From: a virus
Virus record (IMG/VR): IMGVR_UViG_3300044820_000144
Span: 1-51,591 of that record
Reading direction: 5' to 3' (one strand)
DNA length: 51,591 nucleotides
Shown here: in pieces, positions 1 to 51,591 of the stretch
How the letters are laid out: every line of letters starts with the position of its first letter
Position numbering within the stretch: the stretch's first letter is position 1
Position numbers and translations under genes: made by a program
The notes under the pieces: model-generated
Told to the model about the DNA's origin: nothing
Seen by the model: the letters and a program-made list of their open reading frames with translations, nothing else
Databases searched by the model: none

Positions 1-888
1 GGTGATGCCAGCGCCGACCTCGCCGATCCGGTCGGCCAGGGTCTTCTGCCCGGCCGGGTTGCCCCGGAAGTCGGTCAGGAGGACCTGCAGGTAGCGCTGC
101 ATCTGGGTGGACAGACCGTCTTCGGAGACACCCGCGAAAACCAGCGCCTCGCTCAGGTCGTAGGCGCCTTCGCGATCCTGGATCTCGTCGGCCCAGACCA
201 GGTCCCGCACCGCGCACAGGATCCGCCGCATGTGGCGGGGTGAGTTGTTGCCCGCTCGGGCGACCGCTCGGGCGACCTCATCGGTGGGTAGGGCCAGCCC
301 GTCGCGCTGCAGGATCTTCCGGGACAGCTGCATCGCGATCAGCGCGCCCTCGGCGTCGGTGTAGGGGTTCAGCGTCGGGGTGATCTCGAACCGCTCCAGG
401 ACCGCCTGGGGCAACCGGCCCGCATCCGTCGTGGCAGCGATCACCGTGATCTTCGGGACGTCGATCTGCCCCAGCGGGCTGGACACCGTGCCGTCCTGCA
501 GCAAGGTGAGCAGCCACTCGGCGTTCCCCTTGCCGCCCTGGGCCTGGCGGTGGACCTCGTCCAAGAACAGGACGTCCCCGTCCACCATGTCCATGAACAG
601 GTACTGCAGACCGGCGGGCTTCACCGGGCCCGCCTGGATCGTCACGTTGGCGCCCAGCTCCTTCGCCGTCAGCAAGGCCAGGCTGGTCTTGCCGATGCCC
701 GGCACCGGGCTGGAGATCAGGACGTGGTTCATCACCTCACCCCGCGCCTTGGTGCTCCTGGCCGCCACCTTCAGCGTCCGCTTCGCCAGGTCCTGGCCGA
801 CGAACTCCTCCCAGTCGGCCGGGTAGTGCTCGGGCATGAAGTCCTGGCCGCCGACCGTGCTGTCCGCGGCGCTCGCCTTGGTTCCCAT
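1..888 (-). CDS. ruvB: RuvB-like Holliday junction branch-migration AAA+ ATPase (3' end runs off the window; absent from the ORF track)
   Basis: Manual translation from ATG 888: YPADWEEFVGQ, HVLISSPVPGIGKTSLA (Walker A), GDVLFLDEVHR (Walker B), VIAATTDAGRLPQAVLERF (sensor 1/Arg finger), NNSPRHMRRIL (sensor 2); open to position 1. Confidence 0.85.
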   Translation of the reverse strand, partial: MGTKASAADSTVGGQDFMPEHYPADWEEFVGQDLAKRTLKVAARSTKARGEVMNHVLISSPVPGIGKTSLALLTAKELGANVTIQAGPVKPAGLQYLFMDMVDGDVLFLDEVHRQAQGGKGNAEWLLTLLQDGTVSSPLGQIDVPKITVIAATTDAGRLPQAVLERFEITPTLNPYTDAEGALIAMQLSRKILQRDGLALPTDEVARAVARAGNNSPRHMRRILCAVRDLVWADEIQDREGAYDLSEALVFAGVSEDGLSTQMQRYLQVLLTDFRGNPAGQKTLADRIGEVGAGIT

Positions 889-894
889 AACGTT

Positions 895-1080
895 TCAGCT
901 CCCTGAATCACAATGTGCGCGAGCGCAAGTGACGCTCTCGCAGGCGCGGTGGCATTCGTTGCACAACAGGTCGCCGGTGCTCAGGCAGATGACGGCGCAC
1001 GTCGCCGGATGGGTGGCGCACAGGGGTGCGCCGCACCCCTCGCACGAGCGGACCTCGTCGCAGCACGGGGGTGTTTTCAC
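895..1080 (-). CDS. small Cys/His-rich putative zinc-binding protein
   Basis: GGAGG RBS before GTG 1080; several CxxC/CxxH pairs; stop codon lies within the TTCAG..CTGAA motif. Confidence 0.6.
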   Translation of the reverse strand: MKTPPCCDEVRSCEGCGAPLCATHPATCAVICLSTGDLLCNECHRACESVTCARAHCDSGS

Positions 1081-1167
1081 CTGGCCTCCAAACGCCGACG
1101 AGCCACCACGGATGCTTCCGTGGTGGCCCCAGAGTGTCAATCCTACGCCTGTCAGTATGGCACTACT

Positions 1168-2097
1168 TCACTCGTTCGGCGGTCCCCCCACCTGGTCGAC
1201 GGTGCAGTCGTCGACCGCCAGGTCACGCCGCAACCCCGCGAACACCGGCTGCCGCAACCGCCGGCCCGACCCGATTTCCAGGAACGTGACCTCCACCACG
1301 ATCGGCTCCCGCCGCTGCAGCATCCCCCAGATTTCGGCGATATCGGCGTTACTGAATCCCGACCCCACCGACCCGATCCCCACCGTCGCGCCAGACACCG
1401 GGTCCAGCAGGCCCAGCTTCAGGGCACCGAAGACCCCCGCCCGGGACCCCTCACCCGCGTCGTACCCGACCACCACCGCACTGATCCGGTGGGTCCGCTT
1501 CACCTTCAACCAGGCCGAGCTGCGCCGCCCCACATACCGGCCGTCGTGCCGCTTGGCGACCAGGCCCTCCAGGCCCATGTCACACACGACCCGCCACATC
1601 ATCGCCCCGTCCACACTGACCGGCGGCGACGTGATGGAATGCATCTGCAACCCCGCAGCCAGCTCCCCGAGCTGCTCACGCCGCCCCAGGTAGGACAACG
1701 CCCGACAGTCGACCCCCGCCCGGATCAACACGTCGAACACCACGAACTGCGCCGGAAACCGGGCCGCCATCGTGGCCGCCGCGCGCTCGCTGCCCTGGGC
1801 GTCGCGGCGCTGGACCCGGCCGAAGTCGGGGCGCCCGTCGGCGTCCGGGCAGACGATCTCCCCGTCGAGGACCATGTCGCCCAGCCCCGTGGCCGTGCGC
1901 ACGACGTCGGGGTAGCGGTAGGTGATGTCCCTACCGTTCCGGTTAGTGATCGTCACCTTCCCGCCGGAGACGTGCAGCAGTGCACGAATGCCGTCCATCT
2001 TGAACTCGAAAGACCAACAGTTGTCCTGCAACAGGCGTGTGATCACCGCCTCGGGTGGGCCGCTGGTCGGCGTCGCCAGCATCAGGGCAGGCGTCAT
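1168..2097 (-). CDS. ATP-dependent DNA ligase (LigC/LigD ligase-domain type)
   Basis: EFKMDGIR (motif I), VLDGEIV, FVVFDVL, LEGLVAKR, WLKVK, OB domain with GSVGSGFS and RLRQPVF; GAGGAG RBS before ATG 2097. Confidence 0.92.
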   Translation of the reverse strand: MTPALMLATPTSGPPEAVITRLLQDNCWSFEFKMDGIRALLHVSGGKVTITNRNGRDITYRYPDVVRTATGLGDMVLDGEIVCPDADGRPDFGRVQRRDAQGSERAAATMAARFPAQFVVFDVLIRAGVDCRALSYLGRREQLGELAAGLQMHSITSPPVSVDGAMMWRVVCDMGLEGLVAKRHDGRYVGRRSSAWLKVKRTHRISAVVVGYDAGEGSRAGVFGALKLGLLDPVSGATVGIGSVGSGFSNADIAEIWGMLQRREPIVVEVTFLEIGSGRRLRQPVFAGLRRDLAVDDCTVDQVGGPPNE

Positions 2098-2191
2098 CGA
2101 CTTCTCCTCTCGGTATCTGTTCAGCCCAGCACGGGCTAGAGGTGCCGCGCCACCGCCGCACGGGTGAACCGCGCGGCGGTGGGCGGGGGAG

Positions 2192-2267
2192 TGGCAGCGC
2201 CGACGGGACTCGAACCCGTACATGTGCGGGGTGATGCCCCGGTGTCCTGCCGTTAGACGACGACGCT
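2192..2267 (-). tRNA. tRNA-like gene with abnormal anticodon arm (nominal AUC, G73, encoded CCA)
   Basis: Acceptor AGCGTCG/CGGCGCT+GCCA; D arm GTCT-AACGGCA-GGAC; T arm ACGGG-TTCGAGT-CCCGT; anticodon arm CGGGG-CATCA-CCCCG lacks U33. Confidence 0.75.
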
Positions 2268-2271
2268 GTAG

Positions 2272-2346
2272 AGCCGCCGACGGGAATCGAACCCGCGCCT
2301 GTCCGGGGTGCAATCCGGGCGCCCTTGCCAATTAGGCGACGACGGC
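2272..2346 (-). tRNA. tRNA-like gene with 8-nt anticodon loop (Cys GCA / Ala UGC ambiguous)
   Basis: Acceptor GCCGTCG/CGGCGGC, U73; D arm GCCT-AATTGGCAA-GGGC; T arm GCGGG-TTCGATT-CCCGT; anticodon arm CCGG-ATTGCACC-CCGG. Confidence 0.75.
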
Positions 2347-2366
2347 ATGTTCTCGTGTCGGGTGGT

Positions 2367-3437
2367 TCACTCGCCGCGCTTCGCGACGGACATGTCGATG
2401 CCGTTCATGCGCCGCACGCAACGCTGCCACGCCTGCTCGCACTCCGCCTTGGTCCCGTCGACCGGGATCTTGCCCACCTCCTGTCCCTTGTACGTGACCA
2501 TGGTGAATTTCGCGTCGCCCGCCTCGGCGATCGTGGCACCCATGTTGCGTAGCCCCGACTTCAGCTTGCCGGGGGTGTTGGGTATGCCGCTCTTCTCCTT
2601 GCGTGACCCGCCACCGCCCCGCGACTCCCTCTCGCTGATCAGCCCCGTGGTGAAGTACGCGGCGATCACCATCGGCAGGGTCGGGTCCTTGAAGCCCACC
2701 ACGACCATGTTGTCGCCGCGGTGGAACCGCAGCAGCGCGAAGCCCCGCCACGACGACGACGCGTCGACCTCCACCCGGTCGGCGTGCCGGGCCACCGACT
2801 CGCACTGCGCCAGGTCGATCCCGTGCAGCGCGGTCACGTCGTCGTGGAAACCCAGCGGCGGCCCGTCCCCCAGCCCCTGGGCCAGCAGCTCCCGCAGCTT
2901 CCACGCCTTGCCGGAGATGGCCCCCACGTCCCAGCTCTGCGAGGTGCCGGGCAGCACGGTGTACTGCCGGGGCCGGGGCGCCTGCTCGGCGGGGGCTTCC
3001 TGCCGCCACGTCGCGGGCGGCACCGGCCGCAGCCGCTCAGTGGGGGCCCCGCCGGGCGACACCACCCGCGTCGGCGCGACCGGGACAGCCCGCTCGGGCT
3101 TGGCGGCCGGCTCGGGGGCCGGCTCGGGGGCCGGCTGGGGCTCGGGCGCCGGCTGGGCGGGTGCGGCTTCCTCCACCTCCTGGGCGGCCAGCTGCTCCAT
3201 CACCAGGCGGTGACGTTCGGCGAAGTCCATGCCCCCGGCCCGCCTGCGCGTGGTCGCCGGGTTGGTCGCAGCCCGGGGGAGGGACAGCCCGTCGGGCTGC
3301 GGTGCGTTGTGCACCGTGACCTCTCCGTCGGCGTCCACCGTCACCCGGGACCAGTCGTCCTCGCACTGCGCTCGCACTCTGCGGCGCAGCGCGAGCGGTA
3401 GGCGAGCGATCTCGCGGGGGTAGGTGGCGGGTGCCAT
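2367..3437 (-). CDS. multidomain hypothetical protein; possible DUF4258/RelE-like and HicA-like C-terminal domains
   Basis: 356-aa ORF with Pro/Ala linker; ATG 7 nt after CATACT -10 (leaderless); domain calls rest on loose pattern resemblance only. Confidence 0.65.
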   Translation of the reverse strand: MAPATYPREIARLPLALRRRVRAQCEDDWSRVTVDADGEVTVHNAPQPDGLSLPRAATNPATTRRRAGGMDFAERHRLVMEQLAAQEVEEAAPAQPAPEPQPAPEPAPEPAAKPERAVPVAPTRVVSPGGAPTERLRPVPPATWRQEAPAEQAPRPRQYTVLPGTSQSWDVGAISGKAWKLRELLAQGLGDGPPLGFHDDVTALHGIDLAQCESVARHADRVEVDASSSWRGFALLRFHRGDNMVVVGFKDPTLPMVIAAYFTTGLISERESRGGGGSRKEKSGIPNTPGKLKSGLRNMGATIAEAGDAKFTMVTYKGQEVGKIPVDGTKAECEQAWQRCVRRMNGIDMSVAKRGE

Positions 3438-3441
3438 GCGC

Positions 3442-3454
3442 GTCAGTATGGCAC
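3442..3454 (-). promoter_or_regulatory. repeated extended -10 promoter GTGCCATACTGAC (identical copy at 1151-1163)
   Basis: 13-bp identity at two intergenic sites upstream of minus-strand genes; TGn-CATACT. Confidence 0.55.
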
Positions 3455-3588
3455 CCGATCGGGTCGGTTGGTGGCCCTACGTCGCGTAGAGAACGCGGTA
3501 GGTGATGGGCCGGGTGTGGCGGGTGGGACGAACACGGACGATCTGCACCCGGCCCCGCCCCTCCTGGGGCCGGGTGCAGCATCCCGCG

Positions 3589-4503
3589 TCACGACGCCAG
3601 GGGCGGGTTCTGCCGGTCGGGCGTCTGCTCCTTCGCGGTGCGCCGACGCGGGGCCCCCGGTGCCGCCTTCTTGGCGGCCGGGCGACGCCGGGGGGCGGGC
3701 GGCTCCTCGACGGCGGGCGTGGCCGCCTCGTGCTTGGCGACGAACTCCAGCAGCGCGGCCCCCAGGTCGCCGACGGTGGCGGTCTTGTCGGCCAGGGAGA
3801 CCGGCGTCGCGGACTCGACCAGCTTCGCCAGGGCCGCCGCGCGCCGGTCACGGTAGTTGGCCTCGTCGTAGGGGGTGCACAGGATGTCTGCGGCGTGCTC
3901 GGCCATCGCCAGGTACTGCTCGTTCAGGGTCCCGCCGACCTGCGGGCGGGCCCGGACCAGCTCCGGGCGGGCCAGCTGCCGCATCGTCAGCACCCCCTCC
4001 AGGGTGAAGACCTGGAACAGGGCCGGTGCCCCACCGAAGGAGAACTCCCCGATGAACCCCTTCTCCGCGTGCCGCCCGACCAGCGTGGACAGCAGGGCGT
4101 ACCCGTCCTCGAAGCCCTTGCGGGGGGCCAGGTAGTAGCTCTTGCCGGTCGGGAACAGGCCGGACAGCTCCGCCGCCGGGTGCACGGTCAGCGGGATCGT
4201 CTTCTTCTGCTCCTCGGTCGCGGCCAGCTCCTGGACCGCGGTGGTGTCGAGCATGACGACCGCCCCGCCGGCCGCACGGCCCTTGCGGAACGTGTCCCGG
4301 TCCTTGTTGTCGCACTCGGGGCAGTAGTCGACCCGCTTGATGCGGGAGGGCGCGGTGCCCTCGTGGACCGGGTCGCCGTCGTGGGTGCACAGCGAGATCA
4401 GACCCGCGTCCTCGTCCTCGACGGCACCCTGAATGCCCATGGGCACCGTGATCGGACCGAGCTGGACGGTCGCCACCCGGAACGTGCGCGCTGCTGCTGC
4501 CAT
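3589..4503 (-). CDS. ku: Ku-like DNA end-binding protein
   Basis: TVQLGPITVPM..., SRIKRVDYCPEC, FRKG, YYLAP, GYALL; basic Pro/Ala/Lys/Arg tail; AGGAGG RBS before ATG 4503. Confidence 0.8.
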   Translation of the reverse strand: MAAAARTFRVATVQLGPITVPMGIQGAVEDEDAGLISLCTHDGDPVHEGTAPSRIKRVDYCPECDNKDRDTFRKGRAAGGAVVMLDTTAVQELAATEEQKKTIPLTVHPAAELSGLFPTGKSYYLAPRKGFEDGYALLSTLVGRHAEKGFIGEFSFGGAPALFQVFTLEGVLTMRQLARPELVRARPQVGGTLNEQYLAMAEHAADILCTPYDEANYRDRRAAALAKLVESATPVSLADKTATVGDLGAALLEFVAKHEAATPAVEEPPAPRRRPAAKKAAPGAPRRRTAKEQTPDRQNPPLAS

Positions 4504-4671
4504 GACTCTTCCTCCTGAACTGCAGAGATGGGGTTCGGATTTCACACAAGGGGGGTGGTGCAGAGGGTGGGCACCTCACACAAGCCTGGGGTGTGCCGTA
4601 TCTCCAGGCGTTGGAATGGCACCCACGAGTACCTGATCGGGCTACCGGAATCACCCCGACGGCCCAAACGA

Positions 4672-4705
4672 CACGAGCCCCGAAGCACAGGGCTTCGGGG
4701 CTCGT
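4672..4705. terminator. strong hairpin, probable intrinsic terminator
   Basis: CACGAGCCCCGAAGC-ACAGG-GCTTCGGGGCTCGTG inverted repeat. Confidence 0.6.
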
Positions 4706-4768
4706 GCGCAGAGGGCCCTGGACGAAGCAGGATCCTCCGGCGGCAACCGGGGTGCGCCGGCTGCCGGG

Positions 4769-5071
4769 TCAGTGGTGCAGCCGGGCCAGGGCCGGGCGTT
4801 GCCGCCACCGCTCGATGGCCTGGCGGCTGTCCACGTGGTCGGGCTCGACCTGCTCGTCGTCCTGGTCGGGCTCGTCGTCCATGACGATCCCCTCCAGCAC
4901 CTCGACCTGCGACGCGGCGGCGGCGGCGGCGGCCAGGTAGTCCTCCAGGCTCGCCTCCAGCAGGACCATGGCCGCATCGACCCGCTGGGCGCAGACCAGC
5001 GTCCACACGTGATCTTTGAGGCCGTCGACGATCTGCTCGACGGTGCGGTGCGGAAGCGCGGTGACGGTCAT
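4769..5071 (-). CDS. hypothetical acidic protein
   Basis: GGAGAGG RBS, ATG 5071, 100 aa. Confidence 0.6.
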   Translation of the reverse strand: MTVTALPHRTVEQIVDGLKDHVWTLVCAQRVDAAMVLLEASLEDYLAAAAAAASQVEVLEGIVMDDEPDQDDEQVEPDHVDSRQAIERWRQRPALARLHH

Positions 5072-5189
5072 CAGCTCAACCTCTCCATGGTGGACGGCGA
5101 CCGTGCCAGCTGGACGCCTGGAGCACCAGACGCTAGGAGCGCCCACCACCTCACGAGAGGGAAAGGCTGCGAAGTCGGCCGAATGTTCT

Positions 5190-5852
5190 CTAGTCGTCGG
5201 TCGAACGGGCGACGACCGGAAGCGCTGGGTGAGGCGACAGGCGGTAGAGCCCCCCGAAGGTCCGCGTGTGCCCGTCAGCGAGCACCAGCGCCCACCCCCC
5301 GCGGACCTCGCCCTGCCCGATGATGATCGCGCCCATCGAGTAGGGCCGCTCCACCATGTCGCCCGCCTGGTTGCGGGCATGGCGCACCGTCACGCGAGTA
5401 CGCCCGAGCTTGGTCACCTCACCCCGGCGCTGGCCCTGGTCGGCGACGACCCACACTTCCTGCCCGACCGTGAAGTCCTCCACGGTGTGCACCCGCATCT
5501 CACGCCTCGCGGGCAGCCACGCCGTCACGTAGCAGTACCCGGCCGACGCGTTGGTGTTCGCGTGGACGACCAGCTCATCGTCCATGTGCAGGATGAAGTC
5601 CTCCCGCTCGCGGGTGGACATCCACCCCTCGGCGAGCATGTCGGCCAGCAGGTTCCGCAGCCGGGCGGGGTCCAGCGTGGCGTTCAGGACCTGAAACAGC
5701 CGGTCCTTCGCCTCCTGCGGGCCGTCGGCGCCCTGCCGGTCGCCGACGAAATCGACGTCGCCCCCCTGGGTCACAATCAGCCGCGCCCCCCACGCGGCGA
5801 CCGCGTCGTCGGGAATGACGGCGGGTGAGCCGAATCCCGGGTCGAGAGCCAT
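5190..5852 (-). CDS. hypothetical protein with SH3/KOW-like C-terminal region
   Basis: 220 aa, AAGGA RBS; FTVGQEVWV...GEVTKLGRTRVTV. Confidence 0.65.
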   Translation of the reverse strand: MALDPGFGSPAVIPDDAVAAWGARLIVTQGGDVDFVGDRQGADGPQEAKDRLFQVLNATLDPARLRNLLADMLAEGWMSTREREDFILHMDDELVVHANTNASAGYCYVTAWLPARREMRVHTVEDFTVGQEVWVVADQGQRRGEVTKLGRTRVTVRHARNQAGDMVERPYSMGAIIIGQGEVRGGWALVLADGHTRTFGGLYRLSPHPALPVVARSTDD

Positions 5853-6012
5853 GCGTTGTCCTTCCTATTCCGATTCCAGGTCTTGCAAAGCTGACAATTC
5901 GTCAAGGATGTCGCTCAACAGGCCGTCCGCGACGGCTTGGCGAAGGTCCACGCACAGGCTCACGATCTGGTCCAACGTGCCCCCTCCTTGGGACAGCGGG
6001 ATCAGCGGCAGG

Positions 6013-6444
6013 TCAGCAACTGATCCCGGTCTCGAACGGCCCGAGGGTGGCCTCGCTGGTGTGCGTCTCCCCGTTCGCCGACACCTTGATCGCCCACGCG
6101 AACGTGTCCCCGAGGGCGATCACCTCGATCGTGCCGTCGCCGTCGGGCTCGCCGACGAACCACGCCGCGGGCACGTTCAACCCCCGGAAGAAGGCGACCG
6201 CGTCGTGCTGGGCGGGGGTCAGCACCCCCGCGACCGTCCCGAGGTCATGGCCGTACCGCTCCCGCAGAGCATCGGACAACAGGCCAGCCAGCTGGGCGAG
6301 AGCGGGCACCGGCATGACGATCCCCGCCGTGTGCCCACCCCCGGCCACCACCAGGTCCAGGTGATCCTCCGGGACCGGGTCGTCGCCGGCGTAGATGCTG
6401 GCCGTGGCCCCGTTCAGGCCGCGCACGGTCGCGTCGTTCCCCAT
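6013..6444 (-). CDS. hypothetical protein
   Basis: GGAGG RBS; start coupled to upstream stop. Confidence 0.6.
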   Translation of the reverse strand: MGNDATVRGLNGATASIYAGDDPVPEDHLDLVVAGGGHTAGIVMPVPALAQLAGLLSDALRERYGHDLGTVAGVLTPAQHDAVAFFRGLNVPAAWFVGEPDGDGTIEVIALGDTFAWAIKVSANGETHTSEATLGPFETGISC

Positions 6445-6641
6445 CACACACCTCCCAGTCGAATCCGACACGCCTCGATCTCGGCAGGCGTGAACAACCA
6501 CTCCTTGTTCGGCTGCGGGACATGCTCCAGGCCCGCCGTGATGGCGGCAGCCAGGACCGCCTCGACAGCGGCCGGGGCGTACCCGTCCACCACCAGCACC
6601 CGCCGCGCCTCACCGTAGGTCCGCAGCGCGTCATCCCTCAC
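6444..6641 (-). CDS. hypothetical protein
   Basis: GTGA-coupled to upstream ORF, 65 aa. Confidence 0.55.
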   Translation of the reverse strand: MRDDALRTYGEARRVLVVDGYAPAAVEAVLAAAITAGLEHVPQPNKEWLFTPAEIEACRIRLGGV

Positions 6642-6901
6642 GGCGCGCCTTCCTCGGGCTCGGCGTCGTTCGTGGACACCTCGGCCCTGATCTTGTCGTT
6701 GATCGGGCCGAACAGATCGAGCACAGCCCGGTCATCGAGCGCATAGCTCTTGAGCAGCTTCCGGCCCTCGATGTGCAGGTAGGTGCCACCGTCCGCGGTG
6801 CGGCTAGCGTCCAACACCACGCTCTCGACGGTGCGACCACGGGCGTCGAAACGACGACCCGTCGCACGACCCTTGGCCGGGAACTCCGCGTCAGCCCTCA
6901 C
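6638..6901 (-). CDS. hypothetical protein
   Basis: 87 aa, overlaps both neighbours in the operon. Confidence 0.55.
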   Translation of the reverse strand: MRADAEFPAKGRATGRRFDARGRTVESVVLDASRTADGGTYLHIEGRKLLKSYALDDRAVLDLFGPINDKIRAEVSTNDAEPEEGAP

Positions 6902-7379
6902 GACGAGCCTGCAGGGCCTTCGCGTCGCGCTCGGCGTCGACCATCTCCTTCTCCCGGCCGGGCATGACCGACCGGACGGTGGCGTAGCAGATGACGCCCC
7001 AGCCCAGCTGCGCCAGCTTCTCGGCGACGGCGGCCTCGACCAGGTCGCGCAGGTGCTGGGCGGCGTCCTCGTCGGTCGTCGCGCCGTAGTCGGTGGTGTA
7101 GTCGGAGATGCGGTAGGCCAGGCCGAGGTCGATGTCGACGGACCGACCCACGGTCCCGGCCGGGTCGGCGGGCAGACCCATCCGGAGCCGCGTGGCGACG
7201 TTCAGGATGTCGTCGATCGTCGACCACGCCCCCTCGTGCGTCTTGTGGGTCGCGCTCTGCGGGGCCCGCTCACGTCGGGCCAGCTCGACCTGCTCCTCGA
7301 TGTAGGAGCGGTTGGAGCCCATGTCGAAGCCCCACTTGCGGATCCACGGGTAGTCGTCGGCGGTGCGCTTGTCGGTCAT
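6891..7379 (-). CDS. hypothetical protein
   Basis: AGGAGG RBS, 162 aa. Confidence 0.7.
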   Translation of the reverse strand: MTDKRTADDYPWIRKWGFDMGSNRSYIEEQVELARRERAPQSATHKTHEGAWSTIDDILNVATRLRMGLPADPAGTVGRSVDIDLGLAYRISDYTTDYGATTDEDAAQHLRDLVEAAVAEKLAQLGWGVICYATVRSVMPGREKEMVDAERDAKALQARREG

Positions 7380-7435
7380 GATGATGTGCCTCCTGGTGTC
7401 AGGTGATTGCGTGGTTTCAGGTCCTTGAAAGGCCG

Positions 7436-7801
7436 TCAGCGGCCGGCGGCCCAGATCCGGTGCACCATTGCTCGGCTGACGCCGTACTTGACGGCCGTCG
7501 CCTGGGCGGTCAACAGTCCGTTCTCGGCGAGGATCTCCGCCCGGGTCGGGTCATCGATCCTCGTGGTCAGGTAGCGCTCGGCCTCGATCCGCTGCCTCAC
7601 CCAGGGGCGCATCTCCTCCGCGAGGTAGACGTTGCCCATCTCCAGGGTCGCCACCGGTGCGGGGAACCCCTGAACGCGGTACCACGTCCAGGTGCGCCCC
7701 CGCTTCAGCGGAGGTTTGCCCAGCTCCTCGCACACCGTGTCGGCGTATGCGTGGATCTCCGCCTGCCCCCACAGGGTCGGGAATCCTTCGCGCGTGGTCA
7801 T
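7436..7801 (-). CDS. AlpA/excisionase-like DNA-binding protein with a second C-terminal HTH
   Basis: LWGQAEI...TWYRVQGFPAPVATLEMGNVY; C-terminal ATAVKYGVSRAMVHRIW. Confidence 0.7.
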   Translation of the reverse strand: MTTREGFPTLWGQAEIHAYADTVCEELGKPPLKRGRTWTWYRVQGFPAPVATLEMGNVYLAEEMRPWVRQRIEAERYLTTRIDDPTRAEILAENGLLTAQATAVKYGVSRAMVHRIWAAGR

Positions 7802-7823
7802 GGTCGTGCCCCTTGTCGTTCGG

Positions 7824-8906
7824 TCAGTCGTCCAGGCGCTGGGGCACCGGTCCGAAGTCGATGTCCGTGTCGCCCTGGTAGTCCTCGTCGTGCTCGGACA
7901 GCTCGCACAGCAGGTCGTCGATCTCGTCGGTCAGGGCGCCCCACTCCTCGGTGGGGTCGTCGCGGGAGGCGAGCACCGTCCCGGCGCCGTCCACGACCCG
8001 CTCGGCGTAGGCGCGCAGGATGCCCGCCTCGTTGTACTCCCCGTAGGCCACGAGCCGGACCGCGGTCGGGTACGCCACGCGCACCTGCGCCTCGATCATG
8101 CGCCGGACCGCACGGTCCAGACCGGCCTGCGCCGCGATGATCTCCTGCCGGGCGGCGGCCAGCTCCTCGGCGGGAGAGAGGGCGGGCTCACCGTGCCACG
8201 CCTCGAACGGGCACCGGCCGGCCGGGGCCGGGGTGTACGCGGTGGGGATGGCGTCGTCCCACGTGCGGTGGCACGTCCCGCAGGTGACCGGGTCCTTCGC
8301 CGGGTCGCTCGCGAGCAGGACGTCACCGGTGACCAGGACCTTGACCGGGAAGTCGGCCGGGACCGCACCGCGCAGCTCCTCCAGCCGCTCCGCCCACGGC
8401 TCGTACGCGTTCGCGTTGAGCAGCCACAGGTAGCGGCGGGGGGTCTCGTCGGCCAGGACACGCACCTGACGGGCGAACTCGACCCACGCGGCGCGCTGCT
8501 GCGGGGTCCACTCCTCCACCTCGGGCAGGTCCTGCACGGTCAGCCACCCACCCGAGCGGCCCTCGGTGTACACCTGGCGGGCGCCCAGCAGCTCCTCGGC
8601 CAGGAGTCGGGCGTCCTGCACGCCCTCGGTGCACGCCTCCTGCCACCAGCTCTCGCGCGCCTGCTCGTCCAGGTGCGCCTCGATCCACTCCACGGTGAAC
8701 CCCGGCTCGGTCGTCACCGTCGTGAACTCGTCGTCGCCCTGCTCCTTGACCTGCCCCAGTTCCAGCGGGAGCAGGGACGCCAGGTCGAACGTGCCCACCT
8801 TGATGTTCACGGCCGGGTTCCTGGTGCGGCCCATCTCGCTGTGCATGTCGACGGTGAAGGTGGTCTCGGTCGGACTGTCGTCCGGCGTCTGCTGGTCCTG
8901 GTCCAC
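7824..8906 (-). CDS. modular hypothetical protein with internal CxxC..CxxxxxH zinc module
   Basis: 360 aa; DPVTCGTCHRTWDD...RCPFEAWH. Confidence 0.7.
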   Translation of the reverse strand: MDQDQQTPDDSPTETTFTVDMHSEMGRTRNPAVNIKVGTFDLASLLPLELGQVKEQGDDEFTTVTTEPGFTVEWIEAHLDEQARESWWQEACTEGVQDARLLAEELLGARQVYTEGRSGGWLTVQDLPEVEEWTPQQRAAWVEFARQVRVLADETPRRYLWLLNANAYEPWAERLEELRGAVPADFPVKVLVTGDVLLASDPAKDPVTCGTCHRTWDDAIPTAYTPAPAGRCPFEAWHGEPALSPAEELAAARQEIIAAQAGLDRAVRRMIEAQVRVAYPTAVRLVAYGEYNEAGILRAYAERVVDGAGTVLASRDDPTEEWGALTDEIDDLLCELSEHDEDYQGDTDIDFGPVPQRLDD

Positions 8907-8948
8907 GGTCGTCCTGCCTTTCAGTTCCTGAATCCGTTGACTGTTGCT

Positions 8949-9200
8949 CTACAACTCGTCGAGCGTGAGGGGGCGGGGCAGGTCATAGCTCGGGTAGTTC
9001 TCGCGCCAGTCGACGATGCACTCGTCACACAGACCCGACGGGTTGGTGGTGAGCGCCCCGTGCAGTCCCGACCATCCCGTCTTGCCCTCGGGCTCGGTGT
9101 GGTTGACCGGCCCGATCGTGCCGTAGTGCCACTGCATCCCGCAGGGCACCGGCCGCGCGGCGGCGTCCTGCACGCGCTCGCTCTGAACCTCATCGACCAT
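8949..9200 (-). CDS. hypothetical protein (Cys/His)
   Basis: GGAG RBS, 83 aa. Confidence 0.55.
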   Translation of the reverse strand: MVDEVQSERVQDAAARPVPCGMQWHYGTIGPVNHTEPEGKTGWSGLHGALTTNPSGLCDECIVDWRENYPSYDLPRPLTLDEL

Positions 9201-9201
9201 G

Positions 9202-9495
9202 TCAGTCGCTCTCCTTCTCGGTGTCGTAGCGGCTGACGTCGAGTCGGATCGTGGTCCCGTCGGACAGGTCCAGCACCAGCGTTCCCCCGTCCGGCATCAC
9301 GTCTACGTTCACGATCTCCCACAGGGTGGGCAGGCCACCGTGCGTCGGGTGCTGGGTGACCACGCCGTACAGGTAGGCCAGCGCCTCCCGTTGGAGCTGG
9401 GGGAACTCGGCGATGAACTCGTGGAACATCTGGGACAGGCGCATGGAGTTGAGCGGTTCGCCGGGGTCGCGGTCGACCGGGGGGCGCGTGCTCAT
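9202..9495 (-). CDS. hypothetical protein
   Basis: ATGA-coupled, 97 aa. Confidence 0.6.
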   Translation of the reverse strand: MSTRPPVDRDPGEPLNSMRLSQMFHEFIAEFPQLQREALAYLYGVVTQHPTHGGLPTLWEIVNVDVMPDGGTLVLDLSDGTTIRLDVSRYDTEKESD

Positions 9496-9713
9496 CGCGC
9501 CCGAACCGGCGGCTGGCTCTGAAGCCGGGCCCGCCCGGCGTCGGTCAGGCGGAACGCGACCCCGTCCTGGGTCACCGGCTCGATCAGTCCACGATCGTGC
9601 AGGGACATGACCGTCGGGAACAGGCTGGCTGCATCCCAGATGCGGGGGCCGTCCGCGTAGGACGCCAGCAGCTGCAGCTCATCGGGGGACGGCTCGCCGG
9701 TCGGGGTGGTCAT
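9492..9713 (-). CDS. small winged-helix-like protein
   Basis: TVMSLHDRGLIE...FRLTDAGRARL wHTH wing pattern. Confidence 0.55.
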   Translation of the reverse strand: MTTPTGEPSPDELQLLASYADGPRIWDAASLFPTVMSLHDRGLIEPVTQDGVAFRLTDAGRARLQSQPPVRAR

Positions 9714-9755
9714 CGTGCACACTCCAGGGTTTCGAGGGAGGGGAATCGGGGGAAC

Positions 9756-10601
9756 CTACCGGCCGGCCAGTTCCTCCCCGAACCGGCGACCGGCGCGGGC
9801 CAGGATCGACTCGAACGCGACCCCGCTGCCCGGGTCGGCGAACTGCAGCAGGTGCATCAGGTCGGCCAGCAGGTCCGCGATCACGTCGGCCAGCGACTCC
9901 TGCTCGTCCGACACCTGGTCGGCGTACGTCTCCAGCGCCCCCCGCACCCACAGGGCTCGGAAGGTGTTGTGCTGCGGCGCGGAAGACGGGTGGGCGGTGA
10001 CGTAGCGGTCGATCACGCCGTAGACGGCGGCCAGGTCGGTGTTCGGGTCGATCGTGAAGGGGCGGGCGCTGTCCCGGTGGATGGTGACGCCGCACCCGTT
10101 GGTCTCCCACCAGCACATCTCGTTGGCGTGCCGCACCACGTGCAGGTCACCCCAGCTGGTGGGCACCTGGAACTCCAGCAGGCGCAGCCGGGCGGCGCCC
10201 TGGGCGGCGAGCCGGTCGTACACCGCTTCGGCCTCGTCCAGCCGGTCAGTGGTCCCGTACACCTTCAGGGAGTGTGCCGTGGCGCCCGCGAGGATCGCGA
10301 ACACGGAGCGGGTGACCAGGGAGATGACCGCGTGCCCGGACTTGGACTCCCCGACCACGCCGTCCCAGTCGACGTCGCACAGCGCCTGGTCGATGATCTG
10401 CTCCAGGTCGCCCGGCCACTCGGCGGGGTCGCGGGACAGGTCGTCGCGGCCGGGGACCGTGATGCCGTTGACCACGAAGCCGTAGTGGCCCTGGTCGGAC
10501 GTCTCGATGGTCAGCTGGGTGGCGTACGGGTAGGCGGCGAGCACGAGGCCCATCGCCTCGTACAGCCCCTCCCACCCCTTGGTCCACTTGGTGGCGAGCA
10601 T
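9756..10601 (-). CDS. modular hypothetical protein
   Basis: AGGAGG RBS, 281 aa; C-terminal DLLADLMH module shared with 13105-14181. Confidence 0.7.
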   Translation of the reverse strand: MLATKWTKGWEGLYEAMGLVLAAYPYATQLTIETSDQGHYGFVVNGITVPGRDDLSRDPAEWPGDLEQIIDQALCDVDWDGVVGESKSGHAVISLVTRSVFAILAGATAHSLKVYGTTDRLDEAEAVYDRLAAQGAARLRLLEFQVPTSWGDLHVVRHANEMCWWETNGCGVTIHRDSARPFTIDPNTDLAAVYGVIDRYVTAHPSSAPQHNTFRALWVRGALETYADQVSDEQESLADVIADLLADLMHLLQFADPGSGVAFESILARAGRRFGEELAGR

Positions 10602-10641
10602 GGCGTTCCTCCTGGTGTTTTCAGGCCCCTGAAAGGGGTGG

Positions 10642-11295
10642 TCAGCGGTCCTGGAACGGGTCGCCGATGGGGCGGTGGGCGGGGTCGAACACGACGGCGC
10701 CGGTGGCGAGGGTGACGGTGAGGGAGGAGTCGATCGTGCGGTCGGCGTAGATGGCGGTCAGCTCACCGACGACGTCGCCGACCTCGGCGGCGCCTGCGTC
10801 GGTCAGCTCCCACACCGCGCTCGTGCCGTCGGCCCACGTGACCATCGGGGTGTCCGCGTCGAAGAACAGGCCGCCGTCGGAGTCCGACACGTGGAACCGG
10901 ACCAGCACCGGCTCACCCTTGCCGGTGTTCTCCTCGGCCAGCTCCACGGCGACCGCCTTGCGCAGCACCTCGACCAGGCGGGCCGTCTGGCGCTTCTCCA
11001 CCTCGCCGTTGCACGCGGCGATGACGCGCATCAGCTCGTCGTCGGTCAGCAGGCCCACCCGCAGGCCGTTGGGCACCCAGTCGATGGCGGGGACGTCGTC
11101 GGGCCGGGACACGTTCACCGTGACGCCCGTGCAGCCGTAGACGTCGACGACGATGCCGGTCACGTCGGCATCCTCGCTCATCACCCGCAGGGCCAGCAGG
11201 CCACCGCGGCCCTGACCGTCGCTGAACTCGCGGATGACCTCGTTGGTCGCGGCGTACCTCGACGCCGGTCCCCGTTCGAGCTTGACCTTGTACAT
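10642..11295 (-). CDS. hypothetical protein
   Basis: AGGAGG RBS before ATG 11295 (MYKVKLER); the upstream part of the 580-aa track ORF is a shadow. Confidence 0.65.
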   Translation of the reverse strand: MYKVKLERGPASRYAATNEVIREFSDGQGRGGLLALRVMSEDADVTGIVVDVYGCTGVTVNVSRPDDVPAIDWVPNGLRVGLLTDDELMRVIAACNGEVEKRQTARLVEVLRKAVAVELAEENTGKGEPVLVRFHVSDSDGGLFFDADTPMVTWADGTSAVWELTDAGAAEVGDVVGELTAIYADRTIDSSLTVTLATGAVVFDPAHRPIGDPFQDR

Positions 11296-11349
11296 GCCGT
11301 CCTCCTGCGGTGCGTGGTGGGCGTTCAGACCTGTGAAATCCTGTCGGAC

Positions 11350-11388
11350 GGCGCCGACCGGCGGGCTAGGGAACCGCCGGTCGGCGCC
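11350..11388 (-). terminator. GC-rich hairpin downstream of DUF932 gene
   Basis: GGCGCCGACCGGCGG...CCGCCGGTCGGCGCC. Confidence 0.55.
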
Positions 11389-11408
11389 ACGTGCAGCGGT
11401 GCAGTGGT

Positions 11409-12656
11409 TCAGCCGCGGGCCAGGACCAGCAGGCCCTCGTGCAGGCGGGCCTTCTTGTCGTCGTCGTTGCCCAGCAGTGCGATGCCCCGGCGCGCCTGCT
11501 CGATCTTGACCCCGCCCCAGGACGCGGACGTCCGGCGGGTGGTCTCGTGGTCCAGGTAGTTGGTCACGGCCCGCTCGGCGGCGTAGGCGTTGCGGCCCAG
11601 CTGGCGCATGTTGTCGCCGAGCAGCTCCTCCAGCTTGTCCCGCCGGTTGCGGTAGATCCCGGCCCCGCGGCTCTTGGTCTCCTCGGGCTTGGCCCACGTC
11701 TCGTGCAGGCCGTCCACGATGTCCCAGAACTTGTCCATCTCGCGGCCGTTCAGCGGGTGGGCCAGCAGCTCGTGCTCCTCCGCCTTCCACGCGGCGTAGT
11801 AGCGGGTGGTCAGGCCCAGGGCGGTCCGGGCCTCGGCCTTGCGGGTGTCGGAGTCCCAGTTGGTGGTGTGCCGCACGCCCCACGACGTCTTGGCGTCCCG
11901 CACGGCGAACCGCTCGGTGTTCTTGCACCGGATGCGCCACGGGGTGACGACCAGCGTGAGCTTGCCGGTGCCGTCGTGGGAGTTGATCAGGTACAGGTAC
12001 TGGCGGATGCCGTCGGCGATGCCCTGCGGGTCGATCACCATGTCCTCGCGCAGTCGGAGCCCGGCGAAGAACTTGGCGTTGTTCTGCATGCGGCCGACCG
12101 ACTCGAACACGACCTGCTCGCCGATCAGGTCGAACAGGAACTCCGCGGCGTGCGCGTCCTGCGCGTGCTTGTAGACCTTCCCGACGGTGCCCATCGCGGC
12201 GTTCTTGCCGTCCTGGTCCATCCACACCGCTGCGAACGTGTCCGGGATCGGCTGCATCTCCCCGGTCATGAGGTCGCGGTAGTAGGCGGGCTGCTTGCTG
12301 TACTCCATCTCCCCGCCGATCAGGGCGAGCACGTCCTGGATGTTGTCGAGCCCGTCCGGGACGATCTGCCCGAGGCCGAACCACTCCTGCTGGCGGGAGT
12401 ACAGCGCGACCTTCCCGTCGCCGAAGGTGTCGAGCCCGTGGTCGGCGAGGATGGCGGCGGCGCCGTTCACCACCGACAGGCGCAGCCGCTCACCCTTGTC
12501 CCAGCCGGTCAGGACGGTGAAGGTGCCGTCCCCGTTGTCGCGCAGCTCCCCGGCCTGCACGCGCCGGGCCACGGCGGCGGCCTTGTCCGCCTCGGCGTTG
12601 ATCTGGTCCAGCTTGCTGGCGTCGAACTGGCGGTTGACGTCGTCGATGATGCTCAC
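11409..12656 (-). CDS. DUF932/DUF945 family protein (phage/plasmid TIGR03299-like)
   Basis: YLYLINSHDGTG, TPWRIRCKNT, VRHT, NAYAAERAVTNYLDH. Confidence 0.85.
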   Translation of the reverse strand: MSIIDDVNRQFDASKLDQINAEADKAAAVARRVQAGELRDNGDGTFTVLTGWDKGERLRLSVVNGAAAILADHGLDTFGDGKVALYSRQQEWFGLGQIVPDGLDNIQDVLALIGGEMEYSKQPAYYRDLMTGEMQPIPDTFAAVWMDQDGKNAAMGTVGKVYKHAQDAHAAEFLFDLIGEQVVFESVGRMQNNAKFFAGLRLREDMVIDPQGIADGIRQYLYLINSHDGTGKLTLVVTPWRIRCKNTERFAVRDAKTSWGVRHTTNWDSDTRKAEARTALGLTTRYYAAWKAEEHELLAHPLNGREMDKFWDIVDGLHETWAKPEETKSRGAGIYRNRRDKLEELLGDNMRQLGRNAYAAERAVTNYLDHETTRRTSASWGGVKIEQARRGIALLGNDDDKKARLHEGLLVLARG

Positions 12657-12700
12657 GGTCTTTCCTCCGGCGTTTCGGTTCGGCGTGACTCCCTGACAAC

Positions 12701-12750
12701 TACAATGCTAGACGTCTAGCACTGTATGTACCACCGCCATACGGGTGACA
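12701..12750 (-). promoter_or_regulatory. internal promoter with palindromic operator
   Basis: -10 TAGCAT inside near-perfect 26-bp palindrome TACAATGCTAGACGTCTAGCACTGTA; upstream TCACCCGT box; 14 bp identical at 16888-16901. Confidence 0.6.
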
Positions 12751-12865
12751 CTCAGGGACTCACAAGGGGGTGAAACGGACATCGTGCGTATCCGACGCAC
12801 GTAGCGGCACACCCACCCCCCGGCGGGTGCAGCCACGACCTACAGCGGAGCCACGCAGCAGCCCA

Positions 12866-13060
12866 TCAGCCGCCGTTGATCAGATCCTGGAACGCGCCCT
12901 CCTCCACCTTCTCGACCTCCGTGCCGATGGTCTCGCTGCCCACCTCGTCACCATCGGACAGGTAGCGGTCCTCCGCGTCCGCCTTGCTGGTCGCGTCCAC
13001 CTGGAACGCGATCCGCTCCGTCCTCGTCACCCACACCGTGTGCGGCACCCTCGTACCCAT
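12866..13060 (-). CDS. hypothetical protein
   Basis: AAGGAG RBS, ATG 13060, 64 aa. Confidence 0.6.
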   Translation of the reverse strand: MGTRVPHTVWVTRTERIAFQVDATSKADAEDRYLSDGDEVGSETIGTEVEKVEEGAFQDLINGG

Positions 13061-13104
13061 GACCCACTCTCCTTCGCCCCCGACGTTCAGAACCTGAAAC
13101 TGAC

Positions 13105-14181
13105 CTACTCGCCGCCCTCCCACTCCGCGGACGGGAAGTCCTGCTCGTCGACGAAGTCCTTCGCCGCGTCCCGGACGATCTCCCGGTCGTCCTGGTTCGA
13201 GGCCCGCCCGACGGCCGCGAGCAGCCAGCCCTTCACCTGGTCGTACAGCTCCGGCTCCTCCGCGTCGGTCTCGCCGTCGGCGTCGTCGTCGACCCTCTCG
13301 TCGTCGACCTCCTCGTCGTCGCCCTCCGCCGCGACGTGCATCTCTGCGATGCGCGCCGCCGTCGCGAAGTCCAGGCCCTCGGCTGCAGCCCAGTGCATGA
13401 GGTCGGACAGCCAGTCGGCCAGCACCGTCTCCGCGTCTTCCCCCCCACGGGGGTTGCTCGCCTGCTGGTACCGCTCGAACAGCGGGGCGATGCGCTGCAC
13501 CGCCCGCTCCCGCCGGGTCATGCCCTCGCGCCCGGCCGTCGCCGGCTGCGCCACGATCCGGATGCTGGACTCGAACGGGATCTCCTCGCCGGTGTCCAGG
13601 TCCACGATCCCCTCGGGGTTGCCCCCGTATTCCTCGCCGACGTAGCTGCCCAGGTCGTTGGCGGCCTGCTTCAGGGTCAGGCTCGTGCCCACGAAGTGGT
13701 ACGTCTCGTCACCGTGGATGTACGCGTACCGGCCGGGCAGCGTCTCGTACGGCGCGGTGATGACCGCGAGGATGTCCTCGTCCGGGTCGGGGTAGTCGTC
13801 GCACTGCTGCACCCCCCACTTCGCCATCAGGGCCACCAGCGCCAGGACGCGGGGGTGCAGGAAGTGCGCCACCAGCTCCGCGGTAGGGGGCTCGGCCAGC
13901 GGCAGCGGGTCGGCCTTGGTGAGCAGCTCCTCACCCTCGTACAGGTCCCACATCGGCTCACGGTCGTAACCGCGGTCGGTCTGCGTGGCGCGGATCGTGC
14001 GCCCGTCGATGGTGAAGGTGATGTCCACCAGCTCGACCGCGGTGCAGCGGACCATGTGGTCGTCCACAGTCCCCAGGTTGAACACCTGCCCGACGTAGTA
14101 GGCCCGCGCCTCCTCCAGCGTGCCGCTGAAGCCGGTCGTGACGGTGTCGCCGTCCTCGTACGTGCACTTCACGGTGATCAT
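13105..14181 (-). CDS. multi-module acidic hypothetical protein
   Basis: AGGAGG RBS, ATG 14181 (MITVKCTY), 358 aa. Confidence 0.7.
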   Translation of the reverse strand: MITVKCTYEDGDTVTTGFSGTLEEARAYYVGQVFNLGTVDDHMVRCTAVELVDITFTIDGRTIRATQTDRGYDREPMWDLYEGEELLTKADPLPLAEPPTAELVAHFLHPRVLALVALMAKWGVQQCDDYPDPDEDILAVITAPYETLPGRYAYIHGDETYHFVGTSLTLKQAANDLGSYVGEEYGGNPEGIVDLDTGEEIPFESSIRIVAQPATAGREGMTRRERAVQRIAPLFERYQQASNPRGGEDAETVLADWLSDLMHWAAAEGLDFATAARIAEMHVAAEGDDEEVDDERVDDDADGETDAEEPELYDQVKGWLLAAVGRASNQDDREIVRDAAKDFVDEQDFPSAEWEGGE

Positions 14182-14218
14182 TGCGCCTCCTGTTTCAGGT
14201 CCTGAACAGCCGAGATCT

Positions 14219-15043
14219 CTACTCGCTGCGGTCGACGAGGTACGGGCCACGCAGGTACGCGGGGATCTCGTCCGGGTGGATGCCCTCCACCCACTCCTCC
14301 TCCTTGCGCTGCCAGTTGGCGAACGCCAGCTTGTCGATCGCGTCCTGACGCTCGGCGAGGGTGGGGAACCGCCAGGCGTCCACGTCGCCCTCGCAGTTGG
14401 TCGCCAGCTCGAAGCCCGCCGCCGTGTTCCGCACGTACAGCACGTAGTACGGCCACTCCAGCAGGTCCCAGCCGTCGCGCCCCCACGACGACACGGCCAC
14501 CCATTCGTGTGTCGCGGCCTCGTCCATGACGTCGTACCCGTCACCGGACAGCCGCGCCTTCTCCCAGAACGCCTCCGAGCCGATCTTGAAGGCGGACAGG
14601 TCGAACTCGATCTGCGGCGGCCGCGGCTTCCACAGCGTGGCCTTCGCCAGCTCCACGCCGCGCTCGTACGCCTCGGCCGTGTTCGCGCAGATCAGGCACA
14701 GCGGCACGTGCGGGCCGATCAGGTCGAAGTCCTTCGCGTCCAGCCCGGACTCCGCGTTCTCGCCCATCCCGGAGCTGTCGCCGGTGTTCAGGCTGTACGT
14801 GCGCCGGGCGCACACGACGCACGGCCCGTGGTACGTGGCGATCAGGATGCGCCCGAGGGACACGAACGCCTGCGGGGTGTCCACCGTCAGGTCCGGCGCA
14901 CCACCCTGCACCAGGGGGATCAGCCGCTTGACCTCGACCTCGTGCACGGTGCCGTTCTCGTTCTCGACGGCCACCCGGCCGTCCCGCTCCTCACCCTTGC
15001 GGACCAGCAACATGTTCGGCCAGTCGGTCGTGACGTACTGCAT
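14219..15043 (-). CDS. modular hypothetical protein with two CxxC motifs
   Basis: GAGGGAG RBS, 274 aa. Confidence 0.7.
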   Translation of the reverse strand: MQYVTTDWPNMLLVRKGEERDGRVAVENENGTVHEVEVKRLIPLVQGGAPDLTVDTPQAFVSLGRILIATYHGPCVVCARRTYSLNTGDSSGMGENAESGLDAKDFDLIGPHVPLCLICANTAEAYERGVELAKATLWKPRPPQIEFDLSAFKIGSEAFWEKARLSGDGYDVMDEAATHEWVAVSSWGRDGWDLLEWPYYVLYVRNTAAGFELATNCEGDVDAWRFPTLAERQDAIDKLAFANWQRKEEEWVEGIHPDEIPAYLRGPYLVDRSE

Positions 15044-15067
15044 GACTCTCCCTCGGTAGACACAGAA

Positions 15068-15098
15068 GGCCGGGCGCCCCCCTGGCGGGCGCCCGGCC
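15068..15098 (-). terminator. intrinsic terminator within the leftward arm
   Basis: Minus strand GGCCGGGCGCCC-GCCAGGG-GGGCGCCCGGCC then TTCTGTGT; directly after a TTTCAG..CTGAAA motif. Confidence 0.65.
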
Positions 15099-15119
15099 GG
15101 TTTCAGGGACCTGAAAGGC

Positions 15120-15665
15120 TCAGGTCGTCCAGCGAATGCGCTCGGGCGGCACGTCGTAGCGATAGCCGCCGATCGTCGCCGGGAAGGCCAGCTCGATCGA
15201 GTGCAGCCCCTGCCGGTTCGTGGTCAGCACGTCGCAGCGCACCCACTCGCCGCTGTCCATGAGGTATTCCGACCTGCGCCCACCCGTCAGCGGCACCGTC
15301 GGCGGGTCGTAGGTGGCGAGGAGGCGTTGCAGGTTCGCCAACGTCTCCGCCTCGCTGCGGCCCGTCCGCGCCGAGATCGACGCGACCAGGTCGTTCCGCT
15401 CCTGCAGGCGCGCCGCCTCCTCGCGCAACGCGTCCGGCTCGTGCAACGCGATCTGCGCCAGCGTGATGCTGACGTCACTCGTCCCGATGTCCCCGTCCGT
15501 GATGCCCCGGGCCGCGTAGCCCTCCGCCAGGCGCTCGGCGGCGAACGCCCGCAGGTCGTCCAGGCTGATCTCGTACTCCTCGGCCAGCGCCTCGGCCGCC
15601 GCGTACCCGTTGTCATGCGCGGTGGGTGGTCTCGGGCCGATCGGTTCGGCGTGCAGCGGCACCAT
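15120..15665 (-). CDS. hypothetical protein
   Basis: GGAGG RBS, ATG 15665, 181 aa. Confidence 0.6.
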   Translation of the reverse strand: MVPLHAEPIGPRPPTAHDNGYAAAEALAEEYEISLDDLRAFAAERLAEGYAARGITDGDIGTSDVSITLAQIALHEPDALREEAARLQERNDLVASISARTGRSEAETLANLQRLLATYDPPTVPLTGGRRSEYLMDSGEWVRCDVLTTNRQGLHSIELAFPATIGGYRYDVPPERIRWTT

Positions 15666-15733
15666 TGCCTCCGGGTGCTCGGTGGTGCAGGTGGACGGGC
15701 AGTCGGCCCAGTGGCGGGCGCCCGGTCGGCCGG

Positions 15734-15991
15734 TCACGGCGTGCCCGAACAGTCGGAGTCGCCGTTGGCCTTGAACGTGCAGGTGAAGGTGCGGCCCTGG
15801 TTGTCGGTGCTGGTGTAGACGTCGTGACCCTGGAAGTCCTTCACCACCTTGGTCGTCGCCGAATACTGCGCGGGCTGCACCGTGGACGAGGACGACGACC
15901 CGCCGCTGCACCCGTGGGGCAGGAACAGGATCAGGGCGCCGATGACGACGGCGACACCGAGACCACCGCCGGAACCACTCGAACTCGACAT
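15734..15991 (-). CDS. small membrane-anchored/secreted protein
   Basis: AGGAGG RBS; hydrophobic segment LGVAVVIGALILFLP, then Ser linker and Cys pair. Confidence 0.65.
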   Translation of the reverse strand: MSSSSGSGGGLGVAVVIGALILFLPHGCSGGSSSSSTVQPAQYSATTKVVKDFQGHDVYTSTDNQGRTFTCTFKANGDSDCSGTP

Positions 15992-16090
15992 GACTGCCTC
16001 CTGTGCTTTTCAGAGCCCTGAACTGAACCGGCCCCCCGCCGTCCGGGTGAAGTCTTGTTACGTCGTCGCGCCCATCGCCATACGAAAGGC

Positions 16091-16363
16091 ATGAACGAGA
16101 AAGCGTGGTGCCGACGCCTGCACGAACAATTCCCGGGATGGAAGGTCTGGTACGGCACCTTGCCGCCCGAATGGTTCGCCGCCCCGATCGCACGGAGCAC
16201 TGACCTGGACGACGCTATGCGAGACCCCCACCGTCTCGGTCCCTACAGGAAACCGCAGATGCTTCGGGAGCAGATGCGGCAGCGGTATGGAGCCGGAGAT
16301 TACTGCGACACCTGTGGTGTCCCGTGGGAGCACTGTGGGCACCGGCGACCGGAGTTGGCCTAG
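16091..16363 (+). CDS. hypothetical protein, lone opposite-strand insertion
   Basis: GAAAGG RBS; LHEQFPGWKVWY; C-terminal CDTC..HCGH. Confidence 0.6.
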   Translation: MNEKAWCRRLHEQFPGWKVWYGTLPPEWFAAPIARSTDLDDAMRDPHRLGPYRKPQMLREQMRQRYGAGDYCDTCGVPWEHCGHRRPELA

Positions 16364-16394
16364 CCGCTAAGCCGTGCACCACCCGGGGGGACGT

Positions 16395-16856
16395 TCAGTC
16401 GTGGCACCAGTTGGGGGCGTGCGCCGTGTCCGCGTGCACCGGCCACGTCTGCGCGCCGCACGTCAGGCACATCAGGTCACGGACGTACTCGAAGATCCGC
16501 TCCATGAGCGCCGGGTCGTCCGACAGGTAGGACACCGTGCCGCCCTGCTCGTACTCGGCCGCGATGCCCTCGGGCCCGTGCTCGCCCGTGGCCCACATGT
16601 TCGTGCACGCCGACTCGTCCTCGATCTGTTCGTAGTCGGCACGTAGGTGCCCGGACGGCTTCACGTACCGCGTCACGTACTGGTTGCGCGTCTCGTCGGT
16701 GTGCTGGCACGGGCTCGCCTTGCTCATGCCGTGACACGTGCCGAAGTAGCGGACCTCGATCCACTTCAGACCGACCGCCGTGGGGTCGAGAATGCCCTCG
16801 TCGAGCAGTCCGGCGATCTGTTCGTCACTGAAGACCCGGGTGGGCTGACTGGTCAT
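16395..16856 (-). CDS. hypothetical Cys/His protein
   Basis: AAGGA RBS, ATG 16856. Confidence 0.65.
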   Translation of the reverse strand: MTSQPTRVFSDEQIAGLLDEGILDPTAVGLKWIEVRYFGTCHGMSKASPCQHTDETRNQYVTRYVKPSGHLRADYEQIEDESACTNMWATGEHGPEGIAAEYEQGGTVSYLSDDPALMERIFEYVRDLMCLTCGAQTWPVHADTAHAPNWCHD

Positions 16857-16887
16857 TTCCTTGTCCTCACTGCGAGCGGCTGATGCA

Positions 16888-16940
16888 TACAATGCTAGAC
16901 GCCCGCCGCTGTAGATGGCAGACGCCGAACGGGTGACACC
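16888..16940 (-). promoter_or_regulatory. internal promoter homologous to 12701-12750
   Basis: Minus strand GTGTCACCCGT...TACAG...CGTCTAGCATTGTA. Confidence 0.55.
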
Positions 16941-16958
16941 ATTTCAGGACGCTGAACG

Positions 16959-17375
16959 TCACTCCACGGTGATGTTCAGCGGCAGGGGAGGAGACCACCG
17001 CCGGGATTCGAGCGGCGTCGTGCCGTGCTTGCCCACACCCACCGCCAACCAGCGCGGCGCCTCGATCCGCTCGAAACCCATCGATGCGCACGCCCACCAC
17101 TCGTCGCCGACCAGCACCACGTCACCCACGGACAGCGAACGGTTCTTCGCCGTCCGGTAGGCCACCGCGTCCGGGTGCGGGATGCCGAACTGCGGGTCAT
17201 CACCCACGTTCAACAGGTGGTAGATCATCTCCGCGACCGCGCTCGGCGACTGCTCCACCTCCAGCCGCTCCAGCACGTACACCGGCACCAGCGGGTGACC
17301 GGGACGGTAACCCAGCCACGCCTCGCTGCGCCCGACGTCATCCGTAGCGATGTTGTGGAACACCACGATGCGCAT
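16959..17375 (-). CDS. YodL-like domain protein
   Basis: AEMIYHLLN...RSLSVGDVVLV...WACASMGFERI matches the YodL-like SLSVxDVV...GF pattern. Confidence 0.65.
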   Translation of the reverse strand: MRIVVFHNIATDDVGRSEAWLGYRPGHPLVPVYVLERLEVEQSPSAVAEMIYHLLNVGDDPQFGIPHPDAVAYRTAKNRSLSVGDVVLVGDEWWACASMGFERIEAPRWLAVGVGKHGTTPLESRRWSPPLPLNITVE

Positions 17376-17377
17376 GA

Positions 17378-17836
17378 TCAGTCCCCCTCGGCGATCGGCA
17401 CACCGCGGCGCACGATCGCGTTCACGATGACGAACACCAGCGAGGGGTCCTCCTCCCACTCGGCCGAGTCCCACATCACGGTCTCCGTGCCGCCGTTGAA
17501 CAGGTGGATGCTGCCGCCCGGCTCGCCGTACTGGCCGCGGATCTCGACGCGGAAGGCGTCCGGAGCCACGTCGAGGGAGTCGATGATCGCCTTCACCTTC
17601 TCGGGCTCGACGATGCTGTCCAGCCCGTCCGGGTAGTTGGCGACCAGGTCCGCCACGAACTGCGGCAGGTCCGGGATCTCGTCGAACGACTCGTCGTGCA
17701 GCAGCGTGGAGCTGCCCTCCACCCGCACGTCGTACGACGCACCCCCCGCCGTCCAGATCGTCTCGATGACCGTGAACGTGACGCCCCGCACCATCTCGGT
17801 CCGGACGACCCGCTGTGTGCTGATGCCGTTGCCCAT
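17378..17836 (-). CDS. hypothetical acidic protein
   Basis: GAGG RBS, 152 aa. Confidence 0.65.
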   Translation of the reverse strand: MGNGISTQRVVRTEMVRGVTFTVIETIWTAGGASYDVRVEGSSTLLHDESFDEIPDLPQFVADLVANYPDGLDSIVEPEKVKAIIDSLDVAPDAFRVEIRGQYGEPGGSIHLFNGGTETVMWDSAEWEEDPSLVFVIVNAIVRRGVPIAEGD

Positions 17837-17922
17837 GATGACCTCTCTGTTTCAGGTCCTGAATCTGTCCGAGCGGACAGCGCGGCGCAGGTCCCCCGAC
17901 CTGCACCACGCGGCACCCTCGA

Positions 17923-18486
17923 TCAGGGGTGACGGCGGATCATGCGGGCCGTGTTGTCCTCGCAGATCGACCAGCCCACGTGCCACGTCGAGCGGACCTG
18001 CGGCCCGCGCTCCGGCTGACGCTCCGGGAACGCGACCAGCTTGACCTGATCCACGTGCAGGCCGGCTGCGCGCGAATGCCCGTTGTTGTTGTCCGCCGTC
18101 CACGCCACGTGCAGGCGGTCACCCACCTTCAGGCTGCGAACGATCGTGGCCCAGACGTCACGCTGGTACGCGCTGTAGAAGCAGGCGGGGGAGTCGGGGT
18201 TGCCGCTCTCCCACCGCCACCCGCCCGTCCCGTCCGCGGCACCGTAGCCGACTGCGTCGGCCGTCGTGGCGATCTCACGGCCCCGGGTGCCGGAGTACAT
18301 GTCCACCGTGAACAGTCGCTGCTGCTTGGCCGTGAAGATCGGCGGGTCGCCGTAGGCGCGGGTGTACACGCGGAGGTACGACCGGCCGTCGTGCAGGTGC
18401 AGGCTCACGTCCTCGCACACCTTCATGGCGGCCAGGTCGTCGCCGGTCAACGTCACGACCTGCGTGTCGGTCGGGGTCTCGGTCAC
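17923..18486 (-). CDS. hypothetical protein
   Basis: GGAGG RBS, 187 aa. Confidence 0.65.
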   Translation of the reverse strand: MTETPTDTQVVTLTGDDLAAMKVCEDVSLHLHDGRSYLRVYTRAYGDPPIFTAKQQRLFTVDMYSGTRGREIATTADAVGYGAADGTGGWRWESGNPDSPACFYSAYQRDVWATIVRSLKVGDRLHVAWTADNNNGHSRAAGLHVDQVKLVAFPERQPERGPQVRSTWHVGWSICEDNTARMIRRHP

Positions 18487-18527
18487 TGCATCCTCCAGTT
18501 TCAGGATCTGAACGGATCACTTACTCG

Positions 18528-19079
18528 TCAGTCGTGCTGCTTCCAGGTGGGGTCGCGGCGCGTGAACTCGCGCAACCGCTCGACCCGCTGCGTGCTCGGC
18601 GGGGTCGGCGGGCGGTCGGCCGCCGAGGTGTGGAGGGTGACGCGCACGGCGTCCGGGTTGCTGTGCTCGCTCATCGGCCGGTTGCACGTCAGGCAGGCCG
18701 TGTCGTCGTCCCCGATGTACGCGTGCCCGTCGTCCGGATCGGTGGGCGGCGTCAGATCGGCGTGCAGGTTCTCCAGCTCCTGCTCGTGCGCGGCGCACCA
18801 CTCGTGCCAGCCCGGCGCGAATGGGCACGAGTCCCCGTGGTCGCACGAGAAGTAGTTGCACAGGAAGAAGACGAACTCCTCCAGCGTCTGCATCCACCCG
18901 TCCGTACCGCCCGGGAAGAAGTCGGCCGACTCCTCGACCGTCGTGCCGTCCGCCAGTGCCAGCCGGTAGTTCGGTGCGGCGACCTCGATCGTCGAGCCGT
19001 CCTCGAACTTCCACTGCGCCATCAGCCGGGGGCTGATCGTCCAGCCCGGGGGGAGCGCGTTCGGGTTGATGGTGTTCAT
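18528..19079 (-). CDS. hypothetical protein with HxY..CxxC..H module
   Basis: GGAGG RBS, ATG 19079. Confidence 0.65.
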   Translation of the reverse strand: MNTINPNALPPGWTISPRLMAQWKFEDGSTIEVAAPNYRLALADGTTVEESADFFPGGTDGWMQTLEEFVFFLCNYFSCDHGDSCPFAPGWHEWCAAHEQELENLHADLTPPTDPDDGHAYIGDDDTACLTCNRPMSEHSNPDAVRVTLHTSAADRPPTPPSTQRVERLREFTRRDPTWKQHD

Positions 19080-19105
19080 GTCGTCGTCCTCCGTGGCCTG
19101 GGCTT

Positions 19106-19345
19106 TCAGGACTGTGAAATGAGCAGGGTCTCCGCGTACCGGCGCAGCCAACCCGGCTCACGATCACCGGGCAGGCTGTCCAGCCACTCGCGGGTCCCCG
19201 TGTACTGGTTCTTGTGCTCGACCGGCACGCCGTTGCACGCGGCCGTCACGACCGCACCGCCGTAGTCGATGGGGCAGGTTTCGAGGCGCCCGAACTCGAC
19301 CGGCTCCAGGTCGAGGAGGCAGGTGAAGATCACGGAGCGGCGCAT
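19106..19345 (-). CDS. hypothetical protein
   Basis: ATG 19345; stop codon supplied by the repeated motif. Confidence 0.55.
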   Translation of the reverse strand: MRRSVIFTCLLDLEPVEFGRLETCPIDYGGAVVTAACNGVPVEHKNQYTGTREWLDSLPGDREPGWLRRYAETLLISQS

Positions 19346-19380
19346 GGTGGGTCCCTTCAGGGTTGGAACAGCAGGGTGAT

Positions 19381-19728
19381 TCAGTAGCCCATCGACTCGG
19401 CCGTGTGGTCGCGGTACCGGCGCCGGTTCGGGTCGCAGCTGTAGTCGTCGCACCCCACGTAGTGTTCGCGCCGGAAACCCTCGTCCGTGATCGCGTAGAA
19501 CTCATACGTCGGGTAGCCGTCCGCGGTGACGCCACGCTCCAGCGTCTGCGAGTGGTGCCAGTCCACGGCCGAATCGGCGACCAGCGACCCCATCCAGACC
19601 TCGGCGAACGTCATGCCCTCGGGCGGGAACCAGACGTAGTCGTTCTCATAGAAGCCGTCACAGTCGCGCGAGTCGCTGGTGACGTGAGCGTGGGTGATGC
19701 GGGACATCGGGACGATCGTGCTGGTCAT
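19381..19728 (-). CDS. hypothetical protein
   Basis: GGAGG RBS, 115 aa, ends YRDHTAESMGY. Confidence 0.65.
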   Translation of the reverse strand: MTSTIVPMSRITHAHVTSDSRDCDGFYENDYVWFPPEGMTFAEVWMGSLVADSAVDWHHSQTLERGVTADGYPTYEFYAITDEGFRREHYVGCDDYSCDPNRRRYRDHTAESMGY

Positions 19729-19751
19729 GGCAACCTCCGACGCAAGGATTT

Positions 19752-19874
19752 TCAGGACTTGAACAGGTAGCGGACGACGATCACGATGCGGACGCGGATG
19801 CGCCGCCGGGGGGGAGGAGTCGGCAGGGTCGACAAGGCCAACCGGTGCAGCTCCGCCGGGTCGAGATCACGCAT
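19752..19874 (-). CDS. 40-aa peptide (not in ORF track)
   Basis: MRDLDPAELHRLALSTLPTPPPRRRIRVRIVIVVRYLFKS*; flanked by two motif copies, stop in motif. Confidence 0.4.
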   Translation of the reverse strand: MRDLDPAELHRLALSTLPTPPPRRRIRVRIVIVVRYLFKS

Positions 19875-19892
19875 GGGCTTGACCACGTCCTT

Positions 19893-20213
19893 TCAGGACT
19901 TGAACCGATCACAGTCACGGGGCGGCACGCGCTCGCCGAGGCTCCGTGCGAACGCCTCCCCGTCGTTCGTCCGCTGGGGGTTCAGCCGGGGCCGCTTCAC
20001 CCCGCGCGTCTCGCCTGCCATCCGCCGTGCTTCGGCCAAGAGCGCCGTAGCGATCCCGCGACGCCGGTACTCCGGCTCAACGTGGATGTCCAAGATCAAG
20101 CCGCTGCGGCGTGACCAGATCAGTACGGCAACCGCGCGGCCATCCTGTTCGGCCGTCAACCGGTGCGGCTCACCCATGCGGCTCGAATCAAGGTCATACG
20201 AATAGGTGAGCAT
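19893..20213 (-). CDS. GNAT family acetyltransferase
   Basis: ILDIHVEPEYRRRGIATALL acetyl-CoA motif; GGAG RBS. Confidence 0.85.
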   Translation of the reverse strand: MLTYSYDLDSSRMGEPHRLTAEQDGRAVAVLIWSRRSGLILDIHVEPEYRRRGIATALLAEARRMAGETRGVKRPRLNPQRTNDGEAFARSLGERVPPRDCDRFKS

Positions 20214-20235
20214 CAGCTCCCCTTTCAGATCGGAC

Positions 20236-20831
20236 GTGCAGAGCGACACACCTACCGGGCGGCAGGTGCATCACTCAGTGCGTTCGATCAAGTCCGTGGT
20301 TTCGGGCGCTACCCCGTAACGGGCACTCACGGATTACCCCGGTACGCCATATCGCTATGCGTCAGGCGTACATCTCTCATTTACCGGATCTCTCCGGCGG
20401 CACGCTTGCCTCCTCTGCGATCACCGACCTTTTCAGGGTCAGAAATCGTCAGCCGCTCAACCCCTCGCGGGTAGCGGGCTAGGTTAGACGCCTCATATCG
20501 CGTCCGTCTGCACGGCCAATCGAGGTTCAGCGATTGCCGGTTTCCCTAGCGTTGTCCCATGCGAACTAGAACCGTGTGGACGCGCGGCATGTCTCCCCTA
20601 GGGCAGTCGGCCGGTTGTCCGCGCGCATGGTGTACGTTTCGTGCGCTCGTCCTCTTTTATTGTTGGTCGGCACAATGCCGCCTATGTGCGTGCGCGTCCC
20701 TAGCTCGCAATGCCTGCACCCTGTGACGCCGTGCGGGTGTGGTGCATCGGCCAATGGCGGGAGCGTGCTGGTGATCGCTTCCTGCGGTCCCCACTACCGG
20801 GCCGGTCCGTCCCCCCGGACGGACACGGCCC
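20236..20831 (-). ncRNA. candidate large structured non-coding RNA
   Basis: ~600 nt with no credible ORF; about 10 hairpins; three GNRA loops and G-U pairs on the minus strand; long-range helix 20236-20242/20507-20513. Confidence 0.55.
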
Positions 20832-20844
20832 GATCGAAGGGAGA

Positions 20845-21699
20845 TCAGGCGGCGGACGTGGCGATGATCAGCGGGCCGAAGCTCTGCGGCGCGCGCGGGC
20901 GGACGATCTGACCGGACACGCGCTCCGGGGAGTCACCCACGACCGCGCCCGACTGCACGGCCGTACCGGCGAACCGCGAGAGGGAGTCGATGAGCGCGCG
21001 GGCCGCGTCGGCCTGCGCCTGCGTGGCCGTGGCGCCGGACAGCTTGCCGATCGGGCCCGTGATCGCCCGGAGCATGGCGTCCACGTCCACCGTGTCGCTG
21101 ACGGGCGCGTCCGGGACGTCGTCGCCACCCTCGCCACCCTCGCCGGTCGCCACGGCGGAGGACTTTTCAGAGGCAGAAACGATCACGGCCGACTCACGCT
21201 CGATCCGGGCGACGTCGTCCGCCATGAGTCCACGGATCGCCTCGATCTGGGAGGCGGCACCCGCGATCGTCGCGCGGGCGATCTTCGTGCAGCCGTTGTT
21301 GTAGAGCCGTTCCACGATTGTCTGGATCTTGCTCGGCGTGTCGATGTACTCCGCCATGAATGCCCGGTCCTCGGCGTCCGCCGTACCGGCGTACACGGGC
21401 AGCACGAGCACGGCGCCCGTGAGCGCGTGGTAGCCGAGGTACGCGTTAGAGGTACGGGTCTTGCGCACCCCCAGCTTCAGAACCTCGGCGCGCACGGCGG
21501 AGATCGTGACCCCGGAGTGCACGGTGCGGTGAAGGCCAGTGGCGGACGCAACGAATGCGTCCCGCGCGGCAACGTCGGCAACGTCGCACGCCTTGACCAG
21601 AGCGGCGGCACTCGCGGCCGTGAACGTGGTGCTCTCGGGAGTGGCGTTGTGCGCCCGGCCGGTCACGTCGCGGATCGGGGCGGTGAGCATGGCGTTCAT
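20845..21699 (-). CDS. hypothetical Ala-rich helical protein (second gene of leftward arm)
   Basis: GGAGG RBS, ATG 21699, 284 aa. Confidence 0.7.
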   Translation of the reverse strand: MNAMLTAPIRDVTGRAHNATPESTTFTAASAAALVKACDVADVAARDAFVASATGLHRTVHSGVTISAVRAEVLKLGVRKTRTSNAYLGYHALTGAVLVLPVYAGTADAEDRAFMAEYIDTPSKIQTIVERLYNNGCTKIARATIAGAASQIEAIRGLMADDVARIERESAVIVSASEKSSAVATGEGGEGGDDVPDAPVSDTVDVDAMLRAITGPIGKLSGATATQAQADAARALIDSLSRFAGTAVQSGAVVGDSPERVSGQIVRPRAPQSFGPLIIATSAA

Positions 21700-21754
21700 G
21701 GCGAAACCTCCGGTGTGGGGGTGGAGCGGGATGGGTGAGTGGGTGGAGCGCGGG

Positions 21755-21943
21755 TCAGATGGTGGACGCGTCGGAAGGCCAGAAGTTGCGGCGCCCGGCC
21801 GCACGGCGGTCGTTCTTGCGACGGTCGATCTTGCGCAGGCTGCCAGCACGCGGCGTGTAGGCGGGAGCGGTGCCCGTGCGCCGGTCGTTCGCCTTACTGC
21901 TGTCCGTCGTGGCGAGCACAACCGGGGGAACGGAAACGCGCAC
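21755..21943 (-). CDS. small basic Arg-rich protein (first gene of leftward arm)
   Basis: AGGAGG-5nt-GTG; RKIDRRKNDRRAAGRR. Confidence 0.6.
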   Translation of the reverse strand: MRVSVPPVVLATTDSSKANDRRTGTAPAYTPRAGSLRKIDRRKNDRRAAGRRNFWPSDASTI

Positions 21944-22019
21944 GGAAACCTCCTAAGTAGGGCCCACCTGTGGCATGGCACGCCCCTGGCGGGGCTGCTG
22001 GGCTCCCTTGCCGACCCCT

Positions 22020-22560
22020 AAAGAGTAGCAAGCGCAGTGCACACTGCGCTGTAGACCATATGGCTGACAGTGAACGGGTGAAATGTGGGCCGTTTCAGGG
22101 TCTGAAAGCCCCTACATAAGCGGACATATCATGCCTGAAAATGGGTTGATCCATTCCACCACCCATTCGGCGGTCGACAGGACAAGCCCAATCATGAGGG
22201 GTGTTGTGGTCGATTCTCGGGCATGTGGGTGTTAATCAGACACCACGAAGATCGCAAGAGTAGTCACCCGAACGGACTCACCCGTTCAGCCGATTGACAC
22301 CCAACCAGGCCATCCCCCCCGTTACTAGAACAAATGGACATTCAGGGTGTTTCTATCCCCGGCTGCATCCATTTCACGATGGCAACGATTCGATTTAGTG
22401 TCGTACTACCGCGGCGTTGTCACTGTCATCCGTCGTGGCGCGCGTCCGGCATTTCCGCTGGTCAGGGGCTTGGGGGATGCGCGCGACCATCGGCGAATGC
22501 CGATAGATCGATTCCGCATAACCGCAGGTCAGAGCTTGATCGTCAGAGAATGCCCGTGAA
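22020..22560. promoter_or_regulatory. divergent control region
   Basis: AT-richer, no credible ORF; leftward -10 TACTCT at ~22022-22027 beside palindrome AGCGCAGTG-CA-CACTGCGCT (22031-22050); several TCACCCG boxes; motif copy 22093-22107. Confidence 0.65.
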
Positions 22561-22598
22561 GGTCAACCAATGCCCGTGACCCCGGGTAGCCTCGATCG

Positions 22599-22838
22599 GT
22601 GACCGAGCCGAGAGACGGGCGCCGTGAGGACCTCCGGCGCTGGGCGATCAAGATGGCTGACGAGATCTACACCGACCTCTACGAGCGCGCACCGGAGGGG
22701 CGGGTCATCGGCGCGGCCGAGATCGACCTGGCCCGCTCCCGACTCGTCCTGCGGGACGCCGCGGTGCTGCTCCGGGTACGCGATCACCGGATCACGGCCC
22801 GGCTGGTGGAGAGGGCGCTGAAGGAGCTGACGCTGTGA
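22599..22838 (+). CDS. hypothetical protein (leaderless)
   Basis: TAGCCT-6nt-GTG; coupled to next ORF. Confidence 0.6.
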   Translation: MTEPRDGRREDLRRWAIKMADEIYTDLYERAPEGRVIGAAEIDLARSRLVLRDAAVLLRVRDHRITARLVERALKELTL

Positions 22839-23137
22839 GCTACTACGACCGCGAGGGCCAGCCGATCGACGAGGCGACCTGGAGCGAGCTGGCGACGCCG
22901 TTCGAGAGGCGGATCGTCCAGCACGACCAGGTGTCGGACCTGGTGGAGGTGTTGACGGTCTGGCACGGGCAGGACCTGGAGGACCCGCTCCGCGATCCGC
23001 CGCTCATCTACGGCACCGTCATCAAGTTCGTGGGGAAGATCGTGGAGGAGATCCCGACTGCGACGGAGCGGCAGGCGCGCGTGGCCCATCGGGTCCTGGT
23101 GCGGGTCGAGCGGGACCACCCCAGGGACACCCTTTAG
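22835..23137 (+). CDS. hypothetical phage protein
   Basis: AAGGAG RBS; YYDREGQPI...VLTVWHGQD...PPLIYGT. Confidence 0.65.
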   Translation: MSYYDREGQPIDEATWSELATPFERRIVQHDQVSDLVEVLTVWHGQDLEDPLRDPPLIYGTVIKFVGKIVEEIPTATERQARVAHRVLVRVERDHPRDTL

Positions 23138-23146
23138 TGTGGCGGG

Positions 23147-23728
23147 ATGAGCGCACAGCCGTTCGATGAGGCAGCCGAGGTCCGGGTCAGCTGGGAGGAG
23201 TTCCTCCGGTTCCAGCAGGCGTACACGGGACCCGAGCGGATGGACTGGGACAACGGGCTGATCGTGCGGGCGATGACCGGCGGCAGCGAGCGGCACGACC
23301 TCGTCGTGATGGCGCTCATCGAGCAGCTGTTCCGGGTGCTGCCGGAGCGGTGCGTGGTGTTCGCGCACAACCGGCAGGTCAAGACTCCCAGCCAGCGCAG
23401 CTACCACCCCGACCTGCTGGTGCGTTGCGGCAAGGCGGCCCACCAGCTGTACGAGGAGGATGCCCGGCTGATCGTCGAGGTCCTGTCGCCCAGCAATGGC
23501 CCCGCGGAGCAGACGGCGAAGCTCTACGCCTACCAGCAGCTGCCGTCGATCGAGGCGATCTTCTTCGTGAACACCGTCCGCCGCATCGTCACCGTCCACC
23601 GCAAGCACCCTGACGGCTCCGGGTGGATGGAGAGCCAGACCCGCGACGGGGCCATCTCCAGCGGCGGCATCACGCTGGACTTCGGGGCCATGTGGAGCTG
23701 GGTCGACGAGCGCAGCACCTTCGAGTGA
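23147..23728 (+). CDS. Uma2/DUF820 family PD-(D/E)XK endonuclease
   Basis: AMTGGSERH, YHPDLLVRC, LIVEVLSPS, KLYAYQQLPSI. Confidence 0.88.
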   Translation: MSAQPFDEAAEVRVSWEEFLRFQQAYTGPERMDWDNGLIVRAMTGGSERHDLVVMALIEQLFRVLPERCVVFAHNRQVKTPSQRSYHPDLLVRCGKAAHQLYEEDARLIVEVLSPSNGPAEQTAKLYAYQQLPSIEAIFFVNTVRRIVTVHRKHPDGSGWMESQTRDGAISSGGITLDFGAMWSWVDERSTFE

Positions 23729-24045
23729 TGGTCAGCGACGACGAGTTCCGGCGGCTTCAGGTCCGGGTGGACAAGCTGGCCGTGGCGGTGTCACGGATAG
23801 AGGCGCAGCTCGCTGCCCTCGCTCCGGACCCCGCCGTGGCTATGGAGCGGGTCGCGGTGATCGATCTGCTGCAGTCCATGGGTGCCGCGCAGCTGGAGAC
23901 GGTGACCACGGGCAGGCAGCTGCAGCAGCTGCTGCAGGAGGTGTGCGACGTCCAGCGTCAGCAGGGGGAGGAGCTGGGCGATCTGCGGAACGCCTTGATC
24001 GAGGGCCTGTCGCAGGTTGCGGACGCCATCTCGCCGCCTGACTGA
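23728..24045 (+). CDS. coiled-coil hypothetical protein
   Basis: TGATG coupling; heptad pattern. Confidence 0.6.
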   Translation: MVSDDEFRRLQVRVDKLAVAVSRIEAQLAALAPDPAVAMERVAVIDLLQSMGAAQLETVTTGRQLQQLLQEVCDVQRQQGEELGDLRNALIEGLSQVADAISPPD

Positions 24046-24059
24046 CCGAGGTAGCCCTC

Positions 24060-24494
24060 ATGGAGGGTTACGACCTGGACGACACGCTGGCTCGGATGGA
24101 CTACCACAACGGGGAGACGCCGGAGCAACGCTTCGCGAACGCGCCGATGATGTACGAGCCGAAGTCGGCGTTCGTCGTCATCTCCGGGCGCCGACTGGCC
24201 ACCCCTGCTGAGCGCGAGGCGACGATGACGTGGCTGCTCGACAAGCAGGCCCACTTCATGGGCTACTACGCCTCCACCGGCCGGGACGCGAAACAGGTGG
24301 CCGCCAGCAAGGGCGCCATCATCCACAAGCTCGGCCTGTCGGACTACACCGACAACAACGTGAACGTGCTGGCCGAGCTGGCGGCCCTGGGCACGGGCGC
24401 GACGCTGTGGACGATGTCGCCGAAGGGGGTGCGGGCCCGGTTCGTGCCGATGGACCGCGCCGGCCTGGCCCGGCGGTGGGCCCCCACGCTGTGA
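24060..24494 (+). CDS. HAD-like phosphatase domain protein
   Basis: YDLDDTLA (DxDxT), VISGR, K, YTDNN. Confidence 0.65.
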   Translation: MEGYDLDDTLARMDYHNGETPEQRFANAPMMYEPKSAFVVISGRRLATPAEREATMTWLLDKQAHFMGYYASTGRDAKQVAASKGAIIHKLGLSDYTDNNVNVLAELAALGTGATLWTMSPKGVRARFVPMDRAGLARRWAPTL

Positions 24495-24515
24495 CCGCGC
24501 GGCTACGCTCCCGGG

Positions 24516-24683
24516 ATGCCTCTGTCTCCTCGCGCCTCCAGGGCGTTGCACCGCACTCTCACTGCGGTGCTCTGGCTCAGCGTCGCGTTCCTGGTCTTCC
24601 TCCTGGTCGGCTGGGCCTTTGGTTTCGTCCACTTCACCGGTGTGCATCACGCGCCGGCGACGCCTCGGGGTCCGGTGTCCTGA
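24516..24683 (+). CDS. 55-aa membrane protein (leaderless; not in ORF track)
   Basis: TACGCT-6nt-ATG; TAVLWLSVAFLVFLLVGWAFGFV transmembrane segment. Confidence 0.5.
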   Translation: MPLSPRASRALHRTLTAVLWLSVAFLVFLLVGWAFGFVHFTGVHHAPATPRGPVS

Positions 24684-25211
24684 GTGGCTGACTACGACGT
24701 CGCCCTGCAGCCGGGCGACCAGCGCATCCTGATCGTCGGCGGGCCGATGACCGGCAAGTCCACGCTGGCTGCCCAGCTGCACGAGCGGACCGGGTTCCCG
24801 GTGTTCTGCGGGGACCCCCGGTCGACGACCCGCAACCCGCGCATGGACGTGACGTACCTCCCGGAGACGATCGGATGGCGGGGCGCCCCGGACTACGTGC
24901 GCCGGACTTGGCTGTCCCGCACCGGGCCGTGGATCATCGAGGGGCACGTCACGGCCCGTGCCCTGATCGGTGCGGAGCTGTCGATGGGCGCCGCGTCGGC
25001 GGACCGGATCCTGGTCCTGCGCCGGCCGCACCCGGCCGCCCAGCCACGGGACGGCCACCACGCTCTCACCGTTGCGGTGCTGCGCTGCTGGGACGCCGTA
25101 GCGCCCGTGTACGGCGACCTCGCCACGGAGCTGACCCTGCCGCAGGAGGAGTCCTGGGCCCCGCTGGACGCCATCGCCGAGCTGGGCCGCTCCATCATGG
25201 GCGAGGGGTAG
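24684..25211 (+). CDS. P-loop nucleotide kinase-like protein
   Basis: ILIVGGPMTGKSTLA, WIIEG. Confidence 0.75.
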   Translation: MADYDVALQPGDQRILIVGGPMTGKSTLAAQLHERTGFPVFCGDPRSTTRNPRMDVTYLPETIGWRGAPDYVRRTWLSRTGPWIIEGHVTARALIGAELSMGAASADRILVLRRPHPAAQPRDGHHALTVAVLRCWDAVAPVYGDLATELTLPQEESWAPLDAIAELGRSIMGEG

Positions 25212-25299
25212 TCGGTAGTTCGGACGATCGCCCCCGGCTCACCCCTCGGGGCCTGTCGGGCCCTCCATAGGCTGCACGAGGACCTGGGAGGGATGATCT

Positions 25300-25686
25300 T
25301 TGAGCGAGTCGTCGCGGCGTGGACGTGGGGAAGTGGTGGTCCGCGGAGGACCGGGAGCGGCGCCGACCGAGCGCATCCCTCCCGAGCTGCCGTTCCGGCC
25401 CGACCCCGAAGAAGACGCCGAGGAGCGCCTGGACGACGAGCGCCCGGACGACGAGCCGCGCGAGGGCGACGAGGGGTCCATCGAGGACTTGGAGGACCGC
25501 GTCGCGGACCTGGCGACCGACATGCTCCGGGTGGTGCCGCTGCGGGATTACTCGACCGGCCGCTCGGGTGCTGAGATCCACATTCGGCGGGAGCTGATCC
25601 TGCTGGGCTACCCCGTCCCCGTCAGCGTGCACGTCAAGGCTGTGATCTGGCCCGAGGGGTTCCCCTCGCGGCGGCGGAGGGCATGA
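25300..25686 (+). CDS. hypothetical acidic protein (start uncertain, perhaps 25333)
   Basis: Coding-like codon usage; ATGA overlap with next ORF. Confidence 0.5.
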   Translation: MSESSRRGRGEVVVRGGPGAAPTERIPPELPFRPDPEEDAEERLDDERPDDEPREGDEGSIEDLEDRVADLATDMLRVVPLRDYSTGRSGAEIHIRRELILLGYPVPVSVHVKAVIWPEGFPSRRRRA

Positions 25687-26024
25687 TTCCGCGCGGCGCC
25701 GGCCGATCTGCTGGCATGACCCTGCTCATGCCGACGGTCCGTCTTCGAGCGCTGCGCCCCTGGGTGACCGGCGCCCTGTGCGTCACGGCCGGAGCGCTGC
25801 TGACGCTGGCGGCCCACCGCCCGCAGGAGACCAGCGTGTACCTGGCGCCGACGTCGTGCCTGACGGCGCTGACCCTGGCCGACCGCGGGTTCAGCCTGGC
25901 CGAGGAGAAGGCGAACGCGGCGTCGCTCGGCCACGGCGCCGACGTCAACGACCTGGCCGCCCAGCTGGACGCGCTGGCGCCGCGGTACCTGTCGGCGAAG
26001 ACCGCCTGCCGCTCCTCGCGCTGA
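25683..26024 (+). CDS. membrane-anchored hypothetical protein
   Basis: GGAGG RBS; hydrophobic N-terminal segment. Confidence 0.55.
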   Translation: MIPRGAGRSAGMTLLMPTVRLRALRPWVTGALCVTAGALLTLAAHRPQETSVYLAPTSCLTALTLADRGFSLAEEKANAASLGHGADVNDLAAQLDALAPRYLSAKTACRSSR

Positions 26025-26196
26025 CCTGCACCTCGCGCTGACCTGCACCGGGGCCCCCTGCGTGGGCTGTACCGGTGAAGTGCTGTCGGCGCATTGTTTT
26101 GTGCCCACAAGAATGGGACTGAAGTCCCCTCCACTGTTTGCCTGAGATACGGATTCAGTCTGTGCATGACGGATGACCGTCCGTACAGTCGGCACC

Positions 26197-26424
26197 ATGA
26201 CTCGCACGGGTGCGGCGCCGGAGCCGGAAGAAGATCTCCCCGTCGAGTCGTCGTTCCCCGTGGCCCACTGCCGACACTGCGGCACGGTGCTGCTCATCGA
26301 GCTACCCGGACTGCGCGCGACCGTCGACGAGTTCTTCTCGAAGGTCGTCCTGCACGAAGCCGGTTGCGCGGAACGCCACGTGTCGGGAGACGACGATGAC
26401 TTGCCCTCATTGCGCACGACGTGA
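26197..26424 (+). CDS. small CxxC protein (leaderless)
   Basis: TACAGT-7nt-ATG; HCRHCG...HEAGC. Confidence 0.5.
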   Translation: MTRTGAAPEPEEDLPVESSFPVAHCRHCGTVLLIELPGLRATVDEFFSKVVLHEAGCAERHVSGDDDDLPSLRTT

Positions 26425-26614
26425 CTGGGCTGCGGCCCAGCCTTCCTTCATCTGCCCCGACTGCGGGGTCGTGAGCTACAACCGGCTCGATGTCGAGCAC
26501 GGTTACTGCTCCGCCTGCAGGGCATTCACAGGTAACACGTCAACGCCCAGCAGATCCAAGCAACTCGGCGGTCGTGGCATTCAGACCGTCAAGGTAGACA
26601 AGGAGGTGTTGTGA
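26396..26614 (+). CDS. small zinc-finger protein
   Basis: GGAG RBS; CPHC, FICPDCG..SYN..DVEHGYCSAC. Confidence 0.6.
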   Translation: MTCPHCARRDWAAAQPSFICPDCGVVSYNRLDVEHGYCSACRAFTGNTSTPSRSKQLGGRGIQTVKVDKEVL

Positions 26615-26845
26615 ATGTCCGCAGCAGCGATCCTCGTCGTCGCGGTAATAGCGGCCCTGACCGCGGCGACGCTGACCCTGGTGATGCGCCGCATCAACAC
26701 GCACGTGAACGAAGCGATCGACCGGCACGTCGCCCGGGGCCTGGCCCCCCGCGACGGCTTCGACGTCCACGTCGACCAGGCCCTGGGCATCCTGCCCCGC
26801 CAGCGCGACAGCGCCGACGACAACGCCACCCAGCATCACCGGTGA
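26615..26845 (+). CDS. small membrane protein
   Basis: AAGGAGG RBS; N-terminal TM helix. Confidence 0.6.
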   Translation: MSAAAILVVAVIAALTAATLTLVMRRINTHVNEAIDRHVARGLAPRDGFDVHVDQALGILPRQRDSADDNATQHHR

Positions 26846-27270
26846 ACGGCGAACCGTTGGACCACGTCGCACGACCCAGCCTGCCCTGGCGCGATGACGC
26901 CATCACCGAATGCGGCCTCAGCGACATGTCCGCGGCCAGGGTCCTGTCCCGGGCCGCCTTCGAGGACAAGGTCAAGCGGCAGGGCAAGACCCGCTCGGCG
27001 CTGACCACGTGCATGACCTGCTGGCAGACCGCCTCCCGGTGGAAGGACTGGAGCCAGGCCCCCTCGGAGGTGCTGCGCCGCGAGCTGCCGTCCTGGTCGG
27101 CCAGCCGCCAGCCCCATCCCCGGATCGACGCGGAGCTGCGCGCCATCGCCGCGCTGATCGCCGCGCACCGCGAGGAGTTCGACGACTTCCTCACCGGCCT
27201 GGCCCTCACCTCGGACCTGGAGACCCGCCGAGCCATGCGCCGGCGACGGATCGTGGGGGACCGGGCATGA
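26842..27270 (+). CDS. hypothetical protein
   Basis: GTGA coupling; TECG...CMTC. Confidence 0.6.
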   Translation: MNGEPLDHVARPSLPWRDDAITECGLSDMSAARVLSRAAFEDKVKRQGKTRSALTTCMTCWQTASRWKDWSQAPSEVLRRELPSWSASRQPHPRIDAELRAIAALIAAHREEFDDFLTGLALTSDLETRRAMRRRRIVGDRA

Positions 27271-27494
27271 ACGCCCCGAGCCGGCCCACCAGTCGGATCC
27301 TCCGGGCGGGCCTGGCGCTGGCCGTGGCCGCCTACCGGGTCACGTTCTGGGTCATCAAGGTGGCTGCCTTCCTGTTGGTCGGTGCCGCGGCGCTGGCGTG
27401 GGCGTTCGCCGCGCTGGCCACGGTCGGCCTGTACCGCACCGTCCGCGGGCGTCCCCGCGGCCTTCCTCCCCGACACGAACGGAAGCCGGCATGA
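27267..27494 (+). CDS. small membrane protein
   Basis: ATGA coupling; long hydrophobic stretch. Confidence 0.55.
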   Translation: MNAPSRPTSRILRAGLALAVAAYRVTFWVIKVAAFLLVGAAALAWAFAALATVGLYRTVRGRPRGLPPRHERKPA

Positions 27495-27778
27495 CCATGA
27501 GGCACGTACCGCCCCAGCACGTCCCGCTGCCGAAGATGCCCGTCGGGGAGCTGGTCGAGCTGATCTGCGCGGACGGGTCGGACTACCTGGACGGCGACGA
27601 CCCCGGGTACGCCCGCGGCTACTGGGACTCCGACACCGGGGAGCTGGTCCTGGACTACGAGCCGGACCTGTCGGCCGACCTGGACGAGAAGTTCAAGCCA
27701 CGGTACGGGTGGACGACTCGTCGCTTCCGCCCGTCGGATGAGCCTTCGGGAACTTCCGGGTCAAGCGCTGGGGGTTGA
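27491..27778 (+). CDS. hypothetical acidic protein
   Basis: ATGA coupling; 3' end overlaps convergent HTH gene. Confidence 0.5.
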   Translation: MTMRHVPPQHVPLPKMPVGELVELICADGSDYLDGDDPGYARGYWDSDTGELVLDYEPDLSADLDEKFKPRYGWTTRRFRPSDEPSGTSGSSAGG

Positions 27779-28004
27779 CCTGCTCCAACGTCCAGCCGGC
27801 GTCCCAGCGTCGGCCGGTCGCGATCAGCCACGTCTTCACCGACGGCCACCAGAACACCACCCCGGCGTGCAGGTCGGCGACCTCCTCGGGGAACGGGTGC
27901 TCGGTGTCGGCGTACCGGGTGCGCCACATCGCCACGGCCGGTTTCTGTACCCCCGCCCGCATCGCGATCTCCGTCAAGCCCACGAGAGGCAACTTCTTGG
28001 CCAC
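27693..28004 (-). CDS. AlpA/excisionase-like HTH DNA-binding protein
   Basis: LVGLTEIAMRAGVQKPAVAMWRTR...FPEEVADLHAGVVFWWPSVKTW; start at 28004 or 28067. Confidence 0.75.
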   Translation of the reverse strand: MAKKLPLVGLTEIAMRAGVQKPAVAMWRTRYADTEHPFPEEVADLHAGVVFWWPSVKTWLIATGRRWDAGWTLEQVNPQRLTRKFPKAHPTGGSDESSTRTVA

Positions 28005-28059
28005 CCCTAGAGCCTCGCACGACGTGCAGGCCGACCACACTGCCGCCGGGAGGTCCACC

Positions 28060-28392
28060 GTGCCCATCTTCGGCTCCGGCCTGCGCTGGGGCCCCGAACG
28101 CATGACCCTGTCCCGCCTGGACGACATCCGCCCCGGCTTCGTCCTGTGCCCCGTGGAGTGGGAGGTCGCCTACCGATCGGGGGACCGGCGGGTCGAACCC
28201 TGGGCCGTGGCCATTCATCGACCGATCACCGTCCGGGTGCTGCAGCCCGGTCACCCCACCTGGAAACTCGAGACCAAGATCAGCATCGTGTGCGGGGACG
28301 AGCGGATCCTCTACTACGCCGGCGCCCCCACCGACCTGGTCCGCATCATCATCCCCGCCCGGCATCGCACCCCCGATGTCCCTGCGACCTGA
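28060..28392 (+). CDS. hypothetical protein
   Basis: GGAGG-6nt-GTG. Confidence 0.55.
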   Translation: MPIFGSGLRWGPERMTLSRLDDIRPGFVLCPVEWEVAYRSGDRRVEPWAVAIHRPITVRVLQPGHPTWKLETKISIVCGDERILYYAGAPTDLVRIIIPARHRTPDVPAT

Positions 28393-28570
28393 CCCGTGCG
28401 GCGGGTGCGGCGGCAAGAACGTCACCTGGACCCCGGGGGAGTGGTACTGGCGCGAGCTGTGCGGCCAGGACGCCGACCAGCTGTGCCCGGTCTGCTTCAT
28501 TCAGAGAGCTGAAAACGCCGGCGTGGGCCGATACGGGCCATGGAGAGTCCTACCCCCGTCACGGGGATAA
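28376..28570 (+). CDS. small zinc-finger protein
   Basis: CGGCG...LCPVCF. Confidence 0.55.
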   Translation: MSLRPDPCGGCGGKNVTWTPGEWYWRELCGQDADQLCPVCFIQRAENAGVGRYGPWRVLPPSRG

Positions 28571-28662
28571 CCATCGGGCGCCCGGGAACTGGAGGGTTCG
28601 AGTCCCTCCCCGCCCACGCACCCATCTCTTCTTCGCCCGACTATCGGCCGAACTCAGGAGGT

Positions 28663-29169
28663 ATGGGCGTCTTCAGGAGGTCAGGCCGCATGACGCTTCG
28701 AGAGACAGCACTGGTCCAGTCGGTCGCCCTCGGGGGCGCCGATGAGGCGATCCTGCACCGGGCCCTGCAATTCGCCCGGTTCTTGCAGGGTGCAGATCCC
28801 GTCGCGTTGGCCCTGCACGTGGGGCCGGCGCGTCGTCAGAACACCACCGTCAGGACCTTCGGGTCCAGGAAAGAGGCCACCATGGCACAGCTCCACGACG
28901 ACGAGCAGTTCGACGTGAGCGTCGAGGCGAAGGACTCCAAGGGCTTCGACGTCCCGGACACCTTCACTGCCACCATCGACGACGAGTCGGTCGCCACGGT
29001 CACCAGCGGCGAGGACGGCCGCACCTTCACCGTCGTGGCCGGCAACCCCGGCTCGGCCGTCCTGACGGTCACCGACGGGACCCTCTCGGCGACCCTCGCG
29101 GTCGACGTCGTCCCCGGCTCCGTCGCGCTCATCAACCTGACCGCCGGCGAGCCGGTGCACCAGGCCTGA
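28663..29169 (+). CDS. Ig-like (Big_2-type) domain protein; alternative in-frame starts 28690 and 28882
   Basis: DDESVATVTS...TVVAGNPGSAVLTVTDG; RBS-like sequence before each start. Confidence 0.6.
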   Translation: MGVFRRSGRMTLRETALVQSVALGGADEAILHRALQFARFLQGADPVALALHVGPARRQNTTVRTFGSRKEATMAQLHDDEQFDVSVEAKDSKGFDVPDTFTATIDDESVATVTSGEDGRTFTVVAGNPGSAVLTVTDGTLSATLAVDVVPGSVALINLTAGEPVHQA

Positions 29170-29189
29170 CCTGGGCCGACCCCCCGAAT

Positions 29190-29229
29190 CAGAACCCCCG
29201 TCGCGCCCCCCGCGGCGGGGGTTCTGTTC
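29190..29229 (+). terminator. intrinsic terminator
   Basis: CAGAACCCCCG...CGGGGGTTCTG-TTC. Confidence 0.65.
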
Positions 29230-29346
29230 GTGGTCAGCCGAATGGTCAGCCGAATACCTGACTTCGACTCGACCACCGAGAGTGCCGAACTGGCGACTGT
29301 AGGTTGAGCACTGCACGGAGAATGGCCCACAGGAGAGGAACGTCCC

Positions 29347-29814
29347 ATGCGCAAGCCAACACTCGTCGCCGGCGCCGTCCTGGCTGGAGGCGTGGTGCTC
29401 GCCGCCGTCGCCACCGCCGCGGTCAGCTACGCCGACCCCACGCCCATCGGCCCGTCGCCCACCACCCTGGCCTGCCCCGCGCCCTACCGGGCCACCCGGA
29501 CGCAGATCCTCGGCACCGACGTGCTGCTGTGCGCCAAGCCCGGCCACGGCCCCGCCCCCACGGTCACCGTCACCGTGACGGCCACGCCCACCATCACCCC
29601 GACGACCCCGGCGCCCACCACGCCGACCACCACCCCGCCCACCAGCTCCACGACGCCGCCGGTGAGCACCACCAAGCTGGGCGGGACCCTGCCGACGGCG
29701 GTCCTCGGCGGCCTGTGCCGCGCCCAGGGCGAGCGGGCCGTCTCCGCGCAGGGCGTGAAGCTCGTCTGCGCGCTGGGCGCCCAGAACCGCCTGCGCTGGT
29801 TCGTCCTCTCGTAG
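29347..29814 (+). CDS. secreted protein with Pro/Thr linker
   Basis: Signal peptide, two Cys pairs separated by PT-rich linker; GAGGA RBS. Confidence 0.75.
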   Translation: MRKPTLVAGAVLAGGVVLAAVATAAVSYADPTPIGPSPTTLACPAPYRATRTQILGTDVLLCAKPGHGPAPTVTVTVTATPTITPTTPAPTTPTTTPPTSSTTPPVSTTKLGGTLPTAVLGGLCRAQGERAVSAQGVKLVCALGAQNRLRWFVLS

Positions 29815-29840
29815 CCTGAGCGGGCTACCCCATGAACCAC

Positions 29841-29925
29841 GCAGCCCCTCGGCGCGGCCGGCGCCGAGGGGCTGCGTGCTGTCCACGGTCGAGCACGAAG
29901 GCCCCGTCCGGAGACGGGGCCTTCG
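29841..29925. terminator. tandem strong hairpins
   Basis: GCAGCCCCTCGGCGC..GCGCCGAGGGGCTGC and CGAAGGCCCCGTC..GACGGGGCCTTCG. Confidence 0.55.
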
Positions 29926-30379
29926 GCGTTGCGGCTGGCCTCCCCCGCAGGCGGCTGCCGGATCAGTATGACCTACCCGCGCCGTGGTGGATGTGCAGCG
30001 GATGGTGCTGGAGGTCACTTCTGTGCGTCCTCGACACGATCGCGCATTGTCGAGTTCGTTGGATCTGTTCGTTGCACGATCACATTAATTGTCGTTGAGA
30101 CTCATGCGTTCGAACTAGACCGACCATCGGCTCAATGGCCGATCCGGCCCCGGAACGACACCCCACGGGGTGCTCGCGACCACGCGTGAGGGTCGATTCC
30201 TGCCGTGCGCGAACTGTTGGTGCGGGCCGGTGCGGATCCGTTCGGGAGAACGGCGTGACGACTGATCAGGTGAATGGTCCATACGGGATCAACGCGACCT
30301 CCCGTCGGCCACTCGTCTGGTTAGCTCCAGTCGTGCAGAAATCCGCAGAGAAGGTGCTGACGTGCCGTTCCGAAAGGCT

Positions 30380-31226
30380 ATGAGCCACGCGCCCCAGTCG
30401 CAGAGCCGCCCTGATCTCCACCGCCGCTGCGCTGGCCGGGGTGGTCGTGGTGAGTGACCGCGTCAACCAGCCGGCCCCCCGCAACCAGCTGTGGGTCTGG
30501 CAGCAGACCAACGCCGACGCCCTGGTCAAGCTCGCCGCCCGCTACCGCGTGGGCCGGCTGCTGGTCTGGGTCAGCCCGAACTTCACCCGCGACAAGGCGA
30601 CCGGCCTGTGGCTGGACCGCCTGGCCCTGTCCGCCGACCAGCGGAAGATCGCCCTCGACGCGCTGTGCGGAGACCCCGCCTGGGCGACGATGCCGTCGAT
30701 CGCCGGGATGTGGGCCCACGAGGTCGCCGGGTCCGGCCGGTTCGAGCGGATCCACCTCGACATCGAGCCGCACGCCCTGCCCAACTGGTCCGAGGCCCAC
30801 GCCGACCTGAGCAGCGGGATCGTCCAGGCCGTCGTGGCCGCCAAGCATGAGTCCGCCGGGATGCCCGTCGACGTCGACATCCCCTCCTGGTACTGGACGA
30901 TCCCCACCCTGGACCCCGCCCTGACCGCGGACCGGGCCATCCTGCAGGTCGCCGACTCGATCACGCTGATGTCCTACCAGGACAGCGCCGCCAAGACCCT
31001 GGCCATCTCCCAGCCGGAGATGACCGCCGCCGCGGACGCCGGCAAGCCCGCCTGGATCGGCGTGAACGTCATGCAGCCGTCCCCGGACGACCCCGGCAGC
31101 AGCATGTGGGGCCAGGCCCCCACCGTCATCCAGGCCTGCTTCGGCCAGGTCGACCAGGGCGGTAGCCGTCTGCCCGCCTTCGCCGGCGTCGCCATCCACG
31201 AGGCCGGGTCTCTTTCCCGCATCTGA
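30380..31226 (+). CDS. putative Tat-exported glycoside-hydrolase-like (TIM barrel) protein; +1 frameshift after codon 5
   Basis: FERIHLDIEPH, VDVDIP.W, ITLMSY, GVAIH; ATG 30380 (GAAAGG RBS) joins SRRAALIS.. only by skipping one C of CCCC 30392-30395. Confidence 0.65.
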
Positions 31227-31282
31227 ACCGCCGATCGACCGGAGAGCCGTTCGGTCGCTCCACCATGCCCCGAGGGGAAACC

Positions 31283-32419
31283 GTGAGCTTCGTCGAAACT
31301 GGAATGAGTGTCACCCCGGCCCAGCTGCTCAACCGGCCCGACACGATCGTGCACGGAGAAGCCGCCCGCCTGAAGATCCGCGGCAGCAAGGTCCTGGTCA
31401 CCGGCGCCGGAGGATCCATCGGCAGCGAGATCGTCCGCCAGGTCTACGCCCTCGGCGCGGAGCAGGTCTACCTGGTGGATCATGACGAGAACGCCCTGCA
31501 CGCCGTCCAGCTGGAACTGCACGGCCACGGCCTGCTGGAATCGGACACCACCATCCTCGCCGACATCCGCGAGGCCGCCGTGATGGACCGGGTGATGCGC
31601 ACCGTCCGCCCCGACATCGTCTTCCACGCAGCCGCCCACAAGCACCTGCCCCTGCTGGAGCGCTTCCCCGCCGAAGGGGTGCGCACCAACGTCCTGGGCA
31701 CCCGCAACGTCGTGGCCGCCGCGCTCGGCGCCGGCGTCAGCGCCCTGGTCAACATCTCCACCGACAAGGCGGCCCGCCCCACGTCGGTCCTGGGCGTCAC
31801 CAAGCGCCTGGCCGAGATGGTCGTCGCAGCCCACGCCGGCGCCGGGATGGCCGTGGCGTCGGTGCGGTTCGGGAACGTCCTGGGCTCCCACGGCTCGTTC
31901 CTGCGCTCCATGGCCTACCAGGTCGCCCGCGACCTGCCGGTCACCATCACCGACCCCGCCGTCAGCCGCTACTTCATGACCATCCCCGAGGCCGCGTCCC
32001 TGGTCGTCGAAGCCTCCACCATGGCCGTGGCCGGTGAGACCTACGTGCTGGACATGGGCGAGCCGGTCCGCATCCTCGACCTGGCCCAGCGCTACCTGCG
32101 CGCCATGGGACGCCCCGACTCCCAGTACGTCCTGACCGGGCTGCGGCCGGGGGAGAAGATGCGCGAGGAGCTGTACGACGCGTTCGAGCTGCGCCAGCCG
32201 ACCCTGCATCCGCGGATCTGGTGCGTGCGCGCCCAGGACCCGCTCGGCTCGTCCGCCGCGATCCGCCGCGCCCTGGCCCTGGCCCACGTCGACGCCGACG
32301 CCGCAGCCGAGGACGTCCGCGAGGACCTGTTCGCCCTGCTGCCCACCCCCGCGCCCGCCGGCGCCGGGATGCCCGCCGTCTCCGTGCAGACCGTCGGGGC
32401 GAAGCTGGTGCCGGCCTGA
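31283..32419 (+). CDS. nucleotide-sugar 4,6-dehydratase (Polysacc_synt_2, CapD/PglF-like SDR)
   Basis: VLVTGAGGSIGSEI, VFHAAAHKH, ISTDKA, VRFGNVLGS, RYFMTIPEA, GLRPGEK. Confidence 0.93.
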   Translation: MSFVETGMSVTPAQLLNRPDTIVHGEAARLKIRGSKVLVTGAGGSIGSEIVRQVYALGAEQVYLVDHDENALHAVQLELHGHGLLESDTTILADIREAAVMDRVMRTVRPDIVFHAAAHKHLPLLERFPAEGVRTNVLGTRNVVAAALGAGVSALVNISTDKAARPTSVLGVTKRLAEMVVAAHAGAGMAVASVRFGNVLGSHGSFLRSMAYQVARDLPVTITDPAVSRYFMTIPEAASLVVEASTMAVAGETYVLDMGEPVRILDLAQRYLRAMGRPDSQYVLTGLRPGEKMREELYDAFELRQPTLHPRIWCVRAQDPLGSSAAIRRALALAHVDADAAAEDVREDLFALLPTPAPAGAGMPAVSVQTVGAKLVPA

Positions 32420-33672
32420 TGCTGTCGCTCACCCTGCCCATCGCCAGCATGCTGGTCCTGCCGCTGGTCCTGGTGCTGCTGGACCTGTTCGGGGGCCTGC
32501 GAGCCCGGCACAAGCGCACCCTCGGCTGGGACGGCACCGTCGTGGAGGACTTCGAGGTCCTCGTGCCGATCTGGGGCTCGATTCGCTACCTGGAGAACGT
32601 CGACTACCTGTCCGCCTACGGCTCCCGGGTCGTGCTGTGTACCACGGCAAGCGAAACCCCCGAGTTCAACGCCGCCGTCGACGAGCTGGCCCGCATCCAC
32701 GGGTTCCGGGTCTTCCGCGCCGAGGCCGGCAGCATGGCCCAGAACGGAACCCGCTCCACCTCCGGGACCCTGCGCGACCGCGTCGTCCGCGACGCCCACG
32801 AGGTGCTGTCCGCCCCGTGGGTGGTGTGCATCGACGCCGACACCGTCACCGAACAGCCCCTCAGCCACCTGGTCGGCGCCATGGCCAGCCAGAACGTCGA
32901 CTTCGCCTCCGTGCGCCTGGTCCCCTCCAACGCCGACACGCTGCTGGCGCGCCTGCAGGGCCACGAGTACGCGATGGCCATGCTGCTGCGCCGCATCATG
33001 CCCTGGATGGTGTCCGGGGCCTGCCACGCCGCCCGCCGCCACGTGCACAAGCGCGTCATGGCCAAGCACTCCCTCTTCTTCCAGGGCAACGACATCGAGG
33101 TCGGCCTGCTCGCCGACCGCCTCGGCTACACGGTCGGGCACGTCCCGTTCGACGTCCCCACCACCGTCCCGGCCACCCTGAAACCCTGGCTGCGCCAGCG
33201 CCTGGCCTGGGCCGGGGGAGAGGTCCGCCTCTTCGTCGCCAACCCCCAGATCATGCTGCGGCACCCGTTCTTCTGGGCCTACGGCGCCCTCATCAGCCTC
33301 GGCGGACTCCCGCTGCGCTGGTACGGGATCGCCCACCTCGGCTGGATCCTCCCCACCATCCCCGTGCTCTACGTGGCGATCCTGTCCTACCTGCAACGCG
33401 GCCGATGGAACTGGCTGATCCTGCTGATGCCCTTCTACGCCGCCGTCTCCAGCCTCCTGCTCACCCCGATCGGCCTGGTGTACTACGTGAAGATGGCCAT
33501 CGCCGACAAGAACGCCGGCCTCATCCGCATCCGCCGCCACACCCCACGCCTGCGACCCCGCTTCCCCGCCCACCGCAAGCGGGAGCGCGAGGCCGCCGCC
33601 CGCCAACAGGCCGCCCTGGCCCGGCACGCCGCCGGCGCCCGACAGGCCGTCGGCGCCCGGACCTCCTCGTGA
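32419..33672 (+). CDS. processive GT2 family membrane glycosyltransferase
   Basis: N-terminal TM, IDADT (DxD), SGAC, GND, QRLAW (QxxRW-like), C-terminal TM helices; TGATG coupling. Confidence 0.85.
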   Translation: MLSLTLPIASMLVLPLVLVLLDLFGGLRARHKRTLGWDGTVVEDFEVLVPIWGSIRYLENVDYLSAYGSRVVLCTTASETPEFNAAVDELARIHGFRVFRAEAGSMAQNGTRSTSGTLRDRVVRDAHEVLSAPWVVCIDADTVTEQPLSHLVGAMASQNVDFASVRLVPSNADTLLARLQGHEYAMAMLLRRIMPWMVSGACHAARRHVHKRVMAKHSLFFQGNDIEVGLLADRLGYTVGHVPFDVPTTVPATLKPWLRQRLAWAGGEVRLFVANPQIMLRHPFFWAYGALISLGGLPLRWYGIAHLGWILPTIPVLYVAILSYLQRGRWNWLILLMPFYAAVSSLLLTPIGLVYYVKMAIADKNAGLIRIRRHTPRLRPRFPAHRKREREAAARQQAALARHAAGARQAVGARTSS

Positions 33673-34409
33673 TCACCAGGCGCTCCGCGCTGGGCCTGAT
33701 CGTGGTCCTCCTGGCGGTCGTGAGCGTCCTCTACCTGGACCGCACCCCGGTCTTCGACCGGCCCACCAGCGTGGCCAGAACCATCCCCACCAGCGCACCG
33801 TCCGGGCCGCCGTCCACGGCCCGGACGGTGCCGCCGAGCCCGGCACTGATGTCGGTGGCGCCGACCCCGGTGCGGGCGATCCCGTCGTGCGCGGTGCAGA
33901 TCCCGCTCAGCAGCTGGTTCGACGAGCACTCCACCGCCGTGCGGCCGGACTACATCTCCGTGCCGTCGCGGGTCAGTCCCGGTGCGCTCGGGCAGCGGGT
34001 CGTCTACTCCGGGACCGCGAAGGACACCGGCCGGGAGAAGATCGAGCTGTTCAAGACGACGGCGTGGCACAGCGTCGGTGCCGGCTGGTCGCTGACGTTC
34101 CAGGTGTGGGTGCTGGGCCGCTTCAACCACACCTACGGCATCATGGGGATCGAGGCGTTCGACGAGAAGTACGTCTACCTCTCCGAGGGCGACGTCTCGT
34201 TCACCCCGACCGATGACCCGGCCATCGTCAGCGTCCAATACGTGACCCCGCCGCGGACCTCGCACGTGGCGGTGTACATGCAGGCGCCCGAGCAGTATCC
34301 GACCTCCTCGTTCGACCTCACCCTGGACGGTCCTGTCCTGTACGCCGTGAAGGCGTCCAGGGGCCCGTCCGCGACGGATGGACGCAGCGTCCTGGACTGC
34401 CCCGCGTGA
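33669..34409 (+). CDS. membrane-anchored beta-sandwich (carbohydrate-binding-like) protein
   Basis: GTGA coupling; TM anchor, P/T/S linker, beta-rich domain. Confidence 0.6.
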   Translation: MITRRSALGLIVVLLAVVSVLYLDRTPVFDRPTSVARTIPTSAPSGPPSTARTVPPSPALMSVAPTPVRAIPSCAVQIPLSSWFDEHSTAVRPDYISVPSRVSPGALGQRVVYSGTAKDTGREKIELFKTTAWHSVGAGWSLTFQVWVLGRFNHTYGIMGIEAFDEKYVYLSEGDVSFTPTDDPAIVSVQYVTPPRTSHVAVYMQAPEQYPTSSFDLTLDGPVLYAVKASRGPSATDGRSVLDCPA

Positions 34410-34427
34410 TGTGCCGAAGGCCCCAAC

Positions 34428-34664
34428 GTGAAGCGAGCCGAGGCGCCCTGGGACGGCGCCCAAGTCGACAACCTCAACGACTTCCAGTGGATGAACATCG
34501 AGTTCCCGCCGTACACGTGCGACCGGTGTAACGGCGAGGACGAGGACCGGGCCCTGGTCGCCACCACCGACGGATGGGTGTGCCCTGGGTGCAACTACAC
34601 GCAGAACTGGGCATCGGAGTACGCGGCGAACGGCTCCTGGCGTCACTCCGGGGTGTTCTGGTGA
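34428..34664 (+). CDS. small zinc-ribbon protein
   Basis: PYTCDRC...LVATTDGWVCPGCNYTQNWA. Confidence 0.65.
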   Translation: MKRAEAPWDGAQVDNLNDFQWMNIEFPPYTCDRCNGEDEDRALVATTDGWVCPGCNYTQNWASEYAANGSWRHSGVFW

Positions 34665-34742
34665 CCCCCGTGGAGCGGTATCTTCATCTCACCCTTTCGG
34701 GTAGCCTCGGCCTCTTCGGATCGAGCCACTCGGAGGTCTTGG

Positions 34743-35096
34743 ATGTCTCAGAAGGTTCACGTGGTGCTGGTGGATGACGTGGACGGCGGCACCGCCGACG
34801 AGACGGTCACGTTCGCCTTGGACGGCGTCCAATACGAGATCGACCTATCGGCCGCCCACGCGGAAGCCTTACGGACGGCCTTGGACCCGTTCGTGGCCTG
34901 CGCTCGCCGGCTGGGTGGTCGGGGCAAGGTGGTGGCGCGGCGCGGCACCGTGCAGCCGGCGGTGACCCGCACCCGATTGGTGCCGGACAATCAGACCCTG
35001 CGGGCGTGGGCCACGTCGCAGGGTATTCCGGTGTCCCCGCGGGGCCGGATCAGCCAGGAGATCAAGGACCGTTACATGGCGGAGACCACCAGCTGA
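34743..35096 (+). CDS. lsr2: Lsr2 nucleoid-associated/xenogeneic silencer protein
   Basis: MSQKVHVVLVDDVDG, FALDGVQYEIDLS, RAWA..QG.PVSPRGRI. Confidence 0.95.
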   Translation: MSQKVHVVLVDDVDGGTADETVTFALDGVQYEIDLSAAHAEALRTALDPFVACARRLGGRGKVVARRGTVQPAVTRTRLVPDNQTLRAWATSQGIPVSPRGRISQEIKDRYMAETTS

Positions 35097-35109
35097 GGTC
35101 CTCGGGTCC

Positions 35110-35382
35110 TTACACGCCCCGGGGGGCGGGCCGCGGAATCCAGTGTTGGAGACCCTGCGGCCCGCCGGTGAAGGTGACGCACAGGGTCTCGATGGGGCCG
35201 CCGAATCCGGGGCCGTCCTGCACGAACAGGACCGTGTTCTGCATCACGATCCGGTAGCCGTCGGTCAGGCGGGGGACGATGCGCCTGACCAGCTCCTCCT
35301 GGGAGCCGTGGAACTCGTCGTCGAGGATGCGCCCGCTGGTGTCCAGGGGCACCCAGTCGTAGGTCTGCAGCCAGCTGGTCAT
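35110..35382 (-). CDS. hypothetical protein
   Basis: ATGA coupling, 90 aa. Confidence 0.5.
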   Translation of the reverse strand: MTSWLQTYDWVPLDTSGRILDDEFHGSQEELVRRIVPRLTDGYRIVMQNTVLFVQDGPGFGGPIETLCVTFTGGPQGLQHWIPRPAPRGV

Positions 35383-35660
35383 CGGGAACCTGCCTTCGGT
35401 CGAGGGCCGATCGGGGATGAGGCCGCGCGGCGGCGGTTGAGCAGCGTGAGGGAGTGGGACGACGCCAGGACGGCGATGGAGGAGAGCATCACCGTCGCGC
35501 CGGCGAGGAAGAAGTGGCGGGCGTACAGGTACTGCGCGCCGAACAGTCCGATCGCGGCGAGGATCGTCAGTGCGAGCGGGAGTCCGCGGGCCCGGGTGTT
35601 GAGGGCCAGGATGAAGAACGGTAGGCAGAGCAACATTCCGATGAAGGCAAGGAAATCCAC
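35379..35660 (-). CDS. small three-TM membrane protein
   Basis: Three hydrophobic segments, basic C terminus. Confidence 0.6.
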   Translation of the reverse strand: MDFLAFIGMLLCLPFFILALNTRARGLPLALTILAAIGLFGAQYLYARHFFLAGATVMLSSIAVLASSHSLTLLNRRRAASSPIGPRPKAGSR

Positions 35661-35817
35661 GGCCGGCCCCCTCGTGGTGAGTGGCCGGCGATGTGCCGAC
35701 CTGATTCATGCTGCCAGGGCGCACTCTTTCGGGGGCAACCTGTCGGTCGCTTGATTTGCGTCATACGCCCTGTTTCAACTACGGGCCGTGGCGCAGTGTT
35801 ACCCTCGCGCGCGTAGG

Positions 35818-36171
35818 TCAGCCGTCCTCGCCGTCGCGGGGGCGGGGGATCAGTGGGGACGGGGACACCAGGACCGACTCCACCCGCAGCGGGCGCCAGC
35901 CCATCTTGAACGTGGCCACCCGGTCGATGACGGCGTCGAACAGGTCGACGGTGGTCGCGGCCTGCAGCAGGCCGCCCTCACCGACCACGAGCCGGTACGC
36001 CTGGTGGTGGGCCGACGCCATGATCGACTGTCGCCAGTCGGCCGGGACGGTGCGCAGCTCGCGCATCGCGGTGGCCCACCGGTCCTCGCGGTCGGTGACG
36101 GCGGCGTCGAGATACTCGTCGGTGTATTCGTTGAGGACCAGATAGGTCATCTGCAGCTCGTCGCGGGTCAC
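35818..36171 (-). CDS. hypothetical protein
   Basis: GGAG RBS, 117 aa. Confidence 0.6.
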   Translation of the reverse strand: MTRDELQMTYLVLNEYTDEYLDAAVTDREDRWATAMRELRTVPADWRQSIMASAHHQAYRLVVGEGGLLQAATTVDLFDAVIDRVATFKMGWRPLRVESVLVSPSPLIPRPRDGEDG

Positions 36172-36185
36172 GGTTGTCTCCGGGG

Positions 36186-36265
36186 TGGATCGGGCAGGAG
36201 TCGAACCTGCACAGCCGAAGCGACACTTTTACAGAGTGCTGGGCTCGCCGATGCCCAGCCGATCC
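36186..36265 (-). tRNA. tRNA-Tyr(GTA)
   Basis: Acceptor GGATCGG/CCGATCC, A73; anticodon arm GCACT-CTGTAAA-AGTGT; long variable arm; GCAGG-TTCGACT-CCTGC. Confidence 0.9.
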
Positions 36266-36490
36266 CTGACATCTGCAATCTAGCAGCGCGCGCCAGTCCC
36301 ATTAGTGTTTCCCGCAGCCGGACGGACGTAACTCCACCGAATGTACGACTTCTGGTCATCCACCTGACCGTGTCGAGTCTTCAGCGGTTAAATCGGCACT
36401 ACGCGATCGAGGGTTGCGGATCATCAGCCCCCGCCTGCGGGCCAGTGTCGACCCCCGGCCCGCAGGCGGTTCTACGTGGGAGGCCCACCC

Positions 36491-36799
36491 ATGTTCCAGC
36501 CCGACGGACCCTGGTTGTCCAGGCCGCAATCGGTGCTCCTGATGCTCCAGCAGCTGTCGGAGGGGCTGAAGAAGCCCCTCAGCGACGAGCAGGGCGTGGC
36601 GATCCTGTGGCGCCTGGTCGACCAGCGTGAGTGCCCGATCTGCTCCGCCGGCCCCGGGCTGCTGTGCTACGTGTTCGGCGGCTTCCCGCACATCCTGCGC
36701 ACCCACCCGATCCGCCTGGTGTTGACGGACACCGAGCGCACCGCCCTGATCTGCTGGGTCCGGGACCGCCCTGATGAAATCGTCGGCGGAGAGCAATAG
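36491..36799 (+). CDS. hypothetical protein with CPIC..C..H..R zinc finger
   Basis: GGAGG RBS. Confidence 0.6.
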   Translation: MFQPDGPWLSRPQSVLLMLQQLSEGLKKPLSDEQGVAILWRLVDQRECPICSAGPGLLCYVFGGFPHILRTHPIRLVLTDTERTALICWVRDRPDEIVGGEQ

Positions 36800-36873
36800 T
36801 TGCGCGAGCGGGATTCGAACCCGCGGCCTTCGGGTTATGAGCCCGACGTGCTGCCGAACTGCACCATCGCGCC
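36800..36873 (-). tRNA. initiator-type tRNA-Met(CAT)
   Basis: TCGGG-CTCATAA-CCCGA (three G-C pairs), unpaired 1:72, GCGGG-TTCGAAT-CCCGC. Confidence 0.92.
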
Positions 36874-36912
36874 CAGCAAGGATACCGGCCGGGAGGGGAA
36901 GGGGCGAGGGCG

Positions 36913-37194
36913 ATGAACGCTCGATCTGGGCTGGACCTGTCCCGGATCCACCTGCTCGATCATTCGATCTGGCGGTGTGCACGACCGGGTGGGCGACGGG
37001 CGCACCTGGCCTGCTGGTGGCGGTACTGTGCGGCGCCCCGGTTCGCGGTCGGGATTCTGTGCGCGATCGGTCTGCATGCGCCGATGCACGTGCGCGTCGG
37101 CCACGGTCCGCGGGCTCGAAGCGTCGTGCGGTGCCGGCGCTGCTGCGAGCGCCTGGACGCCCGGTCGGTGATGTTGCCGCGTCGGACGGTGTAG
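36913..37194 (+). CDS. hypothetical basic Cys-containing protein
   Basis: GAGGG RBS; LCAIGLH...CRRC. Confidence 0.45.
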   Translation: MNARSGLDLSRIHLLDHSIWRCARPGGRRAHLACWWRYCAAPRFAVGILCAIGLHAPMHVRVGHGPRARSVVRCRRCCERLDARSVMLPRRTV

Positions 37195-37380
37195 CGGCAC
37201 TCACACTTGACGATTTCTCGTTCCGGCCGCACCCTTCCAAGTGTGGGACGGGAACCACCGCCCCACCGGGGAAAAGGGGATCAGGAAGCCGTGCGCCCCT
37301 CGGCTTCGTGTTCTTCCCCTCGCGAGACGAAGATTCACCGTCCGGAGCGTGGCACCTCGACCCGCCGCGTCTCCTTACAT

Positions 37381-37427
37381 GGACGAGCCCTCGCCCACCA
37401 TGGACGGGGGGCGAGGGCTCGTTCTTA
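37381..37427 (+). terminator. strong terminator between convergent units
   Basis: GGACGAGCCCTCGCCC...GGGCGAGGGCTCGTTC-TT. Confidence 0.65.
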
Positions 37428-37431
37428 AAAC

Positions 37432-37866
37432 CTACCGGCGTTCCCCCGTGTATGCCTGCTCGTCCGGCGCCTGGACCCTGTCGCCGGTCTGCGGGGGCGT
37501 CGGATCCGTGTAGTCCGGGCATTCCCTGTCGGCCAGAGGAGAGTCCTTCATCCAGCCGTAGTGGCGGCGGAACACCTTTCCGCACGTGGAGCACAATTCG
37601 ACGTGGCTGCATTCGTAGTAGGGCTCCTCGCCCCAGCGGTTCACGTACTCCAGCTTTCGCCACCCGCAGGGCCGGCGCCGGTAGTCGTTGGCGGGGACCT
37701 CGATGACCAGCGTGTGCTTGCGGCCGGTCTTGCCCTTGCACCAGCTGCGCGTGTTCTTCGAGGACGAGCGGCGGCGATGGGTGGGGCTGGTGTCCACGTC
37801 ATGGCGGAAGGGCTGCTCGTCACCGGATTCCGGTGCGGCGGCCACCTCCTGGCGGCGGTTGGTCAT
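37432..37866 (-). CDS. hypothetical protein (WCKGK.GR.H, Cys-rich)
   Basis: AGGAGGAG RBS, ATG 37866. Confidence 0.65.
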   Translation of the reverse strand: MTNRRQEVAAAPESGDEQPFRHDVDTSPTHRRRSSSKNTRSWCKGKTGRKHTLVIEVPANDYRRRPCGWRKLEYVNRWGEEPYYECSHVELCSTCGKVFRRHYGWMKDSPLADRECPDYTDPTPPQTGDRVQAPDEQAYTGERR

Positions 37867-37892
37867 GGCTCCTCCTGATGGGCTGATCTCAG

Positions 37893-38384
37893 TCAGGGAA
37901 CGGGGTCGGAGAGGAACTCGGGGGCAGCCCAGCCGAGCGCGGCCATCTTCGCGACGGTGGCGGGCTTTCGGGGTGCGCGCAGGCCCACGGCGACCAGCTC
38001 GGCCACCGTCTCTTGCTGCAGCTGCAGGAAGGGCAGCAGGGCGGCCAGGACGACGGTCGCGCGGGCTCCGGACAGGCTCCACCGTCCGGAGGAGGACTGG
38101 ATGTGCACGTGCGCCTGGGGGCAGTGCACGGTGCAGCCGTTGCGCTGGTAGTCGCGTCGCACTTTCGTGACGCTGGTCCCGGTGAGGGCGGCGAGGCGCT
38201 CCAGGAGCGCCAGGTTCGGGCAGTTGATCTCAAGGAGGGGGAGCAGTGTCTCCCCGCGCACCTCCCGCAGTCGCACGGATCCCATGACGTCCACGACGCC
38301 GGCGAACCACGCCAGCTCCCGGTCGGTCAGGGGGGTGGTCGAGCCGGTTCTTTCGGGGTTCGGGTCCGCCGACGTATCGATCAT
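37893..38384 (-). CDS. LAGLIDADG-like protein, degenerate active site
   Basis: ELAWFAGVVDVMGSV helix, LEINCPNLALLERL, RWSLSG..A..VL..LLPFL. Confidence 0.7.
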   Translation of the reverse strand: MIDTSADPNPERTGSTTPLTDRELAWFAGVVDVMGSVRLREVRGETLLPLLEINCPNLALLERLAALTGTSVTKVRRDYQRNGCTVHCPQAHVHIQSSSGRWSLSGARATVVLAALLPFLQLQQETVAELVAVGLRAPRKPATVAKMAALGWAAPEFLSDPVP

Positions 38385-38411
38385 TGGACGTCCCGTGATG
38401 AAGGAAGTGCC

Positions 38412-38879
38412 ATGCCGATCATCCCGCCCATGCCCCCGGACACCGCGACGCGGATGGTGGCACTGCTGCAGCCGGCGATGACGGAGATGATCGAGCTGTC
38501 GCTGCTGGCGAAGATGGGGCACTGGTGCATGCAGGGCCACATCTCCTTCGTGGCGGTGCACCGGTTCATGGACGAGTTGGTCGACTTCGCCCGCGACGAG
38601 TACGACACCCTCGCCGAGCGGATCATCCAGCTGGGGCAGTTCCCGGACGGCCGGCTGGCCACGGTCGCGGCCCGTGCGGGTCTGCGTCCGTTCGAGCCCG
38701 AGGCGATCAGCCCGGCCGCCGTGCCGGCTGCGATCGTGCCGAACCTTCTGGTCCTGGCCCGGCGCAACCACGAGCGGTCCGTCCAGGCGGCCGAGGACCC
38801 GATCACCCAGAACATCCTGATCGACGTGTCCCAGCAGCTGGACAAGCTGTGCTGGTTCTGGCAGGCCAGCCAGAGCTGA
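38412..38879 (+). CDS. dps: Dps/ferritin-like DNA protection protein
   Basis: KMGHWCMQG, F.AVHRFMDE, YDTLAERIIQLG, DPITQN, LDKLCWF. Confidence 0.88.
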   Translation: MPIIPPMPPDTATRMVALLQPAMTEMIELSLLAKMGHWCMQGHISFVAVHRFMDELVDFARDEYDTLAERIIQLGQFPDGRLATVAARAGLRPFEPEAISPAAVPAAIVPNLLVLARRNHERSVQAAEDPITQNILIDVSQQLDKLCWFWQASQS

Positions 38880-38892
38880 ACGCCGGGCCCGG

Positions 38893-39294
38893 TCAGCCAC
38901 TGGCCTGCCGCTGCTTTATCCTGCGCTGCCTCATGTAGGCGGCATGGGCGCCGCGGCACTCGTCGCAGCGGCACCCACGCCCGTAGGAGGCGTTCGTGCC
39001 GCACGGCGAAGGGGTGGCGCGCGGCGCCAACGGGCGGCCGTCGCGTTGAGCCTCGTCGGCGCGGCGTGCCTCGTTGCAGGGACCGCACCGGCACCCCCAG
39101 TTCGTGTACCCCCCGATAGTGCCGTGCACCCACTCGGGCACCGGCGTGGCCTTGCGGGCCGCCCGCTGTGCCGCAGCGGCCTCGGCGTTGGCGCGACGGC
39201 AGTCCGGGCCCCGGCAGCCGAGGTTGGCGTAGCCGTTGGCCGTGCCGTGCCTGGGGTCCCCGTCCCCGGGGACGATGCGGGAGCGCGTGGTCAC
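38893..39294 (-). CDS. protein with three HGT-x-x-Y-x-G-CRC-x-x-C repeats
   Basis: HGTANGYANLGCRGPDC, HGTIGGYTNWGCRCGPC, CGTNASYGRGCRCDEC. Confidence 0.75.
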   Translation of the reverse strand: MTTRSRIVPGDGDPRHGTANGYANLGCRGPDCRRANAEAAAAQRAARKATPVPEWVHGTIGGYTNWGCRCGPCNEARRADEAQRDGRPLAPRATPSPCGTNASYGRGCRCDECRGAHAAYMRQRRIKQRQASG

Positions 39295-39304
39295 TGGTGC
39301 GGCC

Positions 39305-40042
39305 TTACGGGCAGACGCGACCGCTGGCGTCGAACGCGGCGTGGGTCAGGGGCATCAGCTCGCGCCACAGCGCCTCCATCTGCTCGGCGACCATCTCGAT
39401 CTCGCGTTGCGGTGCGGACGGGTAGGCCGCCTCGGGCCGGTGGGTGCGCAGCGACAGGAAGTTCATGAGCGCGCGGGCGTTCATCGTGACGAACGCCGTG
39501 GAGATGATGTTCACCGGCAACACCATCCGGGCCACCTCGCGGGCGATCCCTTCGGCCAACAGTTGCTGGTAGGTGGTGTAGGCGATGCGCGACACCCGCC
39601 GGATCCCGGTGTTGGTGATGTTCGACTGGTGCTCGCTGCCGGCCACCAGCTGCGGGTGCGCCGACGTCCCGGCCTGCTGCAGGTTGCGGCCGGGGCCGGG
39701 CACGTAGAACTTGGGGTCTAGCTGCTTGTACCGGGCCGACTCTTCGTTGTAGCTCGTCGCGATCCGGTGGCGCATGAACTCCCTCCACACGAAGATCGGC
39801 GCGGAGATCATGAAGGTCATCACGTTGTGCTCGAACGGCGACCCGTGCCGGGCCCGCATCAGGTAGCGGATCAGCCCGGCGTCCGCTGCGGTGGCCTCCG
39901 CGGTGCGGGGGGCGCTGCGGTCCCCGACGGTGGAGACGCGGGCGGCCTGCACGACGCTGGTGTCGCTCGCCTCGTGCGCGACCAGGCGGACGACCATCTC
40001 GGAGGTGAACACCAGGGCGCCTTCGACGTCGATCGGGTTCAC
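39305..40042 (-). CDS. thyX: FAD-dependent thymidylate synthase
   Basis: AARVS, HGSPFEH, MRHRIATSYNEESARY, EVARMVLP, NFLSLR, QREI. Confidence 0.96.
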   Translation of the reverse strand: MNPIDVEGALVFTSEMVVRLVAHEASDTSVVQAARVSTVGDRSAPRTAEATAADAGLIRYLMRARHGSPFEHNVMTFMISAPIFVWREFMRHRIATSYNEESARYKQLDPKFYVPGPGRNLQQAGTSAHPQLVAGSEHQSNITNTGIRRVSRIAYTTYQQLLAEGIAREVARMVLPVNIISTAFVTMNARALMNFLSLRTHRPEAAYPSAPQREIEMVAEQMEALWRELMPLTHAAFDASGRVCP

Positions 40043-40353
40043 GACGCCTCCGGGGGCGTCGTGGCGGTCACGGTGAGGGCTGCGGCCTCGAAGCCGCACG
40101 CGGCGTACCCGGCGATGTCGATCCAGCTGTCCATCTTCAGCGGGTTCCAGGTGAGCCGCGAAGACTTCAGAATGATCATCATCATGGCGACGTGGTGTGC
40201 GCTGATCGGCCCCTCGTCGGGGGCGCGGAATCCGAGGGCGGTGAGGGCGTCCGCGGTCCGCTGGAAATCCTGGTGCGGTGGCCCGTAGCTATTGTTGCGG
40301 TCCTCCAATACTGCGCTCCTGGCTGCGTCGAGCACCTCGGCCCTTTGGTTCAC
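40039..40353 (-). CDS. DUF6378-like phage protein
   Basis: DRNNSYGPP..DF..TA, VAMMM..LK.SR, DSWIDIAGYAACG. Confidence 0.75.
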   Translation of the reverse strand: MNQRAEVLDAARSAVLEDRNNSYGPPHQDFQRTADALTALGFRAPDEGPISAHHVAMMMIILKSSRLTWNPLKMDSWIDIAGYAACGFEAAALTVTATTPPEAS

Positions 40354-40606
40354 TCGTCCATCCTCCGTTGAGCGGATAACCGCAGGTCACAGGCTATGCA
40401 GACACGTTTCGTGTCCGGATGGTGACCGACGCTACAGCACGGAGATGCCGCATGGGCGTGCATCGCGTTGACACTGGTGATTGTGCGAGACGACACTGGA
40501 TTGGGTCGCCCAGCGCGGGAGCATCCTGTCGACCGAAACCCTCCATACGGCCGATACTCGCGCTGGGCGACCCCGTTCTAAGAGGGCTTGGGTCGAGCAT
40601 GGTCGG

Positions 40607-40936
40607 ATGGACGAACTGGACGTCGAAGCAGCCCCGGTGGATTCCCAGAAGGAACGGCTGGAGAGCTTCGTCACCGAGCTGATGCTCATCACCCGCAAGT
40701 ACCGGATCCTGCTGAACGACCGGGGCGAGACGGTCGAGATCCTCGACATGGACTCCGGCACCCTGATCGGCCTCGGCCTGGCGGTCTTCACCGCCCCCGA
40801 CGACGACCACCGGGTCATCTGCTACGTGCCGGCCGACTCCATCCTCGACGGCGTCTGGCCCGTCGAGGGCCCCGACGGACCCGTCGAGCAACGCCACGTG
40901 CAGAACGTGTTCCCGCTGCGGGACCCCCCGTCCTGA
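40607..40936 (+). CDS. hypothetical acidic protein (probably leaderless)
   Basis: GAGCAT-6nt-ATG; coding-like codon usage. Confidence 0.6.
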   Translation: MDELDVEAAPVDSQKERLESFVTELMLITRKYRILLNDRGETVEILDMDSGTLIGLGLAVFTAPDDDHRVICYVPADSILDGVWPVEGPDGPVEQRHVQNVFPLRDPPS

Positions 40937-41012
40937 CGTTCACTCCCCACGAGCCCCTCCCGATCCAGGAACCGCCGGCGAACGCGCCGGACTGGATCCG
41001 GAGGGGCTACCC

Positions 41013-41165
41013 GTGGGCGATCACTCGTACAGGCTGCCGGCGGTCCCGGGCGCCGGCCCACCCGACGTCGACTACATCCCCCACCAGGACCATTCCTACG
41101 AAGACGCGGACTGCCTCGACCCTGACCTGGCCCGCGCCGACCCTGCCGCGCAGGCTCCGGCGTGA
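41013..41165 (+). CDS. 50-aa acidic peptide coupled to endolysin (not in ORF track)
   Basis: GGAGG RBS, GTGA overlap with 41162. Confidence 0.45.
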   Translation: MGDHSYRLPAVPGAGPPDVDYIPHQDHSYEDADCLDPDLARADPAAQAPA

Positions 41166-41917
41166 GCGCCACCGCCACCGGCATGTTGAATGTCTGCCGG
41201 TCCCAGCTGGGCTTCGTCGAAGGCCCGAACAACGACACGAAGTACGGGATCTGGTACGGCGCCAACCACGAGCCGTACTGCGCGATGGGCTTGTCGTGGT
41301 GCGGGGCCGCGGCCGGCGCCACCGACATCCTGCTCGGCCGGTACGCCTACTGCCCGTACTGGGTGACCGCCTGGCAGCACGCCGGGCAGTGGATTTCCTG
41401 GGACCGGACCCCTTACCCGGGCGACATCGTCTTCTTCGACTGGACCGGCGGGCACGGCCTGGCCGAACACGTCGGCATCGTGGAGAGCGCGAACGCCGGG
41501 GTGCTGACCACCATCGAGTTCAACACCTCGATCGGGTCCGGGCCGGGCGGCTGCTACCGGCGCCGGCGAGACACCAGCGTCGTGGCCGGCTACGGGCGCC
41601 CGAAGTACCTGCCGCAGACCTCTCCGGTGCCCGTGCCCAACCCCGGGCCCCGCCCCCCGGTCCCACTCATCGTCGACGGCGTGTGGGGACCGGCGACCAC
41701 CGGGCGGCTGCAGATGTGGCTGGGCCTGACCCCCACCGGGGTCATCGACGTGGCCACCCGGGTCGCGCTGCAACGCCGCCTCGGCGTCGGCGGGGACGGC
41801 CTCTGGGGGCCGATCACCCACCGTGCGTTGCAACGGATGCTTGGTGTGGAGCAGGACGGCATCTGGGGCCCGGAGACCGTTCGCGCGTTGCAACGGTTCC
41901 TGAACGGATCGAAGTGA
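41162..41917 (+). CDS. endolysin: CHAP peptidase plus peptidoglycan-binding repeats
   Basis: PYCAMGLSW, PGDIVFFDW, HVGIVE, TIEFNT; repeated DGxWGPxT..ALQ. Confidence 0.9.
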   Translation: MSATATGMLNVCRSQLGFVEGPNNDTKYGIWYGANHEPYCAMGLSWCGAAAGATDILLGRYAYCPYWVTAWQHAGQWISWDRTPYPGDIVFFDWTGGHGLAEHVGIVESANAGVLTTIEFNTSIGSGPGGCYRRRRDTSVVAGYGRPKYLPQTSPVPVPNPGPRPPVPLIVDGVWGPATTGRLQMWLGLTPTGVIDVATRVALQRRLGVGGDGLWGPITHRALQRMLGVEQDGIWGPETVRALQRFLNGSK

Positions 41918-41923
41918 GGCCCG

Positions 41924-42145
41924 GTGGCCGGCTCCTGGCGGGTCGCCCCGTCCGGGACGGTGCTGCGCTGGTGGGACGACTGCGGCTGGTGGGGCCCTGA
42001 TGTCGCCCAGCTCGGCACCCGCCCCCCACCGCCCCCGGTCCATCGGCGCCAGCCACACACCCCGGTCATCAGCCTGCCCGCCACCCGCCAGTTGCTGATG
42101 CCGTGGGCGTCCATTGCCGCCCCGCTGCCGTCGAAGAGGCGGTAG
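41924..42145 (+). CDS. hypothetical protein
   Basis: GAGG RBS, fills gap in structural operon. Confidence 0.4.
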   Translation: MAGSWRVAPSGTVLRWWDDCGWWGPDVAQLGTRPPPPPVHRRQPHTPVISLPATRQLLMPWASIAAPLPSKRR

Positions 42146-42190
42146 CGCAGCCCGCGACGGGCTGGCTTCTCCACGATCGGAGGTGACCGC

Positions 42191-42682
42191 GTGACCGAAC
42201 TGCCGGCCCTCTCAGCGGTCGCTCCCTGGCCGGCCGGCTCGACGTCCTACCCGGCCGCCCAGGACGCCTTCATCGCGTTGGAGGAGGGCCAGCTTGCCAA
42301 GAACATCAACGACATCACGGCGTCCATCCTGGCGATCGAAGCGACCCTGGGTGCCAACCCGGCCGGAGCCCACCCGTCCATCAAGGCCGCCCTGGACGGA
42401 CTCAACGCGACCCTGTCGACCCTGCAGGCCACCCAGCTGAACCTCGTCTCCGAGGTCGCCACGCTCAGTGCCACCCCCGGTCCGCCGAACAGCTTCTACC
42501 GATTCACCCAAGGCACTCCGGCGTTGGTCTGGACCATCACCCATCCCCTGGGACGGTTCCCGTCGGTCACCGTCGTCGACTCGGCCGGAACCGTCGTGGA
42601 AGGCGAGATCGACTACTTGTCGGATTCCCAGCTCACCATCACGTTCTCCTCCGCGTTCGCCGGGGAAGCCGCGCTCTCCTAG
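42191..42682 (+). CDS. putative virion/tail fibre-associated protein
   Basis: GGAGG RBS; WTITHPLGRFPSVTVVDS H-type-lectin-like C terminus. Confidence 0.7.
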   Translation: MTELPALSAVAPWPAGSTSYPAAQDAFIALEEGQLAKNINDITASILAIEATLGANPAGAHPSIKAALDGLNATLSTLQATQLNLVSEVATLSATPGPPNSFYRFTQGTPALVWTITHPLGRFPSVTVVDSAGTVVEGEIDYLSDSQLTITFSSAFAGEAALS

Positions 42683-42769
42683 CGCCTGCATTTCCCTCTG
42701 CGGGGCGACGACGTCCAGGTCAGCGGCCCCCACGTCCGGGGCTCCCCGTCCCGGCACGAGGTGGACAAG

Positions 42770-44047
42770 ATGCCAAAGTACCTGGCCCCGATCGACCTGC
42801 AGAAGAACGAGCTGCGCAACGCGCGAGTGCAGAACCTCGCCTCGGCGCCCAGCTCCCCGGTCTCCGGTCAGCTGTACTACGACTCGACGGCCAACATCCT
42901 CTACTTCTGGGACGGGTCGGCCTGGTGCCCGACGGCCAAGGGCGCCGCCGGCGGTGACCTGACCGGCAACTACCCCAACCCCGCCGTCGCGGCCGGAGCC
43001 ATCACCAACAGCAAGATCAGCGCCTCGGCGGGCATCTCGCTCAGCAAGCTGGCCGTCGACCCGCTCGCGCGGGCCAACCACACCGGCACCCAGCTGGCCG
43101 CCACGATCAGCGACTTCCACACCGCGGTCATCACCACCCGCCTGGACGAGCTGGTCGCCCCCAACTCCGCGGTGAGCTGGAACTCGCAGAAGATCACCGG
43201 ACTGGGCGACCCCACCGCCCCCCAGGACGCGGCGACCAAGGCCTACGTGGACGCCACGGCCCAGGGCCTGGACGTCAAGTCTTCGGTCCGCGCCGCCTCG
43301 ACCGCCAGCATCACCATCTCTGGCGTCCAGACCATCGACGGCGTCACTCTCGTCGCTGGCGACCGGGTCCTGCTGAAGGACCAGTCAACGGCCTCGGCCA
43401 ACGGCATCTACGTGGTCGCCTCCGGCGCCTGGGCCCGCGCCGCCGACGCCTCCACCTCCGCGCAGGTCACCGCGGGCATGTACACCTTCGTCGAGGAAGG
43501 CACCGTCAACGCCGACTCCGGCTGGGTGCTGACCACCGACAACCCGATCACCCTCGGCACCACCGGGCTGGCGTTCACCCAGTTCACCGGCACCGGGCAG
43601 ATCCAGGCGGGCGCCGGCCTCACCAAGTCCGGCAACGTCCTGGACGTCGTCGGCACCACCGGGCGCATCACCGTCGCCTCGGACTCGATCGACATCGCCT
43701 CCACCTACGTCGGCCAGTCCTCGATCACCACCCTGGGCACCATCACCACCGGCGTGTGGAACGGCACCACCATCGCCGTCGCCAACGGCGGCACCGGCGC
43801 CACCACCGCGGTCGGAGCCCGGGGCAACCTCGGCGCCACCGGCAAGTACGCGATCAACAACGGTGGTACCACCACCGACACGGTCACCCACAACCTGAAC
43901 AGCCTCGACGTCGTCGTTGCCGTCCGCGACATCTCCACCGGTCAGATCGTCGAGGCCGACATGTACGTCACGGACGCCAACACGGTCACCGTCCAGTACG
44001 CCACCGCCCCGTCCACCGGCACCCTGCGCATCGTGGTCATCGGCTGA
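42770..44047 (+). CDS. putative tail fibre/virion structural protein
   Basis: GQLYYDS, AGGDLTGNYPNP, QDAATKAYVD, GDRVLLKDQ..ANGIY, VANGGTGAT, VTHNLNS. Confidence 0.8.
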   Translation: MPKYLAPIDLQKNELRNARVQNLASAPSSPVSGQLYYDSTANILYFWDGSAWCPTAKGAAGGDLTGNYPNPAVAAGAITNSKISASAGISLSKLAVDPLARANHTGTQLAATISDFHTAVITTRLDELVAPNSAVSWNSQKITGLGDPTAPQDAATKAYVDATAQGLDVKSSVRAASTASITISGVQTIDGVTLVAGDRVLLKDQSTASANGIYVVASGAWARAADASTSAQVTAGMYTFVEEGTVNADSGWVLTTDNPITLGTTGLAFTQFTGTGQIQAGAGLTKSGNVLDVVGTTGRITVASDSIDIASTYVGQSSITTLGTITTGVWNGTTIAVANGGTGATTAVGARGNLGATGKYAINNGGTTTDTVTHNLNSLDVVVAVRDISTGQIVEADMYVTDANTVTVQYATAPSTGTLRIVVIG

Positions 44048-44050
44048 TCC

Positions 44051-44320
44051 GTGAAGCTGCTGGCGACCCTGCGGCTTCTGGTCTCATCCGTCGCTCCCAC
44101 CGGCGGGGCGACCCAGGGAGCGGTCTACTACGACTCGGCCGACAACGCGCCCCGCTATTACGACGGCACCCAGTGGGTCGACTTCAACCAGCTCGGATTC
44201 CCCGACCCCGCCATTGCGGCGATCGTCCCCGACGGCCGCCAGGTCATCTACTTCGACAAGTTCACCAATGACGGAGTGCTGACCATCAACGGAACCGGAA
44301 CCCTGATCGGAATGGTCTGA
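44051..44320 (+). CDS. small virion-associated protein
   Basis: GAVYYDS..YYDGTQW motif paralogous to N terminus of previous gene. Confidence 0.6.
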
Positions 44321-47217
44321 TGTCGATCGTCGAGCGCAAGTCCGCCACCCAGCCGGCCACCCCGCCGTCCGGGTACGTCCACTGGTTCGTCAACGCCAGC
44401 GGCCAACCCCAGTACGTCGACGAGTCCGGTGTGCTGCGCTCCTTCCTCGGCGCCACCGGCCCGACCGGCCCCACCGGACCCCAGGGCGTGCAGGGCGTCG
44501 TCGGAGCCACCGGCGTCACCGGGGCCACGGGGCCCACCGGCCTCACCGGGGGAGTCGGCGCCACCGGGCCGGTCGGGGTCACCGGCCCCATCGGGGCGAC
44601 CGGGGCGACCGGGCCGACCGGCCCCACGGGCGTCACGGGCCCCACCGGCCCCGGGCACACCTGGCGCGGCGCCTGGTCCGCGGTCACCGCCTACGTCGCC
44701 AACGACGTCGTCCAGTCCGCCGGGTCCAACTGGATCGCCCTGCAGCCCAGCACGAACGTCACCCCCGTCGCCGGCGCCACGTGGGCCCTGTTCACCTCCG
44801 TGGGAGCCACCGGCGCCACGGGCGTCACCGGCCCCACCGGCGTCACCGGAGCGACCGGGCCGATCGGGGCCACCGGGCCCGTCGGGGTCACCGGACCCGT
44901 CGGCGCCACCGGCGTGACCGGTCCCACCGGGCTCACGGGCGCGACCGGGCCGACGATCACCTACCGCGGTGCGTGGACGACCGCCACCGCCTACGCCGTC
45001 CTGGACGAGACCACCCAGTCCGGCAGCTCCTATCGGTGCATCCTGGCCCACACCTCCGGCGCCACCACCCAGCCCGGGATCGGCGCGAGCTGGACCACCA
45101 ACTGGGCCGTGGAGGCCGCAGCCGGCCAAACCGGCCCTACGGGCGTCACCGGGCCCATCGGAGCCACCGGTCCCGTCGGTGTCACGGGACCCATCGGCGT
45201 CACCGGCCCGATCGGCGTCACCGGTCCGGTGGGAGCGACCGGACCCGTCGGCGCGACAGGCCCGGTCGGGGCCACCGGTCCCACCGGAGTCACCGGGCCC
45301 GCCCCGACGTTCCTGGGCGCCTGGAGCGCCTCGGTCACCTACACCGTGGGGCAGCTGGTCAGCTACCAGGGATCCACCTGGGCCGCCGCCGCGACGAGCC
45401 TCAACGTCCCCCCGGCCACCGGCGCGTTCTGGGCCCTGGTCGCCTCCGTCGGCGCGACAGGAGCCACCGGCCCGGTCGGCGCCACGGGTGCCACGGGCTC
45501 GACCGGGCCCACCGGCGTCACCGGTCCCACCGGACCCGCACACGTCTACAACGTCACCGACTACGGGATCGTCGCCGGATCCTCCGCCGTCGCCGGCGCC
45601 AACGTCACCGCGTGGAACACCCTGATGACCACCGTGGCGGACAACGGGACGGTCTACTTCCCGCCCGGCCCCAACCAGTTCTACTTCAACGCTGCCCTCA
45701 ACATCCCCACCGGCAAGCACCTGCGCATCCAGGGCGGCGGCAACCAGAAGTCCATCATCACCACCACCAGCGCCACCGCGGACATCTTCACCTGCGGCGA
45801 CTGGTACCAGGAGTTCCGCGGCCTGAAGTTCACCTCCTCGGTGACCCGCACCGCCGGCGCAGCGATCAACAGTGGGAACAACGTCCACATCGACGTGTTC
45901 GACTGCGACTTCGCCGGCATGTGGGACGGCATCGTCTACACCGGTGGCGTCAACGCCGGGAACCTCGCCAACGTCTTCAACTGCAACTTCACGAACACCC
46001 TCAGCCGCGGCATCGTCATTGACGGCACCAACGCCAACACGATCCTCACGAACATCACCATGGACGGCACCCTCGGCGTCCAGGTCGCCGGTCTCGCCCT
46101 CCTGCAGTGCGGATCACTGCTGGTCACCAACTGTGACTTCATCCGGGCCCAGAACAACCTGGTCATGAGCCCGACGAGCCCGAACGGGGTGTTCGCGGCC
46201 TACTTCGTCAACACCTTCTTCGACACCTCCTCCGCCAGCTCCGTCAAGCTCACTGGCACCGGCAACATCCAGCGGATCAAGTTCACGAACTGCTGGTTCT
46301 CCGGCTCCGTCACCGGCCTGGAGTTCGCCTCCACCGCGACGACCCTGCCGACCGCGATCGACCTGGTGAACTGCGACATCTTCGGCAACTCCAGCCGCGG
46401 CATCTACGCCAACGGCGTCCAGGACTTCACCGTCACCGGCTCCCGCATCGCCGGGAACACCACCGCCGGCATCGAGACCAACGCCTCCACCGGCTCGGTC
46501 ACCGAGTTCAACCTGACCGGCAACACCGTCGGCGGCACCGCGGGCTTCGGGAATAACGGCACCGGCCTCATCATCAACGCCGGAACCTACAAGTCCTACC
46601 AGATCAGCAACAACGACTTCCAGGACAACACCACCGCCCTTACCGACAACGGCACCGTCGTCCGTGGCAAGCGAATCCGGGACAACCTCCCCAACTTCCT
46701 CACCGATACGCTCACCGTCGGCACAATCGCCACCGTCACTGCCTCCACGGCTGACAACTACGGCCTGCAGTTCACCATCCCCGCCAACACCATCGTCGCG
46801 AACTCCCAGCTCGAATTCGAGCTGATGGGCTTCATGACGAACAACGCCACAAGCGTGAGCTTCACTGCGTTCCTCATGCTCAACGGCACCAAGTACGCAG
46901 TCACGACGCTGACCACGGGCGGCATCGCCTTCACGAACCGCCAATGGCTCTACCGAGGGATGCTGCAGTTCAAGTCGACGGGCGCGACCGGTTCGTTCGT
47001 CACGATGGCGAAGATGGAGACGGGCCCTGCAAGCGCCCAGGCGACCGCCAATACGACCAGCCTGACGGCGTTCGCGAGCAATGCCGGCACTCCCACCACG
47101 ACCACCATCGCCACCAACGCCGACATCCTCGTCAAGATTGGGTGTGCGCAGTCCGGGGCCACCGCCACCGCCAGCAGCATCATGACCGGCCACGTCATCC
47201 AGACGTCCGCCAGATAA
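44320..47217 (+). CDS. collagen-like fibre with carbohydrate-binding repeats and beta-helix (depolymerase-like) domain
   Basis: Four G-x-T triplet blocks separated by three (R/L)GAW..Y..V..GS modules; [15 protein letters not shown]; Asn/Gly-rich beta-helix repeats. Confidence 0.85.
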
Positions 47218-47240
47218 CACCATCGAAGGAGAGCTTCGTC

Positions 47241-47540
47241 ATGGCCGAGTACCAGTGCTTCATGACCAACCCCCGCCTCGGGCTCGCGCGCAGCGACTAC
47301 GAGGGCCAGCCGCCGTGGGCGCCGATCATGGTCGACGGCCTCCTGCTCGACACCGACGGCAACATGATCGTCCCGGAGGGATTCGACTGGCCGTCCGGAG
47401 TCGTGAACTTCTTCTCCACCGAGCCCGTCGAGTACGGCGACACGATGGACGATTTCCGCCGCAAGGTCGCCAACTCGATCCCGAACATGTGGCCCCAGCT
47501 CACCGCGGAGGACGTGGTCACCCCGGTCTGGATGGGCTGA
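47241..47540 (+). CDS. hypothetical protein
   Basis: AAGGAG RBS, ATG 47241. Confidence 0.65.
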   Translation: MAEYQCFMTNPRLGLARSDYEGQPPWAPIMVDGLLLDTDGNMIVPEGFDWPSGVVNFFSTEPVEYGDTMDDFRRKVANSIPNMWPQLTAEDVVTPVWMG

Positions 47541-47617
47541 CTCCACCCGAACCCTGCGTTCAGCGTGCGCCCGAGTCGATGACCCGGGCGCACGCCGCCG
47601 ACTGTGGAGGAACCCTC

Positions 47618-47821
47618 ATGAGTGACGACCTGACCCCCGAAGAGCGGGCCCTCCTGGCCGGCCACGGCCAGCCCGCGGACGCCCCCGCACGCAAGGGCCG
47701 CCCTGCCGCCCGCCGGCCCGAGCCGACTGCCCCCGCGACCGAGGCTGCTCGCGGGCCGCTCAGTCCGGCCCAGTGGGACGACGACGGCTGGGGCACCACG
47801 CCGGTCCAGATGCGAGGCTGA
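47618..47821 (+). CDS. hypothetical protein
   Basis: GGAGG RBS. Confidence 0.55.
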   Translation: MSDDLTPEERALLAGHGQPADAPARKGRPAARRPEPTAPATEAARGPLSPAQWDDDGWGTTPVQMRG

Positions 47822-47822
47822 G

Positions 47823-47999
47823 ATGCGCCGGGAGAAGGCCACCGAGCTGGCCGACCTGCCGCACCGCTTCGAGGGAGACGGCGAGCACTGCTCCCTGTGC
47901 AGCTCCGAGCTGCTCGACGTCCGGCACGTCGCCTGGGAGAAGGCCGCCCTCGCGCCGCCGACCAACCCCTGGTTCACCGACCGCGAGCGCGGGACCTGA
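47823..47999 (+). CDS. 58-aa H..CxxC..H protein (not in ORF track)
   Basis: GAGG RBS; PHRFEG..HCSLC..H. Confidence 0.5.
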   Translation: MRREKATELADLPHRFEGDGEHCSLCSSELLDVRHVAWEKAALAPPTNPWFTDRERGT

Positions 48000-48675
48000 G
48001 CGGACGGTGGTCGCTGGGCATCGGGGGCTCGGCGGCCACCTCGGAGCTGGCGCCCGCTGCGCGGGCAGGTCAACACCCACTGCATGGGCGGGCCTTCGGC
48101 CAGCGCCCACACGGGGCCGCAGGCGGCCCCGGTTTCATGGGATAGGGCAGCCAGCTGCGCGCTGGAATGTGCTGTCGGCATTCTGTTGCTGTGCGCCTTC
48201 GGCATCTGCTTTCGGGCATCTGCTGTCGTTCGTTCGCAGGCTCACGAACCAGGCGCGGCAATCCAGTCTTTTTGGGCGTAAGCCCCCCTACCCCCCGTGA
48301 TCGCTCACGATGGGCGCTCCGTATGACCACCCGGATGTGTGGTGCTTCCCGCTTCCCAGTCCCGACCAGGGCTGGTACTGGCATGTGCGCCGTAGGGGAT
48401 GCGTCCGGTGCGAGGCGAGAAGGGGGCTAGGGGGACATGTCCTGCTCCGTTCGAAAGCGCTAAGATGGTCGAAGCGAGCAACACCTGGCCTTGAGGTCCC
48501 CGGCTGGTACCGGGTCTTGACTTCGGTGGTGTTGTGGCCCGGGACGGCTCCTACCGACCCGGGCCTTCGCTGTTTGCGGGACTGAGCCTACCCCCTGTCC
48601 AGCCGTGACCCGATTGAGTGCAGGGCCCTCGGTCGAACACATGATGTCGGATCCGCCAGCGGTGGAACGACATCG

Positions 48676-49020
48676 TTGAAAGCTACGCTGCGGGACGTGC
48701 CGAACGATCCCGGCGCACCCCCCACTCCGGCTGGAGGCCTCGTCGTGCTCACCCTCATTGACGTTCGTCCGGGGGGACTGACCGACGCGATCTGTGAGAC
48801 GGTGCGCCGCTGGTCGGACGCGGCCGAGGCGGGGCAGCTGCGCATCACACCGAATCCGCTCAACCCCTGCCACTACCTGATTCTGACCGGCGGCACCATC
48901 GTCGCCACGCTGCGGATCGTGGATCCGGACAACGAGGTGAAGCCCATCGATACGTCGCCCGACCCGGCCGACGAGAAGGCGGACGAGATGACGACGGAGG
49001 GTCGGTCCGATGCTGAGTGA
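48676..49020 (+). CDS. hypothetical protein
   Basis: 114 aa, overlaps dcd start. Confidence 0.45.
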   Translation: MKATLRDVPNDPGAPPTPAGGLVVLTLIDVRPGGLTDAICETVRRWSDAAEAGQLRITPNPLNPCHYLILTGGTIVATLRIVDPDNEVKPIDTSPDPADEKADEMTTEGRSDAE

Positions 49021-49564
49021 CAGCCAGATCGGCCACGCCACCCGCTGGCAGGGCCTGCACATCAGCGCGTTCAACCCCGAGCAGCTGCAGCCCTCCTCCT
49101 ACGACATCCGCCTCCACCCCCAGCTGCTGGTCCTGAAGGCCGGCGACGAGCCGCTGGACCCCCGCCAGGACACCACCGACCAGTGGACGGAGGTGTACAT
49201 CGACCAGCGGGAGGGATTCCTGCTGCGCCAGGGCGATTTCGCGCTCGGCTCCACCCTGGAGCGGTTCGAGATGGGCCCGCAGCTCACCGGCCAGCTGGAG
49301 GGCAAGTCGAGTCTGGGTCGGCTCGGGCTCAGCGTCCACAGCACCGCGGGCTACCTGGACCCAGGATTCACCGGCCAGGTCACCCTGGAGCTGTCGTGCG
49401 TTCACCCGCGAGGCGTCATCCTGTACCCGGGGATGCGCATCGGGCAGGTGGCGTTCGATACGTGTGTCGACGTGAAGCAGCTGTACGAGGGCAAGTACCA
49501 GCATCAGGTCGGGCCCACGTCCAGCCGGTACCACGAGAACTGGACCGGGGAACGGTGGCTCTGA
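49010..49564 (+). CDS. dcd: dCTP deaminase
   Basis: LQPSSYDIRL, EGKSSLGRLGL.VH.TAG.LDPGF.GQVTLEL, LYPGMRIGQ, GKYQ. Confidence 0.95.
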   Translation: MLSDSQIGHATRWQGLHISAFNPEQLQPSSYDIRLHPQLLVLKAGDEPLDPRQDTTDQWTEVYIDQREGFLLRQGDFALGSTLERFEMGPQLTGQLEGKSSLGRLGLSVHSTAGYLDPGFTGQVTLELSCVHPRGVILYPGMRIGQVAFDTCVDVKQLYEGKYQHQVGPTSSRYHENWTGERWL

Positions 49565-49575
49565 ACGAGGGAGCG

Positions 49576-49797
49576 ATGGAAGAGCACCTGGCGAGCGTGT
49601 TCTCCCACTTCCGGGAGCTGGAACTGTTCGTGGCGATGCTGGCGGTGAAGTTCGGCGACGAACACGAGGGCGGCTACCGGATCACCATCCCGGCCGGGCA
49701 GGCGTGGCTGCTGCGCCAGCACATCACCAGCATGGAGCCTGTCGTGATCCTGCACTTCCAGGCCGACAAGAGTCAGTACGTCGTCGACGTGCTGTAG
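49576..49797 (+). CDS. hypothetical protein
   Basis: GAGGGAG RBS, 73 aa. Confidence 0.55.
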   Translation: MEEHLASVFSHFRELELFVAMLAVKFGDEHEGGYRITIPAGQAWLLRQHITSMEPVVILHFQADKSQYVVDVL

Positions 49798-49913
49798 GCA
49801 AGGGCGTCAACGGCGACAACCCGGGGGACGGGTGCCTTCTGGCCTGTCCTCTTGCGACCTCCCGCCGAAGGCCGGTCATGAAGGCCCTCTCGGCCCAGCC
49901 GGACCTGCGCCCG

Positions 49914-49957
49914 CACAAGGCCCCCCGCCCTTTAGGCGAGCGACGGGGGGCCTTGTG
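49914..49957. terminator. terminator between convergent genes
   Basis: CACAAGGCCCCCCG...CGGGGGGCCTTGTG. Confidence 0.6.
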
Positions 49958-49978
49958 TTGCCCCTGGGGGGGTGGGCT

Positions 49979-50362
49979 TCACGCGTCGTCCAGGGTGTAG
50001 AGCCGGATCTGTGAGCGCGGCTCCTCGCCCGGTGCGCGCCGGTGGATGCGGCAGTGCCAGTCCTCGATCTGCGAGTCGTCGGCGATGACGCCGCGGGTCC
50101 CGTCACGCCGGCACTGCAACGCGTCGGTGATGAGCTTGAGGGTGTTGTCGCCGTCGGTGCGGCGCCGGGTGGCGAAGTAGAACGTCACGTCGATGCCGAC
50201 GGGGCCGGTCCAGGGTTCCCCGCGATAGGCGTGCAGCGCGATCGCGCGGACGTTCGCCTCGGCGGCCACGGTCCTGGCGGGGGTGTAGATCCTGCCGCCT
50301 CCTGCGCGTGGACGACCTTTCGGGACGGGGTCGCCGGGCACGGTGATGTTCAGCAGGTCCAC
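49979..50362 (-). CDS. rusA: RusA family Holliday junction resolvase
   Basis: VPGDPVPKGRPR, YTP..T, DGDNTLK.ITDAL, IADDSQI. Confidence 0.9.
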   Translation of the reverse strand: MDLLNITVPGDPVPKGRPRAGGGRIYTPARTVAAEANVRAIALHAYRGEPWTGPVGIDVTFYFATRRRTDGDNTLKLITDALQCRRDGTRGVIADDSQIEDWHCRIHRRAPGEEPRSQIRLYTLDDA

Positions 50363-50477
50363 GGGAATCCGTCGACGCGAGGATCCCCGGTTCGGAGGAT
50401 GCCGGCGATGCTCGTTCGCGCATCAATGCGTGAGAGACTGGACGGGCGAGGGTGTTCGGAACGCTCCGCGAGCATCC

Positions 50478-51122
50478 ATGAGTCTTTCCCCTGACGAGTT
50501 CTTCGACGGCATCGCTCGCGTCGAGGTCTCGATGGTCTCCGGCGAGGTCGTTCGTGTCCTGGGGGACGTCGAGGGACGGTGGTTCAACGCCACCCGTGAT
50601 TCCTACCTCGAACAGCTGCACTTCACCGAGACCACGGACCTGCGTGACCTGGACCGTCTCCTGGTCCTGGAGCTGATGGTCTTCCGGTGGACCCAGCAAC
50701 TCGCCGCCGGCCAGGACTACATCGGCATGGAGATCGACGAGGAGAAGATCCGCAAGAACATCAAGGAGTACTCCGACGCGGTCACGAAGATCAAGGACTC
50801 GATGGGGCTAACGAAGAAGGCCCGCGACGACGCCGCGAACTCGGGGGACTTCGCCACCTGGTTAGCTGAGCTGAAGATGCGCGCGAAAGTCTTCGGCATC
50901 CACCGGGAGCATCAGCTGTCCAAGGCCCTGGTCCTGATGAACGAGCTGATCTCCATCGTGTCCGCGTTCGACCGCTCGGACACCGAGGAACGACAGAAGC
51001 TCGGCTTCGAGAACGAGAAGGAGATCGTCGACTGGATCCGCTCCACCTTCACTCCCGAGTACCAAGAGGTGGACGCGCATTTCAGGGACTCGGACCAGCG
51101 CTACTGGATTAGGTCCATCTGA
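50478..51122 (+). CDS. hypothetical helical protein
   Basis: 214 aa, strong coding bias; function unassigned. Confidence 0.7.
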   Translation: MSLSPDEFFDGIARVEVSMVSGEVVRVLGDVEGRWFNATRDSYLEQLHFTETTDLRDLDRLLVLELMVFRWTQQLAAGQDYIGMEIDEEKIRKNIKEYSDAVTKIKDSMGLTKKARDDAANSGDFATWLAELKMRAKVFGIHREHQLSKALVLMNELISIVSAFDRSDTEERQKLGFENEKEIVDWIRSTFTPEYQEVDAHFRDSDQRYWIRSI

Positions 51123-51484
51123 TGCTCACCTACGTCGGGCACCTGGCCGCCGTCGCGCGCATCGACATCGACATCTGCCTGGAGGTGAAGCTCGAACCAG
51201 GGGTGTGGATCGTCCGCGAGGACGACGACCGCGAGTACACCGTGACCCGCCTCGGCGGCGTCATCGAGTCCGACGGATCGGTGTCCTTCTCCTTCCCCCG
51301 CGGCATCGCCCGGCGACCCTCGGGCGCCTGGGCCGCCCGGGAACAGATCCTGCACCGCGCCCTGCCCCGCACCGGCCCCGCGCAGGCGTGGGCCGCGCTG
51401 CCCCCGGAAGTCCGCGGCGTCATCGACGACACGTTCCTGCTGGCCCGGGACGGCGTCCCGCAGACGATCGGGGCGACCCCATGA
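51122..51484 (+). CDS. hypothetical protein
   Basis: TGATG coupling. Confidence 0.55.
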   Translation: MLTYVGHLAAVARIDIDICLEVKLEPGVWIVREDDDREYTVTRLGGVIESDGSVSFSFPRGIARRPSGAWAAREQILHRALPRTGPAQAWAALPPEVRGVIDDTFLLARDGVPQTIGATP

Positions 51485-51591
51485 ACGACGAGACGATCCG
51501 GCTCATCTCCTGCCAGGCCCTGCGCAGCGCGGCCCGCGCCATGTTCGACGACTCCGGGGTCGAGCTGGACCTGCGGTCCGAGCCCTGGGTC
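51481..51591 (+). CDS. hypothetical protein, truncated by window end
   Basis: ATGA coupling; open to end. Confidence 0.5.
   Translation, partial: MNDETIRLISCQALRSAARAMFDDSGVELDLRSEPWV

Follow-up and report, generated by a model that had tools for sequence, protein, structure and literature searches.

A polar palindromic repeat at gene junctions in the leftward arm of a soil actinophage: a possible array of protein docking sites

The leftward arm of an uncultured soil actinophage carries an array of a short pseudo-palindrome, TTTCAG-N3/4-CTGAAA, which is polar with respect to transcription and lies mainly at gene junctions. This array is a real signal, and its kind has already been seen in other phages. 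Our tentative explanation is that it is a stoperator- or operator-like array of putative protein docking sites controlling the leftward operon. The stretch analysed (51,591 nucleotides; 'the window') belongs to a genome of 136,218 bp (136 kb), 11.8% of which is non-coding. The motif-bearing block of about 15 kb is the promoter-proximal part of a leftward operon of about 31 kb and contains accessory genes. A scan of positions 1-19999 for promoter-like sites revealed no sigma-70-like promoter in the leftward arm, which therefore reads as a single long operon, a setting where internal brakes would be important. The genome also encodes a large serine recombinase (serine integrase; 113718-115259) with an adjoining GerE-type HTH protein and, judging from this pair, the phage is probably temperate.

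Distribution and architecture of the repeat

The strict 6+6 motif occurs three times. Its 5+5 core, TTCAG-N3/4-CTGAA, occurs 13 times in the window (12 copies at 894-22106 and one at 28500; 0.02 expected from shuffles) and only once more in the whole genome (100165). The array described in the initial annotation is thus upheld, with 12 cores in the arm and two elsewhere in 136 kb. When the whole genome is scanned symmetrically under a relaxed threshold (10 or more of 12 positions matching), 23 distinct sites emerge, compared with 1.2 in shuffles. Twenty of these are in the arm, that is, within 15.6% of the genome (P=8e-14), and two weaker copies (19355 and 20223) raise the arm total to about 21-22, in line with the approximately 21 counted initially. 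Sites outside the arm are 28499, 92463, 100164 and 128348; that at 92463 is inside a CDS and is possibly a chance match. The claim that the motif is confined to the leftward arm is nearly right but does not hold for two good intergenic copies in rightward operons (28499 and 100164, + strand), both of which carry CTGAAA on their own sense strand. Nineteen of the 23 sites (83%) fall outside coding sequence or overlap the end of a gene (P=1e-14). An unbiased k-mer check of the arm's sense strand returns CTGAAA as the most enriched 6-mer (17 occurrences; 0.92 expected) and CCTGAAA as the top 7-mer (12; 0.54 expected).

The arm copies are all read on the minus strand. The divergent control region holds the copy at 22093-22107 (N3, perfect 6+6), 149 nt ahead of the first ORF of the arm. 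Because two of the arm's three TANNNT (-10) candidates lie downstream of it, this copy is possibly not transcribed; its position was counted in favour of docking on DNA. A distinct 9+9 palindrome, read by eye on the same strand at 22031-22050 (AGCGCAGTG-TG-CACTGCGCT), sits between the candidate -10 boxes TATGGT (22060-22055) and TACTCT (22027-22022) and may serve the arm as a classical operator or a leader hairpin. Two motif copies fall within CDSs: 21165-21179 (N3; CDS 20845-21699) and 5682-5696 (N3; CDS 5190-5852, with a weak ProQ_C-like match), the latter being one of only two with a better upstream half. The copy at 20431-20445 (N3; TTTCTG...CTGAAA) is within a 630-nt non-coding stretch. 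Of the two weak copies, that at 20223-20237 retains the 3' half (TCTGAAAG) only, 9 nt ahead of the start of ORF 19893-20213, while that at 19355-19369 (GTTCCA-ACC-CTGAAG; intergenic) is under the 10/12 threshold.

As first reported, the TGA of the motif is the stop codon of four ORFs (ending at 895, 19106, 19752 and 19893). The copies concerned are 19891-19905 (N3; ORF 19893-20213, acetyltransferase-like), 19750-19764 (N3; ORF 19752-19886), 19104-19119 (N4; ORF 19106-19345, 5' half TTTCAC) and 893-908 (N4; ORF 895-1140). The last reads ATTCAG-GGAG-CTGAAA, its spacer GGAG being the SD for an ATG 4 nt further on. The examples originally quoted at 10618 and 14193 both read as described: 10619-10634 (N4, perfect 6+6) is between a stop codon and AGGAGG, and 14193-14207 (N3) is directly followed by C-AGGAGG. 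Other copies occupy intergenic positions at 18499-18513 (N3), 16008-16023 (N4), 13085-13099 (N3), 8919-8933 (N3; start codon 12 nt on), 7415-7430 (N4; degenerate 5' half TTTCAA) and 11323-11338 (N4; TTTCAC...CTGAAC), this last just downstream of a DUF932 gene (11409-12656) and close to a hairpin noted initially near 11350. The copy at 17850-17864 (N3) has a small GC hairpin before it and an RBS after it, that at 16942-16957 (N4) is 1 nt past a stop codon with the next start 85 nt on, and that at 15101-15116 (N4, perfect 6+6) is 3 nt past a stop codon, with a 12-bp GC hairpin and its T tail (15098-15068) following at once. Outside the arm, the intergenic copy at 28499-28514 (N4, + strand) has CTGAAAA on the sense strand of its rightward operon.

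Almost every junction without translational coupling in the block of about 15 kb carries the motif. The distance to the start codon ranges from 4 to 85 nt and is no more than 27 nt for 13 of the 17 junction copies; the motif TGA is in the frame of the upstream gene at 10 of 13 junction copies. The better half is the sense-downstream one (CCTGAAA) at 16 sites and the upstream one at two, with five ties (sign test, p about 0.001), which confirms that the 3' half is kept while the 5' half drifts. The invariant letters are T-T-C in the upstream half and C-T-G-A-A in the downstream half. The spacer varies in letters and also, as had been noticed, in length (N3 at 11 arm sites, N4 at eight). Fixed half-sites combined with a free spacer are characteristic of half-site reading on DNA. 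A rigid dimer, nevertheless, would accommodate a spacing that differs by 1 bp only awkwardly. Since the arm contains no paralogues and the copies share no similarity beyond the 16 nt, the motif is not derived from gene duplication.

Related repeats in other systems

The analogues proposed in the initial annotation (stoperators, start-associated sequences (SAS) and PeSL) proved to be the right systems for comparison. Stoperators are found in Cluster A mycobacteriophages (L5 gp71 type; PMC9283540, PMC6550527) and in relatives of Streptomyces phage R4 (PMC10276819), and are described as oriented with transcription (PMC4351075, PMC9283540). Like the present motif, they are short, transcription-oriented sites present in many copies in the short intergenic gaps of long operons of temperate actinophages. 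They differ in being asymmetric 13-14-bp sites, read by a two-domain monomer and covering both arms; the motif is a 15-16-bp pseudo-palindrome with a 3- or 4-nt spacer and 20 of its 23 sites are in one 15-kb block. This restriction to one block, when stoperators cover the whole prophage, was counted against docking on DNA.

Cluster O mycobacteriophages carry Ku. They also carry genes with ParB-like domains and more than 30 copies of a 17-bp palindrome, TGTTCGG-NNN-CCGAACA, densest in a long leftward operon (PMC4351075). Like the present array, it is built of inverted arms, has a 3-bp spacer and is concentrated in such an operon. The Cluster O repeat, however, has invariant 7-bp arms, a fixed spacer length, a third of its copies within genes and no orientation, whereas the motif is polar, has drifting arms spaced by 3 or 4, is 83% non-coding and is unrelated in sequence. 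A further resemblance is to the conserved inverted repeats (CIR) of phiC31, a temperate Streptomyces phage with a serine integrase, reportedly described by Ingham and colleagues in 1994 as a 17-bp repressor operator recurring in the gaps between genes of the early region; their sequence is likewise unrelated. Integron attC sites are imperfect palindromes of 57-141 nt with R'' and R' cores, used by the tyrosine recombinase IntI; the motif is only 15-16 nt long.

The SAS and ESAS of Cluster K are likewise placed just upstream of non-structural gene starts. ESAS form an imperfect inverted repeat in which the spacer is variable, one of the arms is better preserved and departures go uncompensated (PMC3203893), all of which applies to the motif. 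However, SAS include the RBS and keep a constant distance to the start, and the arms of ESAS measure 17 bp, while the motif has arms of 6-7 bp, the downstream one better, at varying distances from the start; a fixed distance with RBS is seen only in the variant of the relative L148. PeSL of T4-type phages combine a strong sigma-70 promoter with a terminator stem-loop (PMC2839356). They too are repeated junction elements in hyperplastic regions rich in small accessory genes, but both of their components are absent at the motif.

Alternative readings of the repeat

It is possible, though rather unlikely, that the motif is read on RNA. The reader, either a protein of the phage or a nuclease of the host, would then recognize CCUGAAA, with or without a weak hairpin, on the polycistronic mRNA and either set translation of the next cistron (as does T4 RegA and as proposed for Cluster K SAS/ESAS) or mark a processing site. 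The sites are sense-oriented in three transcription units, variation in spacing would be harmless in RNA, and the ESAS pattern described above points in the same direction. The arm also opens with an ORF (21755-21943, minus strand) for a 62-aa peptide with 11 Arg, which has no family match and no counterpart in the relatives examined and is a candidate reader of RNA or DNA. The proximity to start codons and the SD in the spacer at 893 fit this reading. The many copies abutting an RBS, the four stop codons and the in-frame TGAs suggest the RNA or translation level and were counted against docking on DNA, as was the L148 variant, CCTGAAAG-CAGGTACC-N5-ATG, which occurs at this fixed distance from the ATG at 3-4 junctions of unrelated genes. 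On the other hand, a reverse-complement partner has no role in single-stranded reading, the distance to the start ranges from 4 to 85 nt, and the promoter probably lies downstream of the perfect copy at 22093.

Reading of a folded form is problematic too. The core stems are weak (-0.5 to -4.4 kcal/mol), are usually out-competed (they are in the minimum-energy fold at about five of 20 sites) and lack a T tail. None of the 12 pairs shows a two-sided or wobble change; each departure breaks a pair. Proteins normally read loops, and here the loop is free and the stem sequence fixed, the reverse of the nut/boxB pattern of a conserved loop on a covarying stem. The motif has no Rfam match. A selected RNA hairpin is, with these weak and uncompensated stems, not supported.

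That the shared 15-16 bp serve mainly as microhomology for single-gene cassette swaps, as in PeSL (PMC2839356), with regulation secondary, is improbable. From sequence comparison, the arm is hyperplastic, with mosaic borders at ORF ends: only three of 26 L148 genes have homologues in this genome (DUF932 being 72% identical) and the relative G007 has none for 4.7-50 kb of it. Each relative also has junction repeats of its own. The motif array itself is absent from G007, L148 and G008, and where genes of this phage have homologues in L147, L148 and L149, the motif is missing from their flanks. The limits of homology coincide exactly with ORF ends rather than with the motif, in which no breakpoint could be placed; for a PeSL-type comparison of breakpoints the relatives are all distant (about 78% nucleotide identity, one shared gene). 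In addition, microhomology requires neither polarity nor an invariant CTGAA, and no cassette recombinase of integron type was seen, the serine integrase being the only recombinase found. The recombination joint considered in the initial annotation is therefore not borne out by these relatives, in which the same genes occur without the motif.

Another quite improbable reading is that the sites form a loading array for a ParB/Noc/KorB-fold HTH protein encoded at 130997-131932, in the same arm given circular wrap. On this view a sliding clamp or spreading complex would start from a parS-like site with an expanded spacer, and the accessory block would be silenced, or counter-silenced against Lsr2. 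The fold is confirmed by structure prediction (pLDDT 92; Foldseek E=1e-7 to Noc, ParB and KorB), and the presence of this protein in the arm was also counted in favour of docking on DNA in general. ParB-family regulators provide precedents (KorB, VirB and BisD; PMC11790492, PMC10770331, PMC12409273). KorB silences RK2 genes over long range from dispersed palindromic OB sites (PMC11790492), and OB, parS and NBS sites resemble the motif as dispersed 13-16-bp palindromes with T-rich/A-rich outer bases, in systems where a mobile element encodes the ParB-fold HTH protein (PMC11790492, PMC7383237). The outer bases TTTCA/TGAAA are those of parS. The steps between five successive sites are oddly regular (908, 907, 934 and 908 nt), and the phage encodes a full-length Lsr2 (34743-35096, + strand), a binder of AT-rich DNA with dimerization and DNA-binding domains, as candidate partner or antagonist. 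However, parS consists of abutting half-sites, TGTTTCAC-GTGAAACA (PMC7383237), and in the motif 3-4 additional bp separate them. Nor is the CTP box conserved (DGNHR in place of GERR). G008 (52% identical) and G009 encode homologues, as does, judged by protein id, a 137-kb contig of L148 type, but no TTTC..GAAA palindromes are found in G008 (complete, 47 kb), G009 or 16 kb of L148, and in G008 and G009 the protein is thus present without the motif. Both the altered box and these motif-less relatives were also counted against docking on DNA in general. The polarity would also remain unexplained.

A phage-specific promoter or a nut-like antitermination site ahead of each gene is highly improbable: nearly every copy does precede a gene, three directly follow a small GC hairpin (an order of terminator then promoter) and the Arg-rich first gene recalls lambda N, but the motif is accompanied by no -10/-35, none of the positions downstream of it is conserved, no sigma r2 domain match and no T7-type RNA polymerase were found in the phage (the control of the latter search likewise matched nowhere), the copy at 15101 is upstream of a terminator-like hairpin, two copies are within CDSs, and boxB-type sites conserve the loop rather than the stem, one or two per operon being sufficient.

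Putative docking on duplex DNA

Among the functions initially suggested for the motif (translation or processing, antitermination, repression and recombination), the evidence favours a DNA site of repression type, given the fixed half-sites, the free spacer and a polarity like that of stoperators; the marginal stems and the absence of covariation weaken the case for an RNA hairpin signal. We suggest, tentatively, that a sequence-specific protein encoded by the phage reads the motif on duplex DNA, binding either as a dimer or through two DNA-binding domains that are loosely coupled. CCTGAAA would be the primary half-site and TTTCAGG, 1-2 bp away, an auxiliary one. Stoperators and KorB operators suggest by analogy that a protein bound at the sites would most likely shut the operon down, through a roadblock or silencing. 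In this phage, with its serine integrase, such a shutdown may take place in lysogeny, or it may follow the early phase.

Genomic setting and extent of the array

The IMG/VR virus record G000 (136,218 bp; G+C content 69.4%), whose first 51.6 kb form the window, is estimated by CheckV to be 95% complete. Positions 1-136 of the window are repeated at 136083-136218 with 99.3% identity. Since the two ends overlap by these 136 nt, G000 is circular or terminally redundant and the gene at 1-888 runs on at the 136-kb end; IMG/VR classes the record as linear despite this overlap. The leftward arm extends from approximately 22.0 kb through position 1 to approximately 126.9 kb, about 31 kb in total. Genes were called from codon statistics together with ribosome binding sites (RBS). 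Although such gene calling is crude, the frame plots leave no ambiguity for the arm. A large serine recombinase (113718-115259) adjoins a GerE-type HTH gene, which suggests that G000 is a temperate phage. Cultured phages are far from this lineage: the portal has one distant match among 50,697 phage records, and 12 kb of the arm, compared with cultured phages by megablast, gave no match.

The distal arm carries, on the minus strand, an ATP-dependent DNA ligase (1168-2097) and a weak Ku-like protein (3589-4503). Both are shared with the related genome G007 and form an end-joining pair such as that of some mycobacteriophages. The gap upstream of the ligase gene includes two tRNA genes, also on the minus strand (2195-2267 and 2272-2346; identified with Rfam, 39 and 48 bits for the pair). 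The right arm encodes a Uma2-type endonuclease (23147-23728), a full-length Lsr2 (34743-35096), ThyX (39305-40042), a CHAP/PG-binding lysin (41162-41917), a dCTP deaminase (49010-49564), RusA (49979-50362) and, within 23147-50362, a ferritin-like protein.

The initial annotation described copies of TTTCAG-N3/4-CTGAAA at gene junctions of the leftward arm (893-22107), and all of its details were confirmed, including the use of the motif TGA as the actual stop codon of four ORFs. The strict 6+6 form occurs three times. The window contains 13 copies of the 5+5 core (0.02 expected), and the remainder of the genome contributes only the copy at 100165. In a pattern-free count on the sense strand of the arm, CTGAAA is the most enriched hexamer (17 compared with 0.92 expected, P = 3e-16). 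A symmetric scan, which is unable to favour either half of the motif, identified 23 sites matching at 10 or more of 12 positions, compared with 1.2 in shuffled sequences; 19 of these are outside coding sequences (CDSs; P = 1e-14) and 20 are within 893-22107 (P = 8e-14). Between 7.4 and 22.1 kb the motif is present at 14 to 16 of the approximately 20 junctions whose genes are 20 nt or more apart, and is lacking where genes overlap or abut. The array is real, polar and limited to one arm.

Anatomy of the motif and the level at which it is read

The sense-strand consensus is nTTTCAGG-N-CCTGAAAc, in which the T-T-C of the left half and the C-T-G-A-A of the right half are invariant. TTCAG and CTGAA are separated by 3 nt at 11 arm sites and by 4 nt at eight. 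The better-matching half is downstream at 16 sites and upstream at two, with five ties (sign test, p about 0.001). Two intergenic copies in rightward operons (28499 and 100164) carry CTGAAA on the plus strand, which is the sense strand there. Neither the flanks of the copies, which are not conserved beyond the 16-nt motif, nor the arm genes, among which there are no paralogues, indicate an origin by duplication, and this explanation can therefore be ruled out.

Several copies lie close to other signals. Copy 15101 is just upstream of the sole strong terminator-like hairpin of the arm, and copies 7415, 11323 and 17850 immediately follow either a small GC hairpin or the one described near 11350. 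The divergent control region contains the perfect copy at 22093-22107. Of the three TANNNT boxes that, by eye, could serve the arm, two lie downstream of this copy, which is thus probably not transcribed. The same region includes a perfect 9+9 palindrome (22031-22050), unrelated to the motif and flanked by the two best -10-like boxes in the leftward control region; this palindrome may be a classical operator. An AT-only variant, TTTCAT-TTT-TTGAAA, whose membership of the motif family is uncertain, is found at 128348-128362, an intergenic position in the wrapped arm, at a distance of 2.6 kb downstream from the ParB-like gene. Five successive copies (14194-17865) are spaced by 908, 907, 934 and 908 nt, and another pair (21166-22107) by 928 nt. 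The intervening units differ in gene number and have no mutual sequence similarity; by a rough estimate, the chance of three spacings coinciding within 1 nt is about 0.01.

The placement of the motif would suit a site read on the RNA or during translation. It is close to the RBS (4-85 nt from the next start codon), overlaps stop codons (0-28 nt from the previous stop to the motif TGA at 13 of 17 junction copies) and, at 893, has a spacer, GGAG, that serves as the Shine-Dalgarno (SD) sequence. For 10 of 13 junction copies (893-19905), the TGA shares its reading frame with the preceding gene (P = 0.0016). These comprise the four actual stops and six second in-frame stops 15-27 nt further on; without the four true stops the proportion is six of nine (P = 0.04). 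The pairing of the hairpin, however, shows no sign of selection. As RNA, the core hairpin has a predicted energy of -0.5 to -4.4 kcal/mol and is retained at only about five of 20 sites when the local 56 nt are folded to minimum energy. In register-true alignments of the two spacer classes (N3 and N4), none of the 12 pairs shows two-sided or wobble changes, and each of the 21 departures (in 126 cells) disrupts a pair. Selection is therefore on the letters of the arms and not on their pairing, and neither the sequence nor the length of the loop is constrained. RNA-hairpin-binding proteins usually recognise the loops and tolerate covarying stems; dimeric DNA binders yield fixed arms and a free centre. 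We consider action at the RNA or translation level rather unlikely. Our preferred, though tentative, interpretation is that the array represents putative docking sites on DNA for a phage regulator, which, once bound, would brake or silence the leftward accessory operon.

Relatives, candidate readers and other explanations

If the motif were a linker for recombination, cassettes would be exchanged through it, and the initial annotation proposed comparing related phages for gene gain or loss with breakpoints at its copies. In the relatives compared, which are distant, the motif is lacking and no breakpoint could be placed in it. DNA similarity between G000 and the relatives' pieces L147, L148 and L149 begins and ends within a few nucleotides of ORF ends (12660 to 11403; 14182 onward), and the motif is part of neither adjoining module. 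Protein patterns of three arm proteins gave no match in IMG/VR, and the motif pattern, searched against IMG/VR and 185,579 species genomes, gave only single chance occurrences among the matches listed.

G007 (IMGVR_UViG_3300043331_000919; 79.5 kb) has a portal 42% identical to that of G000, a syntenic structural module and, in common with the distal arm, genes for the ligase, the Ku-like protein and gene 1. It lacks the TTCAG motif and has its own 12-bp palindrome, CAACG-NN-CGTTG (11 copies compared with 0.08 expected; pieces L141-L144, 25-64 kb). Some of these copies directly follow start codons or fall within two similar N-termini. L148 (16 kb of the 137.9-kb metagenome contig WUUC01172195.1) encodes a DUF932 protein 72% identical to that of G000 and has only three of 26 genes in common with it. 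The full motif is absent from these 16 kb, and three other junction repeats occur in successive arm blocks (1.2-15 kb): a hairpin followed by GGCTGTGTAAGTGC (n = 5), possibly promoter modules; CCCACCACGGAGG leaders ahead of starts; and CCTGAAAG-CAGGTACC-N5-ATG (also recorded as CCTGAAAGCAGGTACC preceding ATG) at three to four junctions of unrelated genes. This last repeat is the downstream half of the G000 motif fused to the RBS. All that the relatives G008 (47 kb, complete) and G009 have in common with G000 is a ParB-like gene cluster; neither has an array. The arm is thus hyperplastic, with a junction 'dialect' particular to each genome. That of G000 does not travel with individual genes, which is consistent with sites co-evolving with a reader specific to the genome. 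The comparison with these distant relatives gives no positive support to cassette exchange via the motif, and we consider a recombination linker improbable.

Candidates for this reader are a 62-amino-acid Arg-rich protein (21755-21943) encoded by the first ORF of the arm, a 284-amino-acid protein encoded by the second ORF (copy 21165 is within it; an Atlas search gave no match), the GerE-type HTH protein (113325-113606), a weak zinc-finger protein (36491-36799), Lsr2 (34743-35096) and a weak ProQ_C-like protein (copy 5682 is within its gene). None of them has a homologue in the motif-less relatives compared.

A further candidate is a protein with a confident ParB/Noc/KorB fold (130997-131932, minus strand; L391:4997-5932), the prediction being alignment-based (single-sequence pLDDT only 41). 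ParB-fold proteins such as KorB, VirB and BisD regulate genes from dispersed sites (PMC11790492, PMC10770331, PMC12409273), and the half-site of parS, the ParB binding site, agrees with the motif in its outer bases (PMC7383237). The half-sites of the motif are, however, 3-4 bp too far apart, and an invariant DGNHR box replaces the ParB CTP-box motif GERR. The protein has 66 homologues in uncultured phages, including genomes without any TTTC..GAAA palindrome; G008 and G009 share the gene together with two neighbours (129935-130984 and an Lsr2-RNase fusion, 131970-132593). A ParB-like loading array is therefore a minority reading to which we give little credence. In its full form, which we hold equally doubtful, the diverged ParB/KorB-fold protein (DGNHR for GERR) would read a polar, spacer-expanded parS-like site about every 900 bp of the hyperplastic accessory operon, as an arm-wide silencer or counter-silencer against Lsr2. 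If true, this would be the first clamp-and-array system described for an actinophage.

A promoter or antitermination site is very unlikely, and the promoter reading was rejected: two copies are within CDSs, the sequence downstream of the motif is not conserved at any position, the arm has no sigma-70-like site, the divergent control region has no good promoter by consensus scan, and neither sigma region 2 nor a T7-type polymerase was found (the latter a weak negative, because the control of that search gave no signal anywhere). An intrinsic terminator (weak stem, no T tail), extended SD pairing with the 16S tail (by eye, GAAAGG adjoins only three to four copies), host operator look-alikes (none of the Rex, Zur, LexA, GlnR and PhoP boxes fits), tRNA T-arm mimicry (a fit at only two to three copies) and a known RNA family (no Rfam match) were also rejected.

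Comparison with known junction repeats

Stoperators are polar and intergenic like the G000 motif, but are asymmetric and genome-wide (PMC9283540, PMC6550527). Design and arm bias are similar in the palindrome of Cluster O, which is, however, invariant and without orientation, and to which the literature assigns no function (PMC4351075). ESAS share a variable spacer, one better arm and no compensation (PMC3203893, PMC12699233); their function was still untested as of 2025 (PMC12699233, PMC3203893). PeSL are likewise located in hyperplastic regions, but combine a promoter with a terminator (PMC2839356). Since at least one defining feature of each class fails, the motif was not assigned to any of them; by analogy, it appears to behave most like a stoperator or operator array.

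Short-repeat arrays at gene junctions (stoperators, Cluster O palindromes, SAS/ESAS) are recurrent in actinophages, and their function has been tested for stoperators only. The G000 array belongs to this already known kind of repeat and, on present evidence, is an incremental finding with no new principle. It joins features otherwise found apart (palindromic half-sites, strict polarity with transcription, two spacer lengths and confinement to a lineage-specific block of accessory genes), and is accompanied by a short list of reader candidates. The reader protein, if found, would provide a compact orthogonal switch for high-GC hosts and insight into how phages control fast-evolving accessory operons.

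Follow-up and report, generated by a model that had tools for sequence, protein, structure and literature searches.

A large structured RNA conserved in two phages at the head of a leftward gene arm

Here, we describe a large phage RNA that is, judging from comparative evidence, real, conserved, and uncatalogued. By comparing two sequences, one from a peat phage and one from a soil-type contig, we show that a sense-strand RNA structure of 560 to 650 nt is under selection. This conclusion is drawn from compensatory base pairs, an invariant loop, and the retention in both phages of a long-range helix (P1), a three-way junction, GNRA hairpins, and a long 3′ hairpin. A preliminary description, made from the letters of the peat phage DNA, had proposed a large phage noncoding or cis-acting RNA at this place, possibly of a new class. 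Our results support that proposal, with revised boundaries, two revised structural details, and a family of two sequences. By analogy with known phage RNAs, we give somewhat less than an even chance (about 0.45) to the reading that we prefer, in which this would be a stable early RNA, released at its flanking hairpins and acting in trans.

A gap without genes in the leftward arm

The window, that is, the whole stretch of DNA analyzed (51,591 nt), comprises the opening 51.6 kb of a phage contig that measures 136,218 nt and comes from a peat metagenome (IMG/VR record IMGVR_UViG_3300044820_000144; ~69% G+C). The genome is ~95% complete, carries a serine recombinase gene, and has no reverse transcriptase. 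An Lsr2 gene points to an actinobacterial host, and the relatives recognized by their capsid genes are uncultured phages only. Codon-usage gene calling delimits a leftward arm that runs from ~21.9 kb to 1.2 kb. At the arm end lie genes for an ATP-dependent DNA ligase and a Ku-like protein (1168 to 2097 and 3589 to 4476), which are also found in the relatives G001 to G003. Two tandem tRNA-like genes with irregular anticodon arms occupy 2192 to 2346. The tRNAs nearest to the RNA, as detected by ARAGORN, are ~16 to 18 kb away.

Near the head of the arm, gene 2 (20845 to 21699, minus strand) encodes 284 aa of no known family, with zero Pfam or PHROG matches. A search of 1.84 billion proteins returned two relatives, one in contig L047, where the RNA lies downstream, and one in contig L048, where the RNA is absent downstream. 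The structure prediction for this protein (pLDDT 36) was unusable, and an atlas search was uninformative. The next gene, for a GNAT acetyltransferase, occupies 19893 to 20210 on the same strand. Between the gene-2 stop (20845) and the GNAT ATG (20210), the codon model calls nothing. An automated call of a 118-aa GNAT protein opens at a GTG within the 3′ hairpin of the RNA; a ribosome-binding site precedes the ATG at 20210. We thus agree with the earlier observation that 20236 to 20831 hold no credible ORF: the codon model is empty there, and the one frame shared with L047 spans 11 codons of the invariant stretch, has zero synonymous changes, and ends at different stops in the two phages. This pattern indicates constraint on the nucleotides.

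Structure and selection

Folding statistics favor the sense strand. Relative to shuffles, the minus (sense) strand of the gap folds with a z score of −4.39 and the plus strand with −3.01; for the L047 RNA, the scores are −4.8 (sense) and −1.8 (antisense). The two-strand comparison suggested in the preliminary description therefore gives folding better than shuffles, with a sense bias, in both phages. The excess sits in 20228 to 20521 (z = −5.68) and in the hairpin after gene 2, and 20522 to 20790 alone are no better than shuffles (z = −0.59). Among five other large gaps tested, one alone reached z = −4: the gap at window 29835 to 29930, where two back-to-back perfect hairpins (18 and 15 bp), probably terminators, appear to account for this score on both strands.

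We found a single homologue, on the 9.1-kb Logan contig L047 of soil type. There, a gene-2 relative (33 to 36% identical) is followed by a 750-nt gap that holds a 650-nt version of the RNA (L047:1276-1925). Local alignment of the window RNA to this gap scores 175, compared with 27 ± 3 for shuffles. The modules follow in the same order in both phages: gene-2-end hairpin, P1, variable domain, three-way junction, GCGA hairpin, variable arm, core, and 3′ hairpin. The L047 arm opens with gene 2 as its first ORF and lacks the Arg-rich gene 1; the gene downstream of the RNA is different, with an unrelated 87-aa ORF in place of the GNAT gene.

A 109-nt 3′ core is strongly conserved, with 86% identity between the window and L047. 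None of its 26 nested pairs is broken in L047, and its eight changed paired positions form four compensatory pairs, split evenly between hairpin B and helix C. Permutation of the changed core positions gives P of about 1e-4, a figure in which linker columns containing an alignment shift inflate the count of differences; the analytic figure for the paired columns alone is 2e-5. When the partners are slid by one to three columns, core pairing falls to 20 to 37%. A pair-count shuffle control gave 35 of 500; with two rows, that control cannot reach significance, hence the position-permutation test. Covariation among homologues, on which the preliminary description had made its case depend, is therefore present as compensatory changes in the single homologue. 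The 5′ domain is 45% identical over alignment columns.

The whole candidate RNA is ~563 nt long (20228 to 20790; all of its parts are on the minus strand), with presumed ends placed from the flanking hairpins. Upstream, a GC-rich hairpin directly after the gene-2 stop (20788 to 20842, minus strand) is kept in both L047 and L048 and is the probable 5′ boundary of the RNA. Since it also stands behind the L048 gene-2 relative, which has no RNA, we assign this hairpin to gene 2, which places the RNA at about 20790 to 20228. Another hairpin, at window 48763 to 48784, is similar to its top. Downstream, the long 3′ hairpin (20228 to 20289) has a 16-bp core and no U tract, and ends just before the next ribosome-binding site. 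Compared with L047, it shows one double change and three single changes of the G-U type, and none of 15 pairs is broken.

Between these hairpins, P1 joins 20762 to 20768 (its 5′ strand) to 20400 to 20406 and encloses the variable domains. It has 7 bp in both phages, with an identical 4-bp core, and its pair probability is 0.97 in the window ensemble and ~0 in the L047 ensemble. The structure of the variable 5′ domain (20560 to 20758) is predicted only: a hairpin and an 18-bp interrupted helix (20709-20692/20585-20560) that would close a multi-way junction. The three-way junction (20478 to 20556) is closed by a CUAG/CUAG helix and bears two hairpins of changed sequence; L047:1476-1552 has the same architecture, and the alignment of the two beats 100 of 100 shuffles. 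Next come the GCGA-tetraloop hairpin (20453 to 20477), whose stem and loop are kept in L047:1553-1575, and a variable arm (20415 to 20452) with one operator-like palindromic site (20431 to 20445). The corresponding arm of L047 measures 164 nt and has two such sites.

The core itself consists of two hairpins and a helix with a large loop. Hairpin A (20383 to 20398) has 6 bp and a GNRA loop, GAGA in the window and GUGA in L047. Hairpin B (20342 to 20371) contains an internal loop that appears to resemble the 11-nt GNRA tetraloop receptor. The third element (20293 to 20341) comprises helix C (20333-20328/20298-20293) and a 29-nt invariant loop (20299 to 20327). Two CCCG and two CGGG blocks within it permit an inner hairpin and a pseudoknot (20341 to 20338 with 20306 to 20303), whose pairs are invariant in both phages and are evidence neither way. 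Hairpins A and B were already present in a prediction from the window alone that preceded discovery of the homologue; helix C was absent from it (probability 0.04).

The structural details of the preliminary description are partly borne out. The GCGA hairpin (20462 to 20471) and the GAGA hairpin (20383 to 20398) are real and remain GNRA in L047, and the stem at 20249 to 20268 belongs to the 16-bp helix of the 3′ hairpin, which includes four G-U pairs. The recurrence noted for GCGATATG is exact, with two copies in the 136-kb genome, both in the RNA region; the 3′ copy alone is conserved in L047. CTAG does occur five times in the gap, where 1.9 occurrences are expected from base composition. Two proposals had to be amended. 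The supposed GAAA tetraloop is a 7-nt loop in our fold, and its weak hairpin coincides with one copy of the arm-wide palindromic site. The strands of a proposed long-range helix (20514-20507/20242-20235) can pair, but imposing this helix on the whole RNA costs 4.2 kcal/mol, and four of its eight positions mispair in L047. Its 5′ strand is conserved in L047, with an offset 6-bp partner only, and may make some contact.

Known RNA families and the search for further members

Neither copy of the RNA matches Rfam, at the gathering score or at E values up to 10, and ARAGORN is also empty in the gap. The earlier statement that no known family could be matched thus holds for both copies. Rfam models and ARAGORN returned zero matches for RNase P, tmRNA, SRP, 6S/Ms1, small ribozymes, and riboswitches. 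Group I and group II introns, retrons, and DGRs were rejected: the Rfam scans are negative, the locus is intergenic, and a reverse transcriptase is absent from the 95%-complete genome. Visual likenesses to glmS, pistol, twister, HDV, c-di-AMP, and group II domains V and VI were also rejected, as in every case the remainder of the respective core is absent.

A third family member was absent from blastn searches of INPHARED and PLSDB, from IMG/VR searched with four patterns, and from JGI metagenomes and GTDB searched with two patterns each; in IMG/VR, one pattern gave 110 matches, of which the 80 listed are all chance matches by model score. An RNA model (R1) found no copy in 14 capsid-level relatives (two near-complete, most of them fragments) or in one Nocardia genome. 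Scans led by proteins (gene 2, GNAT, and a neighboring small gene) found the RNA nowhere beyond L047. These family searches need exact or near-exact words and miss diverged members, and the family may be wider.

By sequence or model, the RNA belongs to none of the known families that we tried; its size and placement resemble those of known kinds. Cluster A mycobacteriophages (L5, D29, and StarStuff) produce a stable, very abundant, processed, and toxic RNA of ~500 nt (Dedrick et al. 2017, PMC5712189). This Pleft RNA is encoded at the head of the leftward early arm, near the genome end and among stoperators (PMC5712189). The RNA described here is similarly a folded RNA of the ~500-nt class, at the head of a leftward early arm, perhaps near a genome end, and with operator-type sites inside it, in what appears to be an actinobacterial phage. 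The L5 Pleft RNA starts at a promoter, whereas the window RNA follows gene 2, and the window sites are near-palindromic, whereas Cluster A stoperators are asymmetric. Homology to the L5 Pleft RNA is absent by alignment (score 28 versus 26 ± 3) and by model score (6 bits, E = 0.23). The L5 Pleft RNA (L221:1641-2173, equivalent to L5 51140-51672) folds with z = −3.66 and has a T-loop-like hairpin at its end. It is conserved in >200 Cluster A phage records and looks ready for a covariation study.

GOLLD and ROOL are large ornate RNAs characterized by multimeric cages made of RNA alone. GOLLD RNAs combine a conserved 3′ part with a variable 5′ part (PMC12286853), and ROOL RNAs average 581 nt (PMC5737381). 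Like these, the present RNA is phage-encoded, 560 to 650 nt long (within the ROOL range), and multi-junction, with GNRA loops and a possible pseudoknot. The likeness to GOLLD is one of layout alone, an 86% identical core against a 45% identical 5′ domain. Compared with ROOL (~580 nt, six multistem junctions, three pseudoknots), the size fits, one junction is conserved, and one pseudoknot is possible but invariant. Unlike GOLLD and ROOL, the RNA has no Rfam match, and unlike many of them it has no tRNA neighbors; it is known from two actinophages only.

A further resemblance is to the conAn system of pLS20-type plasmids (compare EAR and HK022 put), in which, likewise in a Gram-positive host, a long operon opens with a protein gene and then an RNA of several hundred nucleotides (PMC8191782). 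The differences are that the RNA lies in a phage early arm and not in a conjugation operon with many intrinsic terminators, that gene 2 also occurs without the RNA, and that the terminator count is at chance level.

The head of the arm and the possible functions of the RNA

A near-palindromic site occurs ~17 times between the genes of the leftward arm and is possibly a stoperator-like repressor site. Copies are spread from 893 to 22107 (e.g., 5682, 8919, 13085, 14193, 17850, 18499, 20431, and 22093), ahead of almost every gene. The center of the palindrome measures 5 to 6 nt in the window, 4 nt in L047, where the sites also precede almost every gene, and 7 nt in L048. A bipartite promoter-like motif is common to the gaps at 16897 to 16935 and 12710 to 12747; the first half of this motif is also present in the head region and in G001. 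Upstream of the arm, a candidate physical genome end lies at 22320 to 22365, where contigs of the presumed source run break at 22363/22365. In L047, the contig begins 43 nt from a shared G run, an offset identical to that in the window, and the contigs come from two independent runs. These breaks hint, though weakly, that the genome physically ends at 22364; the related positions are L047:1-44 and about 68235 in G001.

Other phages have other material at the head of this arm. In L048, a different CTAG-rich noncoding stretch (L048:330-830), with a weak folding excess (z = −1.6), precedes gene 2 and terminates in a small cloverleaf that resembles tRNA and has a T-loop. Also upstream of the gene-2 relative, L048:1041-1105 give a hammerhead-like match of type II (37.7 bits) whose core is variant. 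In G001 (IMG/VR 3300043389_000001), the head of the same arm (64830 to 68100) combines four genes whose codon use is unusual with an intrinsic terminator and a gap of 1.1 kb that contains long palindromes and short direct repeats (z scores down to −10 locally), a repeat-rich gap that recalls the T5 injection-stop region. Alignment of the noncoding stretches of L048 and G001 to the RNA is no better than shuffles. Judged from these sequences, the arm-head slot looks exchangeable between phages.

We favor a stable RNA that would act in trans. Its transcription, shared with gene 2, would begin in the promoter region that heads the leftward early arm, and the two long flanking hairpins would set it free, whether through cleavage, by stalling an exonuclease, or by terminating transcription. 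The RNA could then fold compactly through GNRA-receptor and pseudoknot contacts. Early in infection, its invariant 29-nt loop would most likely bind a host protein or RNP, as a decoy or in a takeover. Such an action would be like that of the Cluster A Pleft RNA and of GOLLD and ROOL, without membership in those families. Gene-specific control is unlikely, because the gene downstream of the RNA differs between the two phages. Several points speak against action in trans: the RNA follows a protein gene, whereas the L5 RNA starts at its promoter; no tRNA is nearby, unlike for many GOLLD and ROOL RNAs; and the L047 ensemble does not favor P1.

A cis-acting processive antiterminator would fit the same layout nearly as well, and, by analogy with plasmid and phage systems, we regard it as possible but doubtful. 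The nascent RNA would stay on RNA polymerase and keep it transcribing along the whole 20-kb arm, the gene-2 protein possibly serving as a processivity factor (compare conAn1 plus conAn2, EAR, and put). The arrangement matches the conAn layout, a protein gene and then a 260- to 600-nt RNA at the head of a long operon (PMC8191782). In L047 the arm opens with gene 2 and then the RNA, and GC-rich hairpins in several arm gaps would suit such a role. However, gene 2 has a relative in L048 without the RNA, capsid-level relatives with a syntenic arm also do without it, and the shared promoter-like motif recurs inside the arm, at 16935 and 12747. Moreover, U-tailed terminators on the sense strand number one or two, a count that does not exceed that of shuffles, and the Arg-rich gene 1 is absent from L047.

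It is unlikely that the RNA is a new ribozyme, with the invariant loop and pseudoknot as a catalytic core that would cleave or process the early transcript. The 29 invariant nucleotides in a core otherwise about 80% identical would agree with catalysis, as would the hammerhead-like element that precedes gene 2 in L048, and GNRA loops with a receptor-like motif are typical of large ribozymes. Against this stand the zero matches to ribozyme models; by eye, the core also lacks those of the hammerhead, twister, pistol, HDV, glmS, group I, and group II domain V. The wider proposal that the 109-nt core is a new catalytic or RNA-polymerase-binding fold (either a ribozyme or the first phage protein-plus-large-RNA antitermination system) remains tentative, a minority prospect in our estimate.

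It is quite improbable that the region is a chain of independent elements, namely the gene-2-end hairpin, an operator arm, a 110-nt small RNA, and a terminator. The lack of folding excess and low identity of the 5′ 270 nt would suit this, as would the operator-like site just upstream of the core, but the module order, three-way junction, GCGA hairpin, and spanning P1 are kept in both phages. We give very little credence to a single-stranded DNA signal near a genome end (an injection stop, origin, or packaging site): the RNA is about 1.6 to 2.1 kb from the possible end and G001 has its repeat- and palindrome-rich gap at the same place, but it is the transcribed strand that folds, and its structure has GNRA loops and exchanges of G-U for Watson-Crick pairs. 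Equally remote is a translated mini-ORF in the invariant stretch (19 codons in the window and 13 in L047), its start hidden in helix C; although the same frame opens 5 nt past a G-rich run in both phages, with GTG in the window and ATG in L047, its 11 shared codons lack synonymous changes beside a neighboring protein with just one-third identity, the exchange of start codons makes up one side of a compensatory pair, and the stops differ.

Bacteria and phages have few large, intricately folded RNAs, and for GOLLD, ROOL, and the Cluster A Pleft RNA the function has yet to be settled. The RNA described here adds a further unrelated class, from actinophages; its conserved core is small, has sharp limits, and is accessible to in vitro synthesis and probing. 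From where it lies, the head of the actinophage early arm would seem to be a recurring slot for different large RNAs. Should it prove to be an antiterminator or a ribozyme, it would join a very short list of such RNAs. A new core fold of that kind, if it is one, would act on the first DNA entering the actinobacterial cell.

Follow-up and report, generated by a model that had tools for sequence, protein, structure and literature searches.

At the head of a long leftward gene array in an uncultured phage, a gene for an orphan 284-aa protein is followed by a structured RNA of about 560 nt, and the protein and the RNA are conserved together in a second phage, in which the base pairs of the RNA covary. 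This large structured RNA from uncultured soil phages has no Rfam family and is new. The DNA analyzed (51,591 nt, referred to here as the window) belongs to a high-GC actinophage from soil that is temperate and encodes a large serine recombinase. All genes from position 21943 down to position 1 are co-directional, and this array of approximately 22 kb and at least 30 genes is the long same-strand array named in a preliminary description of the locus. The order of elements at its head, all on the minus strand, is a 62-aa Arg-rich ORF (21755..21943), the 284-aa gene (20845..21699, placed after the small ORF in the preliminary description also), a strong hairpin (20790..20841), a gene-free structured stretch and then the array proper.

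The gene-free stretch (20214-20844, 631 nt) shows no frame bias and has an MFE z-score of −3.6, in agreement with the structured RNA that had been noted after the 284-aa gene. The RNA itself, either a leader or a separate RNA, is placed at 20229..20789 on the minus strand; it has no coding frame and contains an internal copy (20431-20445) of the palindromic motif discussed below. The counterpart gap in the second phage (contig L010) is 750 nt long, likewise gene-free and with a fold z-score of −3.2, and the middle part of the RNA is homologous between the two (Smith–Waterman z = 4.5). A 3′ domain of approximately 170 nt (20236..20405, minus strand), comprising seven helices and ending in a 12-bp hairpin, aligns with L010:1737-1912 at 86% mean column identity, including a block of 33 nt that is identical in both, whereas the flanking 284-aa protein is only 36% identical between the phages. 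Every one of the 45 base pairs of the domain is kept in both phages, with five compensatory and four wobble changes; when the partners are slid by one to three columns as a control, only 32–38% of cells pair. The support for the structure comes from two sequences only, those of the window phage and L010. The G-U pairs in the 3′ domain indicate that the minus strand is the sense strand, the same strand as the array.

Further copies of the RNA were sought widely. A covariance model (R1), which scores its two source sequences at 201 and 210 bits (matches expected by construction), found no third copy, and nothing credible in 16 loci from more remote relatives of g8, a gene at 17923-18486 in the window; a 21-bit match in L055, which coincides with the end of a gene and with a terminator hairpin, was rejected. 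A pattern for the RNA core gave no true match in IMG/VR, JGI metagenomes or GTDB genomes, and the 26 seed matches of a second block pattern in metagenomes were all attributable to chance according to R1. Rfam 15 gave no match with E ≤ 10 over 19800-22700 and, tRNAs excepted, none with E ≤ 1 over 1-22700. Searches of 50,697 phage records by megablast, blastn and tblastn, with the region and the 284-aa protein, were also without a match, and a search for relatives with the portal protein returned only a 41% match on a 14.7-kb contig and a 34% match in GX15bay.

The locus in L010 preserves the order of 284-aa gene, homologous structured RNA and syntenic array. The two phages have different first genes 3′ of the RNA, namely a GNAT acetyltransferase in the window (19893..20213, minus strand; Pfam Acetyltransf_1, 8.6e-09), with its stop codon inside a motif copy at 19892-19904, and an unrelated 87-aa gene in L010, while genes further into the array are syntenic (65% and 49% identity). 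This suggests that the RNA goes with the operon position and not with one particular gene. In a third contig, L011, the 284-aa gene occurs without the RNA 3′ of it; an upstream gap of 540 nt there has a fold z-score of only −2.4, and its homology to the RNA was not demonstrable (Smith–Waterman z = 2.3, no R1 match). The co-occurrence of small ORF, protein gene and RNA in relatives, on which the preliminary description had proposed to check its reading, thus holds for the protein gene and the RNA in L010, but not for the small ORF, which is absent there, nor for L011.

Exhaustive HMMER searches with the 284-aa protein, whose gene has a GC3 of approximately 0.9, found P0003 (E = 5.5e-15) and P0004 (E = 1e-7), and its two relatives are 36–37% identical to it; the family is represented by a three-sequence alignment (A3). 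The protein has no match in Pfam, PHROGs, PADLOC, the ESM Atlas or a PDB profile search, and no related loci were found through it in IMG/VR. Searches of the 284-aa family and the 62-aa ORF for DNA-binding domains, helix-turn-helix included, detected none. AlphaFold predictions from the single sequence and from the three-sequence alignment reached a pLDDT of 36–37 and gave no usable model.

A GC-rich hairpin of −40 kcal/mol, without a U tail, immediately follows the stop codon of the 284-aa gene, and equivalent hairpins lie 3′ of the homologous gene in both L010 and L011. The RNA is thereby bracketed by two very strong hairpins, of −40 and −34 kcal/mol. No U tract accompanies the terminal hairpin of the RNA, and an RBS lies close behind it, which favors co-transcription of the RNA with the array. 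Within the array there are approximately eight strong hairpins, including those at 15098-15068, ∼11355-11395 and ∼4663-4714; the internal terminators named in the preliminary description therefore correspond to strong hairpins at all three places, but only two hairpins in the array (15098-15068 and 4694-4676) carry the U-rich tails of canonical terminators. What counts as a terminator in high-GC Actinobacteria is debated, and in vitro work on mycobacterial RNA polymerase reportedly indicates that hairpins without U tails may not terminate the actinobacterial enzyme. An exact 13-mer with a TAnnnT, GTCTAGCATTGTA, is common to two larger internal gaps and may mark internal promoters; if these are real, antitermination would no longer be needed. 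No ribozyme was found in the array arm of the window. A candidate hammerhead of type II is present in L011, where a motif copy follows it directly.

Upstream of the array, the preliminary description had placed a leftward promoter at about 22025; no sigma-70-like promoter was detected there or anywhere in 21944-22600. What this region does contain is the first motif copy at the head of the leftward arm (TTTCAG-ACC-CTGAAA, 22093..22107, minus strand), which lies in a divergent control region 150 nt upstream of the start of the 62-aa ORF. Upstream of it is the 13-nt element GGCATGATATGTC (22123..22135, minus strand), a candidate promoter or operator, which recurs identically at L011:221-233, there too upstream of the first motif copy; in L010, the first motif copy is flanked by GCCATGATCGCAGG on both sides, as 14-bp direct repeats. 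An inverted repeat with 9-bp arms (AGCGCAGTG-TG-CACTGCGCT, 22031..22050, minus strand) may function as an operator or form a 5′ hairpin, and is followed at 22019-22025 by the boxA-like heptamer CTCTTTA, the sole minus-strand copy in the genome. As a whole, the stretch 21690-22110, which covers the leader and the small ORF, shows no unusual degree of structure (z = +0.3).

The motif itself is a palindrome, TTCAG-N3/4-CTGAA, with a spacer of 3 or 4 nt that varies within the window phage as well as between phages. Exact copies of GACCCTGAAA are present at 20431-20440 and 22093-22102, and allowing up to one mismatch raises the number of copies to 11, where 1.7 would be expected. There are 22 motif copies in total, 18 of them outside genes, compared with an intergenic fraction of 18% (P = 1.7e-10), and 15 gene junctions carry the motif 5–86 nt, mostly 10–28 nt, upstream of the start codon. 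Motif copies next to terminator hairpins, which the earlier reading had pointed out, are thus incidental: most junctions with a motif have no strong hairpin. On the sense strand of the window phage the 3′ half (CTGAA) is invariant and the 5′ half drifts, whereas in L010, which has approximately 15 similarly placed copies, the asymmetry is reversed and the 5′ half is the better kept. The RNA hairpins formed by the motif are weak (−0.4 to −4.8 kcal/mol). The copy inside the structured RNA had been described as folding into GACCCU-GAAA-AGGUC, but folds instead (20418-20452) as an 11-bp stem with the 7-nt loop CUGAAAA; this stem is unique to that copy, and the equivalent positions in L010 lack it. 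The motif and the 284-aa family were found on the same three contigs only, and 15 loci from more remote relatives had neither. A search of IMG/VR for an exact motif 17-mer gave five matches, all in low-GC phages and set aside as chance. The palindromes at junctions would constitute a separate layer of control, as sites for a DNA- or RNA-binding factor; a non-exhaustive screen of 20 large ORFs revealed no phage-encoded RNA polymerase that might read them.

The preliminary description had compared the locus with lambda N: the 62-aa Arg-rich protein would bind boxB-like hairpins formed by the motif on nascent RNA and render RNA polymerase resistant to terminators. Lambda boxB has a short GC stem and a GNRA-like pentaloop, and it occurs once downstream of each early promoter, beside boxA. 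The resemblance is a small basic protein encoded first in the operon, together with an A-rich-loop hairpin and, once in the leader, a boxA-like heptamer. The ORF was correctly recognized as basic and well equipped for translation: it has the best RBS in the region (AGGAGG, 21949-21954, 5 nt before the GTG start), a GC3 of 0.83 and a codon score of +0.18 bits/codon (−0.94 for the overlapping frame), and it contains the stretch RKIDRRKNDRRAAGRR, similar in composition to arginine-rich RNA-binding peptides, as well as a tandem 15-nt duplication that encodes RKIDR/RKNDR. Its conservation fails, however. Among 5.8 billion proteins it matches only itself, called there as 54 aa, and it has no Pfam or PHROG family (E ≤ 0.1) and no PADLOC family; at its position L010 has no ORF and L011 an unrelated Cys-rich ORF of 61 aa, even though the neighboring protein and the motif are kept in both. 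Moreover, the Arg-rich stretch occupies residues 37–52 of 62, in the C-terminal half, as opposed to the N-terminus in N, and the one extended stem is confined to a single copy and has a 7-nt loop in place of the GNRA-like pentaloop. A palindrome at 15 gene junctions, just upstream of the starts and their RBSs, is not a nut-type site, of which there is one per operon. These observations contradict an N/boxB mechanism, which we regard as very improbable; an Arg-rich small ORF beside an A-rich-loop hairpin is insufficient for inferring an N-like system. The 62-aa ORF is a plausible gene specific to this lineage, and would be an add-on outside the core of the module.

Two further readings place the palindromes elsewhere. 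The parts may be independent, with the RNA a stand-alone phage non-coding RNA (for example for host takeover, for counter-defence or as a scaffold) and the palindromes DNA operators that silence or time the arm under an immunity repressor or the 284-aa protein, in the manner of the stoperators of Cluster A, which are asymmetric and have a known repressor, or of the Cluster O palindrome. The sites in the window resemble these in being about 20 short, conserved copies in short intergenic gaps along one co-directional arm, and in forming a palindrome with a 3–4 nt spacer; they differ in sequence, in their shorter arms (5–6 bp), in the variable spacer and in lying consistently just upstream of RBSs. 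Dispersed intergenic palindromes are known in actinophages, Cluster O carrying a 17-bp element, TGTTCGG-N3-CCGAACA (PMC4351075). The bracketing hairpins fit a discrete, stand-alone RNA equally well, and in size the RNA is comparable to other large phage RNAs whose role is not known. Operators would also suit a temperate phage, an AT-rich palindrome whose RNA hairpins would be weak, a first copy that lies in a divergent control region (and in L010 between direct repeats), and the confinement of motif and 284-aa family to the same contigs. Yet no promoter was found for the RNA, a spacer that varies within the phage (3 or 4 nt) and between phages would be atypical of sites for a dimeric DNA binder, the fairly tight distance to the RBSs suggests a link to the mRNA, and the 284-aa protein has no detected DNA-binding domain. 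We consider this arrangement possible, though short of probable.

That tight placement is the point of departure for the other reading, in which the palindromes act in the mRNA as short hairpins upstream of RBSs. They would be recognized there by a translational regulator or a processing nuclease encoded in the head module, by a logic comparable to that of T4 RegA or RegB, or would stabilize 5′ ends after cleavage. The distances to the start codons, the like placement in L010 and the invariant CTGAA half on the sense strand are consistent with such a role, and the hammerhead candidate adjoining a motif copy in L011 hints that polycistronic RNA is processed in these phages. By themselves, however, the hairpins are very weak, the asymmetry in L010 is the opposite one, the first copy, in the divergent control region, may not be transcribed, and no RNA-binding or nuclease domain was found. 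On balance, action in the mRNA appears unlikely.

The reading that we prefer, tentatively and as a possibility, is that the RNA is a cis-acting leader that, perhaps with the 284-aa protein, controls read-through into the array. The interval would then be the control head of the leftward array of a temperate soil phage, with a module core formed by the 284-aa gene, the strong hairpin and the ∼560-nt structured RNA in the same direction. The RNA would be made as part of the array transcript, ending 20–60 nt before the RBS of the first array gene, and would determine, by processive antitermination or attenuation, whether RNA polymerase passes the hairpins to enter the array and continue along it. 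Co-transcription, the control of read-through and any partnership between the protein and the RNA are inferred. The 284-aa protein may be a partner of the RNA, as in the conjugation operon of pLS20, where conAn1 is followed by the 383-nt gene-free conAn2 region, shown experimentally to act as an RNA, and then by a long operon with internal terminators that are read through (PMC8191782). The layout of pLS20 was checked and comprises a 172-aa gene (2564-3082), a gap of 383 nt and the next gene at 3466. Both systems have a protein gene near the start of the operon, followed directly by a non-coding region (260–600 nt in conAn systems, 631 nt here) and then many genes, and candidate terminator hairpins lie within the array; they differ in the strong hairpin between protein gene and RNA, in the host context (a high-GC actinophage here, a Firmicute conjugative element there) and in that L011 has the protein gene without the RNA after it. 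No homology accompanies the likeness, with an hhalign probability of 0.1% between the 284-aa family (A3) and ConAn1, and no detectable homology of the 62-aa ORF to ConAn1 (BLASTP E = 1.7); in true conAn systems, protein and RNA are themselves poorly conserved, with protein identities of 13–33% (PMC8191782). The pLS20-like head suggested in the preliminary description accordingly stands, and is somewhat strengthened, as an architecture, with its order kept in L010 and the 284-aa protein as the candidate partner, but not as a homology, nor with the small ORF in the partner's role. Alternatively, the RNA might act without a protein, like HK022 put and the Bacillus EAR element, RNA-only processive antiterminators of which EAR sits within its operon, after the first genes (PMC8191782). 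The predicted likeness to these is that a structured RNA, placed inside an operon or at its start, acts in cis on the polymerase that transcribed it; put and EAR are much smaller, however, and the RNA here has no Rfam match.

In its most far-reaching form, which we hold to be speculative and decidedly unlikely, a narrow clade of soil actinophages would have independently evolved a bipartite antitermination module, composed of the 284-aa protein and the ∼560-nt leader RNA and unrelated in sequence to conAn, N/nut, put and EAR, that licenses the 22-kb early array; the palindromes could then be further sites for the same protein. Very few systems of processive antitermination are known, and no described example, to our knowledge, comes from a phage of high-GC Actinobacteria. 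The locus is a compact, testable unit of one orphan protein and one RNA. Even without control of read-through, there would remain a new large structured RNA lacking an Rfam family and a system of junction palindromes found only on the three contigs that carry the orphan protein. That a long operon begins with a protein and an RNA which have been kept together, even as the proteins diverged to 36% identity, points to a switch acting on the operon as a whole in these phages.

The window comprises the first 51.6 kb of a 136-kb IMG/VR virus record, estimated to be 95% complete and with ~69% G+C. GC3-based gene calling places at least 30 genes and two tRNAs in a leftward array that runs from 21943 to position 1, separated by a divergent gap from a rightward array that begins at 22599. 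No RNA polymerase gene was found among 20 large ORFs screened. The phage encodes a primase-helicase and a large serine recombinase with Resolvase and Recombinase domains (G000 113718-115289, minus strand), and is therefore probably temperate. It has very few relatives: matches to its portal protein reach only 41% on a short IMG/VR contig and 34% in one deposited phage. The rightward arm carries a sugar modification locus (31265-33672, plus strand), in which a Polysacc_synt_2/NAD-dependent epimerase-dehydratase gene (E 1e-92) lies beside a family-2 glycosyltransferase. A 965-aa protein (44320-47217, plus strand) combines collagen repeats and CBM5/12 carbohydrate-binding modules with a right-handed beta-helix and is probably a fibre or depolymerase. 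Further genes in the window's rightward part encode a Uma2-family putative endonuclease (23147-23728, plus strand), a ferritin-like protein (38013-38879, plus strand) and a ThyX thymidylate synthase (39305-40099, minus strand).

At the head of the leftward array, the clearly coding 284-aa gene (20845-21699, minus strand) is followed by 631 nt that show no frame bias and fold better than shuffled sequences (z -3.6). Exhaustive HMMER searching of 1.84 billion representative proteins returned two homologs of the 284-aa protein (E 5.5e-15 and 1e-7), carried by L010, a 9.1-kb Logan contig, and L011, a 2.4-kb JGI contig; family, fold and PDB searches with the protein itself gave no clue to its function. 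The layout of L010 repeats that of the window: after the 284-aa homolog come a hairpin, a gap of 750 nt without genes and then a run of small genes. Two of these match genes further down the window's arm (65% and 49% identity). The last 170 nt (3') of the L010 gap align with 20236-20405 of the window; mean column identity is 86%, and one block of 33 nt is identical. Both sequences retain every one of the 45 pairs predicted for this 3' domain, with five changes that are compensatory and four of the wobble type; control alignments with partners slid by 1-3 columns gave pairing in only 32-38% of cells. Several G-U pairs assign the structure to the array's strand. The L010 gap is also homologous to the window RNA in its middle part (local alignment z 4.5), and it folds with z -3.2. 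These comparisons thus show a genuine structured RNA, constrained far more strongly than the 284-aa protein beside it. The RNA matches no Rfam family, and neither pattern scans (IMG/VR, JGI metagenomes, GTDB genomes) nor a covariance model run on every fetched locus returned a further copy.

The leftward arm also carries a palindromic motif, TTCAG-N3/4-CTGAA, usually extended by a T and an A at its ends. The arm's sense strand has 22 copies and the other 114 kb only about three; 18 of the 22 lie between genes or across a stop codon, where an intergenic fraction of 18% is the reference (P = 1.7e-10), and 15 lie 5-86 nt (mostly 10-28 nt) upstream of a start codon. In L010 and L011, nearly all gene junctions have a copy of the form TTTCA-N4-TGAAA, set 2-38 nt from the RBS. 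Two adjacent genes of the window both end in Phe-Lys-Ser-stop (TTCAAGTCCTGA; 19752-19763 and 19893-19904) because the motif overlaps their 3' ends, and protein C-termini are thus constrained by it. As RNA, the copies form weak hairpins (-0.4 to -4.8 kcal/mol). Only the copy inside the structured RNA (20431-20445) has flanking complementarity; its stem has 11 bp and its loop 7 nt, unlike the stem-tetraloop previously drawn for it, and L010 lacks the extended boxB-like stem at the aligning positions. Since motif copies and terminator hairpins alike fall between genes, the adjacency of the two that the preliminary description noted is incidental. An intergenic hairpin followed by a small hairpin, GTCCGCTCGGAC, upstream of a motif copy is conserved in both phages (window 17870-17921; L010 about 4150-4205), and the small hairpin is found again at another L010 junction. 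A second long gene-free gap in the leftward arm (15992-16394, 403 nt) contains several moderate hairpins, has no Rfam match and ends with a motif copy and an AGGAGG RBS.

The preliminary description was largely right about the architecture: the small Arg-rich ORF with its AGGAGG, the 284-aa gene, the structured RNA, the array, the hairpins and the motif are all present. The divergent gap yields no detectable sigma-70-like promoter, so the one proposed at ~22025 is only putative. The 62-aa ORF (21755-21943, minus strand; AGGAGG five nt ahead of a GTG start) has a GC3 of 0.83 and a codon log-odds of +0.18 bits per codon, compared with +0.54 for the 284-aa gene, +0.01 for the GNAT gene that follows the RNA and -0.94 for the frame overlapping the ORF; it is plausibly a gene, short of proof. 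Its Arg-rich stretch contains a tandem five-codon duplication, and a search of 5.8 billion proteins returned only the self match. The 437 nt that precede the 284-aa homolog in L010 contain no RBS-bearing ORF and hold the first motif copy (TTTCAGACGTGAAA), flanked by two 14-bp direct repeats (GCCATGATCGCAGG; L010:194-238). In L011, the equivalent position is occupied by an unrelated 61-aa Cys-rich ORF. Between this Cys-rich ORF and the 284-aa-gene homolog lies a candidate type II hammerhead ribozyme (L011:1041-1105, plus strand; RF02276, 37.7 bits versus a gathering score of 37), with the core CCGAUGA in place of CUGAUGA (C replacing the core U) and a motif copy immediately downstream. A 13-mer related to the L010 direct repeats, GGCATGATATGTC, lies upstream of the first motif copy in both the window and L011. 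The proposed mechanism, in which an Arg-rich protein acts at boxB-like sites as lambda N does, is not supported: a motif at nearly every gene junction and an unconserved small ORF contradict an N/nut mechanism.

The motif, like the 284-aa family, turned up on just three contigs (the window, L010 and L011). Fifteen other loci carry more distant relatives of the arm gene at 17923-18486; the incomplete stretches fetched from them contain neither the motif nor the RNA, and show no 284-aa homolog that could be detected. One of these loci is 58% identical in that gene, closer than L010, and another is on a 117-kb contig. The comparison of these partial stretches suggests, without proving it, that the motif and the protein family are confined to the same contigs.

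Plasmid pLS20 (NC_015148) shares the order of protein gene, gene-free stretch and long operon, with a 172-aa conAn1 gene (2564-3082) followed by a 383-nt gene-free gap and the conjugation operon. There, the conAn2 RNA performs antitermination and the protein adds processivity, and both are poorly conserved even between true systems (PMC8191782). Profile comparison, however, shows no relationship to the phage's proteins, so the resemblance is best described as an architectural analogy, not family membership. The single most likely function is that the RNA, perhaps together with the 284-aa protein, controls read-through into the array, although we propose it only tentatively. Against it, U tails are missing from most hairpins: among about eight strong ones inside the array, only 15098-15068 and 4694-4676 combine a stem with a U tail, and hairpin counts overall are not above shuffles. 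Moreover, in L011 the RNA does not come after the protein gene, and an exact 13-mer, GTCTAGCATTGTA, occurs twice on the minus strand (16888-16900 and 12701-12713), once in each larger internal gap of the arm. These copies, of which that at 12713 is one half of a 26-bp near-palindrome, could be internal promoters or operators. The sequence TCTACAGCG is common to 16907-16915 and the head region (22047-22055).

The RNA may instead stand alone, with the palindromes serving as operator-type sites, a reading that we rate about as highly and just as tentatively. The closest analogue of the junction motif is found in Cluster O mycobacteriophages, where a 17-bp intergenic palindrome of unknown role is dispersed in 34 copies (PMC4351075). 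Action of the palindromes at the mRNA level seems unlikely. What remains is a conserved protein and leader-RNA module at the head of the operon, which may control read-through into the array.
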